Source of the DNA: Bacteroidota bacterium
GTDB lineage: Bacteria; Bacteroidota; Bacteroidia; Bacteroidales; FEN-979
Length of the DNA stretch: 64,000 bases
Direction: 5' to 3'
Assembly (NCBI GenBank): GCA_037133475.1
Contig: JBAXOB010000017.1
Location: forward strand, 5,092-69,091
The first letter of the stretch is position 1, and each line of letters starts with the position of its first letter. The notes beneath the pieces are model-generated. The model was not told the DNA's origin, did no database searches, and saw only the letters and a list, made by a program, of their open reading frames with translations. The translations under genes and the position numbers were made by a program. Below are positions 1-64,000 of the stretch, piece after piece.

Positions 1-96
1 GCCAACTGACCGATGCGGGATCCTGCCCGGTACTGTAATATTGTGAATATCCAGGGCATCCCAGTACGCAGGCCAGGGAAATGAGAAATGCAAACC

Positions 97-3000
97 TCAT
101 TTTACCAGTACTTTCCTCACCACCGTATGATCGCTGCTGAGGAACAGTACGGAGTACATGCCACTGACTGCAGGACGGATATCGATCAGCAGCTCGGCAG
201 CGCTTTGTGCCCGGATGTCGTCACGTTCGAAAATCTTTTCACCAAGCGGGTTGAAAACCAGGATCGTGTAAGTTGAAGAAGCCGTTTCTGGAATGAAGAC
301 TTTAAAACGCCCGTCATTCGGAACAGGGAAAACTCTGATTTTACCGGTTGCCAGTTCATCGAGGCCATCAAAAAGGACATACACATGGTTTGACTCAAGC
401 GACGGGCATCCTACACCCATCACCACGGTCCAGTACCAGCCGGTTATCGTTGCGGTATAGGTTTGCGATGTCGCTCCGGGGATGGCGCCTGTTCCTTCGT
501 AATACCACTGGTTGCCCGACTGGGTGCTGCTGGTCAGAAGGGAACCCGAGGCTGTTACCACGGGCGCCCCCTGGGAGGCTACCATGGTTATGGTCAGCGC
601 GGGAGAAACGGCGCCGCTTCCACAGACGTTGGTTCCTTTAACGGTAATGTTTCCCGTTCCTGCTGTCAGGCTGAAGCTGACAGTAATCTGGTTTGTCGTG
701 GCGCCGGCTGTGATCGAGGCTCCTGCGGGTACCGTCCAGTCGTAGGTTACAGCATTGGCAATGGATGCAACACTGTAAACCACATTGTTGGTTCCGGCGC
801 AGACAAGGTTTGGCCCGGTGACAGGTCCTGCTGCTGCGGGCATCTGGAAAATAGTTACGGGCAACGAGGGGGAAGTTGTCCCGTTACCGCAGGAGTTCGT
901 GCCTGTTACGGTGATGTTCCCTGCGACAGCCGATGCGCTGAAGTTCACGGTGATGTTGCTGGTCCCAGAACCTGTTGCTATCGTGGCGCCGCCAGGCAGT
1001 GCCCAGTTGTACGATGAGGCATTGGCAACTGGTGAAACAGAGTAGGGAATACCGCTGCTTCCTGCGCAAACGCTGCCATTCCCGGCGATCGCACCTGCTG
1101 CGGCCGGGAAGGGGGCCACGGTTACCGTTTTGGAAACAGGGGCGCCGGCAGTACAGTTGCCGGCATTGGTGTAGTTGACCGATACCGTCTGGGTTCCGGC
1201 GGAGATCCAGGAAACTGTGATATTATTCGTGCCGGTGCCTGCTGTAATGGCACCACCGGCAGATACCGTCCACAGGTAACTGGACATGCCTGCTTCCGTG
1301 GTATAGGCGACGCCGGTTGTTCCTTCGCACACCGATGAAGATCCCGTAATTGTCGGGGCCGGCAGGGGATTGATGGTTACATTGGTTACGACAGGATTCA
1401 GGGCACTGCATCCCGATGGATTTGTATAGTTGACGCTTACGGTTTGGGGTGTCGATCCGTTCCAGGTAACCGTCACGGTATTATTTGTCGGACTGCCGCC
1501 ACCCGTAACGGATCCTCCGGCAGAGATGATCCATGAATAACCTGTCATCCCGTTCTCGGTGGAGTAAATGTTGCCTGAAGATCCGTTGCAAACCGAAAGG
1601 GGGCCTGTCAGGGTTGGGACCGGCAGTGCATTCACGGTCACCGGCTTGCTGGTAGCTGATGCTGCATAACAGCCTCCCGGATTGGTATAATTGCAACTGA
1701 CCGATTGCGACCCTGCTGTGTTCCAGGTCACCGTGACGGAGTTGTTCGCAGTGCCCCCTCCACTCGTCACGGATCCGCCGGCAGATACAATCCAGGTATA
1801 ACCCGTCATCCCCGTTTCCGTGGAATAGACATTACCTGGCGAGCCGGCACAGGCGTTTGAAGGGCCTGAAATGGTCGGCACCGGCAAGGTATTAACCGTG
1901 ACGGTTTTCGAAGTGGGGGAAACTGCCGTACACCCGGCAGGGGTTGTGTAATTACAGGTTACCGATTGCGCCCCTGCCGTGGTCCAGGTGATGGTTACGT
2001 TATTGCTGGAAGCTCCGCCTCCGGACGTGACAGATCCGCCTGCACTGACATTCCAGACATATGCCGACATCCCGGTTTCGGTGGTGTAGGTATTCCCTGC
2101 CGAACCTGCACATACGCTGCCCGCACCTGTGATCGATGGCACTGGCAATGAGTTTACCGTGACAGCTTTTGAAACCGGGGTTGCAGCAGTACAACCGGTG
2201 GCAGGTATGGCATAATTGACGGTAACTGCCTGTGAACCCGCGGTAGTCCAGTTAACCAGGATGGAATTCGTGGCGGCGCCTGAAACGATCGTTCCGCCTG
2301 CAGGGATATTCCACGCATACGATGACATAGAGGCTTCCGTTGTATAGGGGACATTGGCAGCGCCGGCACACACGCTGCTGTTCCCGGTGATCGTCGGGAC
2401 CGGGAGAGGATTAACCGTCACTGTTTTTATGGTAGGAGGAGCTGCCGTGCATCCGCTCGTGTTGGTATAAACCACGCTGACCGTCTGGGCTCCGGATGTA
2501 TTCCAGGTAACCGTAATAGCGGAGGTTCCTGAGCCTCCCGTAACCGTGCCCCCTGCCGAAACGGTCCATACATAACCGGTCATGCCCGTAGAGGTTGAAT
2601 AGCCATTTCCTGTGGATCCGGCGCAAACTGCGGCAGAACCCGTTATGACCGGCACAGGCAAAGGATTTATCGTAATCGGGAGACTTGAAGGCAAACCCTG
2701 CCCGCAGGAATTTGTCCCCTTCACCGTAATATTACCGGATGAGGCGGTTGTTGCATAGTTTACAACAATAGAACGGGTATTGCCTCCTGAAATGATCGAT
2801 CCTCCGGTTGGAACTGTCCAGATATATCCGGTGGCATTGGTGATGGCGGGCACGCTGTAGGCAACATTATTGGTGCCGGCACACAGCACCTGCGTTCCTG
2901 TGATGATACCGGCATCGCCGATATAGTTGTTGGAAATGGTGGCATTGATATAATAGGTAGAGGTTGGCACATCATTCATGGGAGCCCCGTTTTCGTCAGC

Positions 3001-3441
3001 ATATTCGCAATCCCCGCCGCCATTGTCGGTGTTGTTGAAAGTAATCAGAGGGATTCCGGTGGTTAGGGTAAAGTTCAGATCAACCAGTTTAGAACCGTTT
3101 GCAAGTGAAATCGGGGTAATATCTGACCAGACAATCATGATTTTCGTCAGGGTCGGGCTAACGTTGACGGTATTCACCGAACCGCTGGCGATTGCCGCGT
3201 TCAGGTTGGCAAAACCAACAAAGTTCAGCTCATTGGGATTATAGTCAAGTCGCAGGGTAATAGCTTCGATACTTGTAAATGAAGTAACGGTAACGGGAAC
3301 CGTTACATTGCCGCCCGGGCAGACCGTTGAGGATCCTGCAGTGGTGATCGGTGCATTTCTTGCAGCGAGAAAACCGGGCAGTATCAGTAAAGATGCAAGA
3401 AAAATGACAGGCAGGATTATTATTTTATGTTTCATAACCAT
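97..3441 (-). CDS. Giant T9SS cargo/surface protein 1 (1114 aa): cohesin-like head, PKD-like/Ig-like repeat stalk, type A T9SS C-terminal sorting domain
   Basis: Uninterrupted 1114-codon ORF. Signal peptide MVMKHKIIILPVIFLASLLILPGFLAA. Cohesin-like segment VCPGGNVTVPVTVTSFTSIEAITLRLDYNPNELNFVGF. Six ~85-aa B repeats (..GMTGYxWxVSAGG..TVTW..GCTA). A repeats (NATxYxWTVPxGA..NITVxGTNxCGxG). C-terminus VFPVPNDGRFKVFI...GMYSVLFLSSDHTVVRKVLVK resembles the TIGR04183-type CTD. Confidence 0.9.
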   Translation of the reverse strand: MVMKHKIIILPVIFLASLLILPGFLAARNAPITTAGSSTVCPGGNVTVPVTVTSFTSIEAITLRLDYNPNELNFVGFANLNAAIASGSVNTVNVSPTLTKIMIVWSDITPISLANGSKLVDLNFTLTTGIPLITFNNTDNGGGDCEYADENGAPMNDVPTSTYYINATISNNYIGDAGIITGTQVLCAGTNNVAYSVPAITNATGYIWTVPTGGSIISGGNTRSIVVNYATTASSGNITVKGTNSCGQGLPSSLPITINPLPVPVITGSAAVCAGSTGNGYSTSTGMTGYVWTVSAGGTVTGGSGTSAITVTWNTSGAQTVSVVYTNTSGCTAAPPTIKTVTVNPLPVPTITGNSSVCAGAANVPYTTEASMSSYAWNIPAGGTIVSGAATNSILVNWTTAGSQAVTVNYAIPATGCTAATPVSKAVTVNSLPVPSITGAGSVCAGSAGNTYTTETGMSAYVWNVSAGGSVTSGGGASSNNVTITWTTAGAQSVTCNYTTPAGCTAVSPTSKTVTVNTLPVPTISGPSNACAGSPGNVYSTETGMTGYTWIVSAGGSVTSGGGTANNSVTVTWNTAGSQSVSCNYTNPGGCYAASATSKPVTVNALPVPTLTGPLSVCNGSSGNIYSTENGMTGYSWIISAGGSVTGGGSPTNNTVTVTWNGSTPQTVSVNYTNPSGCSALNPVVTNVTINPLPAPTITGSSSVCEGTTGVAYTTEAGMSSYLWTVSAGGAITAGTGTNNITVSWISAGTQTVSVNYTNAGNCTAGAPVSKTVTVAPFPAAAGAIAGNGSVCAGSSGIPYSVSPVANASSYNWALPGGATIATGSGTSNITVNFSASAVAGNITVTGTNSCGNGTTSPSLPVTIFQMPAAAGPVTGPNLVCAGTNNVVYSVASIANAVTYDWTVPAGASITAGATTNQITVSFSLTAGTGNITVKGTNVCGSGAVSPALTITMVASQGAPVVTASGSLLTSSTQSGNQWYYEGTGAIPGATSQTYTATITGWYWTVVMGVGCPSLESNHVYVLFDGLDELATGKIRVFPVPNDGRFKVFIPETASSTYTILVFNPLGEKIFERDDIRAQSAAELLIDIRPAVSGMYSVLFLSSDHTVVRKVLVK

Positions 3442-3596
3442 TTAATTAAGACGAAAGCAAAACAAACAGCCAGTTTACGGCTAATCTCATGTAAAAGTAC
3501 ATAAAATTTGCTTTTTTTCAAAAAAACAGTTCAAAATCCTCTGCAAATCACTCTTGTCCTGCGATTCCGGCAGGATATTATTTTACGGCCCGACTG

Positions 3597-3633
3597 TAAA
3601 AAACAAAGCCGTCCCCGGGTGGAAACGGCTTTG
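3597..3633 (-). terminator. Rho-independent terminator downstream of giant gene 2
   Basis: The 9-bp stem CAAAGCCGT (3604-3612) pairs with ACGGCTTTG (3625-3633). On the minus strand it is followed by a T-run (complement of A-run 3597-3603). It lies ~20 nt after the stop codon at 3654. Confidence 0.7.
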
Positions 3634-3653
3634 TGAAAGCATGTTATTACCCG

Positions 3654-4930
3654 CTATTTGCTCACGATCAGCTTCTTCACAACCTTGTGTTCACTGTTGA
3701 AGAATACCACCGAATAAATGCCGGTCGGTACCGGGCGCAGGTCGATCTGTTTCTCGAAAGTGCCGGCAACATTCACATCACCGAGTTCGTAGATCTTCGC
3801 TCCCAACTGGTTGTAAACGGCAATGGTATAGGTTTCCGAAGCGGGGCTGGTTATCGAAACGGTAAAACGACCGTCGTTGGGTACCGGGTAGATGCTGAAG
3901 CTGCTGTTTTCAACCTCCTGCATCCCTGTGAGAACCACCCAGATCTTATTGGAAATTGGCGAAGAGCATCCGTTGGTTGTCACAACGCACCAGTAATAGC
4001 CGGTATGGTGGGTTGCGGTATAGGTACGGCTGGTTGCACCAGCGATGGCGGTGCCCTCGTAATACCACTGGTTGCCTGTAAGGGCGCTGCTGGTAAGAAC
4101 ATTTCCGGAAATGGTGATGACCGGTGCAGGCGGGATCGCATTCATCGTGACATTGATTGACGCAACAGCTCCGTTTCCGCAGGTGTTGGTGCCTTTTACC
4201 GTGATCACCCCGGTGCCGGCAGCAGTACCATAGGAAACGGTGATGTTCCGCGTTGTACCCCCGGAAGTGATGGTTGCTCCGGCCGGGACTGTCCAGACAT
4301 AAGCAGTGGCATTGGCAATGGCCGCGACGCTATAGGCAACACCGGTTGATCCCACGCAAACCGAAGCCGGACCCGTGATGGCGCCTGCAGCAGCAGGAAG
4401 AGGATTTACGGTAACGGCAAATGCAGGAGAAACAGTCCCGTTGCCGCAGCTGTTTGTACCGGCAACGGTGATATTTCCCGATACCGCGCTGGCGCCAAAG
4501 TTTACGGTGATGTTCCTCGTTCCGGCTCCTGTAGCAATGGTGGCTCCGGCAGGAAGTGTCCAGGTATAGGTGGTGGCGTTGAGAATTTCAGCACAGGAGT
4601 ATGCTACTCCGTTTGTTCCGGCACAAAGCGATGCAGTGCCTGTGATGGCTCCGGCGGCATTGGGCAACGGGTTCACAAAGAGGTTGTAAACTGTTGGCGT
4701 AACAGCGGCACATCCGTATGTATTCGAATAGCTCACGCTCACCCATTGCGCACCGACACCGGTCCACGTAACATTGAGGGTGTTGGTACCCTGTCCCGAA
4801 ACGATGGTTCCTCCGGCAGATACGGCCCAAAGATAATTCAACATTCCCGCATTGGTGATATACTGGTTGTTGGTTGAACCGACACAGGGTGCGTTGCTGC
4901 TGCCGATCGTGGGTACGGCAGCGGGGTTGA
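3654..4930 (-). repeat. Diverged copy of the ~1.27-kb conserved C-terminal cassette (B repeat, two A repeats, GNQWYY module, CTD)
   Basis: Encodes NPAAVPTIGSSNAPCVGS...KKLIVSK. It is collinear with the C-terminal ~425 aa of genes 3, 4 and 5 and highly similar at protein level. Nucleotide identity is roughly 75-85% by eye, not computed. Confidence 0.8.
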
Positions 4931-7900
4931 TGGTGACATTGAGGGTGGTTGCGGTTAGTGCGCTGCACCCGGTGGTATTAGAGTAGTTTACGCTGACGGA
5001 CCGGTTCCCTGCATAGGGCCATGATACCGTGATGGCATTGGTTCCGGCACCGGCCACAATGGTTCCGCCGAGTGATACTGACCAGTTGTAGGCGGTCATT
5101 CCGGCTTCCGTGGTATAAACAACCCCTGCCTGGTTGGCGCAAACGACACTGGGCCCGGCAATGGTCGGTGTCGGCAGGGCTGAAACATTAACTGCGTAGG
5201 ATGAGGGAGTTGCCGCAGTACAGCCATTCCCGTTCGTGTAGGTGACTGTGACGGTTTTAGCGCCTGAAGTGGTCCAGGTCACCGTTATGCTGGAGGAGGC
5301 TGCCCCGGCGGTAATATTGCCGCCAGCCGAAACGGTCCAGGTGTAGCCTGTCATACCGGTCTGGGTGGTATAGACATTCCCGGATGAACTGATGCAGACA
5401 TTCGCAGGGCCTGTGATGGAGGGTACCGGTAACGGGTTGACGGTTACTGCCAGCGGGGCTGAAACGGTTCCGCTGCCGCAGATGCTGGTCCCGGTAACGG
5501 TCACATTTCCTGAAGCCGAACCGGCCGGGAAACTGACGGTAATCGTATTGGTGTTAGCCCCGGCGGTAATGATGGCGCCGGCCGGGAGCGACCATACATA
5601 ATTGGTGGCATTGGCAATTACAGGGACGGTAAATATGTAACCTGTTCCCGTACTGCATACAGTGGCCGGACCCGTAATGGCGCCAGCGGCAGAAGGTATC
5701 GGGCAGCCCGTCGAGAAAACTAGGTCGGCGCCATAATTGGTTCCGGAGGTGTTGACTCCCTTGGCCCTGAAGTGGTAGGTGGTGGCTGGTGAAAGTCCCG
5801 TGATGGCTGCAGATATTCCTGTTACCGAATACCCGGTTGCGGTGGCCGGTGTCGCCGTTGCGACAGATCCGTAAGCAACGGTCAACCCGTATTCAAAGCT
5901 TGCCGTTGTATTGAGGTTGTTGGCGTTGATGGTGCCGTTAAGGGTGGCCAGGTTGGCGCCGATGCCTGTTGCAGCCGTTGTGATGACACTTGGAGGAGGC
6001 TGTGTGCCGGTGAAGGTTCCGAACGAAGTTAACCCGCTGGCGGTAAGCTGGTGGGTTGCGACGACAGCGGGATCGTAAGGCACGTAGGGAGTAGGGTTGA
6101 CAAGCGTGCAAAGGATCAGGCTTTCGGTGCCGTTCACGTCGGCTGGAACATACTGGAAGGTGGCACCGCAGATAAAGGCGGTGATACCGCTCTGGGTTAA
6201 GGCCCAGTAACGTTTCAGGTAGCTCCCGGTGTTCGGGTCGGTCGGGTATTTGGCATTCACCAGGTTTACCCCGGCATAATTGCCGGCAGCGAAAGTGCCG
6301 CTGGTGAAATTCAGGGTTACCGGTGAGTATTCTGCCGTAACAGTGTTGTCGCCAACGGGATAGGTGAAGCTGCCTGTGAATCCTGTTGCATAGCTCTTCT
6401 GTAACTGCCCTGTTCCGGTAGCTACGATCATGGCCGTGGCTGAAGGAGTGCCGGAGATGGCGCCTGTGGTTCCCAGGAAGAGGTTGGCGGATCCCAGTGT
6501 AACCAGCCCGTTGGTCAGTTTAAGGGTCCCGTTCACGGTAACCGGCGTGCTGAGGTTGATGCCATTTGTATTGATGACCTCCAGGGTCGAATTGGCGCTG
6601 GTAGTAATGGTGCCGGCACCGGAGATGGTCTGGGTGGCGGTTCCGTTAAGGGTAACGGTTCCTGCAGTGGCAGGCGTGAAATTGAGGATTCCGCCGGTGG
6701 CAACCACGATGTTGCCATGGATCTGGTGAACGCCCGAGGTAGGGCCGGTCACATTGAAATTAAGGGTGCCGTTGGTTACGGTGAGGTTGTCCATCGCCAC
6801 AGGGCTTCCGCCGGTCGGGGTGAGAACGAAACCGGCCGCATCCACCTCGAAATTGGCATAGGTTCTGCCTGAGAAGGATGGCGTCAGGTTGGCGATGACC
6901 TTATAGAGACTTCCTGTTTGAAAAACTACGACGCTGGTGGGCTGGGCTGCTCCGAAGGGGTTGCTTCCGGCCTGCTGGATAAAGGTCGATCCGCTTGCGA
7001 ATACAACAGATCCAAGGTTGCTGATCCCGAATGGATTTCCTGAGAAGAAGAGACCCGCCGTGAAGACCGCTCCTGAGTTGAAGGTGATGCCCGAAGGGTC
7101 AACGGCAGTCAGCCGGTGCGCCGTCGCAATCGTTGAAGACATGGTCATGTTGCCGCTGATGACACCGGTTGCAGCCGTTAAAATATTGATGGTAATGGCG
7201 CCCGTTCCGTTCAGGTTGAGGGTGCAACCTGCCGGGATATCAAGATCGGTGCCTGCAACCCCGCTGATGGTAAGGGTTGCGGCTGCAGCGCTCTGAAGGC
7301 TGACGTTGGTATTGTTCGACATCACCAGTTTTCCGATGGTTTCTGCTGCGGGAACGCCTGTCACGGTTTTCGTGGTACCGTCGTTGAACTGCAGTATGTC
7401 GGTCGAAGCAACCACGAACCGGGTTGGATTCCAGTTGGTTGTAACGGTCCAAAGGCCAAGGTCGGCGCCCTGCCAGGTATAGGTAGCCGGACCGGTTCCA
7501 GTGGTGGTGGCGTTGGCGCTCGGGATTGTCGGTGCTACATAATAGTTATAGGTCGCATTGTTTGTTCCGTCCCATGCAAAAGGGATAATGGTAAATGAAT
7601 ACTGGGTTGCAGGCGATAAACCCGAGATGGTTTTTGACAGGGTTGATCCCGGCAGCACCAGGGCTGCAACGGTACCATCGCCAAGAGTTGCGCCCACCGT
7701 ATAGCCGGTGGCATCCACGGGGATCCCTGTGGGTGCTGCCGCCCCGTTTTTCTGCAGGATCAGGTAACCATCGGCGCCGGTAGCGGCGGCAGTCCAGGTC
7801 AGGTTAATGGTGGTTGTCCCGGTTGGCACGGCGGTAAATCCCGTAACATGTGTTGTCGGCTCATTGGCCAGGGTGAAAAATGAGGCCTCCGAGGTGAGCG

Positions 7901-9590
7901 TTGTGCCCACTGAGTTGGTGGCATATGCTTTAAAAAAGATCTGTGTCTTGGCGGGTAAGGCCGATCGCAGGTGGGAGAAAGCGGTAACGGTGGTGCCCCC
8001 TTCGGCAAGCTTGTTGTCGGTGATGGCCACGCCGGTGGTGAGTTTCCAAACAGTGCCGCGTTCGGTAATGGCTGAGCCGCCATCGCTGGTGATGGTTCCG
8101 CCCAATACTGCCGTGGTATTGGTGATGGTGACCGCTGTCGGCAACGAGATCACAGGGGCTGTCGCGGCTGCGATGGTCGCCTGGCTGTTGGGGTTCAGGG
8201 TGGCGGTTGTGGTGAGATATTTGGTGGTCGCCCCCGTTCCGTTATATTCATATACCCTGAACCAGTAGGTGGTGCTGCCGGTAAGTCCCGTAACACTCAC
8301 GGAGCTGCCGGTATTGTTGTAAACGACCTGTTCGCCGCTACCGGCATAGGTGGTGTTTGCAGCCGGATCGGTGCCATCGGCCGGATTGGTGAAACTGTTG
8401 ACCGTATTCATGATGACGACCCGTTTTGCGCCGTTGCCGATGGTCCAGTTGGCGGTCATGCCGGTTGAGGAGATTCCCGTGAAGTTGATATTGGAGGCCT
8501 GAATCGTTGGAGCTGAAATGGCCGAACCCGGCGCAAAAGCAATACCACGGAAGGCCTTGGCCGTTGAGGAAATGTTTGCGATTGAGGTAACAGTCCCGAT
8601 AATTGTCGCATTGTAACCCGACGCATCGGTCACGGTAACGAGGTTGCTGTTGTAGGGTGACGAAGTTGTGGCAGAGGTTCCATATAGGGTGACACTGGTT
8701 CCTGTTGCGGTACCGGTGATGGTTCTGATGGCGGCGTAGGCTAAGGTGCCGTTTGATGTCCAGCTGCCGGCAACGAGTGAATATTTCTGAATGGTTCCTC
8801 CGTCATCGGCGATATATACAACATCAACACCAGGTGTTGCAGGATCCAGGTCGAAGAAGCAGAATCCATAGGGACTGCCCCCGCTTGTGGGATACCCGGG
8901 AAGGTTGGTTGTTGTCTGGCCGCTGGTGGTAGGTGTACCTGTGCCAATGGTTGCAAGACGGAACGCTCCGGATGCAGAGGTGGTGTAAAGTTGGCCGCCA
9001 AAGATATTGAGCCCCCTGAGATTGGTAACGGTCGTGGACAGCTGGGTAGAGATAGTGGCCCCTAAGGTTGCGTAACGCGCACCGCCGACTCCGCCGTCGA
9101 TCCATAAGTTGGTTCCGTCGGTACTGCAGGCAGCCCGGGGGTTGCTTCCGGTTGCTGCATCAGTTAATGCAGTGGTGGTATTGATAACGCCTGCTGCACT
9201 GACAACCCCGATGATACGGGGAATAGCGGTGGAGGCAGAGGATGTAAGTACCGTCGCATTGGGAAGCGCGGCTCCGTATCCTGCCATGACCAGGTACTGG
9301 CCATCGGCAGAGCGGGTCATCAGGCCTTCCGATGAGGCGTTCCCGGCCGATACGAGAGGCTGGTTTGAACCGGTAACAACAGTTGGTAAGGCTACCGACT
9401 GGACAAGGGTCCCCGAGGTGGTATATTCATCCAGGAACACAGCATTCCCGGTATTGACCAAAGCATTGACTCCGTCACCAACCCTGTATATTACAAGGTT
9501 TCCCGGCGTAAACTGGGAATACCCGGTACTGTGCAAACCAATCAATAATACTGCCAGAAGACTAATGGCTAAAAGTGTAAATCTTTTCAT
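3654..9590 (-). CDS. Giant T9SS cargo/surface protein 2 (1978 aa): unknown ~330-aa head, FN3-like modules, long Thr/Gly/Asn-rich beta-rich region, PKD-like stalk, type A T9SS CTD
   Basis: Uninterrupted 1978-codon ORF. Signal peptide MKRFTLLAISLLAVLLIGLHSTGYSQ. FN3-like segments (..TTYWFRVYEYNG.., ..SFEYGLTVAYGS..TTYHFRAKG). Three B repeats. C-terminus IYPVPNDGRFTVSI...GIYSVVFFNSEHKVVKKLIVSK. Confidence 0.9.
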   Translation of the reverse strand: MKRFTLLAISLLAVLLIGLHSTGYSQFTPGNLVIYRVGDGVNALVNTGNAVFLDEYTTSGTLVQSVALPTVVTGSNQPLVSAGNASSEGLMTRSADGQYLVMAGYGAALPNATVLTSSASTAIPRIIGVVSAAGVINTTTALTDAATGSNPRAACSTDGTNLWIDGGVGGARYATLGATISTQLSTTVTNLRGLNIFGGQLYTTSASGAFRLATIGTGTPTTSGQTTTNLPGYPTSGGSPYGFCFFDLDPATPGVDVVYIADDGGTIQKYSLVAGSWTSNGTLAYAAIRTITGTATGTSVTLYGTSATTSSPYNSNLVTVTDASGYNATIIGTVTSIANISSTAKAFRGIAFAPGSAISAPTIQASNINFTGISSTGMTANWTIGNGAKRVVIMNTVNSFTNPADGTDPAANTTYAGSGEQVVYNNTGSSVSVTGLTGSTTYWFRVYEYNGTGATTKYLTTTATLNPNSQATIAAATAPVISLPTAVTITNTTAVLGGTITSDGGSAITERGTVWKLTTGVAITDNKLAEGGTTVTAFSHLRSALPAKTQIFFKAYATNSVGTTLTSEASFFTLANEPTTHVTGFTAVPTGTTTINLTWTAAATGADGYLILQKNGAAAPTGIPVDATGYTVGATLGDGTVAALVLPGSTLSKTISGLSPATQYSFTIIPFAWDGTNNATYNYYVAPTIPSANATTTGTGPATYTWQGADLGLWTVTTNWNPTRFVVASTDILQFNDGTTKTVTGVPAAETIGKLVMSNNTNVSLQSAAAATLTISGVAGTDLDIPAGCTLNLNGTGAITINILTAATGVISGNMTMSSTIATAHRLTAVDPSGITFNSGAVFTAGLFFSGNPFGISNLGSVVFASGSTFIQQAGSNPFGAAQPTSVVVFQTGSLYKVIANLTPSFSGRTYANFEVDAAGFVLTPTGGSPVAMDNLTVTNGTLNFNVTGPTSGVHQIHGNIVVATGGILNFTPATAGTVTLNGTATQTISGAGTITTSANSTLEVINTNGINLSTPVTVNGTLKLTNGLVTLGSANLFLGTTGAISGTPSATAMIVATGTGQLQKSYATGFTGSFTYPVGDNTVTAEYSPVTLNFTSGTFAAGNYAGVNLVNAKYPTDPNTGSYLKRYWALTQSGITAFICGATFQYVPADVNGTESLILCTLVNPTPYVPYDPAVVATHQLTASGLTSFGTFTGTQPPPSVITTAATGIGANLATLNGTINANNLNTTASFEYGLTVAYGSVATATPATATGYSVTGISAAITGLSPATTYHFRAKGVNTSGTNYGADLVFSTGCPIPSAAGAITGPATVCSTGTGYIFTVPVIANATNYVWSLPAGAIITAGANTNTITVSFPAGSASGNVTVTGTSICGSGTVSAPLAVTVNPLPVPSITGPANVCISSSGNVYTTQTGMTGYTWTVSAGGNITAGAASSSITVTWTTSGAKTVTVTYTNGNGCTAATPSSYAVNVSALPTPTIAGPSVVCANQAGVVYTTEAGMTAYNWSVSLGGTIVAGAGTNAITVSWPYAGNRSVSVNYSNTTGCSALTATTLNVTINPAAVPTIGSSNAPCVGSTNNQYITNAGMLNYLWAVSAGGTIVSGQGTNTLNVTWTGVGAQWVSVSYSNTYGCAAVTPTVYNLFVNPLPNAAGAITGTASLCAGTNGVAYSCAEILNATTYTWTLPAGATIATGAGTRNITVNFGASAVSGNITVAGTNSCGNGTVSPAFAVTVNPLPAAAGAITGPASVCVGSTGVAYSVAAIANATAYVWTVPAGATITSGGTTRNITVSYGTAAGTGVITVKGTNTCGNGAVASINVTMNAIPPAPVITISGNVLTSSALTGNQWYYEGTAIAGATSRTYTATHHTGYYWCVVTTNGCSSPISNKIWVVLTGMQEVENSSFSIYPVPNDGRFTVSITSPASETYTIAVYNQLGAKIYELGDVNVAGTFEKQIDLRPVPTGIYSVVFFNSEHKVVKKLIVSK

Positions 9591-9743
9591 AGTGATTTTT
9601 TCAAATGATTAACAATCCTGTATGTTCAATATCTTGCCGATCCCGACTGTGAAACCGAAGGTTCAGCATTATATCCGGCAGTAAGACAGGACTGCCCGGC
9701 AAACCTTTCAACGATCTGTATCAATGGGATGTTTCTTAATTAA

Positions 9744-9751
9744 CAAAAGTA
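9744..9751 (-). promoter_or_regulatory. Candidate Bacteroidota -7 promoter box (TACTTTTG) for giant gene 2
   Basis: The minus strand reads TACTTTTG, an exact TAnnTTTG match, ~150 nt upstream of the ATG at 9590. No well-spaced TTTG -33 element was seen. Confidence 0.25.
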
Positions 9752-9800
9752 TAAAGATTTTGGGAGACTCCGGTCATTTCATTATTAAGAAAATATTAAC

Positions 9801-9834
9801 AAAAGAGGGTGTCCTGCCAGGACACCCTCTTTTT
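9801..9834 (-). terminator. Hairpin terminator downstream of giant gene 3 (bidirectional-looking)
   Basis: Perfect inverted repeat AGAGGGTGTCCTG (9804-9816) / CAGGACACCCTCT (9818-9830), flanked by AAA and TTTT. It lies ~75 nt after the stop codon at 9907. Confidence 0.6.
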
Positions 9835-9906
9835 GATCGGATAATAAGCAACGTGAAATCGTTATGAAATCATCCAATATTTCATAACAGTTTACTCATT
9901 TCAATG

Positions 9907-12900
9907 TTATTTGTTTACCAGTAATTTCTTCACAACTTTATGTTCGCTGTTGAGGAATACCACGGAATAGATCCCGTTTGAAACCGGGCGGAGATCGAGC
10001 TGTTTTTCGAATGTGCCATTTACCGTAACATCTCCGAGTTCATAGATCTTCGCACCAAGCTGGTTATACACCTCGATGGAGTAGTTTTCCTGAACAGGGC
10101 TGGTGATGGAAACGGTAAACCTGCCGTCGTTGGGAACCGGGTAAACGCTGAAGTTGCTGTTCTGCAGTTCCTGCACACCGGTTACGACAACCCAAACCTT
10201 GTTCGAAACGGGGGAGGAACAACCGTTGGTTGTGACTACACACCAGTAGTAACCTGTATTGTGGGTCACGGTGTAGGTCTGGCCGGTGGCACCTGCAATG
10301 GCGTTACCCGAGTAATACCACTGGTTGCCGCTTGCGGCGCTGCTGGTAAGAACATTTCCCGATACGGTAACAACAGGGGCACCGGGGATGGCGTTCATCG
10401 TAACGTTCAGCGTGGCAGCAGTGCCATTTCCGCAGGTATTGGTTCCTTTGACGGTAACCGTGCCGGTTCCTGCTGCAGTTCCATAGGAGACCACAATATT
10501 TCTTGTCGTCCCGCCTGAAGTGATGGTGGCGCCTGCTGGTACCGTCCAAACATAGGTGGTTGCATTGGCGATAGCGGGTACACTGTAGGCAACACCGGTT
10601 GATCCGACGCAAACGGAAGCTGGTCCGGTGATGGTTCCGGCAGCGGCTGGTAACGGGTTAACGGTTACTGCATAGGCGGGAGAGGCGGTACCGTTACCGC
10701 AACTGTTGGTTCCTGAAACGGTGATGTTCCCTGAAACGGCAGATACGCCAAAGTTAACGGTGATGTTCCTGGTGCCTGCACCGGTGGCGATGGTGGCGCC
10801 GGCCGGGAGTGTCCAGGTATAGGAACTTGCATTGAGAATTTCAGCACAGGAATAAGCGACTCCGTTGGTACCCGCACAAAGTGTGGCAGTTCCGGTGATG
10901 GCGCCTGCGGCATTCGGCATGGGATTCACGAAAAGATTGTAAATGGAAGGGGTCGCCGCGGAACAGCCCGTGGTGCCTGTGTAATTTACACTTACCCACT
11001 GGGCGCCGACACCGGTCCAGGTTACATTGATGGCGCTGGTGCCCTGCCCTGAAACAATCGTTCCTCCGGTTGATACAGCCCAAACATAACCAGTCATGCC
11101 ACCTTCGGTATAATACATGTTCCCCGTCGAACCTACGCAGGGCGCGTTATTGCTGCCGATGGTCGGTGTGGGTGTAGGATTAACCTGGACATTAAAACAG
11201 ACTGCAGCAGCAGCTGTACAACCGTTTGCATTGGTATAATTCACGCAAACAGTCTGTGCCCCGGAACCATTCCAGGTAACGGTCATGGTATTGCTGGCGG
11301 CTGTACCGCCGGCTGTGATAATTCCCCCGGAAGAGGCAGTCCAGACATAATTTGTCATCCCGGCCTGGGTTGTGTAAACCACGCCGGTGGCACCCTGGCA
11401 AAGGATCGCCGTGCCGGTAATGGCCGGCGCAGGCAGGGCATTCACCGTAACAGCATAGGAGGCCGGGGTTGCCGCGGTGCAGGAGTTTGCATTGGTATAA
11501 TTGACCGTTACGGTTTTAGCGCCTGTTGTTGACCATGTTACCGTAATGGCATTGGTTGTCGAACCGGCCGTGATCAACCCGCCCGCTGAAACGGTCCAGG
11601 TGTACCCGGTCATCCCGGACTGTGTGGTATATACATTTCCGGCGGAGTTCATGCAAACCGACGATGGGCCGGTAATGGTGGGAACGGGTAATGCATTGAT
11701 GGTCACATTATAGCATCCCGGGGTCGATGCAGTACATCCGGCGGTATTGGTATAATTTACACATACCGATTGGGCCCCGGCGGCGTTCCAGTTAACCATG
11801 ATGGAGTTGGTCCCTACCCCTGCGGTGATGGTACCTCCCGGTGATAAAGTCCAGATATACCCGGTCATCCCTGCCTGGGTGGTATAGACGTTGCCCATTG
11901 CCCCGGCACAGAGGTTTCCCGGACCGGTTACAGTGGGAACAGGCTGGGGATTTACGGTTACGGCCAGGTTTGGTGAAACCGTGCCGTTGCCGCAGATACT
12001 CGATCCCACGACAGAAACATTTCCGGAGGTGGCAGTTCCGGAGAAGCTGACCGTTATGGAGTTGGTGCCGTTTCCGGCGGTGATGGTCGTCCCGGCTGGA
12101 AGCGTCCAGTTATAGGTGGTTGCATTGGCAATTACGGGGACGGTATACACGTACCCGGTTCCATTCTGACAAACACTGGCCGGGCCTGTGACCGTCCCTG
12201 CTGCGCCCGGAACCGGGCATCCGGTAATGAAGGTAAGGTCGTTGCCGTTGGTGGTACCGATCGAATTGGTCCCCCTCACCCTGAAATGGTAGGTAGTGCC
12301 GGTGGTCAGTCCGGTAATGGCGGCGCTGACAGGGGTCACCGTGTTCCCCGTGACGGGGCCCGGCGTGCCGGCGACCGTCGTTCCATAGGCAACGGTCAAC
12401 CCGTAATCAAAGAAAACGGCGGTGCTCGCCCCGTTGGCAAGAATGGTCCCATTCAGGGTGGCGCTGCTGGTGGTGACCAGTGTTGCCGCCACGGTGACAA
12501 CACTGGGGGCAAGAGCTGGCGTGGTAACTGTCATATCAGCGCTGTTGGTGGTTCCGCAGGAGTTGGTTCCGTTGACCCTGAAATGGTAGGTGGTTCCAGG
12601 GAGCAGACCCGTGATGGCAGCGCTCACCGCGGTGGCCGAACTTCCCGTAACAGGGCTGGGAACGCCTGGGACCGTTGTGCCGTAGGCGACAGTCAGCCCG
12701 TAATCGAAGGTAACCGTACTGCTCAGGTTATTGGCGTTGACGGTTCCGTTCAGGGTAGCCGTGGTGGATGTCACAGACGTCGCAGCGACCGGTGTGGCGA
12801 CCGGAGAGGCGTTTAGGGTAGTGAAGGTAAGATCGCCGCCATTTACCGTCAGGGCACCGCTGACCCCGGTTGCCCTGAAATGGTAGAGGGTGCAGGGCAG

Positions 12901-15483
12901 CAACCCAACGATGACAGAACTCACGGGCATTGCAACCGATCCGCTGACAGACACCGGTGCTCCCGTAACGGCTGTTCCGTAGGCCGTTGTAAGGCCGTAC
13001 TCAAACCCGGTGGTTACAGATGCGTTGTTCGGGTTAATGGAGCCGTTGAGTGTTGCACTGGTTAACGTGACGGCAGTTGCTGCGGTTGTTGTAACAACAG
13101 GGTTTGCAGAAAACTGGAAGGCCCCGATGTCGGGAGGTGTGGTTCGTCCTGCACCGGTATAATCGACAGGAACTGCAGGCAGAAAGGTGCCGGTTTTCAT
13201 CAACCCGGTGGCCGTCGGATGCAGGTCGGTAGCCGAAATAAAGGCAGGGTCGATGTTCAGCGAATTTGCATCCTGTGTTGTTGCGGTCTGCCAGGCAGCT
13301 AAAGTTGCCCTGGCCGAACTTTGATACCCGATATTCGGGCCGATTCCATTCACGTAATAATCGTTGTAATTAATGGTTGTCCACATGGCCGCGGTTCCTG
13401 CATTGAAGACGGCAAAAGTTTTCGAAGCGGGCGTGCCCGACACCGGCTGCAGGGAGTTTTTAAGAATATTGTTTTGCAGGTCGAACAGGCTGCATCCTGA
13501 TTGAATACAGATACAGGCTGAATAATTTGCTGTTGTGGCTGAGGTGACACTCCCGGTGAGATTAATATTGTTGTGGTAGAGTTTGACGTTCCCGCCTGAG
13601 GTGAAGTACATTCCCCACACATCGCGGGCATTTCCTCCTCCACCTGTCGAGTTGCCATCAGCCTTAATATTGTATATCAGGTTGTTTGAAATCTCGGTGG
13701 GTGTGGTGGCATCGCCGGTTCCGAAGTAAATTCCATAATTTCCCCTGCCCCCTGTACCGGTATAATACCAGTCATGGATTTTATTTTGTTTGATTTTGGT
13801 ATTGGTACAGGCAGTGCTCAGATAGATGCCGCTTTGCGTATAGTTGGCATTCCCGAGCGCAGCGCCCATAATCTCGTTGCCCTGGATGAGAGTGTTATCG
13901 CAGTAGGTCAGCACCATTCCTGTTAACTGGATGGCTTGCGCATCAACCGTTGATCCGAAGATATTGTTGGTGATCTGCCCGTTGGTAGCAGGATTTCCGG
14001 CCACGCCGGCAAACTGCATCCCGTAATTGGCACTGTATATGGTGTTGTTGTTGATGACAATGTTGTTGTAGCCCCCGCCGGAATAGTTGAGAATCAGGGC
14101 ATAGGTTGTATTGGCAACCTGGCTGCTGGCGCGGATAAGACAGTTTTTAACGGTGCAGTTGCTGGCCCCGTTGGTACCGTCATTAAAAATGCCAACCGAA
14201 TAGGTACTGGCGGCAGTATTGGTGTTTTCCCAGGTCATGCTTTTATCGGAACCGCCGCTGTTTGACCCGTCGAGGATAACATAGCTGCATCCATAAAATA
14301 CGATCACACCGGTGGTGGAAGAGCCGCTGATGACCGGTGTTTTGCCGGCAGCGGGCTTAATGGTAACGGTGTTGGTGGCGCTGGCGCCGGCAAATGGATA
14401 GACCAGGAGAGGTAAGGTTTCCGAATAACTGTTGTCGGTAAGCGAAAAGGTAACCGGGCAGGTTACCTCCTTGACGGCAAGATCGGCAAGTGCTGCCGTG
14501 ATTGTAGTGTAGGACTGGCCAACGCCAACATTGTAGTTGCCGCACAGTGCCCCGATTATCGTATAGGTACTTGGCGAAGCGGGCGGTGTGGAGGCGGCGG
14601 GAGGGTTCGCTGTAAGCCCCGCCGCCCCTGCAGAAGGAGCGCAGGTCACGTTCGGGGTGGCATTCATATCCTGCGCAACGATGTAATAAGACACGACATT
14701 CCCGGTGGCAACACCAGCACCAAAGGAAAAGGTATAGGTTGATCCGCTGACGAAGGCCCCGGTGGCGGAAGTCCAGGTTCCTGAGTTGATCTTCCAGTAA
14801 AGACGAGGCAATCCCGCACCCGAGGTTGGTACGCCGGCCGGTGCCACAAGGGAAGCAGTGAGGGTGCGTGCGGTAGTCTGGCTTGTATTTCCAAATGGGG
14901 TGTAGGTGATGTTCGGCCCGGCCGACGCCTTCACATGCAGGAGGTCGAGATGGCAGTTGTTGCCGTAGGCAGAGGTGAAAAGCAGGGCAACATACAGGGT
15001 GGGAATATTGGCAGCGGCGTAGGGCAGCGTTACCGATTCCAGCACCCATTGCTGGGTTGCACCATACCGTGAAAAGCTTGTGGAGTTATTCCACGTTGAC
15101 CCGTCGGTCGACCACTGGACCATCACGTTATCATTGTTTGTATAACCCGGGTCAACCAGCCATTCGAAGTCAACCGTGACGACGCTGTAGCCAACGGTTG
15201 AAACCGCGGTGGTTCTCTTCAGCCTGTTGCTGGTCCCGGAGGTCGCGTCGAATGAATCGAACTCAACGAACCGGCTACCGCTGAAGGGCGTACAGGTCGG
15301 GTAGGTTCCGGCTGACTGGAAATAGGTGTAGTTGGTTCCAGAAACAAGGTCGATACCCCACCCGGCAGGCGGGGTCTGCCCGACGGCAGCCGTTTCCCAG
15401 TCTTCTGTCAGTAACGTAGTTTGCGCTAATCCACCTGTACAGAAAAGGAAAAGGATAGCAACAAATAGTAAGCATGTTTTCAT
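9907..15483 (-). CDS. Giant T9SS cargo/surface protein 3 (1858 aa from the preferred start): MAM-like/choice-of-anchor-type N-domain, right-handed parallel beta-helix unit, three to four FN3-like YGLTxAYG modules, PKD-like stalk, type A T9SS CTD
   Basis: The ORF is open to 15645, but the Met at 15483 begins a typical signal peptide (MKTCLLFVAILFLFCTGGLAQ). Beta-helix repeats are present (NNTIYSANYG, GNEIMGA, QNKIHDW, NNLIYNI, NNILKNS). FN3-like modules include GFEYGLTTAYGT, TFDYGLTVAYGT and FFDYGLTVAYGT. There are four B repeats. C-terminus VYPVPNDGRFTVSI...GIYSVVFLNSEHKVVKKLLVNK. Confidence 0.9.
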   Translation of the reverse strand: MKTCLLFVAILFLFCTGGLAQTTLLTEDWETAAVGQTPPAGWGIDLVSGTNYTYFQSAGTYPTCTPFSGSRFVEFDSFDATSGTSNRLKRTTAVSTVGYSVVTVDFEWLVDPGYTNNDNVMVQWSTDGSTWNNSTSFSRYGATQQWVLESVTLPYAAANIPTLYVALLFTSAYGNNCHLDLLHVKASAGPNITYTPFGNTSQTTARTLTASLVAPAGVPTSGAGLPRLYWKINSGTWTSATGAFVSGSTYTFSFGAGVATGNVVSYYIVAQDMNATPNVTCAPSAGAAGLTANPPAASTPPASPSTYTIIGALCGNYNVGVGQSYTTITAALADLAVKEVTCPVTFSLTDNSYSETLPLLVYPFAGASATNTVTIKPAAGKTPVISGSSTTGVIVFYGCSYVILDGSNSGGSDKSMTWENTNTAASTYSVGIFNDGTNGASNCTVKNCLIRASSQVANTTYALILNYSGGGYNNIVINNNTIYSANYGMQFAGVAGNPATNGQITNNIFGSTVDAQAIQLTGMVLTYCDNTLIQGNEIMGAALGNANYTQSGIYLSTACTNTKIKQNKIHDWYYTGTGGRGNYGIYFGTGDATTPTEISNNLIYNIKADGNSTGGGGNARDVWGMYFTSGGNVKLYHNNINLTGSVTSATTANYSACICIQSGCSLFDLQNNILKNSLQPVSGTPASKTFAVFNAGTAAMWTTINYNDYYVNGIGPNIGYQSSARATLAAWQTATTQDANSLNIDPAFISATDLHPTATGLMKTGTFLPAVPVDYTGAGRTTPPDIGAFQFSANPVVTTTAATAVTLTSATLNGSINPNNASVTTGFEYGLTTAYGTAVTGAPVSVSGSVAMPVSSVIVGLLPCTLYHFRATGVSGALTVNGGDLTFTTLNASPVATPVAATSVTSTTATLNGTVNANNLSSTVTFDYGLTVAYGTTVPGVPSPVTGSSATAVSAAITGLLPGTTYHFRVNGTNSCGTTNSADMTVTTPALAPSVVTVAATLVTTSSATLNGTILANGASTAVFFDYGLTVAYGTTVAGTPGPVTGNTVTPVSAAITGLTTGTTYHFRVRGTNSIGTTNGNDLTFITGCPVPGAAGTVTGPASVCQNGTGYVYTVPVIANATTYNWTLPAGTTITAGNGTNSITVSFSGTATSGNVSVVGSSICGNGTVSPNLAVTVNPQPVPTVTGPGNLCAGAMGNVYTTQAGMTGYIWTLSPGGTITAGVGTNSIMVNWNAAGAQSVCVNYTNTAGCTASTPGCYNVTINALPVPTITGPSSVCMNSAGNVYTTQSGMTGYTWTVSAGGLITAGSTTNAITVTWSTTGAKTVTVNYTNANSCTAATPASYAVTVNALPAPAITGTAILCQGATGVVYTTQAGMTNYVWTASSGGIITAGGTAASNTMTVTWNGSGAQTVCVNYTNANGCTAAAAVCFNVQVNPTPTPTIGSNNAPCVGSTGNMYYTEGGMTGYVWAVSTGGTIVSGQGTSAINVTWTGVGAQWVSVNYTGTTGCSAATPSIYNLFVNPMPNAAGAITGTATLCAGTNGVAYSCAEILNASSYTWTLPAGATIATGAGTRNITVNFGVSAVSGNITVSGTNSCGNGTASPAYAVTVNPLPAAAGTITGPASVCVGSTGVAYSVPAIANATTYVWTVPAGATITSGGTTRNIVVSYGTAAGTGTVTVKGTNTCGNGTAATLNVTMNAIPGAPVVTVSGNVLTSSAASGNQWYYSGNAIAGATGQTYTVTHNTGYYWCVVTTNGCSSPVSNKVWVVVTGVQELQNSNFSVYPVPNDGRFTVSITSPVQENYSIEVYNQLGAKIYELGDVTVNGTFEKQLDLRPVSNGIYSVVFLNSEHKVVKKLLVNK
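9925..11082 (-). repeat. 1158-bp segment identical to 15930-17087 (direct repeat, offset 6005 bp)
   Basis: Line-by-line comparison shows identity. Five sub-ORFs in the track (for example 10261-10518 vs 16266-16523 and 10841-11083 vs 16846-17088) translate identically at a constant offset of 6005. The first mismatch is at 11083/17088. There are three mismatches at 9921-9924. Confidence 0.9.
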
Positions 15484-15798
15484 AACGGAGGATTTTGGTT
15501 TATAAAATATGTGCGTTGATATATAGCGTATATATAATTGTTCACGAATGAATAAACCATTATAAACCAAGACGTTGTCTGAAATACAGCCAAGCCGGCG
15601 ACGGAATGATTTTTGCATCCATTGCGGTTTTTGCCCGTTTCTCATTTTTAACTGAACTATCAGGAAACCTTTGCTCCAGGTTCCTTCCCGGGGAAATCAC
15701 CCCAATGATAACCGGAAACAGAGGGCTTCAGGATATGCAAAAATTTTGTCGTCAGGGAATAAAGTTAGGATTTTTTATGGAATACAACTTTTTTTATT

Positions 15799-15836
15799 AA
15801 AAAAAAAGCCCTGCCATTTCCGGCAGGACTTTTTTA
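15799..15836 (-). terminator. Rho-independent terminator downstream of giant gene 4
   Basis: The stem AGCCCTGCC (15807-15815) pairs with GGCAGGACT (15822-15830), 8 of 9 pairs, with a 6-nt loop. On the minus strand a long T-run follows. It lies ~75 nt after the stop codon at 15912. Confidence 0.7.
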
Positions 15837-15911
15837 TCAGAGGATTAACTCATTGTAATTATCACAAAATTATACAGTGTTGTATTTCATGATATTACGA
15901 ATGATTCAATG

Positions 15912-18900
15912 TTATTTGTTTACCAAAACTTTCTTCACAACTTTATGTTCGCTGTTGAGGAATACCACGGAATAGATCCCGTTTGAAACCGGGCGGAGAT
16001 CGAGCTGTTTTTCGAATGTGCCATTTACCGTAACATCTCCGAGTTCATAGATCTTCGCACCAAGCTGGTTATACACCTCGATGGAGTAGTTTTCCTGAAC
16101 AGGGCTGGTGATGGAAACGGTAAACCTGCCGTCGTTGGGAACCGGGTAAACGCTGAAGTTGCTGTTCTGCAGTTCCTGCACACCGGTTACGACAACCCAA
16201 ACCTTGTTCGAAACGGGGGAGGAACAACCGTTGGTTGTGACTACACACCAGTAGTAACCTGTATTGTGGGTCACGGTGTAGGTCTGGCCGGTGGCACCTG
16301 CAATGGCGTTACCCGAGTAATACCACTGGTTGCCGCTTGCGGCGCTGCTGGTAAGAACATTTCCCGATACGGTAACAACAGGGGCACCGGGGATGGCGTT
16401 CATCGTAACGTTCAGCGTGGCAGCAGTGCCATTTCCGCAGGTATTGGTTCCTTTGACGGTAACCGTGCCGGTTCCTGCTGCAGTTCCATAGGAGACCACA
16501 ATATTTCTTGTCGTCCCGCCTGAAGTGATGGTGGCGCCTGCTGGTACCGTCCAAACATAGGTGGTTGCATTGGCGATAGCGGGTACACTGTAGGCAACAC
16601 CGGTTGATCCGACGCAAACGGAAGCTGGTCCGGTGATGGTTCCGGCAGCGGCTGGTAACGGGTTAACGGTTACTGCATAGGCGGGAGAGGCGGTACCGTT
16701 ACCGCAACTGTTGGTTCCTGAAACGGTGATGTTCCCTGAAACGGCAGATACGCCAAAGTTAACGGTGATGTTCCTGGTGCCTGCACCGGTGGCGATGGTG
16801 GCGCCGGCCGGGAGTGTCCAGGTATAGGAACTTGCATTGAGAATTTCAGCACAGGAATAAGCGACTCCGTTGGTACCCGCACAAAGTGTGGCAGTTCCGG
16901 TGATGGCGCCTGCGGCATTCGGCATGGGATTCACGAAAAGATTGTAAATGGAAGGGGTCGCCGCGGAACAGCCCGTGGTGCCTGTGTAATTTACACTTAC
17001 CCACTGGGCGCCGACACCGGTCCAGGTTACATTGATGGCGCTGGTGCCCTGCCCTGAAACAATCGTTCCTCCGGTTGATACAGCCCATACATAGCCTGTC
17101 ATTCCACCTTCGGTATAATACATGTTGCCAGTTGAACCGACACAGGGAGCATTGTTACTGCCGATCGTGGGAGTGGGTGTCGGATTGACTGTTACATTGA
17201 AGGTAGTCGCAGCAGCTGCGGAACATCCGCTTCCGTTGGTATAGTTAACGGTAACGGTTTTCGCTCCTGATGTTGTCCATGTGACGGTAACCGTATTGCT
17301 TGTAGCGGTGCCACCGGCCGTAATGGTGCCGCCGGCAGAAACTGTCCATACATAGTTGGTCATCCCGGCCTGGGTGGTATAAACATTGTTGGCCGAGCTC
17401 ATGCATGCGGGTGAAGGACCCGTGATGGTTGGCACTGGTAACGCGTTAACAGCAACGGCAATCGATGAAGAGGCGCCGTTACCGCATGTTCCTGCGGCAA
17501 CACCTGCAACGGTGACGTTTCCTGCTGTTGAACCAAAGGTTACCGTAATGGAATTCGTTCCTGCACCGGCGGTGATCACTGCACCTGCAGGTAACGTCCA
17601 TGCATAGCTGATTGCATTGGTAATGGTGCCAACAGAATAAACTTTACCCGTGGCAAGTGCACAAACGGTCGCCGGGCCTGTAATGGCGCCTGCAGCTCCT
17701 GCCGGAGCTGAACAACCCGTAAGGAAAGTCTGGTCAAGACCATATACCGTGCCTGTTGAATTAACGCCAACGCAGCGATAGTGATAAGTGGTGTTGGTTA
17801 CCAGGCCTGTGATGTTGGCCAGGGTTGTCAAAGCGGAGTTTCCCGAAAGGCTTGATGGAACGCCTGCAACATTGGTTCCGTAGGCTACCGTTAGTCCATA
17901 GTCGAAACTTACGGTTGTCGAGGTGCTGTTGGCAGTCACCGTCCCGTTTAACGTGGCGGTGTTCGCAGCAACATTGGTTGCCAGGTTGGTAACCACAACG
18001 GGAGCGCCTGCTCCTGTGGTAAAGGTCATGTCATTGCCATTGGTTGTTCCTGCAATGTTGGTCGCAACAATACGGTAATGATAGGTGGTGTTGAAGGAAA
18101 GCCCGGTGATGCCGGCACTCTCATTGGTTACGGTTAAACCGGTCGCGTTGGCGGGTGCAGCTGTGACGGTTGAGCCATAGGCAGCCGTCAATCCGTATTG
18201 AAATGAAACGGCGGATGAGTTGCCATTGGCGTTAACTGTACCGTTCAGGGTGGCTGTAGCGGCTGTGATGGCTGTTGCAGCAGTGGTTACAACGGTTGCA
18301 GGGGCTACAAGAACGGCTTCAATTCCATATTTCAGGGTTGCAACATCGGCTGTAAGTGTTCCTCCCGTAATGGCACAGGTGAAGAAGGTATTTCCCCTGG
18401 CAGGATTTTCCGTATAGGTCCCGATCGGGTACCATTGCGCCGCTCCGGCAGTCTGGGCGATACCAACATAGAAGTCCATGTTGGAAACCGATTGCGGAGT
18501 GGGGAAGGTGAAATTCAGGTTGGTACCAAGATCGGTGGCCAGAATGGTATAGTTTGGGCTCTGTGACAGGATGGTGCCGGCGCTGTTCATCAGGACAGCA
18601 TAAATGGTATTTCCTGTATTTGCTGCGTAGTTATACAGCATCAGATTGGCTCCCTTTACCAAACCGGTGCCGTTCATCGTATATTTTGCAGCGAAAATAC
18701 CGGTTCCGGGAGTGGTAAACCCGTATCCGCCAGGCCCTGCCAGGTTGTAATTATAGGAGAACAGGTTGTTATTAACATTGGCGGTGATCGTCATGGAATT
18801 GTTTGCCGTATAGGTTTCGCCAGCTATTGCTGACGTAACGGCGTTGATGGTAACATCTTCCAGCAGGGTAGGGGTCCATCCGGGGAAGTTAACCACCGTA

Positions 18901-19832
18901 TTAGTGCCTCCTGCCAGTGCCGTAAGCGGCAAGGTAGCCGTATAACGAACCGTCGAGGTGGCGACATCCTTCACCGTCAGGATAACATTGCAGGTAAGCG
19001 GCGACGCGGAGATGTTCGACACCCTGACGCCAACGGGCGAAGGAGTTCCGAACGGGGCCGGCGTTCTTTCCGTTGCATAGATGTTTGTGACGGCGGCAAT
19101 GTCAACAAGGGTATTGTTGGTAAAGGTCGTGGCCGGGCGGAAGGCGGTAACGGCGAGGGCAGTTCCCTGGGCTGCTGCGCTTTGATAACCATAGCATAAA
19201 GTAGCCTGGTTGGTATTGCAATAGGCCACAAGTGCAGTGGTTCCGAGGGCACCGACAGGGTTGCTGAATTCCCATGCGACATAAACACCACCACCCGTGT
19301 AGGTAAACGATGATCCGTTTACAAAGGGGATGGAATAGGCTCCCGCAGCAATTGGAATGGTAAAGGCGGGGTCGCTGCTGACCGTGGTAAATCCCGTAGT
19401 GGTCCAGGTTGAACCGAGTGTATAGGTTACGTCAGAAGTATTCATAAGGTAAATGGTCATCTGGCCTGATTGCGTGCCAACGCCAGCCGTGGCGATTAAA
19501 AAGCCGATGGCGTCGATCGTGTATCCTGCAGGATAGCCTGCTGCAGCCATTTCCGAGGGCAGTACCAGGAATTCTTCACGCTCATACCTGACACCGGCGT
19601 TACGCGGTATCCTGCTGTTTCCGGAGGTGCTGTTGGTATTGGGTAATACCCAGGTGGTCATAACATCTGTCCCCGGGTTCAGGATATTCTGGGTATTCCC
19701 GGGCATGGAGGGGGTCGGTACTACCATAGGTGTGTTCCCGTCATTGATACCCGTGGGGTACTTCTGGGTCATCTGTCCGAAACTGTAAACAGCCAGGATA
19801 CAGGCAAAGAAAAACAGTAAAGTTTTTTTCAT
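15912..19832 (-). CDS. Giant T9SS cargo/surface protein 4 (1306 aa): unknown ~500-aa head, two FN3-like modules, PKD-like stalk, type A T9SS CTD
   Basis: Uninterrupted 1306-codon ORF. Signal peptide MKKTLLFFFACILAVYSFGQ. FN3-like modules SFQYGLTAAYGS and SFDYGLTVAYGT. Two B repeats. The C-terminal ~425 aa are identical to gene 3 except for one residue (VLVNK vs LLVNK). Confidence 0.9.
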   Translation of the reverse strand: MKKTLLFFFACILAVYSFGQMTQKYPTGINDGNTPMVVPTPSMPGNTQNILNPGTDVMTTWVLPNTNSTSGNSRIPRNAGVRYEREEFLVLPSEMAAAGYPAGYTIDAIGFLIATAGVGTQSGQMTIYLMNTSDVTYTLGSTWTTTGFTTVSSDPAFTIPIAAGAYSIPFVNGSSFTYTGGGVYVAWEFSNPVGALGTTALVAYCNTNQATLCYGYQSAAAQGTALAVTAFRPATTFTNNTLVDIAAVTNIYATERTPAPFGTPSPVGVRVSNISASPLTCNVILTVKDVATSTVRYTATLPLTALAGGTNTVVNFPGWTPTLLEDVTINAVTSAIAGETYTANNSMTITANVNNNLFSYNYNLAGPGGYGFTTPGTGIFAAKYTMNGTGLVKGANLMLYNYAANTGNTIYAVLMNSAGTILSQSPNYTILATDLGTNLNFTFPTPQSVSNMDFYVGIAQTAGAAQWYPIGTYTENPARGNTFFTCAITGGTLTADVATLKYGIEAVLVAPATVVTTAATAITAATATLNGTVNANGNSSAVSFQYGLTAAYGSTVTAAPANATGLTVTNESAGITGLSFNTTYHYRIVATNIAGTTNGNDMTFTTGAGAPVVVTNLATNVAANTATLNGTVTANSTSTTVSFDYGLTVAYGTNVAGVPSSLSGNSALTTLANITGLVTNTTYHYRCVGVNSTGTVYGLDQTFLTGCSAPAGAAGAITGPATVCALATGKVYSVGTITNAISYAWTLPAGAVITAGAGTNSITVTFGSTAGNVTVAGVAAGTCGNGASSSIAVAVNALPVPTITGPSPACMSSANNVYTTQAGMTNYVWTVSAGGTITAGGTATSNTVTVTWTTSGAKTVTVNYTNGSGCSAAAATTFNVTVNPTPTPTIGSNNAPCVGSTGNMYYTEGGMTGYVWAVSTGGTIVSGQGTSAINVTWTGVGAQWVSVNYTGTTGCSAATPSIYNLFVNPMPNAAGAITGTATLCAGTNGVAYSCAEILNASSYTWTLPAGATIATGAGTRNITVNFGVSAVSGNITVSGTNSCGNGTASPAYAVTVNPLPAAAGTITGPASVCVGSTGVAYSVPAIANATTYVWTVPAGATITSGGTTRNIVVSYGTAAGTGTVTVKGTNTCGNGTAATLNVTMNAIPGAPVVTVSGNVLTSSAASGNQWYYSGNAIAGATGQTYTVTHNTGYYWCVVTTNGCSSPVSNKVWVVVTGVQELQNSNFSVYPVPNDGRFTVSITSPVQENYSIEVYNQLGAKIYELGDVTVNGTFEKQLDLRPVSNGIYSVVFLNSEHKVVKKVLVNK
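15930..17087 (-). repeat. 1158-bp segment identical to 9925-11082
   Basis: See the partner repeat at 9925-11082. The identity ends sharply even though the encoded proteins stay identical for ~35 more residues. Confidence 0.9.
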
Positions 19833-19943
19833 AAATAATGTTTTAGTTTTGTAAAGAATGAATTGTTTTTAACTATAAAACAGATTGGTGCAAAACCTGA
19901 AGGCCGTTGCACAAACATGTTGTTTTATCCATATTTTGGTAAA

Positions 19944-19951
19944 CAAATATA
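19944..19951 (-). promoter_or_regulatory. Candidate -7 promoter box (TATATTTG) for giant gene 4
   Basis: The minus strand reads TATATTTG, an exact TAnnTTTG match, inside an AT-rich block ~110 nt upstream of the ATG at 19832. A TTTG lies only ~15 nt upstream, which is shorter than the usual spacing. Confidence 0.3.
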
Positions 19952-20345
19952 ATATTAAAATATCTCCAAAACGTATTTTTATTCTCAAAAACATACTTTT
20001 ATTTATATTGTTTCTAATCAGTTATTTAGACACAATCCGGATTGCGGTAAGTGCCCCATCCTGAACCGTTTCAGGTAAAATGGCTCCCTGAAACGGGGGA
20101 AAAAAGTCATAATTTGGTGAAAGTGCACACGCCCCGGTAAAAAGTAATGGTCAAAATTGTTGTATGATTCGCGGCTATGCCGGGAAATCCCGGTGAGGTT
20201 TTGCGGTTCATGATCAACCCGGGAGTAATCGCCGCTGTCTCCTGTTGAATTCAATCAGTAATGGCGGAAATAAAAACGGTCATGTTCACGGGCACAGGAT
20301 GCCGGGATGTTTGCCGGCCCGGGATAACCCTGCAGTTCCTCCGGG

Positions 20346-20387
20346 CTAAAACGAAACAAGGCCCTGGTACTTAAACCGGGGCCTTGT
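20346..20387 (-). terminator. Rho-independent terminator downstream of giant gene 5
   Basis: The stem ACAAGGCCC (20356-20364) pairs with GGGCCTTGT (20379-20387), and extra inner pairs are possible. On the minus strand it is followed by TTTCGTTTT. It lies ~20 nt after the stop codon at 20408. Confidence 0.65.
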
Positions 20388-20407
20388 CTCAAGCGGGATA
20401 ACCCATG

Positions 20408-21685
20408 TTATTTATTCACAAGCACCTTCTTGACAACTTTATGTTCGCTGTTAAGGAATACCACTGAATAGATACCATCGGCGATAGGACGGAGATCGAT
20501 TTGCTTTTCGAAGGTGCCGTTTACCCTGATGTCGCCAAAATCATAGATTTTTGCGCCAAGCTGGTTGTAGATCACCACGGAAAATACCTCCTCTACAGGG
20601 CTGGCAATGGAAACGGTAAACCTGCCGTCGTTGGGCACCGGGTAAACGTTGAAGCTGCTGCTTTGCAGTTCATCAACACCGGTAACCACCACCCATACTT
20701 TGTTTGAAATCGGCGAGGAGCATCCGTTAGTGGTGACCATGCACCAGTAATACCCGGTATTATGGGTAACCGTGTAGGTTTGGGAAGTAGCGCCTGCAAT
20801 TGCATTGCCTTGATAATACCACTGGTTTCCCGTAGGGGCGCTGGATGTCAGCACCGCGCCGTTGACGGTTACCGTCGGGGCGCCCGGGATGGCATTCATC
20901 GTGACGTTGAAGTTGGCAGATACCGTGCCGTTTCCACAGGCGTTGGTTCCTTTAACGGTGATTACGCCTGTTCCGGCGGTCGGGCCATAGCTGACCACGA
21001 TATTCCGGGTGGTGGCGCCGGCAGTAATGGTAGCGCCGGCAGGAACGGTCCAGGCATAAGCAGTGGCATTGGCGATGGCGGGTACGCTGTAGGCAACGCC
21101 GGTGGCTCCCACGCAAACGGAGGCAGGACCCGCGATGGCCCCTGCGGCAGCCGGCAACGGGTTAACCGTAACGGCAAATGCAGGGGATGGTGTGCCATTG
21201 CCGCAACTGTTGGTACCGGAAACAAGAATGTTCCCTGAAACTGCGCTGGTGGAGAAGTTGACGGTGATGTTCCTGGTACCGGCCCCGGTGGCAATCGTTG
21301 CGCCGGCGGGCAGGGTCCAGGTAAAGGAGGTGGCATTGAGGATGTCAGCACAGGAGTAGGCGACCCCATTGGTTCCCGCACAAAGGGTGGCAGTCCCGGT
21401 GATGGGGCCTGCGGCGTTCGGCAACGGGTTGACGAAGAGGTTGTAGACGGTGGCAGCAGCAGCGGTGCAGGAGGTGGTGTTGGTGTAATTTACACTGACC
21501 CACTGTGCGCCTACGCCTGTCCACGTTACATTGATGGCGCTGGTGCCCTGGCCCGAAGCAATGGTGCCTCCGGCAGAAACAGCCCAGAGGTAACCGGTCA
21601 TCCCGCCTTCGGTATAGTACATATTCCCGGTCGAACCAACACAGGGAGCATTGTTGCTGCCGATGGTCGGCACGGGAGCCGGGTT
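20408..21685 (-). repeat. Diverged copy of the conserved C-terminal cassette
   Basis: Encodes NPAPVPTIGSNNAPCVGSTGNMYYTEGGMTGYLWAVSAGG...KKVLVNK, collinear with the cassettes of genes 2-4. Nucleotide identity is roughly 80% by eye. Confidence 0.8.
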
Positions 21686-24600
21686 GACGGTAACGTTGAA
21701 CGTTGCCGGTGTTACTGCCGTGCACCCGTTGGCATTGGTATAGTTAACCGTAACCGTGTTTAATCCTGAAGATGCCCATGTAACCGTAACGGTGTTGCTG
21801 ATTGCGGTGCCACCGGCGGTGACGACACCACCTGCCGACACGGTCCAGATGTAATTGGTCATCCCGGCCTGGGTGGTGTAAACCACACCGGCTGTTCCCT
21901 GGCATAATATTGCCGTTCCCGTGAGGGTGGGTACCGGCAGGGGGTTAACGGTAACGGCATAGGATGCCGGTGCTGCAGCAGTACAGTTGCTTGCATTGGT
22001 GTAGCTGACTGTGACTGTGTTCGCCCCGGTGGTTGACCAGGTAACGGTGATGCTGTTGGTAGCTCCACCGCCCGTGATGGCGCCTCCGGCGGATACGGTC
22101 CAGGTATAACCTGTCATACCGGCCTGTGTGGTATATACGTTGGTTGTTGAGTTCACGCAAACGCTTGCAGGACCTGTAATGGTGGGTACCGGCAATGCAT
22201 TAACCGTTACGGCATAGGACGACGACGGACCGGTCATACAGATGCCGACACCGGCAACGGTAATATTTCCGGAGGTTGTACCGAAAGTCACGGTTATGGT
22301 GTTGGTTCCTGCACCCGCGGTAATGGCCGCCCCGGCGGGAAGGGTCCACGAATAACTGGTGGCATTCGTGATTGCCCCGACCGAATAAACAATACCCGTG
22401 GAGTTGGCACATACGGAAGCGGGTCCCGAAATAGTACCTGCTGCCGGGACAACCGGACATCCCGTGAGGAAGGTAAGGTCGTTGCCGTTGGTGGTTCCGC
22501 CTGCATTGATGCCTCTAACCCTGAAATGGTAAGTCGTGGCGGTGAGCAGTCCGGTAATCGTTGCGCTGACATTCTGGTTGGTCACCCCGGTCACTGGTGT
22601 GGGCGTACCCGCAACGGTAGTTCCGTAGGCAACGGTGAGACCGTAATCAAACCATACTGCCGTGGATGCGTTGTTGGCATTGATGATGCCGTTCATGGTG
22701 GCATTGGTGGTGCCGATCGCGGTAGCTGCGGTTGTCGTGACAGTCGGTGCGGCGGCTGCCGTGGTGAAGGTCATGTCGTTGCCGTTGATGGTGCCGCCGG
22801 CATTGGTTCCGTTGATCCTGAAATGATACAGGGTGTTGGGAACAAGGCCTGTGATATTGGCCAGCGATACCTGAACGGTGTTGCCGGTAATGGTAACAGG
22901 AACTCCCGGCACATTGGTGCCGTAAGCTACGGTCGTACCATAATCGAACGATACGGTGGTGGCAAAGTTATTGGCATTCACCGTTCCGTTCAGGGTGGCC
23001 GTTGTCGTGGTAACGAGCGTTGCGGCAGTGGTGACGACGGTCGGGGGACAGAATGTATTGAAGGTCATATCTGCGCCGACATACGGGGTGGCACCCACCA
23101 TTCCTTTTGCCCTGAAGTGATATATAATGCAGTTTGACAACCCGGAAAGGTTGGCTGAAAAGTTGGTTGTTGTTGTGCCTGTGACATTAACGGGCACGGC
23201 GGCAATGTTTGAACCGTAGGCAACCGTGAGTCCGTAATCAAAACTGGTAATGACCAGTTCATTGTTAGCCAACGCTGATCCGTTCAGGGTAGCACTGGTA
23301 CCGGTGACGAGGGTTGCGGCCAATGTGGTAATAACGGGAGCAACGGTGAACTCATAGGCCCCGATATCAGGCGTAGAAATGCGGGTTACGCCGGCATAGT
23401 CGGTGGTGACCGCCGCGATGGTCGTTCCTGCATTGTTCAGTTCCACCTTTGCGGTATGCAGGTCGGTGGAGGATACAAACTGGGGATCCACGTTCTGTGA
23501 GTTATAATCACCGCCGGTGGCCGTTCTCCATGCTGCCATGGTTGTCTGGTCGGCTGCGTTGTAGTAGGCCAGTGTTCCTGAAGCGGAATAGAGGTCGTTG
23601 TAATTTGAACTCCACACGCCTGTGCTGGAAATGTAAGCGGCATAATGCTTACCGGTTCCGCCGGCTACCCTGTTATTGGCAAAGATATTGTTGTTGACGG
23701 TATAAAAGGCTGCAACGCTGCGATAGAAAGCATAGGTGGTTGATGTGGTTGTAGCCGGTCCGCTCACATAGAAATCGTTGTAATACAGGTTAAAGAACGA
23801 GGTGGAATAGGACCCATCATAAAATCCGTAGATGACGGGATTGGTTGCCAGGCCGCCGTCGAGCGTAACCAGGTTGTTTGAGTATTCATTGGTAACCCCG
23901 CTGGCTCCATAGTTATAGATGCCATATATGTAAGGCGTTAATCCGGCATTGGCACAGGAAATGTTGAAGACCTTATTCTTCTTCACATTGGCCGAATAGA
24001 TATACATGCCCCGGGCATAAGGTGAACCGGTGGTTCCGGTCAGTGACCAGTTTCCGAAGATATTGTTTTCAACTGCATTCCCGGGGTTTGCGGTAGAGCA
24101 ATAGAGGCCCCAGATGGAACCTGGTCCTGCCATGGAGATGGAACCGGCGACGGTGTTGCTACCCAGGATGTTGGGCGTTACAGTGCCTACTTTAACCCAC
24201 CCGCCGGTAAGTCCCATCAGGTAAATGGCGCCGGTATAGGCGGTGTTGGTGAAGCTGATACCCGAAACGGTATTGCCCTGGATGAAGGAAGCCGCAGTAG
24301 CGGAAAGTGACCCGTAGATTCCATAGAAATACCCTGCCGACAGGGCACAGGTAATCGAGGTTGGTACGGTCGGGTTCCCGATGACATTATTCAGGATGTT
24401 GGCAACACCAGCGGTGAAATTGATGCCATAAAGATAGGCGCTGCCGGTGTTTGACATGTTGATATTCTGAACCGTGTTGTTTGAAATGGTAGTCGGGGTG
24501 ATAACACCAAGCGTCAGGTACATTCCGTAAATATAGTTGGTCGTGGCATTCGTCCAGGCTGTGCCTGCACAAAGAGGAGCCGAGCCGCCCACGTAGTTGT

Positions 24601-27600
24601 TGCTGATCGTATGGTTGTTGGTGCTCCCGATGAGGTATATCCCGTATTGCGTTGCAGTGGATGCGGTTGCAGAGTTGTAATAAAAACTGTTCCCCGTGAT
24701 AACTGCGCCATTGGCAACCGTGGTGAAATACAGCCCGTAGTTTTTATAATTATAGATATTGTTGTTGATAACCCTGAGGGAATTGAGGAAATTGGCATTG
24801 TAGATCCCGGTGGTCTGAACGCCTGTCGTTCCTCCGGTTGCATCCCCGATATTATTCCCGTTGATTTCAACGATGTTGTTGCCGGTTGTGCCGATATTGA
24901 CGGTTCCGTAGGTGGTGGTGGTGCCGTTATTTTCAATGGTGCAATTCTTCAGGTAACAGGCCTGCGATCCATTGTTGAACTGGATGGTGGGTCCAGTGTT
25001 GGCCGCCGTGGCATTGGTATTGCGGAAGGTCAGGTATTTGCCGGCCTGTCCGTCGATGGTGAAGCGGCTTGCGCCATTGGTTCTGATCATGGCAATCCCG
25101 GTGCCGACGGCCGTGCCGCTGATGGTGCGGAGGGTGGTTGCATCGGGCTTGATGGTCAGGGTGTAGTTTGCACCCGGAACATCCTCGGCCCAAGGGTTGA
25201 GGGCGACCGTGCCCGGTTCGACCAGGTCGGCGGTGATGTTGATGGTCGTATTGCCGACAAGCACGCCCTGGTTGATCATGTCAAAGGCACCGCCTGTATT
25301 GGTCAGGGTGGCATAGGTCCCGGGAACTGTGATGGTTGTAGGGATTGATCCGGAAACGATGGTATAGGTCTGGAAATTGGCAGGTTTAGCGTTGATGTTC
25401 TGTACCGGAGGATTGGCGCTGGCGCCGGCCATCAGGTAGTTTGAACTGAGGTTGTTGGCTGCATCCTGTGCCACGACAAAATACTGGATGATGTCGCCCG
25501 CAACCACGCTGCCCGTATTGATGATACCGTAGTTAATGGTAAAACTGAAGGGACTGACCGTGTTGCTTGCGGTAACATATTTCCAGCCGTTGTCGGCACT
25601 GGTGTTTCCAACGAATGCATCGGCATCTGTCGATTTTTTGAAATAGATCCTGGGAAGGCTTGCACCCGTTGATACACCTACGTTATCGGTAATTGTCGCC
25701 CAGTTGGTCAATACGCGGTTGGCAGTGGTGCCGTTGCCCATGGCCACATAGGAGATGTTGGGTCCGAAAACGTCGGCCGAAAGGGTGAAGTTGCCGGCAT
25801 CGGCGCCAACATCGGTAGGTGTGAGGCCGCTGCGGGCAGTTCCGTCATAATCATCGGTGACATTGGCAAGCGCCTTTCCGGCCGCTTCGATCGGGGTTGG
25901 GCTCTGTACATGCAGGTTGGCCGTGGCGGTATTGCCGTTGGGAGCCACAAAATTAGGATCTGCATTCCCGCTGGCCATTTCGGTGTTGGTGGCACCCTTG
26001 TAGGCTGCGAAGGTTGCCTGGTCGGCCGAGTTGAAATAACCGAAGGTGCCGCCGGTTGCCCCGTTGGCAAGGATCAGGTTGTAATTGCTGGTAACGCCCA
26101 ACGGGAAGATGGTCGTGCCGGCGATCCTGATACCGTAATGTTTTCCGGTTAAACCGCCTGAACGGGTATTGACGAAGATGTTGTCGAGGCAATACCGCGG
26201 GGTCGATAACGAGGGAGTCATTACGCTGTTGAAGGCATAGGTGTTTCCCGTGGTTACGGCAGCCGGGGCGCCCCCGATATAGACGCTGTTGTTCAGGATG
26301 CTGTCAACGGTGGCGGTACTCTCATAAATACCGTTGATGATACAGCTGGAGGTGTTGGCCGATCCGTCGGGATTGACACCCAGCTGGATCATGTTGTTCC
26401 TGGCAGTAACATAGGTACCCCCGTCGGAGAGGTAAAGCCCTGTCAGCTGTCCGGTTGCACTCGAAGTAGCCAGGCCCATGTTGTGGATGAAGTTTTTCTC
26501 GATCAGCAGGCTGCCGGCGGTATGGCCTGTATAGATGCCATGGGCGCCAACCGCTGCCAGGGGTTCGGTGTTGGTAAGGTTATAAATAAGGTTCGAGCGG
26601 ATGATGGACCCGGGAACTGAATTCAGCGAATAGATACCCACCAGCGAGGCGATACCCGCAATGGTGGTGTTGGCCGCCGAGGTATTCAGGTCGCGGATGG
26701 TGTTGTTGCTCAGAACATTGGGCAGACCGGTGCCGGCGGCATAGATACCAACGATATGTGATCCGTTATAGGAACTCAGGTTGTTGATATTGGCAACCGT
26801 ATTGTTGGCAACCGACATGGTGCCGGAACCTGTCGACGAGATAAAGAAGGCCTGCAGCTGGACCGGAGGGTAGGCCATCGCCGGTGTCTGGATACTGTTG
26901 GCGGTGGTGAGACTCCCGGCGAGGTTACCGCTTACGGATATGGTGCCGTTCTGCACGGTCGGTGTCACTGAAAATGGTCTCAGGGTAAGGGTGTAGGTCG
27001 ATGTTGAACCTGCAGCACCTGTGATGGAGAAAGATCCGAAGGTATTGTTCGTGACATTCCCGTACATGCCCCTGAAATCGAGTCCTTCGTAGGTGGATGC
27101 ATATGCGCCGTTACCCACGGAGATCGAGATCGACCCGGTGCCGGTGGCAGACCCGATCGTGTTGTTGGAGATATTCTGGATACCGGCTACGGAAAGCAGA
27201 CCGGTAAAAAAGATGGATGCAGCGGTAGGATTGGTGTACAGCACGATATTGGCAATGGTATTCCCCTGGATTGTGCTGGGATTGATCGTAAGAACGCCCG
27301 TCTGGAAACGCAGGGCATAGATGAAATTGGCAATGGTGGGAGGAGTTCCGTTCCCGTTGAGCGTCCAGGGCGTACCGCCGCAGTTGGCGGCAGATCCGCC
27401 GATGTAATTATTGAGGATATTAAAGCCATCACCGGAAGCAAGGAAAATAACATTGTATCCTACAGCAACCGTCGGGTTCATGGTGTTTGCCATGTAAAAA
27501 CTGTTTCCGCTGATGGTCCAGCCCGTTGAGCCTGAGAACAAACCAATGCCGATCGGGTTGCCTCCTGCGGGAGCATAGAAATCGTGAATGAGGCAGTTTG

Positions 27601-29062
27601 AAATGGTATTGTTGCTGTTGAACAATAACGGGGAGGCAGAACCTGAAGAGGCAACGGCATAAAGCGGGGAGGTTGCGCCATCCCTGATTTCGCAGTTATC
27701 GATCAGGTTGTTGTTGTTCCCGGTTAATGCGGTGGTGCCCCCGAAGTTAACGGTTCCAAAGGTACCGGCATTGTTAGCGCCTTTTATAATGCAATACTGG
27801 ATAGCGTTATAGGAGGATCCGTTGACAAGTCCAACCGTAAAACCGGTTGTGGAGGTATTATCCAGGATAAGGCTTTTGGTGGTCCCGGCAGCATTCACCC
27901 GGCCGTCAAACACAACGTATTGCGCACCTGAGTAGTAAATTGTGCCGCTGGCGCTGGCGCTGGAAACGGAAAGTCCAGCGGCCGAAGGATAAACGGTTAC
28001 CTTTTGGGTTGAACTTGTCCCGGCGATCGGGTTGATGATGATGGGAAAAGTTTCAACTGTTGAAACGTAGGTCGATTGGAGGATCAGGTTTACAGCACAT
28101 GAAATCCCGTTGGCGGCCAGATCCTGGAAGGCGGCGGTCAGGGAGAGATAGTTGCCTGTAGGGCCAACTGTTTTGTTGCCGCATACAGGAATTGGCGGAA
28201 GGGTGATCTGTGATCCTGTAAGATAGGCAGATTCTGCATCGGCAAAAGCGACCACCCTGAAATAATAGGTAACCCCGGCAATCAAACCGGTTACAGGTTG
28301 CGAGTAAAGCGTGCCTGTAGTGGCGACTGAGGTAGAGGTAATATCAGTACCTACCTGGGTGTAGGTAACCAGGTCGGTCGATTTATAAACCCTGAAACCG
28401 ACCTCATTGGTCGAATTGTCGGTCCAGCCTATGTTCATACTGGATTGGGTGACGGCAGAGGCCGTAAAGTTGATGGGCGGTGCCGGGATGATCGGGTTGA
28501 GCACCCTGAATTCGTCAACGCCGATATCGGTAACCCCCCAGTCGGAGGTTGCGGTAAGCTTGATTTTGGTGGTGGCCGAATTTCCCGGGAGGGTGGTTGT
28601 GTATTCCGTCCATGCTGCGGAAACCCCAAGGGTTCTAAGGGTGGCTGACCAGGTGGTTCCGCCGTCGTTGGACGAATATACGTTCAGAACGTCTGTTCCG
28701 GAGGTGTTGATGTAGTAAAATTTCACGACAACAGCACCCGCAGTGTAGGCTGAAAGGTTAATTACAGGGGTGATAAAGTCACCGGTTGTGCCACTTGTAG
28801 CATCATAACTGTGAAATCGTGCAGAATGAAGGGTTGAATTTGCACCGGCAGGCGTATAGGAACCAGAGGTGCTTGTCCACCCCGTGGTGTAATCATCGCG
28901 CTGCCACTGGTCATCAGCCGGCGTGGAGGTTCCTGACCATGCCGGAGAAAGGGTTGATGGGATCGTCCATGCAGCCTCAAAGTTCTGCGTGAAGATTGTC
29001 TGACCAACTGAATAATAACTGGTCGCAATCATAAACAACAAAAAAAGTAGAATTTTTCTCAT
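20408..29062 (-). CDS. Giant T9SS cargo/surface protein 5 (2884 aa): MAM-like N-domain, FN3, two complete parallel beta-helix units, three FN3-like modules, PKD-like stalk, type A T9SS CTD
   Basis: Uninterrupted 2884-codon ORF. Signal peptide MRKILLFLLFMIATSYYSVGQ. FN3 segment (PPINFTASAVTQSSMNIGWTDNSTNEVGFRVYKS...YYFRVVAF). Many NNxIxN beta-helix turns. FN3-like modules SFDYGLTVAYGS, SFDYGTTVAYGT and WFDYGLTVAYGT. Three B repeats. C-terminus VYPVPNDGRFTVSI...GIYSVVFLNSEHKVVKKVLVNK. Confidence 0.9.
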   Translation of the reverse strand: MRKILLFLLFMIATSYYSVGQTIFTQNFEAAWTIPSTLSPAWSGTSTPADDQWQRDDYTTGWTSTSGSYTPAGANSTLHSARFHSYDATSGTTGDFITPVINLSAYTAGAVVVKFYYINTSGTDVLNVYSSNDGGTTWSATLRTLGVSAAWTEYTTTLPGNSATTKIKLTATSDWGVTDIGVDEFRVLNPIIPAPPINFTASAVTQSSMNIGWTDNSTNEVGFRVYKSTDLVTYTQVGTDITSTSVATTGTLYSQPVTGLIAGVTYYFRVVAFADAESAYLTGSQITLPPIPVCGNKTVGPTGNYLSLTAAFQDLAANGISCAVNLILQSTYVSTVETFPIIINPIAGTSSTQKVTVYPSAAGLSVSSASASGTIYYSGAQYVVFDGRVNAAGTTKSLILDNTSTTGFTVGLVNGSSYNAIQYCIIKGANNAGTFGTVNFGGTTALTGNNNNLIDNCEIRDGATSPLYAVASSGSASPLLFNSNNTISNCLIHDFYAPAGGNPIGIGLFSGSTGWTISGNSFYMANTMNPTVAVGYNVIFLASGDGFNILNNYIGGSAANCGGTPWTLNGNGTPPTIANFIYALRFQTGVLTINPSTIQGNTIANIVLYTNPTAASIFFTGLLSVAGIQNISNNTIGSATGTGSISISVGNGAYASTYEGLDFRGMYGNVTNNTFGSFSITGAAGSTSTYTLTLRPFSVTPTVQNGTISVSGNLAGSLTTANSIQTPAMAYPPVQLQAFFISSTGSGTMSVANNTVANINNLSSYNGSHIVGIYAAGTGLPNVLSNNTIRDLNTSAANTTIAGIASLVGIYSLNSVPGSIIRSNLIYNLTNTEPLAAVGAHGIYTGHTAGSLLIEKNFIHNMGLATSSATGQLTGLYLSDGGTYVTARNNMIQLGVNPDGSANTSSCIINGIYESTATVDSILNNSVYIGGAPAAVTTGNTYAFNSVMTPSLSTPRYCLDNIFVNTRSGGLTGKHYGIRIAGTTIFPLGVTSNYNLILANGATGGTFGYFNSADQATFAAYKGATNTEMASGNADPNFVAPNGNTATANLHVQSPTPIEAAGKALANVTDDYDGTARSGLTPTDVGADAGNFTLSADVFGPNISYVAMGNGTTANRVLTNWATITDNVGVSTGASLPRIYFKKSTDADAFVGNTSADNGWKYVTASNTVSPFSFTINYGIINTGSVVAGDIIQYFVVAQDAANNLSSNYLMAGASANPPVQNINAKPANFQTYTIVSGSIPTTITVPGTYATLTNTGGAFDMINQGVLVGNTTINITADLVEPGTVALNPWAEDVPGANYTLTIKPDATTLRTISGTAVGTGIAMIRTNGASRFTIDGQAGKYLTFRNTNATAANTGPTIQFNNGSQACYLKNCTIENNGTTTTYGTVNIGTTGNNIVEINGNNIGDATGGTTGVQTTGIYNANFLNSLRVINNNIYNYKNYGLYFTTVANGAVITGNSFYYNSATASTATQYGIYLIGSTNNHTISNNYVGGSAPLCAGTAWTNATTNYIYGMYLTLGVITPTTISNNTVQNINMSNTGSAYLYGINFTAGVANILNNVIGNPTVPTSITCALSAGYFYGIYGSLSATAASFIQGNTVSGISFTNTAYTGAIYLMGLTGGWVKVGTVTPNILGSNTVAGSISMAGPGSIWGLYCSTANPGNAVENNIFGNWSLTGTTGSPYARGMYIYSANVKKNKVFNISCANAGLTPYIYGIYNYGASGVTNEYSNNLVTLDGGLATNPVIYGFYDGSYSTSFFNLYYNDFYVSGPATTTSTTYAFYRSVAAFYTVNNNIFANNRVAGGTGKHYAAYISSTGVWSSNYNDLYSASGTLAYYNAADQTTMAAWRTATGGDYNSQNVDPQFVSSTDLHTAKVELNNAGTTIAAVTTDYAGVTRISTPDIGAYEFTVAPVITTLAATLVTGTSATLNGSALANNELVITSFDYGLTVAYGSNIAAVPVNVTGTTTTNFSANLSGLSNCIIYHFRAKGMVGATPYVGADMTFNTFCPPTVVTTAATLVTTTTATLNGTVNANNFATTVSFDYGTTVAYGTNVPGVPVTITGNTVQVSLANITGLVPNTLYHFRINGTNAGGTINGNDMTFTTAAAAPTVTTTAATAIGTTNATMNGIINANNASTAVWFDYGLTVAYGTTVAGTPTPVTGVTNQNVSATITGLLTATTYHFRVRGINAGGTTNGNDLTFLTGCPVVPAAGTISGPASVCANSTGIVYSVGAITNATSYSWTLPAGAAITAGAGTNTITVTFGTTSGNITVAGVGICMTGPSSSYAVTVNALPVPTITGPASVCVNSTTNVYTTQAGMTGYTWTVSAGGAITGGGATNSITVTWSTTGANTVTVSYTNASNCTAAAPASYAVTVNPLPVPTLTGTAILCQGTAGVVYTTQAGMTNYIWTVSAGGVVTAGGTAISNTVTVTWASSGLNTVTVNYTNANGCTAVTPATFNVTVNPAPVPTIGSNNAPCVGSTGNMYYTEGGMTGYLWAVSAGGTIASGQGTSAINVTWTGVGAQWVSVNYTNTTSCTAAAATVYNLFVNPLPNAAGPITGTATLCAGTNGVAYSCADILNATSFTWTLPAGATIATGAGTRNITVNFSTSAVSGNILVSGTNSCGNGTPSPAFAVTVNPLPAAAGAIAGPASVCVGATGVAYSVPAIANATAYAWTVPAGATITAGATTRNIVVSYGPTAGTGVITVKGTNACGNGTVSANFNVTMNAIPGAPTVTVNGAVLTSSAPTGNQWYYQGNAIAGATSQTYTVTHNTGYYWCMVTTNGCSSPISNKVWVVVTGVDELQSSSFNVYPVPNDGRFTVSIASPVEEVFSVVIYNQLGAKIYDFGDIRVNGTFEKQIDLRPIADGIYSVVFLNSEHKVVKKVLVNK

Positions 29063-29514
29063 ACAATTAATTTGTTTGTTGGTTGGTTAAATGTTTACTT
29101 GTGGGGGGCTTATTTAAAGTTTACTTTGCCTGGATAATTAATTAAATATTTGATAATTATATATTTACAGGAATTGTTCCACTCGCATTCCCTTTGTTGT
29201 TGCCATGGGTAATCACCGGGACAACAGGCAAGATTGAAACCAAATAATTACTGAACGAGATGAGTATTGTGAGAATCAAAGATATAGTAAATATCATTCA
29301 ATTCTGATGGGTGAGAAAATTTAACGTTTTTTAACGTTTAATAAAGGGCCACATTTTCAATGACTTATTGTTATTCCATTCACAGGCTTCGACGGTTATA
29401 ATGGAAAATTACCGTTGAATACCCTAACAATACAGGTCATAATGGAAGCGGCCCCGGCCGTTTTTAGATGTAAAGGCGGGGGATTGATTTGATGGAAAAC
29501 CGGATCGGATAGTA

Positions 29515-30501
29515 TTAATAACTGCGGTGATCCAACAGGTATCCCTGCACATATTCTTCCACTGCTGATTCGAGTGAATGGAAGGGCTTGGAATACCCGG
29601 TACGGATGAGTTTTTCCATCTTCGCCTCTGTGAAATACTGGTATTTGTCGCGGATGTCGGCCGGGGTATCGACAAATTCGATGGCAGGAGGGATGTTGAG
29701 TGCCGAAAACACCGCGGTTGCCAGGTCCAGAAAGGTACGGGCTTTCCCGGTTCCAAGGTTATAGATCCCTGAGCCGGAGGGAAGGCTCATCAGGAAATAG
29801 ATCACATCGGTCACATCTTTTACGTAGATAAAATCACGGAGCTGCTCTCCGTCCCTGAAGTCCGGGTTGTGGGATCTGAACAGCTTTACAATGCCATGAT
29901 CATGGTTTCCCGGTCCTTTATAAACCTGGTTGAATGCGTGAAAAACCACCGAAGCCATCCGCCCCTTATGGTATTCGTTCGGACCGAATACATTGAAAAA
30001 TTTCAACCCGAACCAGCGAGGCGGCGCTTTCTCCTGCTGCAGCGCCCACTTGTCAAAATCGTTCTTCGACACGCCGTATGGGTTCAGCGGCCTTAGGTTG
30101 AAGCTGAGCGAATCATCGAGATCGCTGTAACCCAGCTGACCATCGCCGTAGGTTGCGGCGGAGGAGGCGTATATCAGGGGAATTCCCGCATTGCTGCAGG
30201 CATCCCACACCTTTTTCGAGTAATTAAGGTTGAGTTCGTCAAAGACCGGCTTACTGAACTCCGTCGTATCCGTGCGGGCTCCCATATGAATGACAATCTC
30301 CACCTCATGAGCATGTTTATCAAGCCAATGGAAAAATTCACCGCGTTCAATTTTTGCCAGGAAACTTTTATGCAGCGTATTCGGATCTTTTACTGTTTTT
30401 GAGAAATCATCAACAAGGATAATGTCTTTGATTCCCTTGTTATTGAGCTTGCTAACCATGCAGCTCCCGATAAAGCCTGCAGCGCCTGTAACTACGATCA
30501 T
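29515..30501 (-). CDS. hldD: ADP-L-glycero-D-manno-heptose 6-epimerase (SDR family)
   Basis: Begins MIVVTGAAGFIGS (Rossmann GxxGxxG). Contains YASSAATYG, HKGRMASVVFH, NLGTGKARTF and YQYFTEAKMEKLIRTGYSKPF. It is collinear with my recollection of E. coli HldD/RfaD. Confidence 0.75.
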   Translation of the reverse strand: MIVVTGAAGFIGSCMVSKLNNKGIKDIILVDDFSKTVKDPNTLHKSFLAKIERGEFFHWLDKHAHEVEIVIHMGARTDTTEFSKPVFDELNLNYSKKVWDACSNAGIPLIYASSAATYGDGQLGYSDLDDSLSFNLRPLNPYGVSKNDFDKWALQQEKAPPRWFGLKFFNVFGPNEYHKGRMASVVFHAFNQVYKGPGNHDHGIVKLFRSHNPDFRDGEQLRDFIYVKDVTDVIYFLMSLPSGSGIYNLGTGKARTFLDLATAVFSALNIPPAIEFVDTPADIRDKYQYFTEAKMEKLIRTGYSKPFHSLESAVEEYVQGYLLDHRSY

Positions 30502-30600
30502 ACCTTCGATACTTTTTCACAAAAATAGGTAATCTGAATTGCAAATTGTCAGGATTTATCATTTTCTGAGTACTTTTACATGCAATAAAAAGCGACAAAT

Positions 30601-31224
30601 ATGAAAAAATCGAATTTGCTTCCTGGCACTGGAATCGTTATCCTCCTGTTTGTCAGTATGATGGTGTTTCCATTGGTCATGACCGCACAGGATAAGGGTA
30701 CCTTTACCGACAGCCGTGACGGCCGGGTTTACGCCTGGGTAAAAATCGGCACCCAGACCTGGATGGCGGAGAACCTGAAATTCGATGCAAAAGTTGGAAG
30801 CTGGACCTATAATAACGATACGGCAAATCTCGCGGTTTACGGCCGGCTCTACAACTGGAAAACTGCCCAGGCAGCCTGTCCGAAAGGCTGGCATGTCCCT
30901 TCCGACAAGGAGTGGGGCGCCCTGATCCAGACCCTGGGCGGAGGTGCCGAAGCTGGTGGCAAAATGATCAGGATGGATACCGTGGTTAAGGTTAACCGCA
31001 ATATAAATGCCAACAACCCGGGAACTTTTTCATCCCTGCTGAGCGGCATCCGTCACCCGGATGGCTCCTGCATCGGTATCAATTTCTGGGGCGGCTGCTG
31101 GTCTTCCACGAAAATAAATGACAGCACCTCCAACAACGTATTGTTCGCGCACGGTCGGAAAGATCTTGATGTGAGCTCAAACGATAAAAACGCCGGGTTT
31201 TCGGTAAGATGTATCAAAAAGTAA
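30601..31224 (+). CDS. Secreted Fibrobacter succinogenes major paralogous domain (FISUMP, TIGR02145-like) protein
   Basis: Signal peptide, then FTDSRDGRVYAWVKIGTQTWMAENLKF, GRLYNWKTAQAACPKGWHVPSDKEWGAL and C-terminal GFSVRCIKK. These are classic signatures of this family. Confidence 0.8.
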   Translation: MKKSNLLPGTGIVILLFVSMMVFPLVMTAQDKGTFTDSRDGRVYAWVKIGTQTWMAENLKFDAKVGSWTYNNDTANLAVYGRLYNWKTAQAACPKGWHVPSDKEWGALIQTLGGGAEAGGKMIRMDTVVKVNRNINANNPGTFSSLLSGIRHPDGSCIGINFWGGCWSSTKINDSTSNNVLFAHGRKDLDVSSNDKNAGFSVRCIKK

Positions 31225-31287
31225 GGATGGGCGGCACTGCATGCCGGCAGTCATAACCCTGAACAACAATCGCAATTTGATCAGAAG

Positions 31288-31821
31288 ATGTCAGAAACAA
31301 TATTAGGAATAGGTTCCCGGATCAAACACCCTCAATTCGGGAAGGGGGTGGTCATACAGGTGCGTTCGGATGCATACGAGATCACCTTCATCGAGCACGG
31401 CACCCGGAAAATTCTCCGCGAATTTGAGGGACTTGAAACCATCGAGGCGGTGGATACGCCAACCGAAATGGTTACTTACGAAAAGATTGAAAAGAGTCTC
31501 ATCAGGGTATTGCAGCGTTTCAGCGATCTTCACGAGGCCGTGCCCCTGGGCGTCAAATGGACAGGCGGCAAGATCATCATGGTTCCCGGCGACCCGGGAC
31601 TGAAGGAGAAAGAGGTACCCATGGAGACCTTTTTTCATAAAATTGTCATGGTCCGCGACAGGCTCAGGGTGCTGGAACAGAAATTAAATGCCAGTGAACT
31701 CACCGACCAGGAAAAGGTTGACATGCAGCAGTACATCACGCGCATATATGGAAGCCTTACCACCTTTAACGTCCTGTTTAAAAACAAGGATGACCAGTTC
31801 GAAGGCGAACGCGGGGTCTGA
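31288..31821 (+). CDS. Hypothetical protein (177 aa)
   Basis: Clean ORF in an otherwise empty gap. The N-terminal GSRIKHPQFGKGVVIQV resembles the small Tudor-like DUF3553-type motif. The rest is predicted helical. No family was recognised. Confidence 0.6.
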   Translation: MSETILGIGSRIKHPQFGKGVVIQVRSDAYEITFIEHGTRKILREFEGLETIEAVDTPTEMVTYEKIEKSLIRVLQRFSDLHEAVPLGVKWTGGKIIMVPGDPGLKEKEVPMETFFHKIVMVRDRLRVLEQKLNASELTDQEKVDMQQYITRIYGSLTTFNVLFKNKDDQFEGERGV

Positions 31822-31893
31822 ACATCACGTCAGAAACGGCAGCAAAATTAATCCGGGAAACCGTCACCCTCCGCCTGCCATATCAGGCAAGCA

Positions 31894-33192
31894 TTACTTC
31901 CAGAACCCCATCAGCTCATCCAGGCTCTCACGCTCTTTCAGGATTTCAAACTGATGGTCGCGATACCCCACGATCCGTGGTGTCTGGCGGCTGTTGTACC
32001 GCGACCACATGCTGAAGGTATAACCGCCGGTATCGTGGATAACCAGGTAATCGCCCTCTTCGACCTCGGGCAGTTTCACCTCTTTTGCAATAATATCGCC
32101 TGAAAAGCATAAAGGACCGGCCAGGTTCCAGGTTGATTCGCTGGTTCCCGTTTTTAACTGGCCTTCCCGGTTATAGACGCTGTATTCATGATGCCAGTCG
32201 CGCGGGTTGAGGCATTCCCTTACGAAAAGGTCGGCGCCGACATGAAGCATGGCCGTGTTGATGTTTGCCTCATGCTTCACATATTCTACCCTGCTGACGG
32301 TCCATCCGCAGTTGGTATAGACCCACCTGCCGAACTCGGTGATCAGTTTGAAACTGGATGGGTCAAACAGCAGGGGAGCGCGTTCAGCAATTTTTTCGGC
32401 ATAGTCTTTCATGGATGGGGGGAAAATCCCATCGATATACGAGATGGGCAGTCCTCCGCCGATATCAAAAACCGAAACCGGCGCCATACCTGTTGACTTT
32501 CTCTTTGCATTTATTTCAAGAACCAGGTCGTAAAGAATGCCGATACCCTCAACGAGCATACCGGTGGAGCATCCCTGGGAACCAACGTGGAGGTGGATGC
32601 CGGTAAGCCAGGGACAGGCCAGGTAGGCGGATTCAATTTCGTTGCGCCTGGCATTCACCGGCACGCCAAATTTCGAATAGACTCCTGCAACACTCGATTC
32701 CAGGATGGTTCCCAGCCCAATCTGCGGATTTATCCGCAGACCGATTGACCCGGCATATCCTGCCGCAGTTTCCATAGTTGGCATTAATTCCGCGATGCGG
32801 GCCAGTTCTGAAAAATTGTCAACATTGATATTAATCCCGGTTTTCAGTGCGAAGGCCAGCTCCTGAACGGTTTTAACCGGCGAGTCGTAGACGACCTGGC
32901 AGGGCTGGTACCCCGCTTTCAAGGCCATGGTCACCTCGCCGAGAGAGGCAGCTTCCACACCTGTGTTTGAGGCCACCGAACGGGTGAGCTCCATGATCCT
33001 GAACAGCGGATTTGCCTTGATTGCCAGGCCGTGGAGGGCATTGGGAGGGAAGCATGACGACAGCATACTGATGCGTTCTTCCAGAAGACGGAGATCATAA
33101 AGGATAACGGCTGTATCCTCTTCGCGGACCATGCCGCATAAGAGGGCGGCACCGAGCGTATCCCCCGTTTCAGCAACCCTGTTTTTCTTCAT
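31894..33192 (-). CDS. Type III (alanine racemase fold) PLP-dependent decarboxylase, Orn/DAP/Arg decarboxylase family
   Basis: Contains LAIKANP (PLP lysine context), GIHLHVGSQG, FDIGGGLPISY, LAGPLCFSGD and HDTGGYTFSMWSRYNSR. Substrate cannot be assigned from sequence alone (LysA, carboxynorspermidine decarboxylase or other). Confidence 0.75.
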   Translation of the reverse strand: MKKNRVAETGDTLGAALLCGMVREEDTAVILYDLRLLEERISMLSSCFPPNALHGLAIKANPLFRIMELTRSVASNTGVEAASLGEVTMALKAGYQPCQVVYDSPVKTVQELAFALKTGININVDNFSELARIAELMPTMETAAGYAGSIGLRINPQIGLGTILESSVAGVYSKFGVPVNARRNEIESAYLACPWLTGIHLHVGSQGCSTGMLVEGIGILYDLVLEINAKRKSTGMAPVSVFDIGGGLPISYIDGIFPPSMKDYAEKIAERAPLLFDPSSFKLITEFGRWVYTNCGWTVSRVEYVKHEANINTAMLHVGADLFVRECLNPRDWHHEYSVYNREGQLKTGTSESTWNLAGPLCFSGDIIAKEVKLPEVEEGDYLVIHDTGGYTFSMWSRYNSRQTPRIVGYRDHQFEILKERESLDELMGFWK

Positions 33193-33219
33193 TTCAGCTA
33201 CCGGGATTAATTGTCGGGA

Positions 33220-34032
33220 CTAGGTTGTCATTTCGCTGATCAGCCCTTTTTCGGTCGCGATCTTTTGCAATTTTGCCAAAGCAACCCTGCCTCCGGTACC
33301 GAGGCTCAGCGTGTTGTCGTTGACATACAACCCGATATGTTTTTTCATAACCTCTTCATCCATCTCCTGTGCATGTTTTTTCACGAACGGCATGGCTGCT
33401 TCAGGATGTTTGAAGGCATATTCGACACTGCGGAACATCACGCGGTTCAGCTTGTTGATAATGTCATAACCAAGACCTTTGCGCGCGATGATGCCGCCAA
33501 GGGGAATGGGAGAGCCTGTAAGTTTTTCCCAGAAACTGCCCAGGTCGGTGATCTTTTTCAACCCCCGCTGCTCATAAGTAAACCGGTTTTCATGGATGAT
33601 CACCCCCGCGTCGACCTTGCCGGTCAGGATGGCATCTTCAATTTCGGAAAAGAGCATGAACTTCTTGTTGGAAGCTCCCGGAGCCGCAATCCTGAACAAC
33701 ATGTGTGCGGTGGTGAACATGCCCGGTATGGCAACGCAAAGACCGGGAACATCATCAAGGGTATATTCGTTCTTACTGATCAGCAGCGGACCGTTGCCAA
33801 ACCCCATGGCACTGCCGGAATCAAGCAGGATGAAATCCTGTTGCAGCATCAGGTAGGTGAAAAAGCTTACCTTGATCACATCCAGGCCGCCATCCATGGC
33901 TTTATGGTTGAGGGTTTCCACATCGTGAAGCTGAATATTGAAGTTGAGCCCTTCCAGGTCAATCCGCTTATGGATGATAGCGTCAAAAATAAAGGTGTCG
34001 TTTGGACAGGGCGAGATCGCGAGGGACAACAT
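33220..34032 (-). CDS. mqnD: 1,4-dihydroxy-6-naphthoate synthase (futalosine pathway)
   Basis: The N-terminus MLSLAISPCPNDTFIFDAIIHKRIDLEGL carries the SPCPNDTF signature of the MqnD branch of the MqnA/MqnD (PF02621) family. Length is 270 aa. Confidence 0.75.
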   Translation of the reverse strand: MLSLAISPCPNDTFIFDAIIHKRIDLEGLNFNIQLHDVETLNHKAMDGGLDVIKVSFFTYLMLQQDFILLDSGSAMGFGNGPLLISKNEYTLDDVPGLCVAIPGMFTTAHMLFRIAAPGASNKKFMLFSEIEDAILTGKVDAGVIIHENRFTYEQRGLKKITDLGSFWEKLTGSPIPLGGIIARKGLGYDIINKLNRVMFRSVEYAFKHPEAAMPFVKKHAQEMDEEVMKKHIGLYVNDNTLSLGTGGRVALAKLQKIATEKGLISEMTT

Positions 34033-34110
34033 GGCATTAATGGTTTTGTATAGTATTGAATTAGATCAATTCTGGCAGAAGATTTCCGGGATTTTATTCC
34101 CGAAAGATAG

Positions 34111-34118
34111 CAAAGATA
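34111..34118 (-). promoter_or_regulatory. Candidate -7 promoter box (TATCTTTG) for mqnD
   Basis: The minus strand reads TATCTTTG, an exact TAnnTTTG match, in the 170-bp AT-rich gap, ~78 nt upstream of the mqnD ATG. Confidence 0.25.
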
Positions 34119-34202
34119 AATACAAAATCGCAGTCCTGTTAATAAATTAACATGAGATTTATAAGTAGAAATCTTAATAAATATCAACGGAATAACGGGG
34201 AA

Positions 34203-34910
34203 TTATCTTTCTCCGGAATGGGAAGTGGCCAGATCCCATAACACTTTATTCAGGTTTTTCAGGGCAAGGGCGAGATTCCACCGCGATTTGTCGCGCTCTT
34301 CAACGAGGTTGGAGATGGCTCTCAGCTGCAGGCAGGGGATTTTTTCAGAGAGACAGCAATAGAGGAATGCTGCGCCCTCCATACTTTCCAGGTCGGCAGC
34401 GGAGAGTTGCCGGATCCTGGAAATGCTGTCAGGGTTGCCCCGCACTGTGTTGGAGGTAATTCCTTTGACCTTCGGCAATTTGCTGACCGGAGCCAGGTTT
34501 ACCAGGGCGGCTTCGTCAATTGAATCATTGATCAGCCTGCCGCCCTGGTAAGGACGACTGTCAGGGTCGGCCAGACCGAGGTCGAAGACGGAAAGAAAAT
34601 GATCGCCGTCTTCGGCGCCGAGTTCCGGGATGCAGTCCTCCACCACATTCACCACCGACCCAATCACCAACGATTTATTGAAGGTACCTGCTATCCCGGC
34701 ATTCAGGGCAAGGTGGTAATGTTCCGTTGCCAGTTGTTTCCCGAGAAACCAGGAGGTTGGGACCATTCCAACCCCGGTAATCAGCACATCGACGGTCACC
34801 TCCTTATACTGGTAGCGTGAAACATGTTCGCTGATGATACTGACTAACGGGATCTTTTCCAGGAATGGCCTGATTTCAAAGGTAGTGGCAGCAACAAGAA
34901 GGATTCTCAT
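34203..34910 (-). CDS. mqnB: Futalosine hydrolase (PNP/UDP nucleosidase fold)
   Basis: Begins MRILLVAATTFEIRPF. At 235 aa it fits the nucleosidase family. The context includes mqnD and an Mqn radical SAM enzyme. The start overlaps the upstream MFS stop by 4 nt (ATGA). Confidence 0.6.
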   Translation of the reverse strand: MRILLVAATTFEIRPFLEKIPLVSIISEHVSRYQYKEVTVDVLITGVGMVPTSWFLGKQLATEHYHLALNAGIAGTFNKSLVIGSVVNVVEDCIPELGAEDGDHFLSVFDLGLADPDSRPYQGGRLINDSIDEAALVNLAPVSKLPKVKGITSNTVRGNPDSISRIRQLSAADLESMEGAAFLYCCLSEKIPCLQLRAISNLVEERDKSRWNLALALKNLNKVLWDLATSHSGER

Positions 34911-36340
34911 TCCTGCGGTCGTTTGTTGTACTTCGTGCCGTATTCCAGACCATGTGCGTTGGGGCCCTTTTCATTCCTGCGCAGCATAAAGGCAAAGAAC
35001 AATCCGAAGAAGCCCAGGCTGCTGAAGATCCACATGCCGACATGATAACCTCCGGGATTGGCTGCGCTTGCCCCGGCACTGTCATTGGCCCAGCCGATCA
35101 TCAGGTTGAACCCTGCAAGACCTATGTTCTGGATCATGGTCATCAATCCATAGGCCGTGCCCAGTTTGGAATGATCTACGATCAGCGCCACAGAGGGCCA
35201 CATGATGGCCGGGATCAGGGAGAAGGCGATACCCATGACGACCATCGGGATGGCGATGTTGGGGAAATAGATGAACAGCGCACTGATCAGGTGCCAGAAA
35301 TAAACTACCCCGCCAATGAATCCGGTGCTCTGGTCGGCAGTTGAAAAGAGGTCAATGACCGTCTTGGGTAATGCGACCGTGCGGGTGACATAGGCCATTA
35401 CAAGGTAAACAGGAATGATCAGCATTGAACCGAACATCATCAGCAGGGAACGTTTGCCGATTTTATCCGACAGCAAGCCGAACATGGGGGTGAGGATCAT
35501 GGCGGAGAGGGTCAGCAGGCTGGAAAGGAACCCGCCCATACCGCGGGCGACATCGTCCGGAAAACCGGCAAGATGCACATCCTTGAAGAACTTGACGGCG
35601 AAGGTCTGGAAAGGGAACATGGCCGAATAGAAGGTGATGCATAACAGGGTAATGAACCAGAAGGATTTACCGAATTTGAACAGGTCTCTCAGGACTACCT
35701 TATCCTGGCTGCCCTCTTTTTGGAGCGCATAGTTCTTTTCCGAATAGATATCGATCAGGTAATAAACTGCCAGGGTTGTCACTGCGATAACACCGGCGCC
35801 CACGGCAATCCACAAGGGCTTTTGCCAGTCGGCAAACAATGATTTTCCCCAGGTGGGTGAGTTCAGCGCCAGAAAGGAACCCAGCCGGGCAATGGTGAGA
35901 TTGAGTCCGAAGGCAAAGGAAAGTTCCTTTCCTTTGAACCAGCGCGCGAGGATGGTGGTGATCCCGACAATCATGGATTCGGCGCCCAGGCCAAAGATCA
36001 ACCGGCCCGTTGCCATAAAAACAATATCTCCTTTTATGGTCGTAAAGAGGGCGCCGATAAAGACCAGGCAGGCGAAAATCATGACCGCCTTTTTGGTGCC
36101 GATTTTATCGATGATGATTCCACCGATCAGGACCATGAAAATGTTGGGGATGCTGTAAATCCCCTGGAGCAGTCCAAGGTTTGCATCGGTGAAATGAAGC
36201 TGTGCCTTTAACACATCAGCCAGGGGGCTGATGCAGTCGTAAATGTAGTAGTTGCCGAACATGGCAAGGCTGATGAAAATCAGCACGATCCAGCGCAGTA
36301 TTGCTGGCGGGTCTTTCTTCGTAGTTAATGTCTGGGTCAT
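34907..36340 (-). CDS. MFS transporter (12-TM type)
   Basis: 477 aa with multiple hydrophobic spans and MFS-like loops (GGIIIDKIGTKK). It is translationally coupled to mqnB. Confidence 0.8.
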   Translation of the reverse strand: MTQTLTTKKDPPAILRWIVLIFISLAMFGNYYIYDCISPLADVLKAQLHFTDANLGLLQGIYSIPNIFMVLIGGIIIDKIGTKKAVMIFACLVFIGALFTTIKGDIVFMATGRLIFGLGAESMIVGITTILARWFKGKELSFAFGLNLTIARLGSFLALNSPTWGKSLFADWQKPLWIAVGAGVIAVTTLAVYYLIDIYSEKNYALQKEGSQDKVVLRDLFKFGKSFWFITLLCITFYSAMFPFQTFAVKFFKDVHLAGFPDDVARGMGGFLSSLLTLSAMILTPMFGLLSDKIGKRSLLMMFGSMLIIPVYLVMAYVTRTVALPKTVIDLFSTADQSTGFIGGVVYFWHLISALFIYFPNIAIPMVVMGIAFSLIPAIMWPSVALIVDHSKLGTAYGLMTMIQNIGLAGFNLMIGWANDSAGASAANPGGYHVGMWIFSSLGFFGLFFAFMLRRNEKGPNAHGLEYGTKYNKRPQE

Positions 36341-36445
36341 GGATCTTTAGGTTTCGGATATGATTTTTCTCAGGGCATAAAAGTAGCTTTTTTTAACATA
36401 CCTGAAAACATTACCTTTGTATTTTCAAAATGTAATTTTGCACCT

Positions 36446-45584: not shown

Positions 45585-46854
45585 GCCTGATCCCCCTGGA
45601 ACCCTTGATCAGGATCGTTTGCTGCGTAATTTTGTGGAATTCAAGCCATAATCTGGCCAGTTCGCTGTCGTGGAAGCAGAGATTCTCCCGCCTGGTATTC
45701 AGCCGGGTGAATACCGGGCCGACAAGGTAAACATTCGGGAATCCAAGGTCGTCGATAAGATCCAGGATAAGCCGGTGTTCGGCGTCGGTGTCGGCTCCAA
45801 GCTCGAGCATATCGCCCAGGATGATTGTTTTATCAGGATAACCGGCCTTCGCAAAGGTGGTCAGGGCAGCCTCCATGCTGCTTGGATTGGCGTTGTAGGC
45901 ATCCATGATCAGGAGATTGCGGGCGGTCTGGGTGACCTGCGACCGGTTGTTGTCGGGCCTGTAGCTTTCAACGGCAGTTTTGATCTTTCTTGGTGAAACA
46001 CCGAAATGTTGACCGATAACGGCGGCAGCCAGAATATTGGAGGCATTGTAGCGGCCGTAGAGTCCTGAGACAATATCATCCCCGCACCCGCCAGTGTATA
46101 GGAGATGCATCCTCACGAAGGGTTCTGCCTCGATATTGGCGGCAACCAGGTCGGCGGGGGCTTTCCCGTAAGTGACCGTGGTGATGCCGGTGGCATGTTC
46201 CTGCAATAATTCATCCTGGTTGTTCAGGAAAACCGTTCCGCCGGTTTCCCTGAGAAACCTGTAAAGCTCTGTTTTGGTGCGGACCACCCCCTGGAAGCCC
46301 CCGAAACCTTCTAGATGGGCCCTCCCGATATTGGTGATCAGTCCGAAGCCGGGCTGCGCGATCCTGCAAAGAAAATCAATCTCCCCGGGATGGTTGGCCC
46401 CCATTTCGATCAGCGCAATTTCGGTTTCCCTCGTCATTTTCAGCAATGTCAATGGCACCCCGATATGGTTGTTCAGGTTGCCTTTGGTGGCGAGGGTATT
46501 GTATTTTTCGGAAAGTACGGCAAAGGCCAGCTCTTTGGTGGTGGTTTTGCCGTTGGTGCCGGTAACGGCGATCACAGGGATATCGAATTGGTTCCGGTGG
46601 TGGGTGGCCAGTTCCTGCAGCGTTTGCAGTACATTGCCGGTAAGGATGCAGCGGGGATCGGATCCATATTCTGCCTCATCCACCACGGCAAAGGCAGCCC
46701 CCTTTTCCAGTGCCGTCAACGCAAAAGCATTCCCGTTAAAGTTATCGCCTTTTAATGCAAAGAACAGGGAGCCAGGCTGAACCTGGCGACTGTCGGTTGA
46801 AATGGCAGGATGTTCCAGAAAAACAGGGTAGAGGGTTTTCAGCAGGTCGGTCAT
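45559..46854 (-). CDS. murF: UDP-N-acetylmuramoyl-tripeptide--D-alanyl-D-alanine ligase
   Basis: VTGTNGKTTTKEL P-loop, GANHPGEI and DAYNANPSSMEAAL. Length 431 aa. Confidence 0.9.
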   Translation of the reverse strand: MTDLLKTLYPVFLEHPAISTDSRQVQPGSLFFALKGDNFNGNAFALTALEKGAAFAVVDEAEYGSDPRCILTGNVLQTLQELATHHRNQFDIPVIAVTGTNGKTTTKELAFAVLSEKYNTLATKGNLNNHIGVPLTLLKMTRETEIALIEMGANHPGEIDFLCRIAQPGFGLITNIGRAHLEGFGGFQGVVRTKTELYRFLRETGGTVFLNNQDELLQEHATGITTVTYGKAPADLVAANIEAEPFVRMHLLYTGGCGDDIVSGLYGRYNASNILAAAVIGQHFGVSPRKIKTAVESYRPDNNRSQVTQTARNLLIMDAYNANPSSMEAALTTFAKAGYPDKTIILGDMLELGADTDAEHRLILDLIDDLGFPNVYLVGPVFTRLNTRRENLCFHDSELARLWLEFHKITQQTILIKGSRGIRLEKLVAEL

Positions 46855-46883
46855 AACGGCGTTGAATGTCAGGACAAAATAAA

Positions 46884-46916
46884 TAAAAAACCCCGTCTCG
46901 TGAACGAAACGGGGTT
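46884..46916 (-). terminator. Rho-independent terminator downstream of gldJ
   Basis: AACCCCGT (46889-46896) pairs with ACGGGGTT (46909-46916). On the minus strand it is followed by TTTTTTATTTATTTT. It lies ~20 nt after the gldJ stop. Confidence 0.75.
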
Positions 46917-46935
46917 GAAATCTTTTGGATAGCGG

Positions 46936-48414
46936 TTATTTTCCCGCGATTGATCCGCCAACACGGGTCATGGCACAGCGGAAGCCGATGGCGTCGGAGG
47001 CGTCATTTTCATCCAGGTAACGGCGTGTTCCGGGGCTCAGGTAATAGGCCTGGTCTTTCCAGTTACCCCCTTTGTAAACGCGGGCATGGTCGCTTACCAG
47101 TGAGCTGACGCCCAATTCGTACATGAGGTTGGTCCCTGAGGAATCTTTGCCGCCGCCCTCTTTCCAAACATTGTTTTCGATATTCGAGGCGAAGTCACCA
47201 TCCAGGTAGTTGATGTTGTCGGCCTTGCGGTAGTTCTTGCGATTCACCGATTCAGCGGTGGTTATATCGCGGTACCTGATATGGCCGAGGCTGTCTTTTT
47301 CCTCAATGGCGCCTGTTGCATTACGAACGGCTGTTTTGAAAACATTTCCGCGGAAGGGACGGAGGTCGGAAACTTCGAAGGAGTTTAACGGACGATAAAC
47401 GTCGAGCACCCATTCGCTTACGTTTCCGGCCATGTTATACAGGCCATAATCGTTGGGGAAGTAAGAGCCACAGCTGGCGGGGATGTCGGAACCGTCGTTC
47501 AGGTTGCCGGCAACGCCCATGTAGTCACCTTTTCCGCGTTTGAAGTTATCCATGAAACTGCCGTAATATCTCGATTCGTTGGTTCTGACGTAATTGCCGT
47601 TCCACGGGTAGTTTTTACGTTCAACCACTCTTTCATAAAGGGTATTCCCGACAAGGCCGAGCGCGGCATATTCCCATTCGGCTTCGGTCGGCAGGCGGTA
47701 CTTGGGCAGGAGAATTCCATCTTCCATTTTGACTTTGCGGGTGCCTGTTCCGTTGGGGTTGAGATCGGGCAGCGCTTTTGCCACGAGTCCTTCATACTGA
47801 CCCGCCAGGTAGGCTTCGGTGTTGAAATTGTTCTCGTTTTTCTGGGCGGGATCCAGCGAGAGGATACCTCTTTTAACGAGGAGCATCTCATTGACCCGGT
47901 CGGTACGCCATTGGCAATAGTCGTTGGCCTGTACCCAGGTAACGCCGACCACAGGGTAGTTGCGGTATGCCGGGTGGCGGAAATAATATTCCACCATGGG
48001 TTCGTTATAGGCCAGTTTTTCACGCCATACCAGGGTGTCTGGCAATGCCTTGCGGTAAACGGCAGGATAGTCGGTCGCATAAACGCGATTCAGCCAGTAA
48101 AGGTATTCGAGGTAGTAAAGGTTGCTTACCTCGGTTTCATCCATATAGAAACTGGATACCGTTACCCTTCTCGGACTGTTGTTCCATTCAAACATCACGT
48201 CATCCTGGGTGCTGCCCATGGCAAATGTCCCGCCTTCGATAAAAACGAGGCCGGGGCCGGTCATCTGGTCAGAAAAAGGCCTGACTTCAAATCCGCCGTT
48301 CTTTGAGTTGTTATACTCCCAGCCGGTTGAACGCGAAGCTTCTTTCTTACAGGCTCCAACCAATAGGATGGCTGCAACGAGGGTGCTTACCTGAAATAAT
48401 CTGTTGATTTTCAT
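46936..48414 (-). CDS. gldJ: Gliding motility / T9SS-associated lipoprotein GldJ (formylglycine-generating-enzyme-like fold)
   Basis: Lipobox LLVGAC, then STGWEYNNSKNGGFEV, GPGLVFIEGGTFAMGS and WNNSPRRVTVSSFYMDETEVSN. Its position next to murF and porU/porV matches the arrangement I recall for Flavobacterium johnsoniae. Confidence 0.8.
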   Translation of the reverse strand: MKINRLFQVSTLVAAILLVGACKKEASRSTGWEYNNSKNGGFEVRPFSDQMTGPGLVFIEGGTFAMGSTQDDVMFEWNNSPRRVTVSSFYMDETEVSNLYYLEYLYWLNRVYATDYPAVYRKALPDTLVWREKLAYNEPMVEYYFRHPAYRNYPVVGVTWVQANDYCQWRTDRVNEMLLVKRGILSLDPAQKNENNFNTEAYLAGQYEGLVAKALPDLNPNGTGTRKVKMEDGILLPKYRLPTEAEWEYAALGLVGNTLYERVVERKNYPWNGNYVRTNESRYYGSFMDNFKRGKGDYMGVAGNLNDGSDIPASCGSYFPNDYGLYNMAGNVSEWVLDVYRPLNSFEVSDLRPFRGNVFKTAVRNATGAIEEKDSLGHIRYRDITTAESVNRKNYRKADNINYLDGDFASNIENNVWKEGGGKDSSGTNLMYELGVSSLVSDHARVYKGGNWKDQAYYLSPGTRRYLDENDASDAIGFRCAMTRVGGSIAGK

Positions 48415-48532
48415 CCGTGGAAAATTTTTGCAAACCTACATGAATTACGTCAAAATAGCAAATATTTTGACGAGTTAACGCAGGTTCACGATGACCAATG
48501 AAATAGGATTTACTAACCTTGTAACCATATAA

Positions 48533-49525
48533 CTAAAATCTCGGGCATTTTATTGCCCTTACATGTCTTCTTTTTTCAATGCAGGGGAACTGCCATGATG
48601 CTGATACTTCGTGTGCCCCGCCGGAAACGCTTTTTAATTTGCTGATCGTGAAGTCGTAACTGTATCCCACGCGAAGATTTTTATAATGGATCCCCAGCAT
48701 CGGGATGATCGCATCGGCATTCTCGAAATTATGACGGAACCAAATCCCTCCGACAAAGGGTTCCAGCGTCAGGTACATACCCACATTCAACTGGTGAAAG
48801 GCAAACTGCTGCTGGTACAGGATATTGGGGGAAATGGAAAATTCACGGTCCTCCTCCGAACTCCCGTTGGTACGCAGACTGATCACCGATCCGGCATGAA
48901 CGGTGATCTTCATGGGCAGTTTGGTGGAATTATCGGAATAAAACCCTATTTTGGGCTGTGACAGGTGATCCACCGCGATACCGCCATAGACCAGTTCATC
49001 GTATCCTAGAAATACCCCCGCTGAAAAATCGGGGACCCCCACCGACGGGTTGTCGGGTTGCTTTTCTGCCGTAGGCAGGGTAAATCCTCCCTGCGGATCG
49101 ATCATATCCTCAAAATGCAGGTTCTCCCAGACAAGCCGCCGCTGGTAAAACCCTGCCTTAACACCGCCGCTGGCCTGGAGATGATCTGTCAGGTTGAATT
49201 TGTAAGCGTAAATCAGGCTGATGACGGTCGTGTTGAGGTTTCCGCCACCGGCCCGGTCGGCCGTTACCAGCAAACCCAGCGCACCATGCAGAAAATCAAC
49301 ATACTGATCATAGGAGGCATTGTAGGTGACAAAGGCTTTCCCCAGCCCGGGCCACTGGTTACGGTAATTGGCAATAGCACGCGGGCAAATGGTGATGCCG
49401 GCCATCGCCGGGTTCAGATAAAGCGGATTGGCATAAAACTGTGAAAATTCAGGATCCTGGGCATATGCCCTGCCCAGCAAAAAGGGAAATGCAAACAACA
49501 CGATTACCGCGATTCTTCTGATCAT
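48533..49525 (-). CDS. PorP/SprF-family T9SS outer-membrane protein
   Basis: Signal peptide, then AQDPEFSQFYANPLYLNPAMAG and YRNQWPGLGKAFVTYNASYD. These are the typical N-terminal signatures of the PorP/SprF family. Length 330 aa. Confidence 0.85.
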   Translation of the reverse strand: MIRRIAVIVLFAFPFLLGRAYAQDPEFSQFYANPLYLNPAMAGITICPRAIANYRNQWPGLGKAFVTYNASYDQYVDFLHGALGLLVTADRAGGGNLNTTVISLIYAYKFNLTDHLQASGGVKAGFYQRRLVWENLHFEDMIDPQGGFTLPTAEKQPDNPSVGVPDFSAGVFLGYDELVYGGIAVDHLSQPKIGFYSDNSTKLPMKITVHAGSVISLRTNGSSEEDREFSISPNILYQQQFAFHQLNVGMYLTLEPFVGGIWFRHNFENADAIIPMLGIHYKNLRVGYSYDFTISKLKSVSGGAHEVSASWQFPCIEKRRHVRAIKCPRF

Positions 49526-49721
49526 GTATGGTTGTTGTATCCTGATTAATTAAGGGTTACAATATTACAATTTTTTTGGATATTCCGGAATGAGCGACGA
49601 CAATATTAACTAACAGGTAACGTTAAAAAAGGTAATAAAATATGTTTTGATACAATATTTAAGTCGGGCAGCAACTTTTATGTTGAAAAGAATGTCTTTT
49701 AATAATCCTTGAAACTTTCAG

Positions 49722-52700
49722 ATGGATACAAAAAATAAAATTTTACCGCTCCTTGGTGTCATTCTCTTTTTTTGCCTGATTGCCTTTCCCGGCTTTTCCC
49801 AGGGAACGAAGGTGGAACGCAAATGCACCATTGCCTGGGAACCTCTCAGGCTGGTCACCCGGGGCGACTCCTCGAAGGTTGCCTTTTTTTCCTTTAAGCT
49901 GGCTTCTGTTCGTGCAGAATCGGGCATGCTGCCGGTGTTTTCCCAATCCTTCCCGTTTGACCCGGGTTGCGATTCGGTTGCGGGGATCATCATCAGCAGC
50001 GCTGTTTATGAAGAGTTCAGTGATCCGAATATGAGCCTAGCCAGGGAACTGGATAAAATATCCCCTGAAATTCATCCTGATCACAGCTTATCGGTGACCC
50101 GTAAAAAAACATCCCTGCTGGTATCGCTGGTGCCTCTTCGCAGGAATGCAGCAACGGGCAAGGTTGAGCGGCTTGTCTCTTTTACGCTGGCCTTGGATAT
50201 CACGAGGCGCAAGCAGGTAACCCTATTGAAAACAGCGGCTGCCAATGTATCAAACTCGGTACTTGCCTCCGGTTCCTGGTATAAGTTTGCAGTAGGATCC
50301 AGCGGGATCTTCCGCGTCACCTACGACGACCTTAAAAAAGCGGGGATGAACGTGGCGGGTATCGATCCGCGTAACCTGCGTGTCTATGGCAACGGTGGCG
50401 GGATGCTTCCCGAAGCCAATGCTGCAAGGCGGGTTGACGACCTGAGGGAAAATGCCATCTTTGTTTCGGGGGAGAGCGACGGCGTGTTTAACCCCGGGGA
50501 TTACCTGTTGTTTTACGGTGAGTCGCCCGATAGCTGGGCCTATAACAAAACAGATCACCTGTTCCATCATCAGAAGAATGTCTATACCGACCGCAACTGC
50601 TATTTCATCACGGCCGACCTAGGGCCTGGCAAACGCCTGGGGACAGCAACCTCCACCGCCAAACCGGCTACCAATTACGTAACATCCTTTGAGGATTTTT
50701 CATTTTATGAAAGAAATGATGTGAACCTGATCAAGTCGGGACGGATATGGTGGGACGGGCAGTTTTTCGACATGACCACCTCGCGGAATTACACGTTCAA
50801 TATTCCTAACATAGACAATACCAAACCGGTGACACTCATTGCCGATGTTGCAGGCCGTTCTACGGTCGGCAATACCACCTTTGTGGTTTCGGCGCAGGGC
50901 GCCCCCCTGATGAGTATTGGTATTGATGCCATCACCGGCGGATTCGAGGATAATTATGCCAAGGAAAGATCGGGATCGGCAACCTTCAACACCTCCAACC
51001 CGGTCATAAGCGTGAATTTGAATTTTGTCAGGAGTTCGACCAGCTCTGTCGGATACCTCCACTATCTTGAAATCAATGCAATGCGCCTCCTGAAGATGGC
51101 CGGGCCCCAGATGGTGTTCCGGTCGGTTGCAGGTACCGGGCCGAATAATGTCACCGAATTTACCCTCGACGGGAACGGGCAGAATGTTCAGATCTGGGAT
51201 GTGAGCAATGGCGGGAATATCCTGCAGATGAGCACGGTTCAGAATGGCGGGAATTATTCCTTCAGGGTTGAAACGGATACGTTGCGCCAATTCATCGCTT
51301 TCGACGGCTCCACCTTTCTTGCCCCGGATATTATCGGCAAGGTGGCAAACCAGGACCTGCACGGAGCGCCAGTTGCCGATTACCTCATCGTCACCAGCCC
51401 GGTGTTTGCAGCCCAGGCAGAACGCCTTGCCGCATATCACCGGTTGCATGACAACATGACGGTTTTAGTGGCCCCGCTGGATAAGATCTACAATGAATTC
51501 TCATCAGGTGTTCAGGATATCACCGCCATCCGCGACTTTGTAAGAATGATGTACAACAAGGCCACGGCAGGAAAAGAGCCCAAATATCTCCTCCTGTTCG
51601 GCGATGCCTCCTATGACTTTAAAAGCAGGACCCAGAACAATACCAATTATGTGCCTGCCTATGAATCAGTCGAATCGCTGTCGCCCACCGATTCTTTTGT
51701 CTCGGATGATTATTTCGGGCTGCTGGATCCCGATGAAGGACAGTCCGACACAGGCAGCCTCGATATCGGCGTAGGCCGGTTCCCTGTTTCTTCTGCCGAC
51801 CAGGCCAACAAGGCGGTGGACAAAGTGATCCAATACTGCTCCAACTCCGATACGGTGAAAAACGACTGGAGAAATGTTGTGACTTTTGTCGCCGACGACC
51901 AGAACCTGGGCGGCAACCTGTTTATAGACGATTCGGAAGACCTTGCCGGATCCATCGACACCTACAGCAAGGATTATAATATCGACAAGATCTATTCCGA
52001 TTCCTATACCATGGAATCAACCCCGGGAGGACCCCGTTATCCCGATGTCAATGCCGATATCAACAAACGGGTGGAAAAGGGATGCCTCATCATGAACTAT
52101 GTAGGTCATGGCGGAGAGGTCGGATGGGCGCATGAACGCATCCTGGAGGTGCCGGATATCCAGAACTGGAATAATATTGCCAATTTGCCGGTATTTGTCA
52201 CGGCGACCTGCGAATTCAGCCGCTTTGACGATCCTACCCGTACCTCCGCCGGAGAATGGGTCTTCCTGAATAGTCACGGCGGCGGGATTGCCCTGTTCAC
52301 CACCACCCGGCTGACCTATGCCGGAACCAACAAAACCCTGCTGGTGAACTTTTACAACAATGTCTTTAAAAAAACGGCAGGCAGCTATTTGAAAATGGGA
52401 GATCTGCTGGTTGCCGCTAAAAACAATATGGGCAGTTCGGCGAATATTCATGCCTTCGTATTGCTGGGAGATCCCGCCATACAGATCGCCTATCCCGATC
52501 TTAACGTGGTAACCACCGCCATTAACGGTCACCAGATAACCCTGACGCCTGATACCCTGAAGGCCCTTTCGGAGGTGACGATTGCAGGCGAAGTACGGAA
52601 CGAATCGGGCCAGGTTGCCACCAGTTTTTCGGGGACCATCTTTCCGACGGTCTTTGATAAATCTTCTGAAATATGGACGAAGGCCAACCAGCAGGAGGGC

Positions 52701-53579
52701 CCCCCGGTGAAGTTTTACTTGCGTAAAAACCCTGTCTATAAAGGGAAAGTAAAGGTCACAAACGGACTCTTCCAGTTTTCTTTTCTCGTCCCGAAGGATA
52801 TCGCCTACCAGTTTGGTGTCGGGAAGATCAGCTATTATGCAAAGAGTCCTGAGACGGATGCCAACGGTTACAGCGACAACATCCAGGTGGGCGGGTATAA
52901 CAATCATTCCTCACTCGATACCCAGGGGCCCGACCTGGCCTTGTATATCAACAACCGGAACTTTATCTCGGGAGGAATTACCAGCGAAAACCCTGTTTTA
53001 CTGGCCGATGTTAGCGATTCTTCGGGGGTCAACACCGTGGGAAATGGTATCGGGCATGATCTTACGGCCACGCTCGATAATAAAACGACTACCCCGATGA
53101 TCCTGAACGATTATTATGTGTCAAACCTCGATACCTATAAAAGCGGGAAGATCAGCTACCCGCTGTTTGGTGTGGCCGACGGTCCCCATACCATCGTGGT
53201 TAAAATCTGGGATGTCTATAACAACTCAACGGAGGCCTCCATCGACTTTGTGGTGGTTTCTTCGGCAGAACTTGCCTTTGAACATCTCTTCAACTACCCG
53301 AATCCCATGAAGGACCATACTACCTTTTCGTGGGAAAGCAACCAGGTTAACCAATCCATTGATGTTGAAATCAGTATCTTTACCATAAACGGTATTCCTG
53401 TTAAAACCATCCGGGAGAGGTTAAGCACAAACAGTTTTCATATGGCCTCCGTCCATTGGGATGGCACTCAGGATGATGGGCAAAAAATAGCTTCCGGGTT
53501 ATACCTCTATAAGGCGAAGCTGATCAAAGCCGACGGAACGGTGAAAGGTTTATCCTCAAAGTTGGTGGTTATCCGTTAA
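49722..53579 (+). CDS. porU: T9SS C-terminal signal peptidase/sortase PorU (C25 gingipain-like), copy 1
   Basis: SGSWYKFAVGSSGIFRVTYDDLKKAGM, YLLLFGDASYDFK, NYVGHGGEVGW (catalytic His context), PVFVTATCEFSRFDDP (catalytic Cys context), and a CTD-like end NYPNPMKDHTTFSW...GLYLYKAKL...KLVVIR. Confidence 0.85.
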   Translation: MDTKNKILPLLGVILFFCLIAFPGFSQGTKVERKCTIAWEPLRLVTRGDSSKVAFFSFKLASVRAESGMLPVFSQSFPFDPGCDSVAGIIISSAVYEEFSDPNMSLARELDKISPEIHPDHSLSVTRKKTSLLVSLVPLRRNAATGKVERLVSFTLALDITRRKQVTLLKTAAANVSNSVLASGSWYKFAVGSSGIFRVTYDDLKKAGMNVAGIDPRNLRVYGNGGGMLPEANAARRVDDLRENAIFVSGESDGVFNPGDYLLFYGESPDSWAYNKTDHLFHHQKNVYTDRNCYFITADLGPGKRLGTATSTAKPATNYVTSFEDFSFYERNDVNLIKSGRIWWDGQFFDMTTSRNYTFNIPNIDNTKPVTLIADVAGRSTVGNTTFVVSAQGAPLMSIGIDAITGGFEDNYAKERSGSATFNTSNPVISVNLNFVRSSTSSVGYLHYLEINAMRLLKMAGPQMVFRSVAGTGPNNVTEFTLDGNGQNVQIWDVSNGGNILQMSTVQNGGNYSFRVETDTLRQFIAFDGSTFLAPDIIGKVANQDLHGAPVADYLIVTSPVFAAQAERLAAYHRLHDNMTVLVAPLDKIYNEFSSGVQDITAIRDFVRMMYNKATAGKEPKYLLLFGDASYDFKSRTQNNTNYVPAYESVESLSPTDSFVSDDYFGLLDPDEGQSDTGSLDIGVGRFPVSSADQANKAVDKVIQYCSNSDTVKNDWRNVVTFVADDQNLGGNLFIDDSEDLAGSIDTYSKDYNIDKIYSDSYTMESTPGGPRYPDVNADINKRVEKGCLIMNYVGHGGEVGWAHERILEVPDIQNWNNIANLPVFVTATCEFSRFDDPTRTSAGEWVFLNSHGGGIALFTTTRLTYAGTNKTLLVNFYNNVFKKTAGSYLKMGDLLVAAKNNMGSSANIHAFVLLGDPAIQIAYPDLNVVTTAINGHQITLTPDTLKALSEVTIAGEVRNESGQVATSFSGTIFPTVFDKSSEIWTKANQQEGPPVKFYLRKNPVYKGKVKVTNGLFQFSFLVPKDIAYQFGVGKISYYAKSPETDANGYSDNIQVGGYNNHSSLDTQGPDLALYINNRNFISGGITSENPVLLADVSDSSGVNTVGNGIGHDLTATLDNKTTTPMILNDYYVSNLDTYKSGKISYPLFGVADGPHTIVVKIWDVYNNSTEASIDFVVVSSAELAFEHLFNYPNPMKDHTTFSWESNQVNQSIDVEISIFTINGIPVKTIRERLSTNSFHMASVHWDGTQDDGQKIASGLYLYKAKLIKADGTVKGLSSKLVVIR

Positions 53580-53589
53580 ATGCATATTT

Positions 53590-56500
53590 TTGCAAACCAT
53601 GCGCACTATGTTCAGAAAAAGAATATTCATCCTAGCGGTTTTGCTGCTGCCGGCCATGATTTTTGCAGCATTGCCTCATAAAACCAGCTCAGTGCTTGCC
53701 ACAGGCCATTGGTATAAACTGGCGGTTACCGGGAAGGGTATTCACCGTATCACCTATGATGACCTCCGTTCGATGGGCATCGCCCCGGGAACCCTCGATG
53801 TAACGAAACTGCGTCTGTTCGGAAACGGTTCGGGAATGTTGCCGGAAACAAATTCCATTACCCGCACCGACGACCTGAGGGAGATTGCCATCCAGGTGGC
53901 TGATGGCGGCGACGGACATTTTGATCCGACCGATTATATTCTTTTTTATGGGGAAGATGCTGATAAATGGGGTTACGAAGGCTTTAACAAGTTCTTTTCC
54001 CATACACGGAACCTCTATTCCGACACCACCTACTATTTCCTGAATACCGACCTGGCTGCCGGACGGCGCGTGCAGGTGCAGCCGGCCATTACATCGGCTG
54101 CCAACTACCTGTCGGGCAGGTTTGACGATTACCAGCTCCACGACCTCGACCTGCTGAACCTCATCAAATCGGGCAAGGACTGGTATGGCGAATTTTTCGA
54201 CAATATTAAAAATTCGTGGGACTTCCCCTTTAATTTTCCCAATGCCGACAGTACCAGCCCTGCGAAACTACGGACCTATGTGGCCGCAAATGCCTCTGTG
54301 CCAAGTTATTTTATCGTTTCACAGCATGGGAAAAAAATCGATTCGCTGAAGGTTGACTCCTCAAACCCTGCTGAGTTTACCCAGATTGGGTTTTCAAAGA
54401 TCAAACAAACCTCCATTCCCAACCCGCATCCTGATCAAACCATCAACCTGACCTATCGCCTGCCGGATGTCAATTCGCACGGATGGCTTAATTCCATTGA
54501 GATCAACTGCCCGCGTTACCTTAAATGGGTTACCCCGCAGATGCCCTTCAGGGATTTAACGAGTATCGGCGCCGGTAAGATCACTGAATTTTCAATGCAG
54601 AATGCCAATCCAGCCGTCAGGGTCTGGGATGTCACCAACCCGGTCAGCACCCGGGAGATGGGAACCAGCCTTTCAGGCGGAATTTTAAAGTTCAGGCAAT
54701 TTACCGACAGCCTGCATGAATTTATCGCCTTTGACGGTTCCATGTACCTGCCCGTGAAATGCCTGGGGGAGGTCCCGAACCAGAACCTGCATGCCGACGG
54801 TGTCGTTGACCTGGTCATAGTCACCCATCCGTTGTTCCTGGTGCAGGCCGAACGGCTGGCTGAGTTTCACCGCCAGCATAACAAACTGGGGGTAAAGGTT
54901 GTTACGTCGACCCAGATTTACAACGAATTTTCCTGCGGGCAACCCGATCCGACAGCCATCCGCGACTATATGAAACTGATCTACGACAAGGCAGCTGCGG
55001 GAACTCCCCCGCGCTACCTGCTCCTCTTCGGCGATGGTTCCTATGATCCGAAAAACCGTGTCCCGGGCAATAACAACATGATCCCCACCTTCCAGTCGCT
55101 TGAATCCCTGAATACAACCAAAACATTCGTTACCGACGACTATTTCGGGATCATGGGTGACAATTTCGGCCAGGAGGCCAACGGGAAGATCGACCTGGGA
55201 ATAGGCCGGCTGCCTGTTTCCGATACAACCCAGGCAAGAACCATGGTTGACAAGATCATCCACTATTCTTCAGGGGTCTACCCGGTGCAGGCCGACTGGC
55301 GGAATACCATGACCTTTGTGGCCGACGATGAAAACAACAACCTGCATCTCAACCAGGCCGAGGAGCTTACGACCATTGTGGGAACCAAGTACCCCCTGTT
55401 TAACGTCAACAAGATATATTTCGATGCCTATAAATTGGTTGAAATTCCCGGTGGGAGCCGTTTTCCCGATGCCAATGCCGCCATCAACAGCGCCGTAGCA
55501 AAAGGTTCGCTGATCATCAATTATACAGGGCATGGCGGTGAAGCCGGGTGGAGTTTTGAACAGGCGCTGACCACGGCCGATATCAATGCCTGGGACAATT
55601 TTGACAAGCTGCCTGTATTTGTCACCGCAACCTGTGAATTCAGCAGGTTCGACAACCCGGAGCGCTTCACGGCAGGAGAGATGGTAATCCTTCACCCGAA
55701 CGGCGGGGCCATCGCCCTCTATTCAACCACCAGGCTCGCCTTTGCCGGACTGAACATCCTGCTCGATACCTCTTTCTTCCGGCACTTGCGCGATAGGGCT
55801 GCCGATGGCCAGTATGTGAAGATGGGCGACCTGATCCGCATTTCGAAAAACAACAATAACAACAATTTCCAGCTGCGTAATTTCGTGCTGCTTGGCGATC
55901 CGGCCCAGGCCATCGCCTTTTCCGACTATGATATCATCACCGATTCCATCAACGGGGCATCGGCGGGCCACCTCGACACCGTCAGGGGATTATCTACCGT
56001 GACGGTGAAGGGACGCGTGCAAAATGTGAGCGGACAAAAGGTCACCTCTTTCGACGGCATAGTCAATTGCAAGGTGTTCGACAAGCCGATGATCAATACC
56101 ACCCTGGGTAACCGTCCGGGACCCGATGGCTCCTATCCCGAGGAGTTTACCCTCCAGAACAGCGTCCTTTTCCAGGGTGATGTGCCTGTGAAATCAGGTG
56201 CCTTCCAGTTCTCTTTTGTGGTTCCAAGGGGTATCTCACTTCAGTTCGGCAAGGGTAAACTGAGTTACTATGCCTACAACAATGATGCTGACGCATCAGG
56301 ATATTGCGACAAGATCGTCATTGGCGGAAAAGATCCCGCGCAGAGCCCCGAAAACCAGGGACCCGATATCGGGTTGTGGCTCAATGATCACAGTTTCCAT
56401 TCAGGGGCCAATACCTTGCCTTCGCCCGTCATGCTGGCCGAACTTTATGATACCAATGGCATTAACAGTTTCGGGCTGGGTATCGGGCATGAGATTGAGG

Positions 56501-64000: not shown

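Follow-up and report, generated by a model that had tools for sequence, protein, structure and literature searches.

Does a row of five giant genes with one common C-terminal end encode a family of surface proteins in which a constant stalk and anchor carry different heads, and if so, is such a family new? We addressed this question for a locus in a 64,000-nt stretch of DNA from a freshwater, uncultured member of the Bacteroidales (Bacteroidota), which was analysed as a whole and is called the window here. An earlier note on this DNA had proposed both the constant stalk with interchangeable heads and its novelty.

Layout of the array

The locus consists of five consecutive minus-strand ORFs (g1-g5), which sum to 27,435 nt and fill 43% of the window according to the ORF listing. 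The lengths, outer coordinates and strand that the earlier note had given for them were all borne out. In the following list A and B are two subtypes of the PKD_6 repeat, and YGLT marks FN3-like modules.

97..3441, minus strand: g1, 1114 aa; signal peptide, cohesin-like head (aa 36-130), A-B6-A-A PKD_6 stalk, one-Cys Ig-like module, CTD
3654..9590, minus strand: g2, 1978 aa; signal peptide, beta-propeller head (aa 27-355), FN3-like region (356-700), ~490-aa domain (701-1193), then one YGLT module, A-B3-A-A, two-Cys module, CTD
9907..15483, minus strand: g3, 1858 aa; Cleaved_Adhesin/MAM-like jelly roll, Ig-like domain, beta-helix-like region, three YGLT modules, A-B4-A-A, two-Cys module, CTD
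15912..19832, minus strand: g4, 1306 aa; signal peptide, three-beta-sandwich head (aa 21-505), two YGLT modules, A-B2-A-A, two-Cys module, CTD
20408..29062, minus strand: g5, 2884 aa; MAM-like domain, fn3, beta-helix 1, Ig-like domain, beta-helix 2, three YGLT modules, A-B3-A-A, two-Cys module, CTD

The start of g3 was set at MKTCLL; the longest ORF reaches 15645 and added 54 aa without a signal peptide. Putative Sec signal peptides were recognised by eye at all five N-termini, as previously claimed. Each has one or more basic residues, a hydrophobic stretch and a small-residue cleavage-like site (for example MKKTLLFFFACILAVYSFGQ).

The intergenic gaps between g1 and g5 measure 212-575 nt and hold terminators. 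We found the hairpin that had been assigned to each of g2-g5, with a dG of -22 to -34 kcal/mol and U-tracts. There is no terminator 3' of g1, and its stop overlaps the ATG of the next gene (ATGA).

3603..3634, minus strand: hairpin terminator 3' of g2
9801..9833, minus strand: hairpin terminator 3' of g3
15798..15839, minus strand: hairpin terminator 3' of g4
20352..20391, minus strand: terminator-like hairpin 3' of g5
1..100, minus strand: start of a conserved PD40/TolB-like gene (~965 aa), the one whose ATG overlaps the g1 stop

The Bacteroidetes -7 box TAnnTTTG occurs 5' of g5, g4 and g2, which is weak evidence for promoters. A sigma-70 scan of the window was also made, with a consensus that is uninformative for Bacteroidota. 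A Fib_succ_major protein adjoins the array.

A fixed stalk and anchor

Pfam identified PKD_6 (PF19408) nine, six, seven, five and six times in g1-g5, with E values from 1e-79 to 1e-121, and fn3 was matched in the array proteins as well. An HMM built from the repeats separated the two subtypes and gave the order A-B(n)-A-A, where n is 6, 3, 4, 2 and 3. The first, second and third A repeats and the last B repeat each match the counterpart at the same position in the paralogues, that is, they are orthologous by position. The FN3-like modules with the YGLT and TYHFR motifs were found before the stalk of g2-g5, where the earlier note had placed them (none in g1, then 1, 3, 2 and 3).

The repeats are followed by an Ig-like module of ~60 aa (GNQWYY...GYYWC..TTNGCSSP) and the CTD, which together show 82% mean column identity across the alignment. 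This module had been described as having two cysteines in all five proteins. It is present in each of them, but in g1 it keeps only one of the two.

The type A CTD (models PF18962 and TIGR04183) is the C-terminal domain of ~75 aa, and Por_Secre_tail was matched in all five proteins. The scores of g2-g5 were 40.0, 38.6, 39.2 and 31.3 bits against a Pfam cut-off of 27, and with NCBIfam those of g2-g4 were 32.1, 28.7 and 29.1 bits against a cut-off of 23. The CTD of g1 is the weakest of the five and lies under both curated cut-offs (24.0 bits in Pfam, 17.3 bits in NCBIfam); nonetheless, it aligns over its full length with the other four. C-terminal ends in the array read ...VKKVLVNK, ...VKKLLVNK, ...VKKLIVSK and ...VRKVLVK. 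The repeat HMM and the alignment thus confirmed the shared order of one A repeat, n B repeats, two A repeats, the ~60-aa module and a type A CTD.

Different heads in front of the stalk

Two of the heads could be delimited as follows.

8526..9512, minus strand: distal head of g2, a beta-propeller of an uncharacterised but widespread family
18318..19772, minus strand: head of g4, a jelly roll, an Ig-like domain and a second jelly roll, resembling GH2 non-catalytic sugar-binding and Ig domains

The head of g1 had been called cohesin-like, and Pfam Cohesin indeed scored 31 bits against a cut-off of 24.1, which is a weak match (E 3e-7) to a fold that is a generic beta-sandwich. For g2, a head of ~330 aa plus FN3 had been predicted. 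Both were found, the former being the propeller, but the additional domain of ~490 aa at 701-1193 had been missed. The AF2 model of the propeller has a pLDDT of 96 and its fold matches are generic WD40-type propellers; proteins from Chloroflexi and Planctomycetota match its sequence at 50-60% identity. The ~500-aa head of g4, which the earlier note had called unrecognised, is without a Pfam match. Its AF2 model (pLDDT 89) consists of three beta-sandwiches and matches the N-terminal sugar-binding and Ig domains of GH2, with low Foldseek TM-scores of about 0.2.

The earlier note took all heads to be unrelated. This is not the case, because g3 and g5 have a common head type: residues 489-1091 of g3 are 47% identical to residues 1613-2204 of g5, and the two N-termini are 28% identical. 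A Cleaved_Adhesin-like profile of g3/g5 gave a weak match to the Kgp K1 domain (E 0.057). With a profile of nine sequences, the beta-helix matched an uncharacterised parallel beta-helix protein in the PDB at an E value of ~1e-3, and residues 1877-1905 of g5 matched the NCBIfam model choice_anch_Q. The first whole-protein BLAST had also produced long head-to-head alignments between g2 and g5. We rejected these since they consisted of low-complexity T/G/S/A sequence and were gone under composition-based statistics.

When isolated heads were searched against Pfam at E <= 1, there was no match for the g2 propeller, g2 701-1193, the g3 beta-helix or the g4 head, and the N-terminus of g3 gave only a weak match to Reelin. 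The PDB sequence search returned nothing useful for the g3 beta-helix, g2 701-1193 or the tail. Pfam revealed no enzyme family in the g2 propeller or the g4 head. Apart from the weak cohesin and Cleaved_Adhesin-like similarities, no head in the window falls into a characterised adhesive family. Homologues of the g2 propeller and the g4 head bear PEP-CTERM, IPTL-CTERM, a dockerin or a bare CTD, without the stalk of the array; those with the first three anchors belong to other phyla. The heads look like non-catalytic binding modules.

Relatives of the array and head exchange

The tail has at least 635 close homologues, and 613 clusters at 50% identity share it at E <= 1e-30. We collected 78 related genomic loci from MAGs of Bacteroidales, Prolixibacteraceae and Draconibacterium. 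Dozens of MAG loci from freshwater Bacteroidales have this grammar too, often as tandem arrays at a syntenic site. The stalk-head protein family is real and well conserved.

The window and the 78 loci together yielded 61 complete family proteins, in which at least 20 clusters of distal heads sit on one tail type. The heads of the relatives are mostly of lectin or adhesin type and include Laminin_G_3, Kelch, GEVED, Cleaved_Adhesin and Ice_binding, the last in locus L041. The clearest case is g2. Its orthologue in L003 is 80% identical over the full length, while that in L004 is 73% identical downstream of residue 355 and has another domain in place of the N-terminal beta-propeller. The breakpoint at residue 355 is clean, and the propeller is likewise swapped for another domain in L005, L025, L053 and L056. 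The syntenic orthologue in L004 demonstrates head exchange. The constant stalk and anchor with interchangeable heads, as first proposed, are thus supported by the number of head clusters on the same tail and by the clean swap in g2.

Gene order is partly kept as well. A g2-like gene, a g1-like gene and the PD40 gene follow each other in L003, L004, L005 and L025, and the order epimerase, g5-like, g4-like is kept in L024, where the epimerase is 76% identical. In at least 10 MAG loci, the PD40 gene borders the array on its downstream side as a conserved boundary. A cohesin-headed member is kept in at least 12 loci; typical orthologues have 1-6 B repeats, and one atypical protein (L076) has 9. 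The earlier note had suggested comparing the locus across related genomes for head swapping and copy number change, and both were found: besides the swap between g2 and L004, the composition and copy number of the array differ from genome to genome.

A putative route to the cell surface

The window also encodes T9SS components.

48533-49525, minus strand: PorP/SprF, 239 bits
49722-53579 and 53590-57021, plus strand: tandem copies of the PorU sortase, 1335 and 1232 bits
57127-58356, plus strand: PorV, 468 bits, equivalog
48533..58356: T9SS attachment machinery as a block, in the same window as the array

The PorP/SprF gene adjoins porU and lies 19 kb from the array. The attachment machinery of this window is unusual because there are two tandem PorU sortases. 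Further T9SS cargo in the window are hydrolases, namely a C10 peptidase and a trypsin-like protein.

The features of T9SS type A cargo are thus found together: a CTD above the cut-off in g2-g5, putative signal peptides seen by eye, and the machinery in the window. We conclude, with a probability of about 0.7, that g1-g5 form a tandem array and encode paralogous, fibrillar adhesin-like surface proteins that are secreted as T9SS cargo. Their secretion, CTD cleavage and surface anchoring are what we infer from family membership. Each protein would be exported by Sec through its own signal peptide and carried through the T9SS by the type A CTD. The PorU sortase, encoded twice beside PorV and PorP, would then cut off the CTD, and the protein would be linked to the outer-membrane surface if it behaves as characterised type A cargo does. 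The anchor-proximal part, composed of the FN3-like modules, the PKD_6 A-B(n)-A-A repeats and the Ig-like module, may form a rigid stalk of some tens of nanometres that keeps a ligand-binding N-terminal head away from the cell. The predicted heads are cohesin-like, a beta-propeller, a triple beta-sandwich, or a Cleaved_Adhesin/MAM-like jelly roll with a beta-helix. Their most probable ligands are polymers, particles or cells that differ from head to head.

Alternative functions

A rather unlikely alternative is that the proteins serve in surface-tethered nutrient capture and degradation and are not adhesins. The beta-helices of g3/g5 would then be lyases or glycosidases, and the sandwich and propeller heads would be carbohydrate-binding modules that hold polymers for uptake. 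Beta-helices are a common fold of polysaccharide lyases, and there is a weak Pfam Beta_helix match next to the weak PDB match. The g3/g5 beta-helix heads could be enzymes. However, no glycoside hydrolase, lyase or CBM family was found in any head, even at E <= 1. The resemblance of the g4 model to GH2 sugar-binding and Ig domains also points to nutrient capture, but it is weakened by the low TM-scores. The neighbourhood gives a similarly divided picture. The C10 peptidase and the trypsin-like protein add two hydrolases to the T9SS cargo of the window and a Fib_succ_major protein borders the array, whereas SusC/SusD and other PUL genes are absent next to it. Finally, the mostly lectin- or adhesin-type heads of the relatives speak against nutrient capture.

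It is quite improbable that g1 is a T9SS-anchored scaffoldin of a cellulosome-like assembly, whose cohesin-like head recruits dockerin-bearing partners. The above-threshold Cohesin match, the retention of the cohesin-headed member in at least 12 loci and the dockerins (PF00404) on some homologues of the g2 propeller and g4 head in other lineages would fit such a role. Yet g1 has a single cohesin-like domain, the match is weak and to a generic fold, and Pfam detected no dockerin in g2-g5.

The earlier note had also compared the locus with toxin loci. A locus for polymorphic toxins or for contact-dependent competition, in which effector ends can be swapped, shares with it only the general plan of a constant part and variable ends in a tandem array. 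We rejected this reading as extremely unlikely because the variable end is N-terminal and the C-terminus is a conserved secretion signal, no toxin family was found in Pfam and NCBIfam scans, and the terminator-bearing gaps hold no immunity-sized ORF among the listed ORFs of at least 200 aa.

Tails evolve in concert

A tract of 1158 nt is 100% identical between g3 and g4.

9925..11082, minus strand: g3 copy (g3 aa 1468-1853), covering the last B, the second and third A, the two-Cys module and most of the CTD
15930..17087, minus strand: g4 copy (g4 aa 916-1301)

The tail of g2 is 81-85% identical to its in-genome paralogues and 74-78% identical to orthologues elsewhere. The tails in L055 and L001 show the same pattern, and repeats of more than 90% identity within or between family genes occur in other MAG loci too. 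Comparison of these identities showed that the tails evolve in concert.

Short-read assemblers cannot place a tract such as that of g3 and g4 unambiguously, and its identity could reflect the assembler's repeat resolution and not very recent conversion. Repeat misassembly had been named earlier as something that would overturn the shared grammar. That the grammar itself is an artefact of collapsed or mis-joined repeats has hardly any probability, because protein identity among the paralogues is only 40-62% and that of their tail DNA ~70-76%, and because independent MAGs share the architecture and hold orthologues of all five genes, partly in the same order. All remaining tails differ by 24-30% in DNA, and both tract copies sit in unique flanks on either side with unrelated 3' UTRs. 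At most, an artefact would alter which downstream flank belongs to the g3 head and which to the g4 head.

These comparisons show how the family evolves: the stalk-anchor cassette duplicates as a whole, B repeats come and go, domains that use other anchors elsewhere take the place of the distal head, and gene conversion makes the 3' tails of neighbouring paralogues alike. A more speculative extension, which we consider doubtful, is that the cassette of FN3-like, PKD_6, Ig-like and CTD parts acts, within this freshwater lineage of Bacteroidales, as a resident "display vector" that repeatedly captures choice-of-anchor heads. The array beside the PD40 gene would be a trial site for heads, some of them possibly transferred from other phyla (for example the g2 propeller). 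Conversion would keep the anchor ends uniform, and every member would continue to fit the machinery for secretion and attachment.

Relation to known systems

The closest described class is that of the fibrillar adhesin-like (FA-like) proteins of Monzon, Lafita and Bateman (2021). In that study, PF19408 was built as a stalk family, Por_Secre_tail is listed as the anchor of 124 FA-like proteins, mostly of Bacteroidetes, and Ice_binding belongs to the set of 27 adhesive domains (PMC8286594). Like these proteins, g1-g5 combine a putative binding head, a tandem Ig-like stalk with 5-9 PF19408 repeats per protein, and a cell anchor from the list of the study. In contrast, no head in the window is among the adhesive Pfam families named in its main text. 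The stalk here is a fixed composite (FN3-like, A, B(n), A, A, Ig-like) common to a whole multigene family, and the genes stand in tandem at a syntenic site and have tails that evolve together.

The KLIKK proteases of Tannerella forsythia (Ksiazek et al. 2015) are a precedent for clustered T9SS cargo genes, in which unrelated N-terminal domains are fused to a shared C-terminal extension with a nearly identical CTD. Their authors propose that pre-existing genes were fused to a common C-terminal cassette (PMC4404884). However, the heads of the KLIKK proteins belong to several catalytic classes of protease and carry pro-peptides, whereas Pfam and NCBIfam found no peptidase family in the heads of g1-g5. 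The KLIKK extension is short (about 250-280 aa) and without the long repeat stalk that g1-g5 have. There is no KLIKK motif in g1-g5, which end in ...LVNK, ...IVSK or ...LVK, and their organism is environmental and not an oral pathogen. The likeness is organisational only. The claim that this is a new system for T9SS cargo fails because both the FA-like definition with PF19408 and Por_Secre_tail (PMC8286594) and the KLIKK cluster (PMC4404884) had already been described. The array is a new example of the FA-like class and no new kind of system. A literature search returned no paper on T9SS cargo domain architecture with PKD.

As in Periscope and other repeat-number-variable surface proteins (PMC9704523), the number of stalk repeats differs among orthologues. 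The B repeats here are diverged, with 55-66% aa identity within g1, and not near-identical DNA repeats; their number therefore changes on an evolutionary timescale and not by rapid slippage or recombination.

The NCBIfam "choice-of-anchor" domains are extracellular heads that recur before different C-terminal sorting signals, as do the homologues of the g2 propeller and g4 head, with PEP-CTERM, IPTL-CTERM, a T9SS CTD or a dockerin. That name is given to single head domains and not to a multigene stalk family, and no NCBIfam choice-of-anchor model matched the g2 propeller or the g4 head at E <= 0.01.

SprB and RemA of Flavobacterium are very large, repetitive T9SS-secreted adhesins with multiple paralogues, and g1-g5 resemble them as very large, repetitive and paralogous putative T9SS cargo. 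SprB-type proteins have a type B CTD and need an adjacent SprF-like protein. We rejected an SprB-like reading since the CTDs of g1-g5 match the type A model (TIGR04183/PF18962) and the PorP/SprF gene is 19 kb away; a Pfam scan found no SprB-repeat family in g1-g5.

Significance

The locus shows no new mechanism and no new class of system. It clearly exemplifies head replacement, repeat-number change and gene conversion in one T9SS cargo family. To our knowledge, the surface proteins of uncultured freshwater Bacteroidales are almost unstudied. The fixed stalk could serve as a probe for surface-exposed binding domains in metagenomes and help to sort them, since whatever domain precedes it is a candidate for ligand binding.

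Five giant T9SS cargo genes with a common C-terminal grammar

The array consists of five neighbouring minus-strand genes (g1 to g5), which total 27,435 nt, or 43% of the window.

97-3441, minus strand: g1
3654-9590, minus strand: g2
9907-15483 (longest ORF to 15645), minus strand: g3
15912-19832, minus strand: g4
20408-29062, minus strand: g5

The N-terminus of every protein was judged by eye to be a typical signal peptide. For g3 the signal peptide is seen only when translation is taken from the internal start MKTCLL; the preceding 54 codons (15484-15645, minus strand) encode none and are probably not translated. Strong U-tract hairpins (dG -22 to -34 kcal/mol) were found 3' of g2, g3, g4 and g5. 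There is no terminator behind g1, the stop of which overlaps the ATG of the next gene.

Pfam detected 9, 6, 7, 5 and 6 copies of PKD_6 (PF19408; E 1e-79 to 1e-121) in g1 to g5, fn3 within the set, and Por_Secre_tail at the C-terminal end of all five. Using an HMM iterated on the repeats, we distinguished two subtypes, A and B, among 33 units, always in the order A-B(n)-A-A, with n = 6, 3, 4, 2 and 3 for g1 to g5. The repeats are followed by a ~60-aa two-Cys module (GNQWYY...GYYWC..TTNGCSSP), one cysteine of which is missing in g1, and then by the type A T9SS C-terminal domain (CTD). The final 185 aa align with a mean column identity of 82%, and 0, 1, 3, 2 and 3 FN3-like YGLT...TYHFR modules stand ahead of the stalk. 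In NCBIfam, the type A sorting domain TIGR04183 exceeds its cut-off in g2 to g4 and stays under it in g1, while g5 gave no TIGR04183 match at E <= 0.01 and a single match to choice-of-anchor Q. ORFs, Pfam and the repeat HMM agree on what the earlier note had claimed, namely five minus-strand giant T9SS cargo paralogues with one C-terminal grammar.

The two-Cys module was unmatched by Pfam. A profile search with the 185-aa tail found up to 42 tandem copies of it in other giant proteins. Since it is tandemly repeated elsewhere, it is an Ig-like repeat in its own right and represents an unannotated family. The proteins P0286 (3842 aa) and P0287 (4447 aa) carry about 40 tandem copies each.

Four types of head

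g1: one cohesin-like domain (Pfam Cohesin, 31 bits against a cut-off of 24.1)
g2: propeller, aa 27-355; FN3-like region, 356-700; ~490-aa domain, 701-1193 (model, Pfam and PDB searches)
g3: jelly roll, Ig-like domain and beta-helix-like region (Pfam, NCBIfam and PDB comparisons)
g4: three beta-sandwich domains, aa 21-505 (structure model)
g5: as g3, plus an additional fn3 and another beta-helix unit

The N-terminal region of g2 was modelled as a beta-propeller (AlphaFold2, 77-sequence alignment; pLDDT 96, pTM 0.94), and its matches were limited to generic WD40 or lactonase-type folds at TM about 0.5. Its 701-1193 domain, absent from the earlier list of heads, had neither a Pfam nor a PDB match. 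The g4 head (pLDDT 89) best matched, at low TM, two kinds of non-catalytic domain from GH2 enzymes, the sugar-binding and the Ig domains.

The heads of g3 and g5 are similar along most of their length: g3 489-1091 is 47% identical to g5 1613-2204, g3 189-605 is 30% identical to g5 1100-1563, and the N-termini are 28% identical. We conclude from these alignments that the two heads are homologous, so that four head types, not five, are spread over the five genes. The view that all heads are unrelated was therefore overstated. The N-terminal jelly roll of g3 and g5 aligns with a relative positive for Cleaved_Adhesin, and it matches the full-length Kgp K1 domain weakly (E 0.057). Their beta-helix assignment is based on a weak Pfam Beta_helix match, a choice_anch_Q match and an E of ~1e-3 to a PDB parallel beta-helix protein.

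The tail family and its exchangeable heads

At E <= 1e-20, the last 421 aa of g5 match over 635 proteins, almost all of which are fragments from Bacteroidales or Bacteroidota metagenome bins. With the profile of the last 185 aa we obtained 613 clusters (50% identity) at E <= 1e-30; the proteins in question are between about 250 and over 4500 aa long. Species-representative genomes, when scanned, yielded 78 loci in uncultured Bacteroidales, Prolixibacteraceae and Draconibacterium MAGs, and many isolate names imply a lake or peat origin (Kiruna, Loclat, Alinen, ELA, Lac Pavin, SPRUCE). None of them exceeds about 70% tail identity, which means that the species of the window is absent from this set. 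By module HMMs, the grammar of 0-4 FN3-like modules, A-B(n)-A-A, two-Cys module and CTD is present in dozens of the 78 loci.

When 61 complete family proteins are clustered by distal head, at least 20 clusters are found on the common tail, including Laminin_G_3, Kelch propeller, GEVED, Cleaved_Adhesin and Ice_binding, which bears out a constant stalk with variable heads. Exchange was seen directly in g2. It is 80% identical over its full length to its orthologue in locus L003; to that in L004 it is 73% identical from aa 355 (240 in L004) to the end, while the N-terminal domains are unrelated and the breakpoint is clean. The L004-type head also occurs in L005, L025, L053 and L056. The g2 orthologues display a direct distal head swap, which the earlier note had proposed to look for across related genomes.

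Over 750 proteins are homologous to the g2 propeller, with 50-60% identity. They come from Chloroflexi, Planctomycetota (Humisphaera, Tepidisphaeraceae), Binatia and Chitinophagaceae, among other groups, and carry PEP-CTERM, a T9SS CTD, dockerin, LTD or CarboxypepD_reg in their C-terminal parts. The g4 head was also found in Bacteroidales, Ignavibacteriae, Acidobacteriota and Hymenobacter, in proteins ending in a bare T9SS CTD, IPTL-CTERM, dockerin or VCBS repeats. Both behave like the NCBIfam 'choice-of-anchor' domains, in which one head is combined with varied C-terminal parts, and the heads are mobile beyond the stalk family.

Gene order and copy number

Orthologues of all five genes were found among related loci: L024 has a g5-like (2887 aa) and a g4-like gene, L062 a g3-like gene and L003 a g2-like gene, and at least 12 loci have a g1-like one. 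L024 is the MAG locus with the closest g5 and g4 orthologues. There, the g5-like and then the g4-like gene follow a 328-aa epimerase that has 76% identity to its counterpart in the window, and an IS30-family transposase (10793-11770, plus strand) separates g5-like from g4-like where the window has only a 575-nt spacer. L003, L004, L005 and L025 share the order g2-like, g1-like and a PD40/TolB-like gene, so synteny is partly conserved.

PD40/TolB-like gene start, window 1-100, minus strand: overlaps the g1 stop (ATGA)
PD40/TolB-like gene copies: L001 10549-13446; L004 10546-13443; eight other loci

This gene encodes a conserved ~965-aa secreted protein with propeller repeats, and it closes the array on the downstream side in at least 10 MAGs, regardless of the adjoining member (cohesin-headed, with a 256-aa head, or g2-like). 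The 4-nt stop/start overlap of the window recurs in L001, L004, L005 and L025, and the annotated ORFs in L003 overlap by 70 nt; the junction suggests translational coupling of g1 with the PD40 gene. Copy number, another comparison that the earlier note had proposed, varies from one to at least three members beside this gene. The cohesin-headed orthologues carry 1 to 6 B repeats, and L076, with a longer 605-aa head, carries 9. In L002 this orthologue is split into two ORFs, 1014-3449 (811 aa, A-B6-A) and 3609-4355 (248 aa, A, two-Cys module, CTD), which reflects either a pseudogene or an error in the sequencing or assembly of that MAG.

Concerted evolution of the tails

Across the paralogues, A1, A2, A3 and the last B correspond position by position, so the stalk-anchor cassette was duplicated as a unit. 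Repeat identity climbs toward the C-terminus, up to 83-92% for A2 and A3 within g2 to g5. In its tail, g2 is closer to g3, g4 and g5 (81-85% identity) than to its orthologues in other MAGs (74-78%); L055 and L001 have the same pattern. The g1 tails, by contrast, group by orthology. Repeats more than 90% identical occur between adjacent paralogues in L047 and L049 and inside single giant genes in L010 and L027. These patterns indicate that concerted evolution is superimposed on cassette duplication.

That the shared grammar is an assembly artefact is very unlikely, since the paralogues have diverged to 40-62% protein identity and about 70-76% DNA identity in the tails. The one striking exception is a 1158-nt tract common to g3 and g4 (9925-11082 and 15930-17087) with zero mismatches. 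It starts midway through the last B repeat and ends five codons short of the stop. Its borders are sharp: upstream, identity drops to about 74%, the ordinary paralogue divergence, and downstream the 3' UTRs are unrelated. The tract is either a very recent gene conversion or a repeat threaded by the assembler. As each copy lies between unique flanks, both must be real, and at most it is in doubt which head goes with which downstream flank.

Probable surface display and function

T9SS attachment and other genes lie in the same window.

30601-31224, plus strand: Fib_succ_major protein, 207 aa (E 3e-31), just upstream of the array, beside the epimerase gene
33220-34032 (minus), 34203-34910 (minus), 41005-42138 (plus): futalosine-type menaquinone genes (VitK2_biosynth, PNP_UDP_1 nucleosidase, CofH/MqnC-like radical SAM enzyme)
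36446-39265, plus strand: C10 peptidase, T9SS cargo (Spi inhibitor pro-domain, Cleaved_Adhesin, PKD, CTD)
39279-40943, plus strand: trypsin-like protein with CTD, T9SS cargo
43131-46854: murein recycling and ligase genes (AnmK, Mur ligases)
48533-49525, minus strand: PorP/SprF, ahead of the PorU pair and divergently oriented
49722-53579, plus strand: PorU sortase paralogue 1, full-length
53590-57021, plus strand: PorU sortase paralogue 2, full-length
57127-58356, plus strand: PorV, directly after the PorU pair

The tandem PorU paralogues score 1335 and 1232 bits to NF033707. The region is flanked by the menaquinone genes, which are of the futalosine-pathway type.

The domain architecture, the T9SS signal and these attachment genes are demonstrated. 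From what is known of type A cargo, the proteins would be exported by Sec and pass through the T9SS in a CTD-dependent manner, after which PorU would remove the CTD and the protein would become attached at the cell surface. A stalk of some tens of nanometres, made up of 9-12 Ig-like or FN3-like domains, would then project the head. Judging from the folds and the heads of relatives, the heads would bind ligands rather than catalyse, and we favour adhesion or binding as their role (probability about 0.7). Surface-tethered enzymes are a clearly less probable reading. No catalytic family was found in any g1 to g5 head. A cohesin scaffold, which the single cohesin-like domain of g1 might recall, is improbable. 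The proposed resemblance to polymorphic toxin loci did not hold, as the polarity is reversed and the scans gave no toxin or immunity features, and a toxin locus is improbable too.

The earlier impression that such an organisation was undescribed for T9SS cargo has to be withdrawn. The KLIKK proteases of Tannerella forsythia, clustered T9SS cargo genes with unrelated functional domains and a common C-terminal extension (PMC4404884), are a direct T9SS precedent for the array. Fibrillar adhesin-like proteins have the same architecture as g1 to g5; in the survey that defined them, PF19408 was created as a stalk family and Por_Secre_tail is listed among the anchors (PMC8286594). The locus is a good example of this class, not a new kind of system. 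Particular to it are a fixed composite stalk grammar common to a very large environmental family, the syntenic array, the documented distal head swap and the putative 1.16-kb conversion tract.
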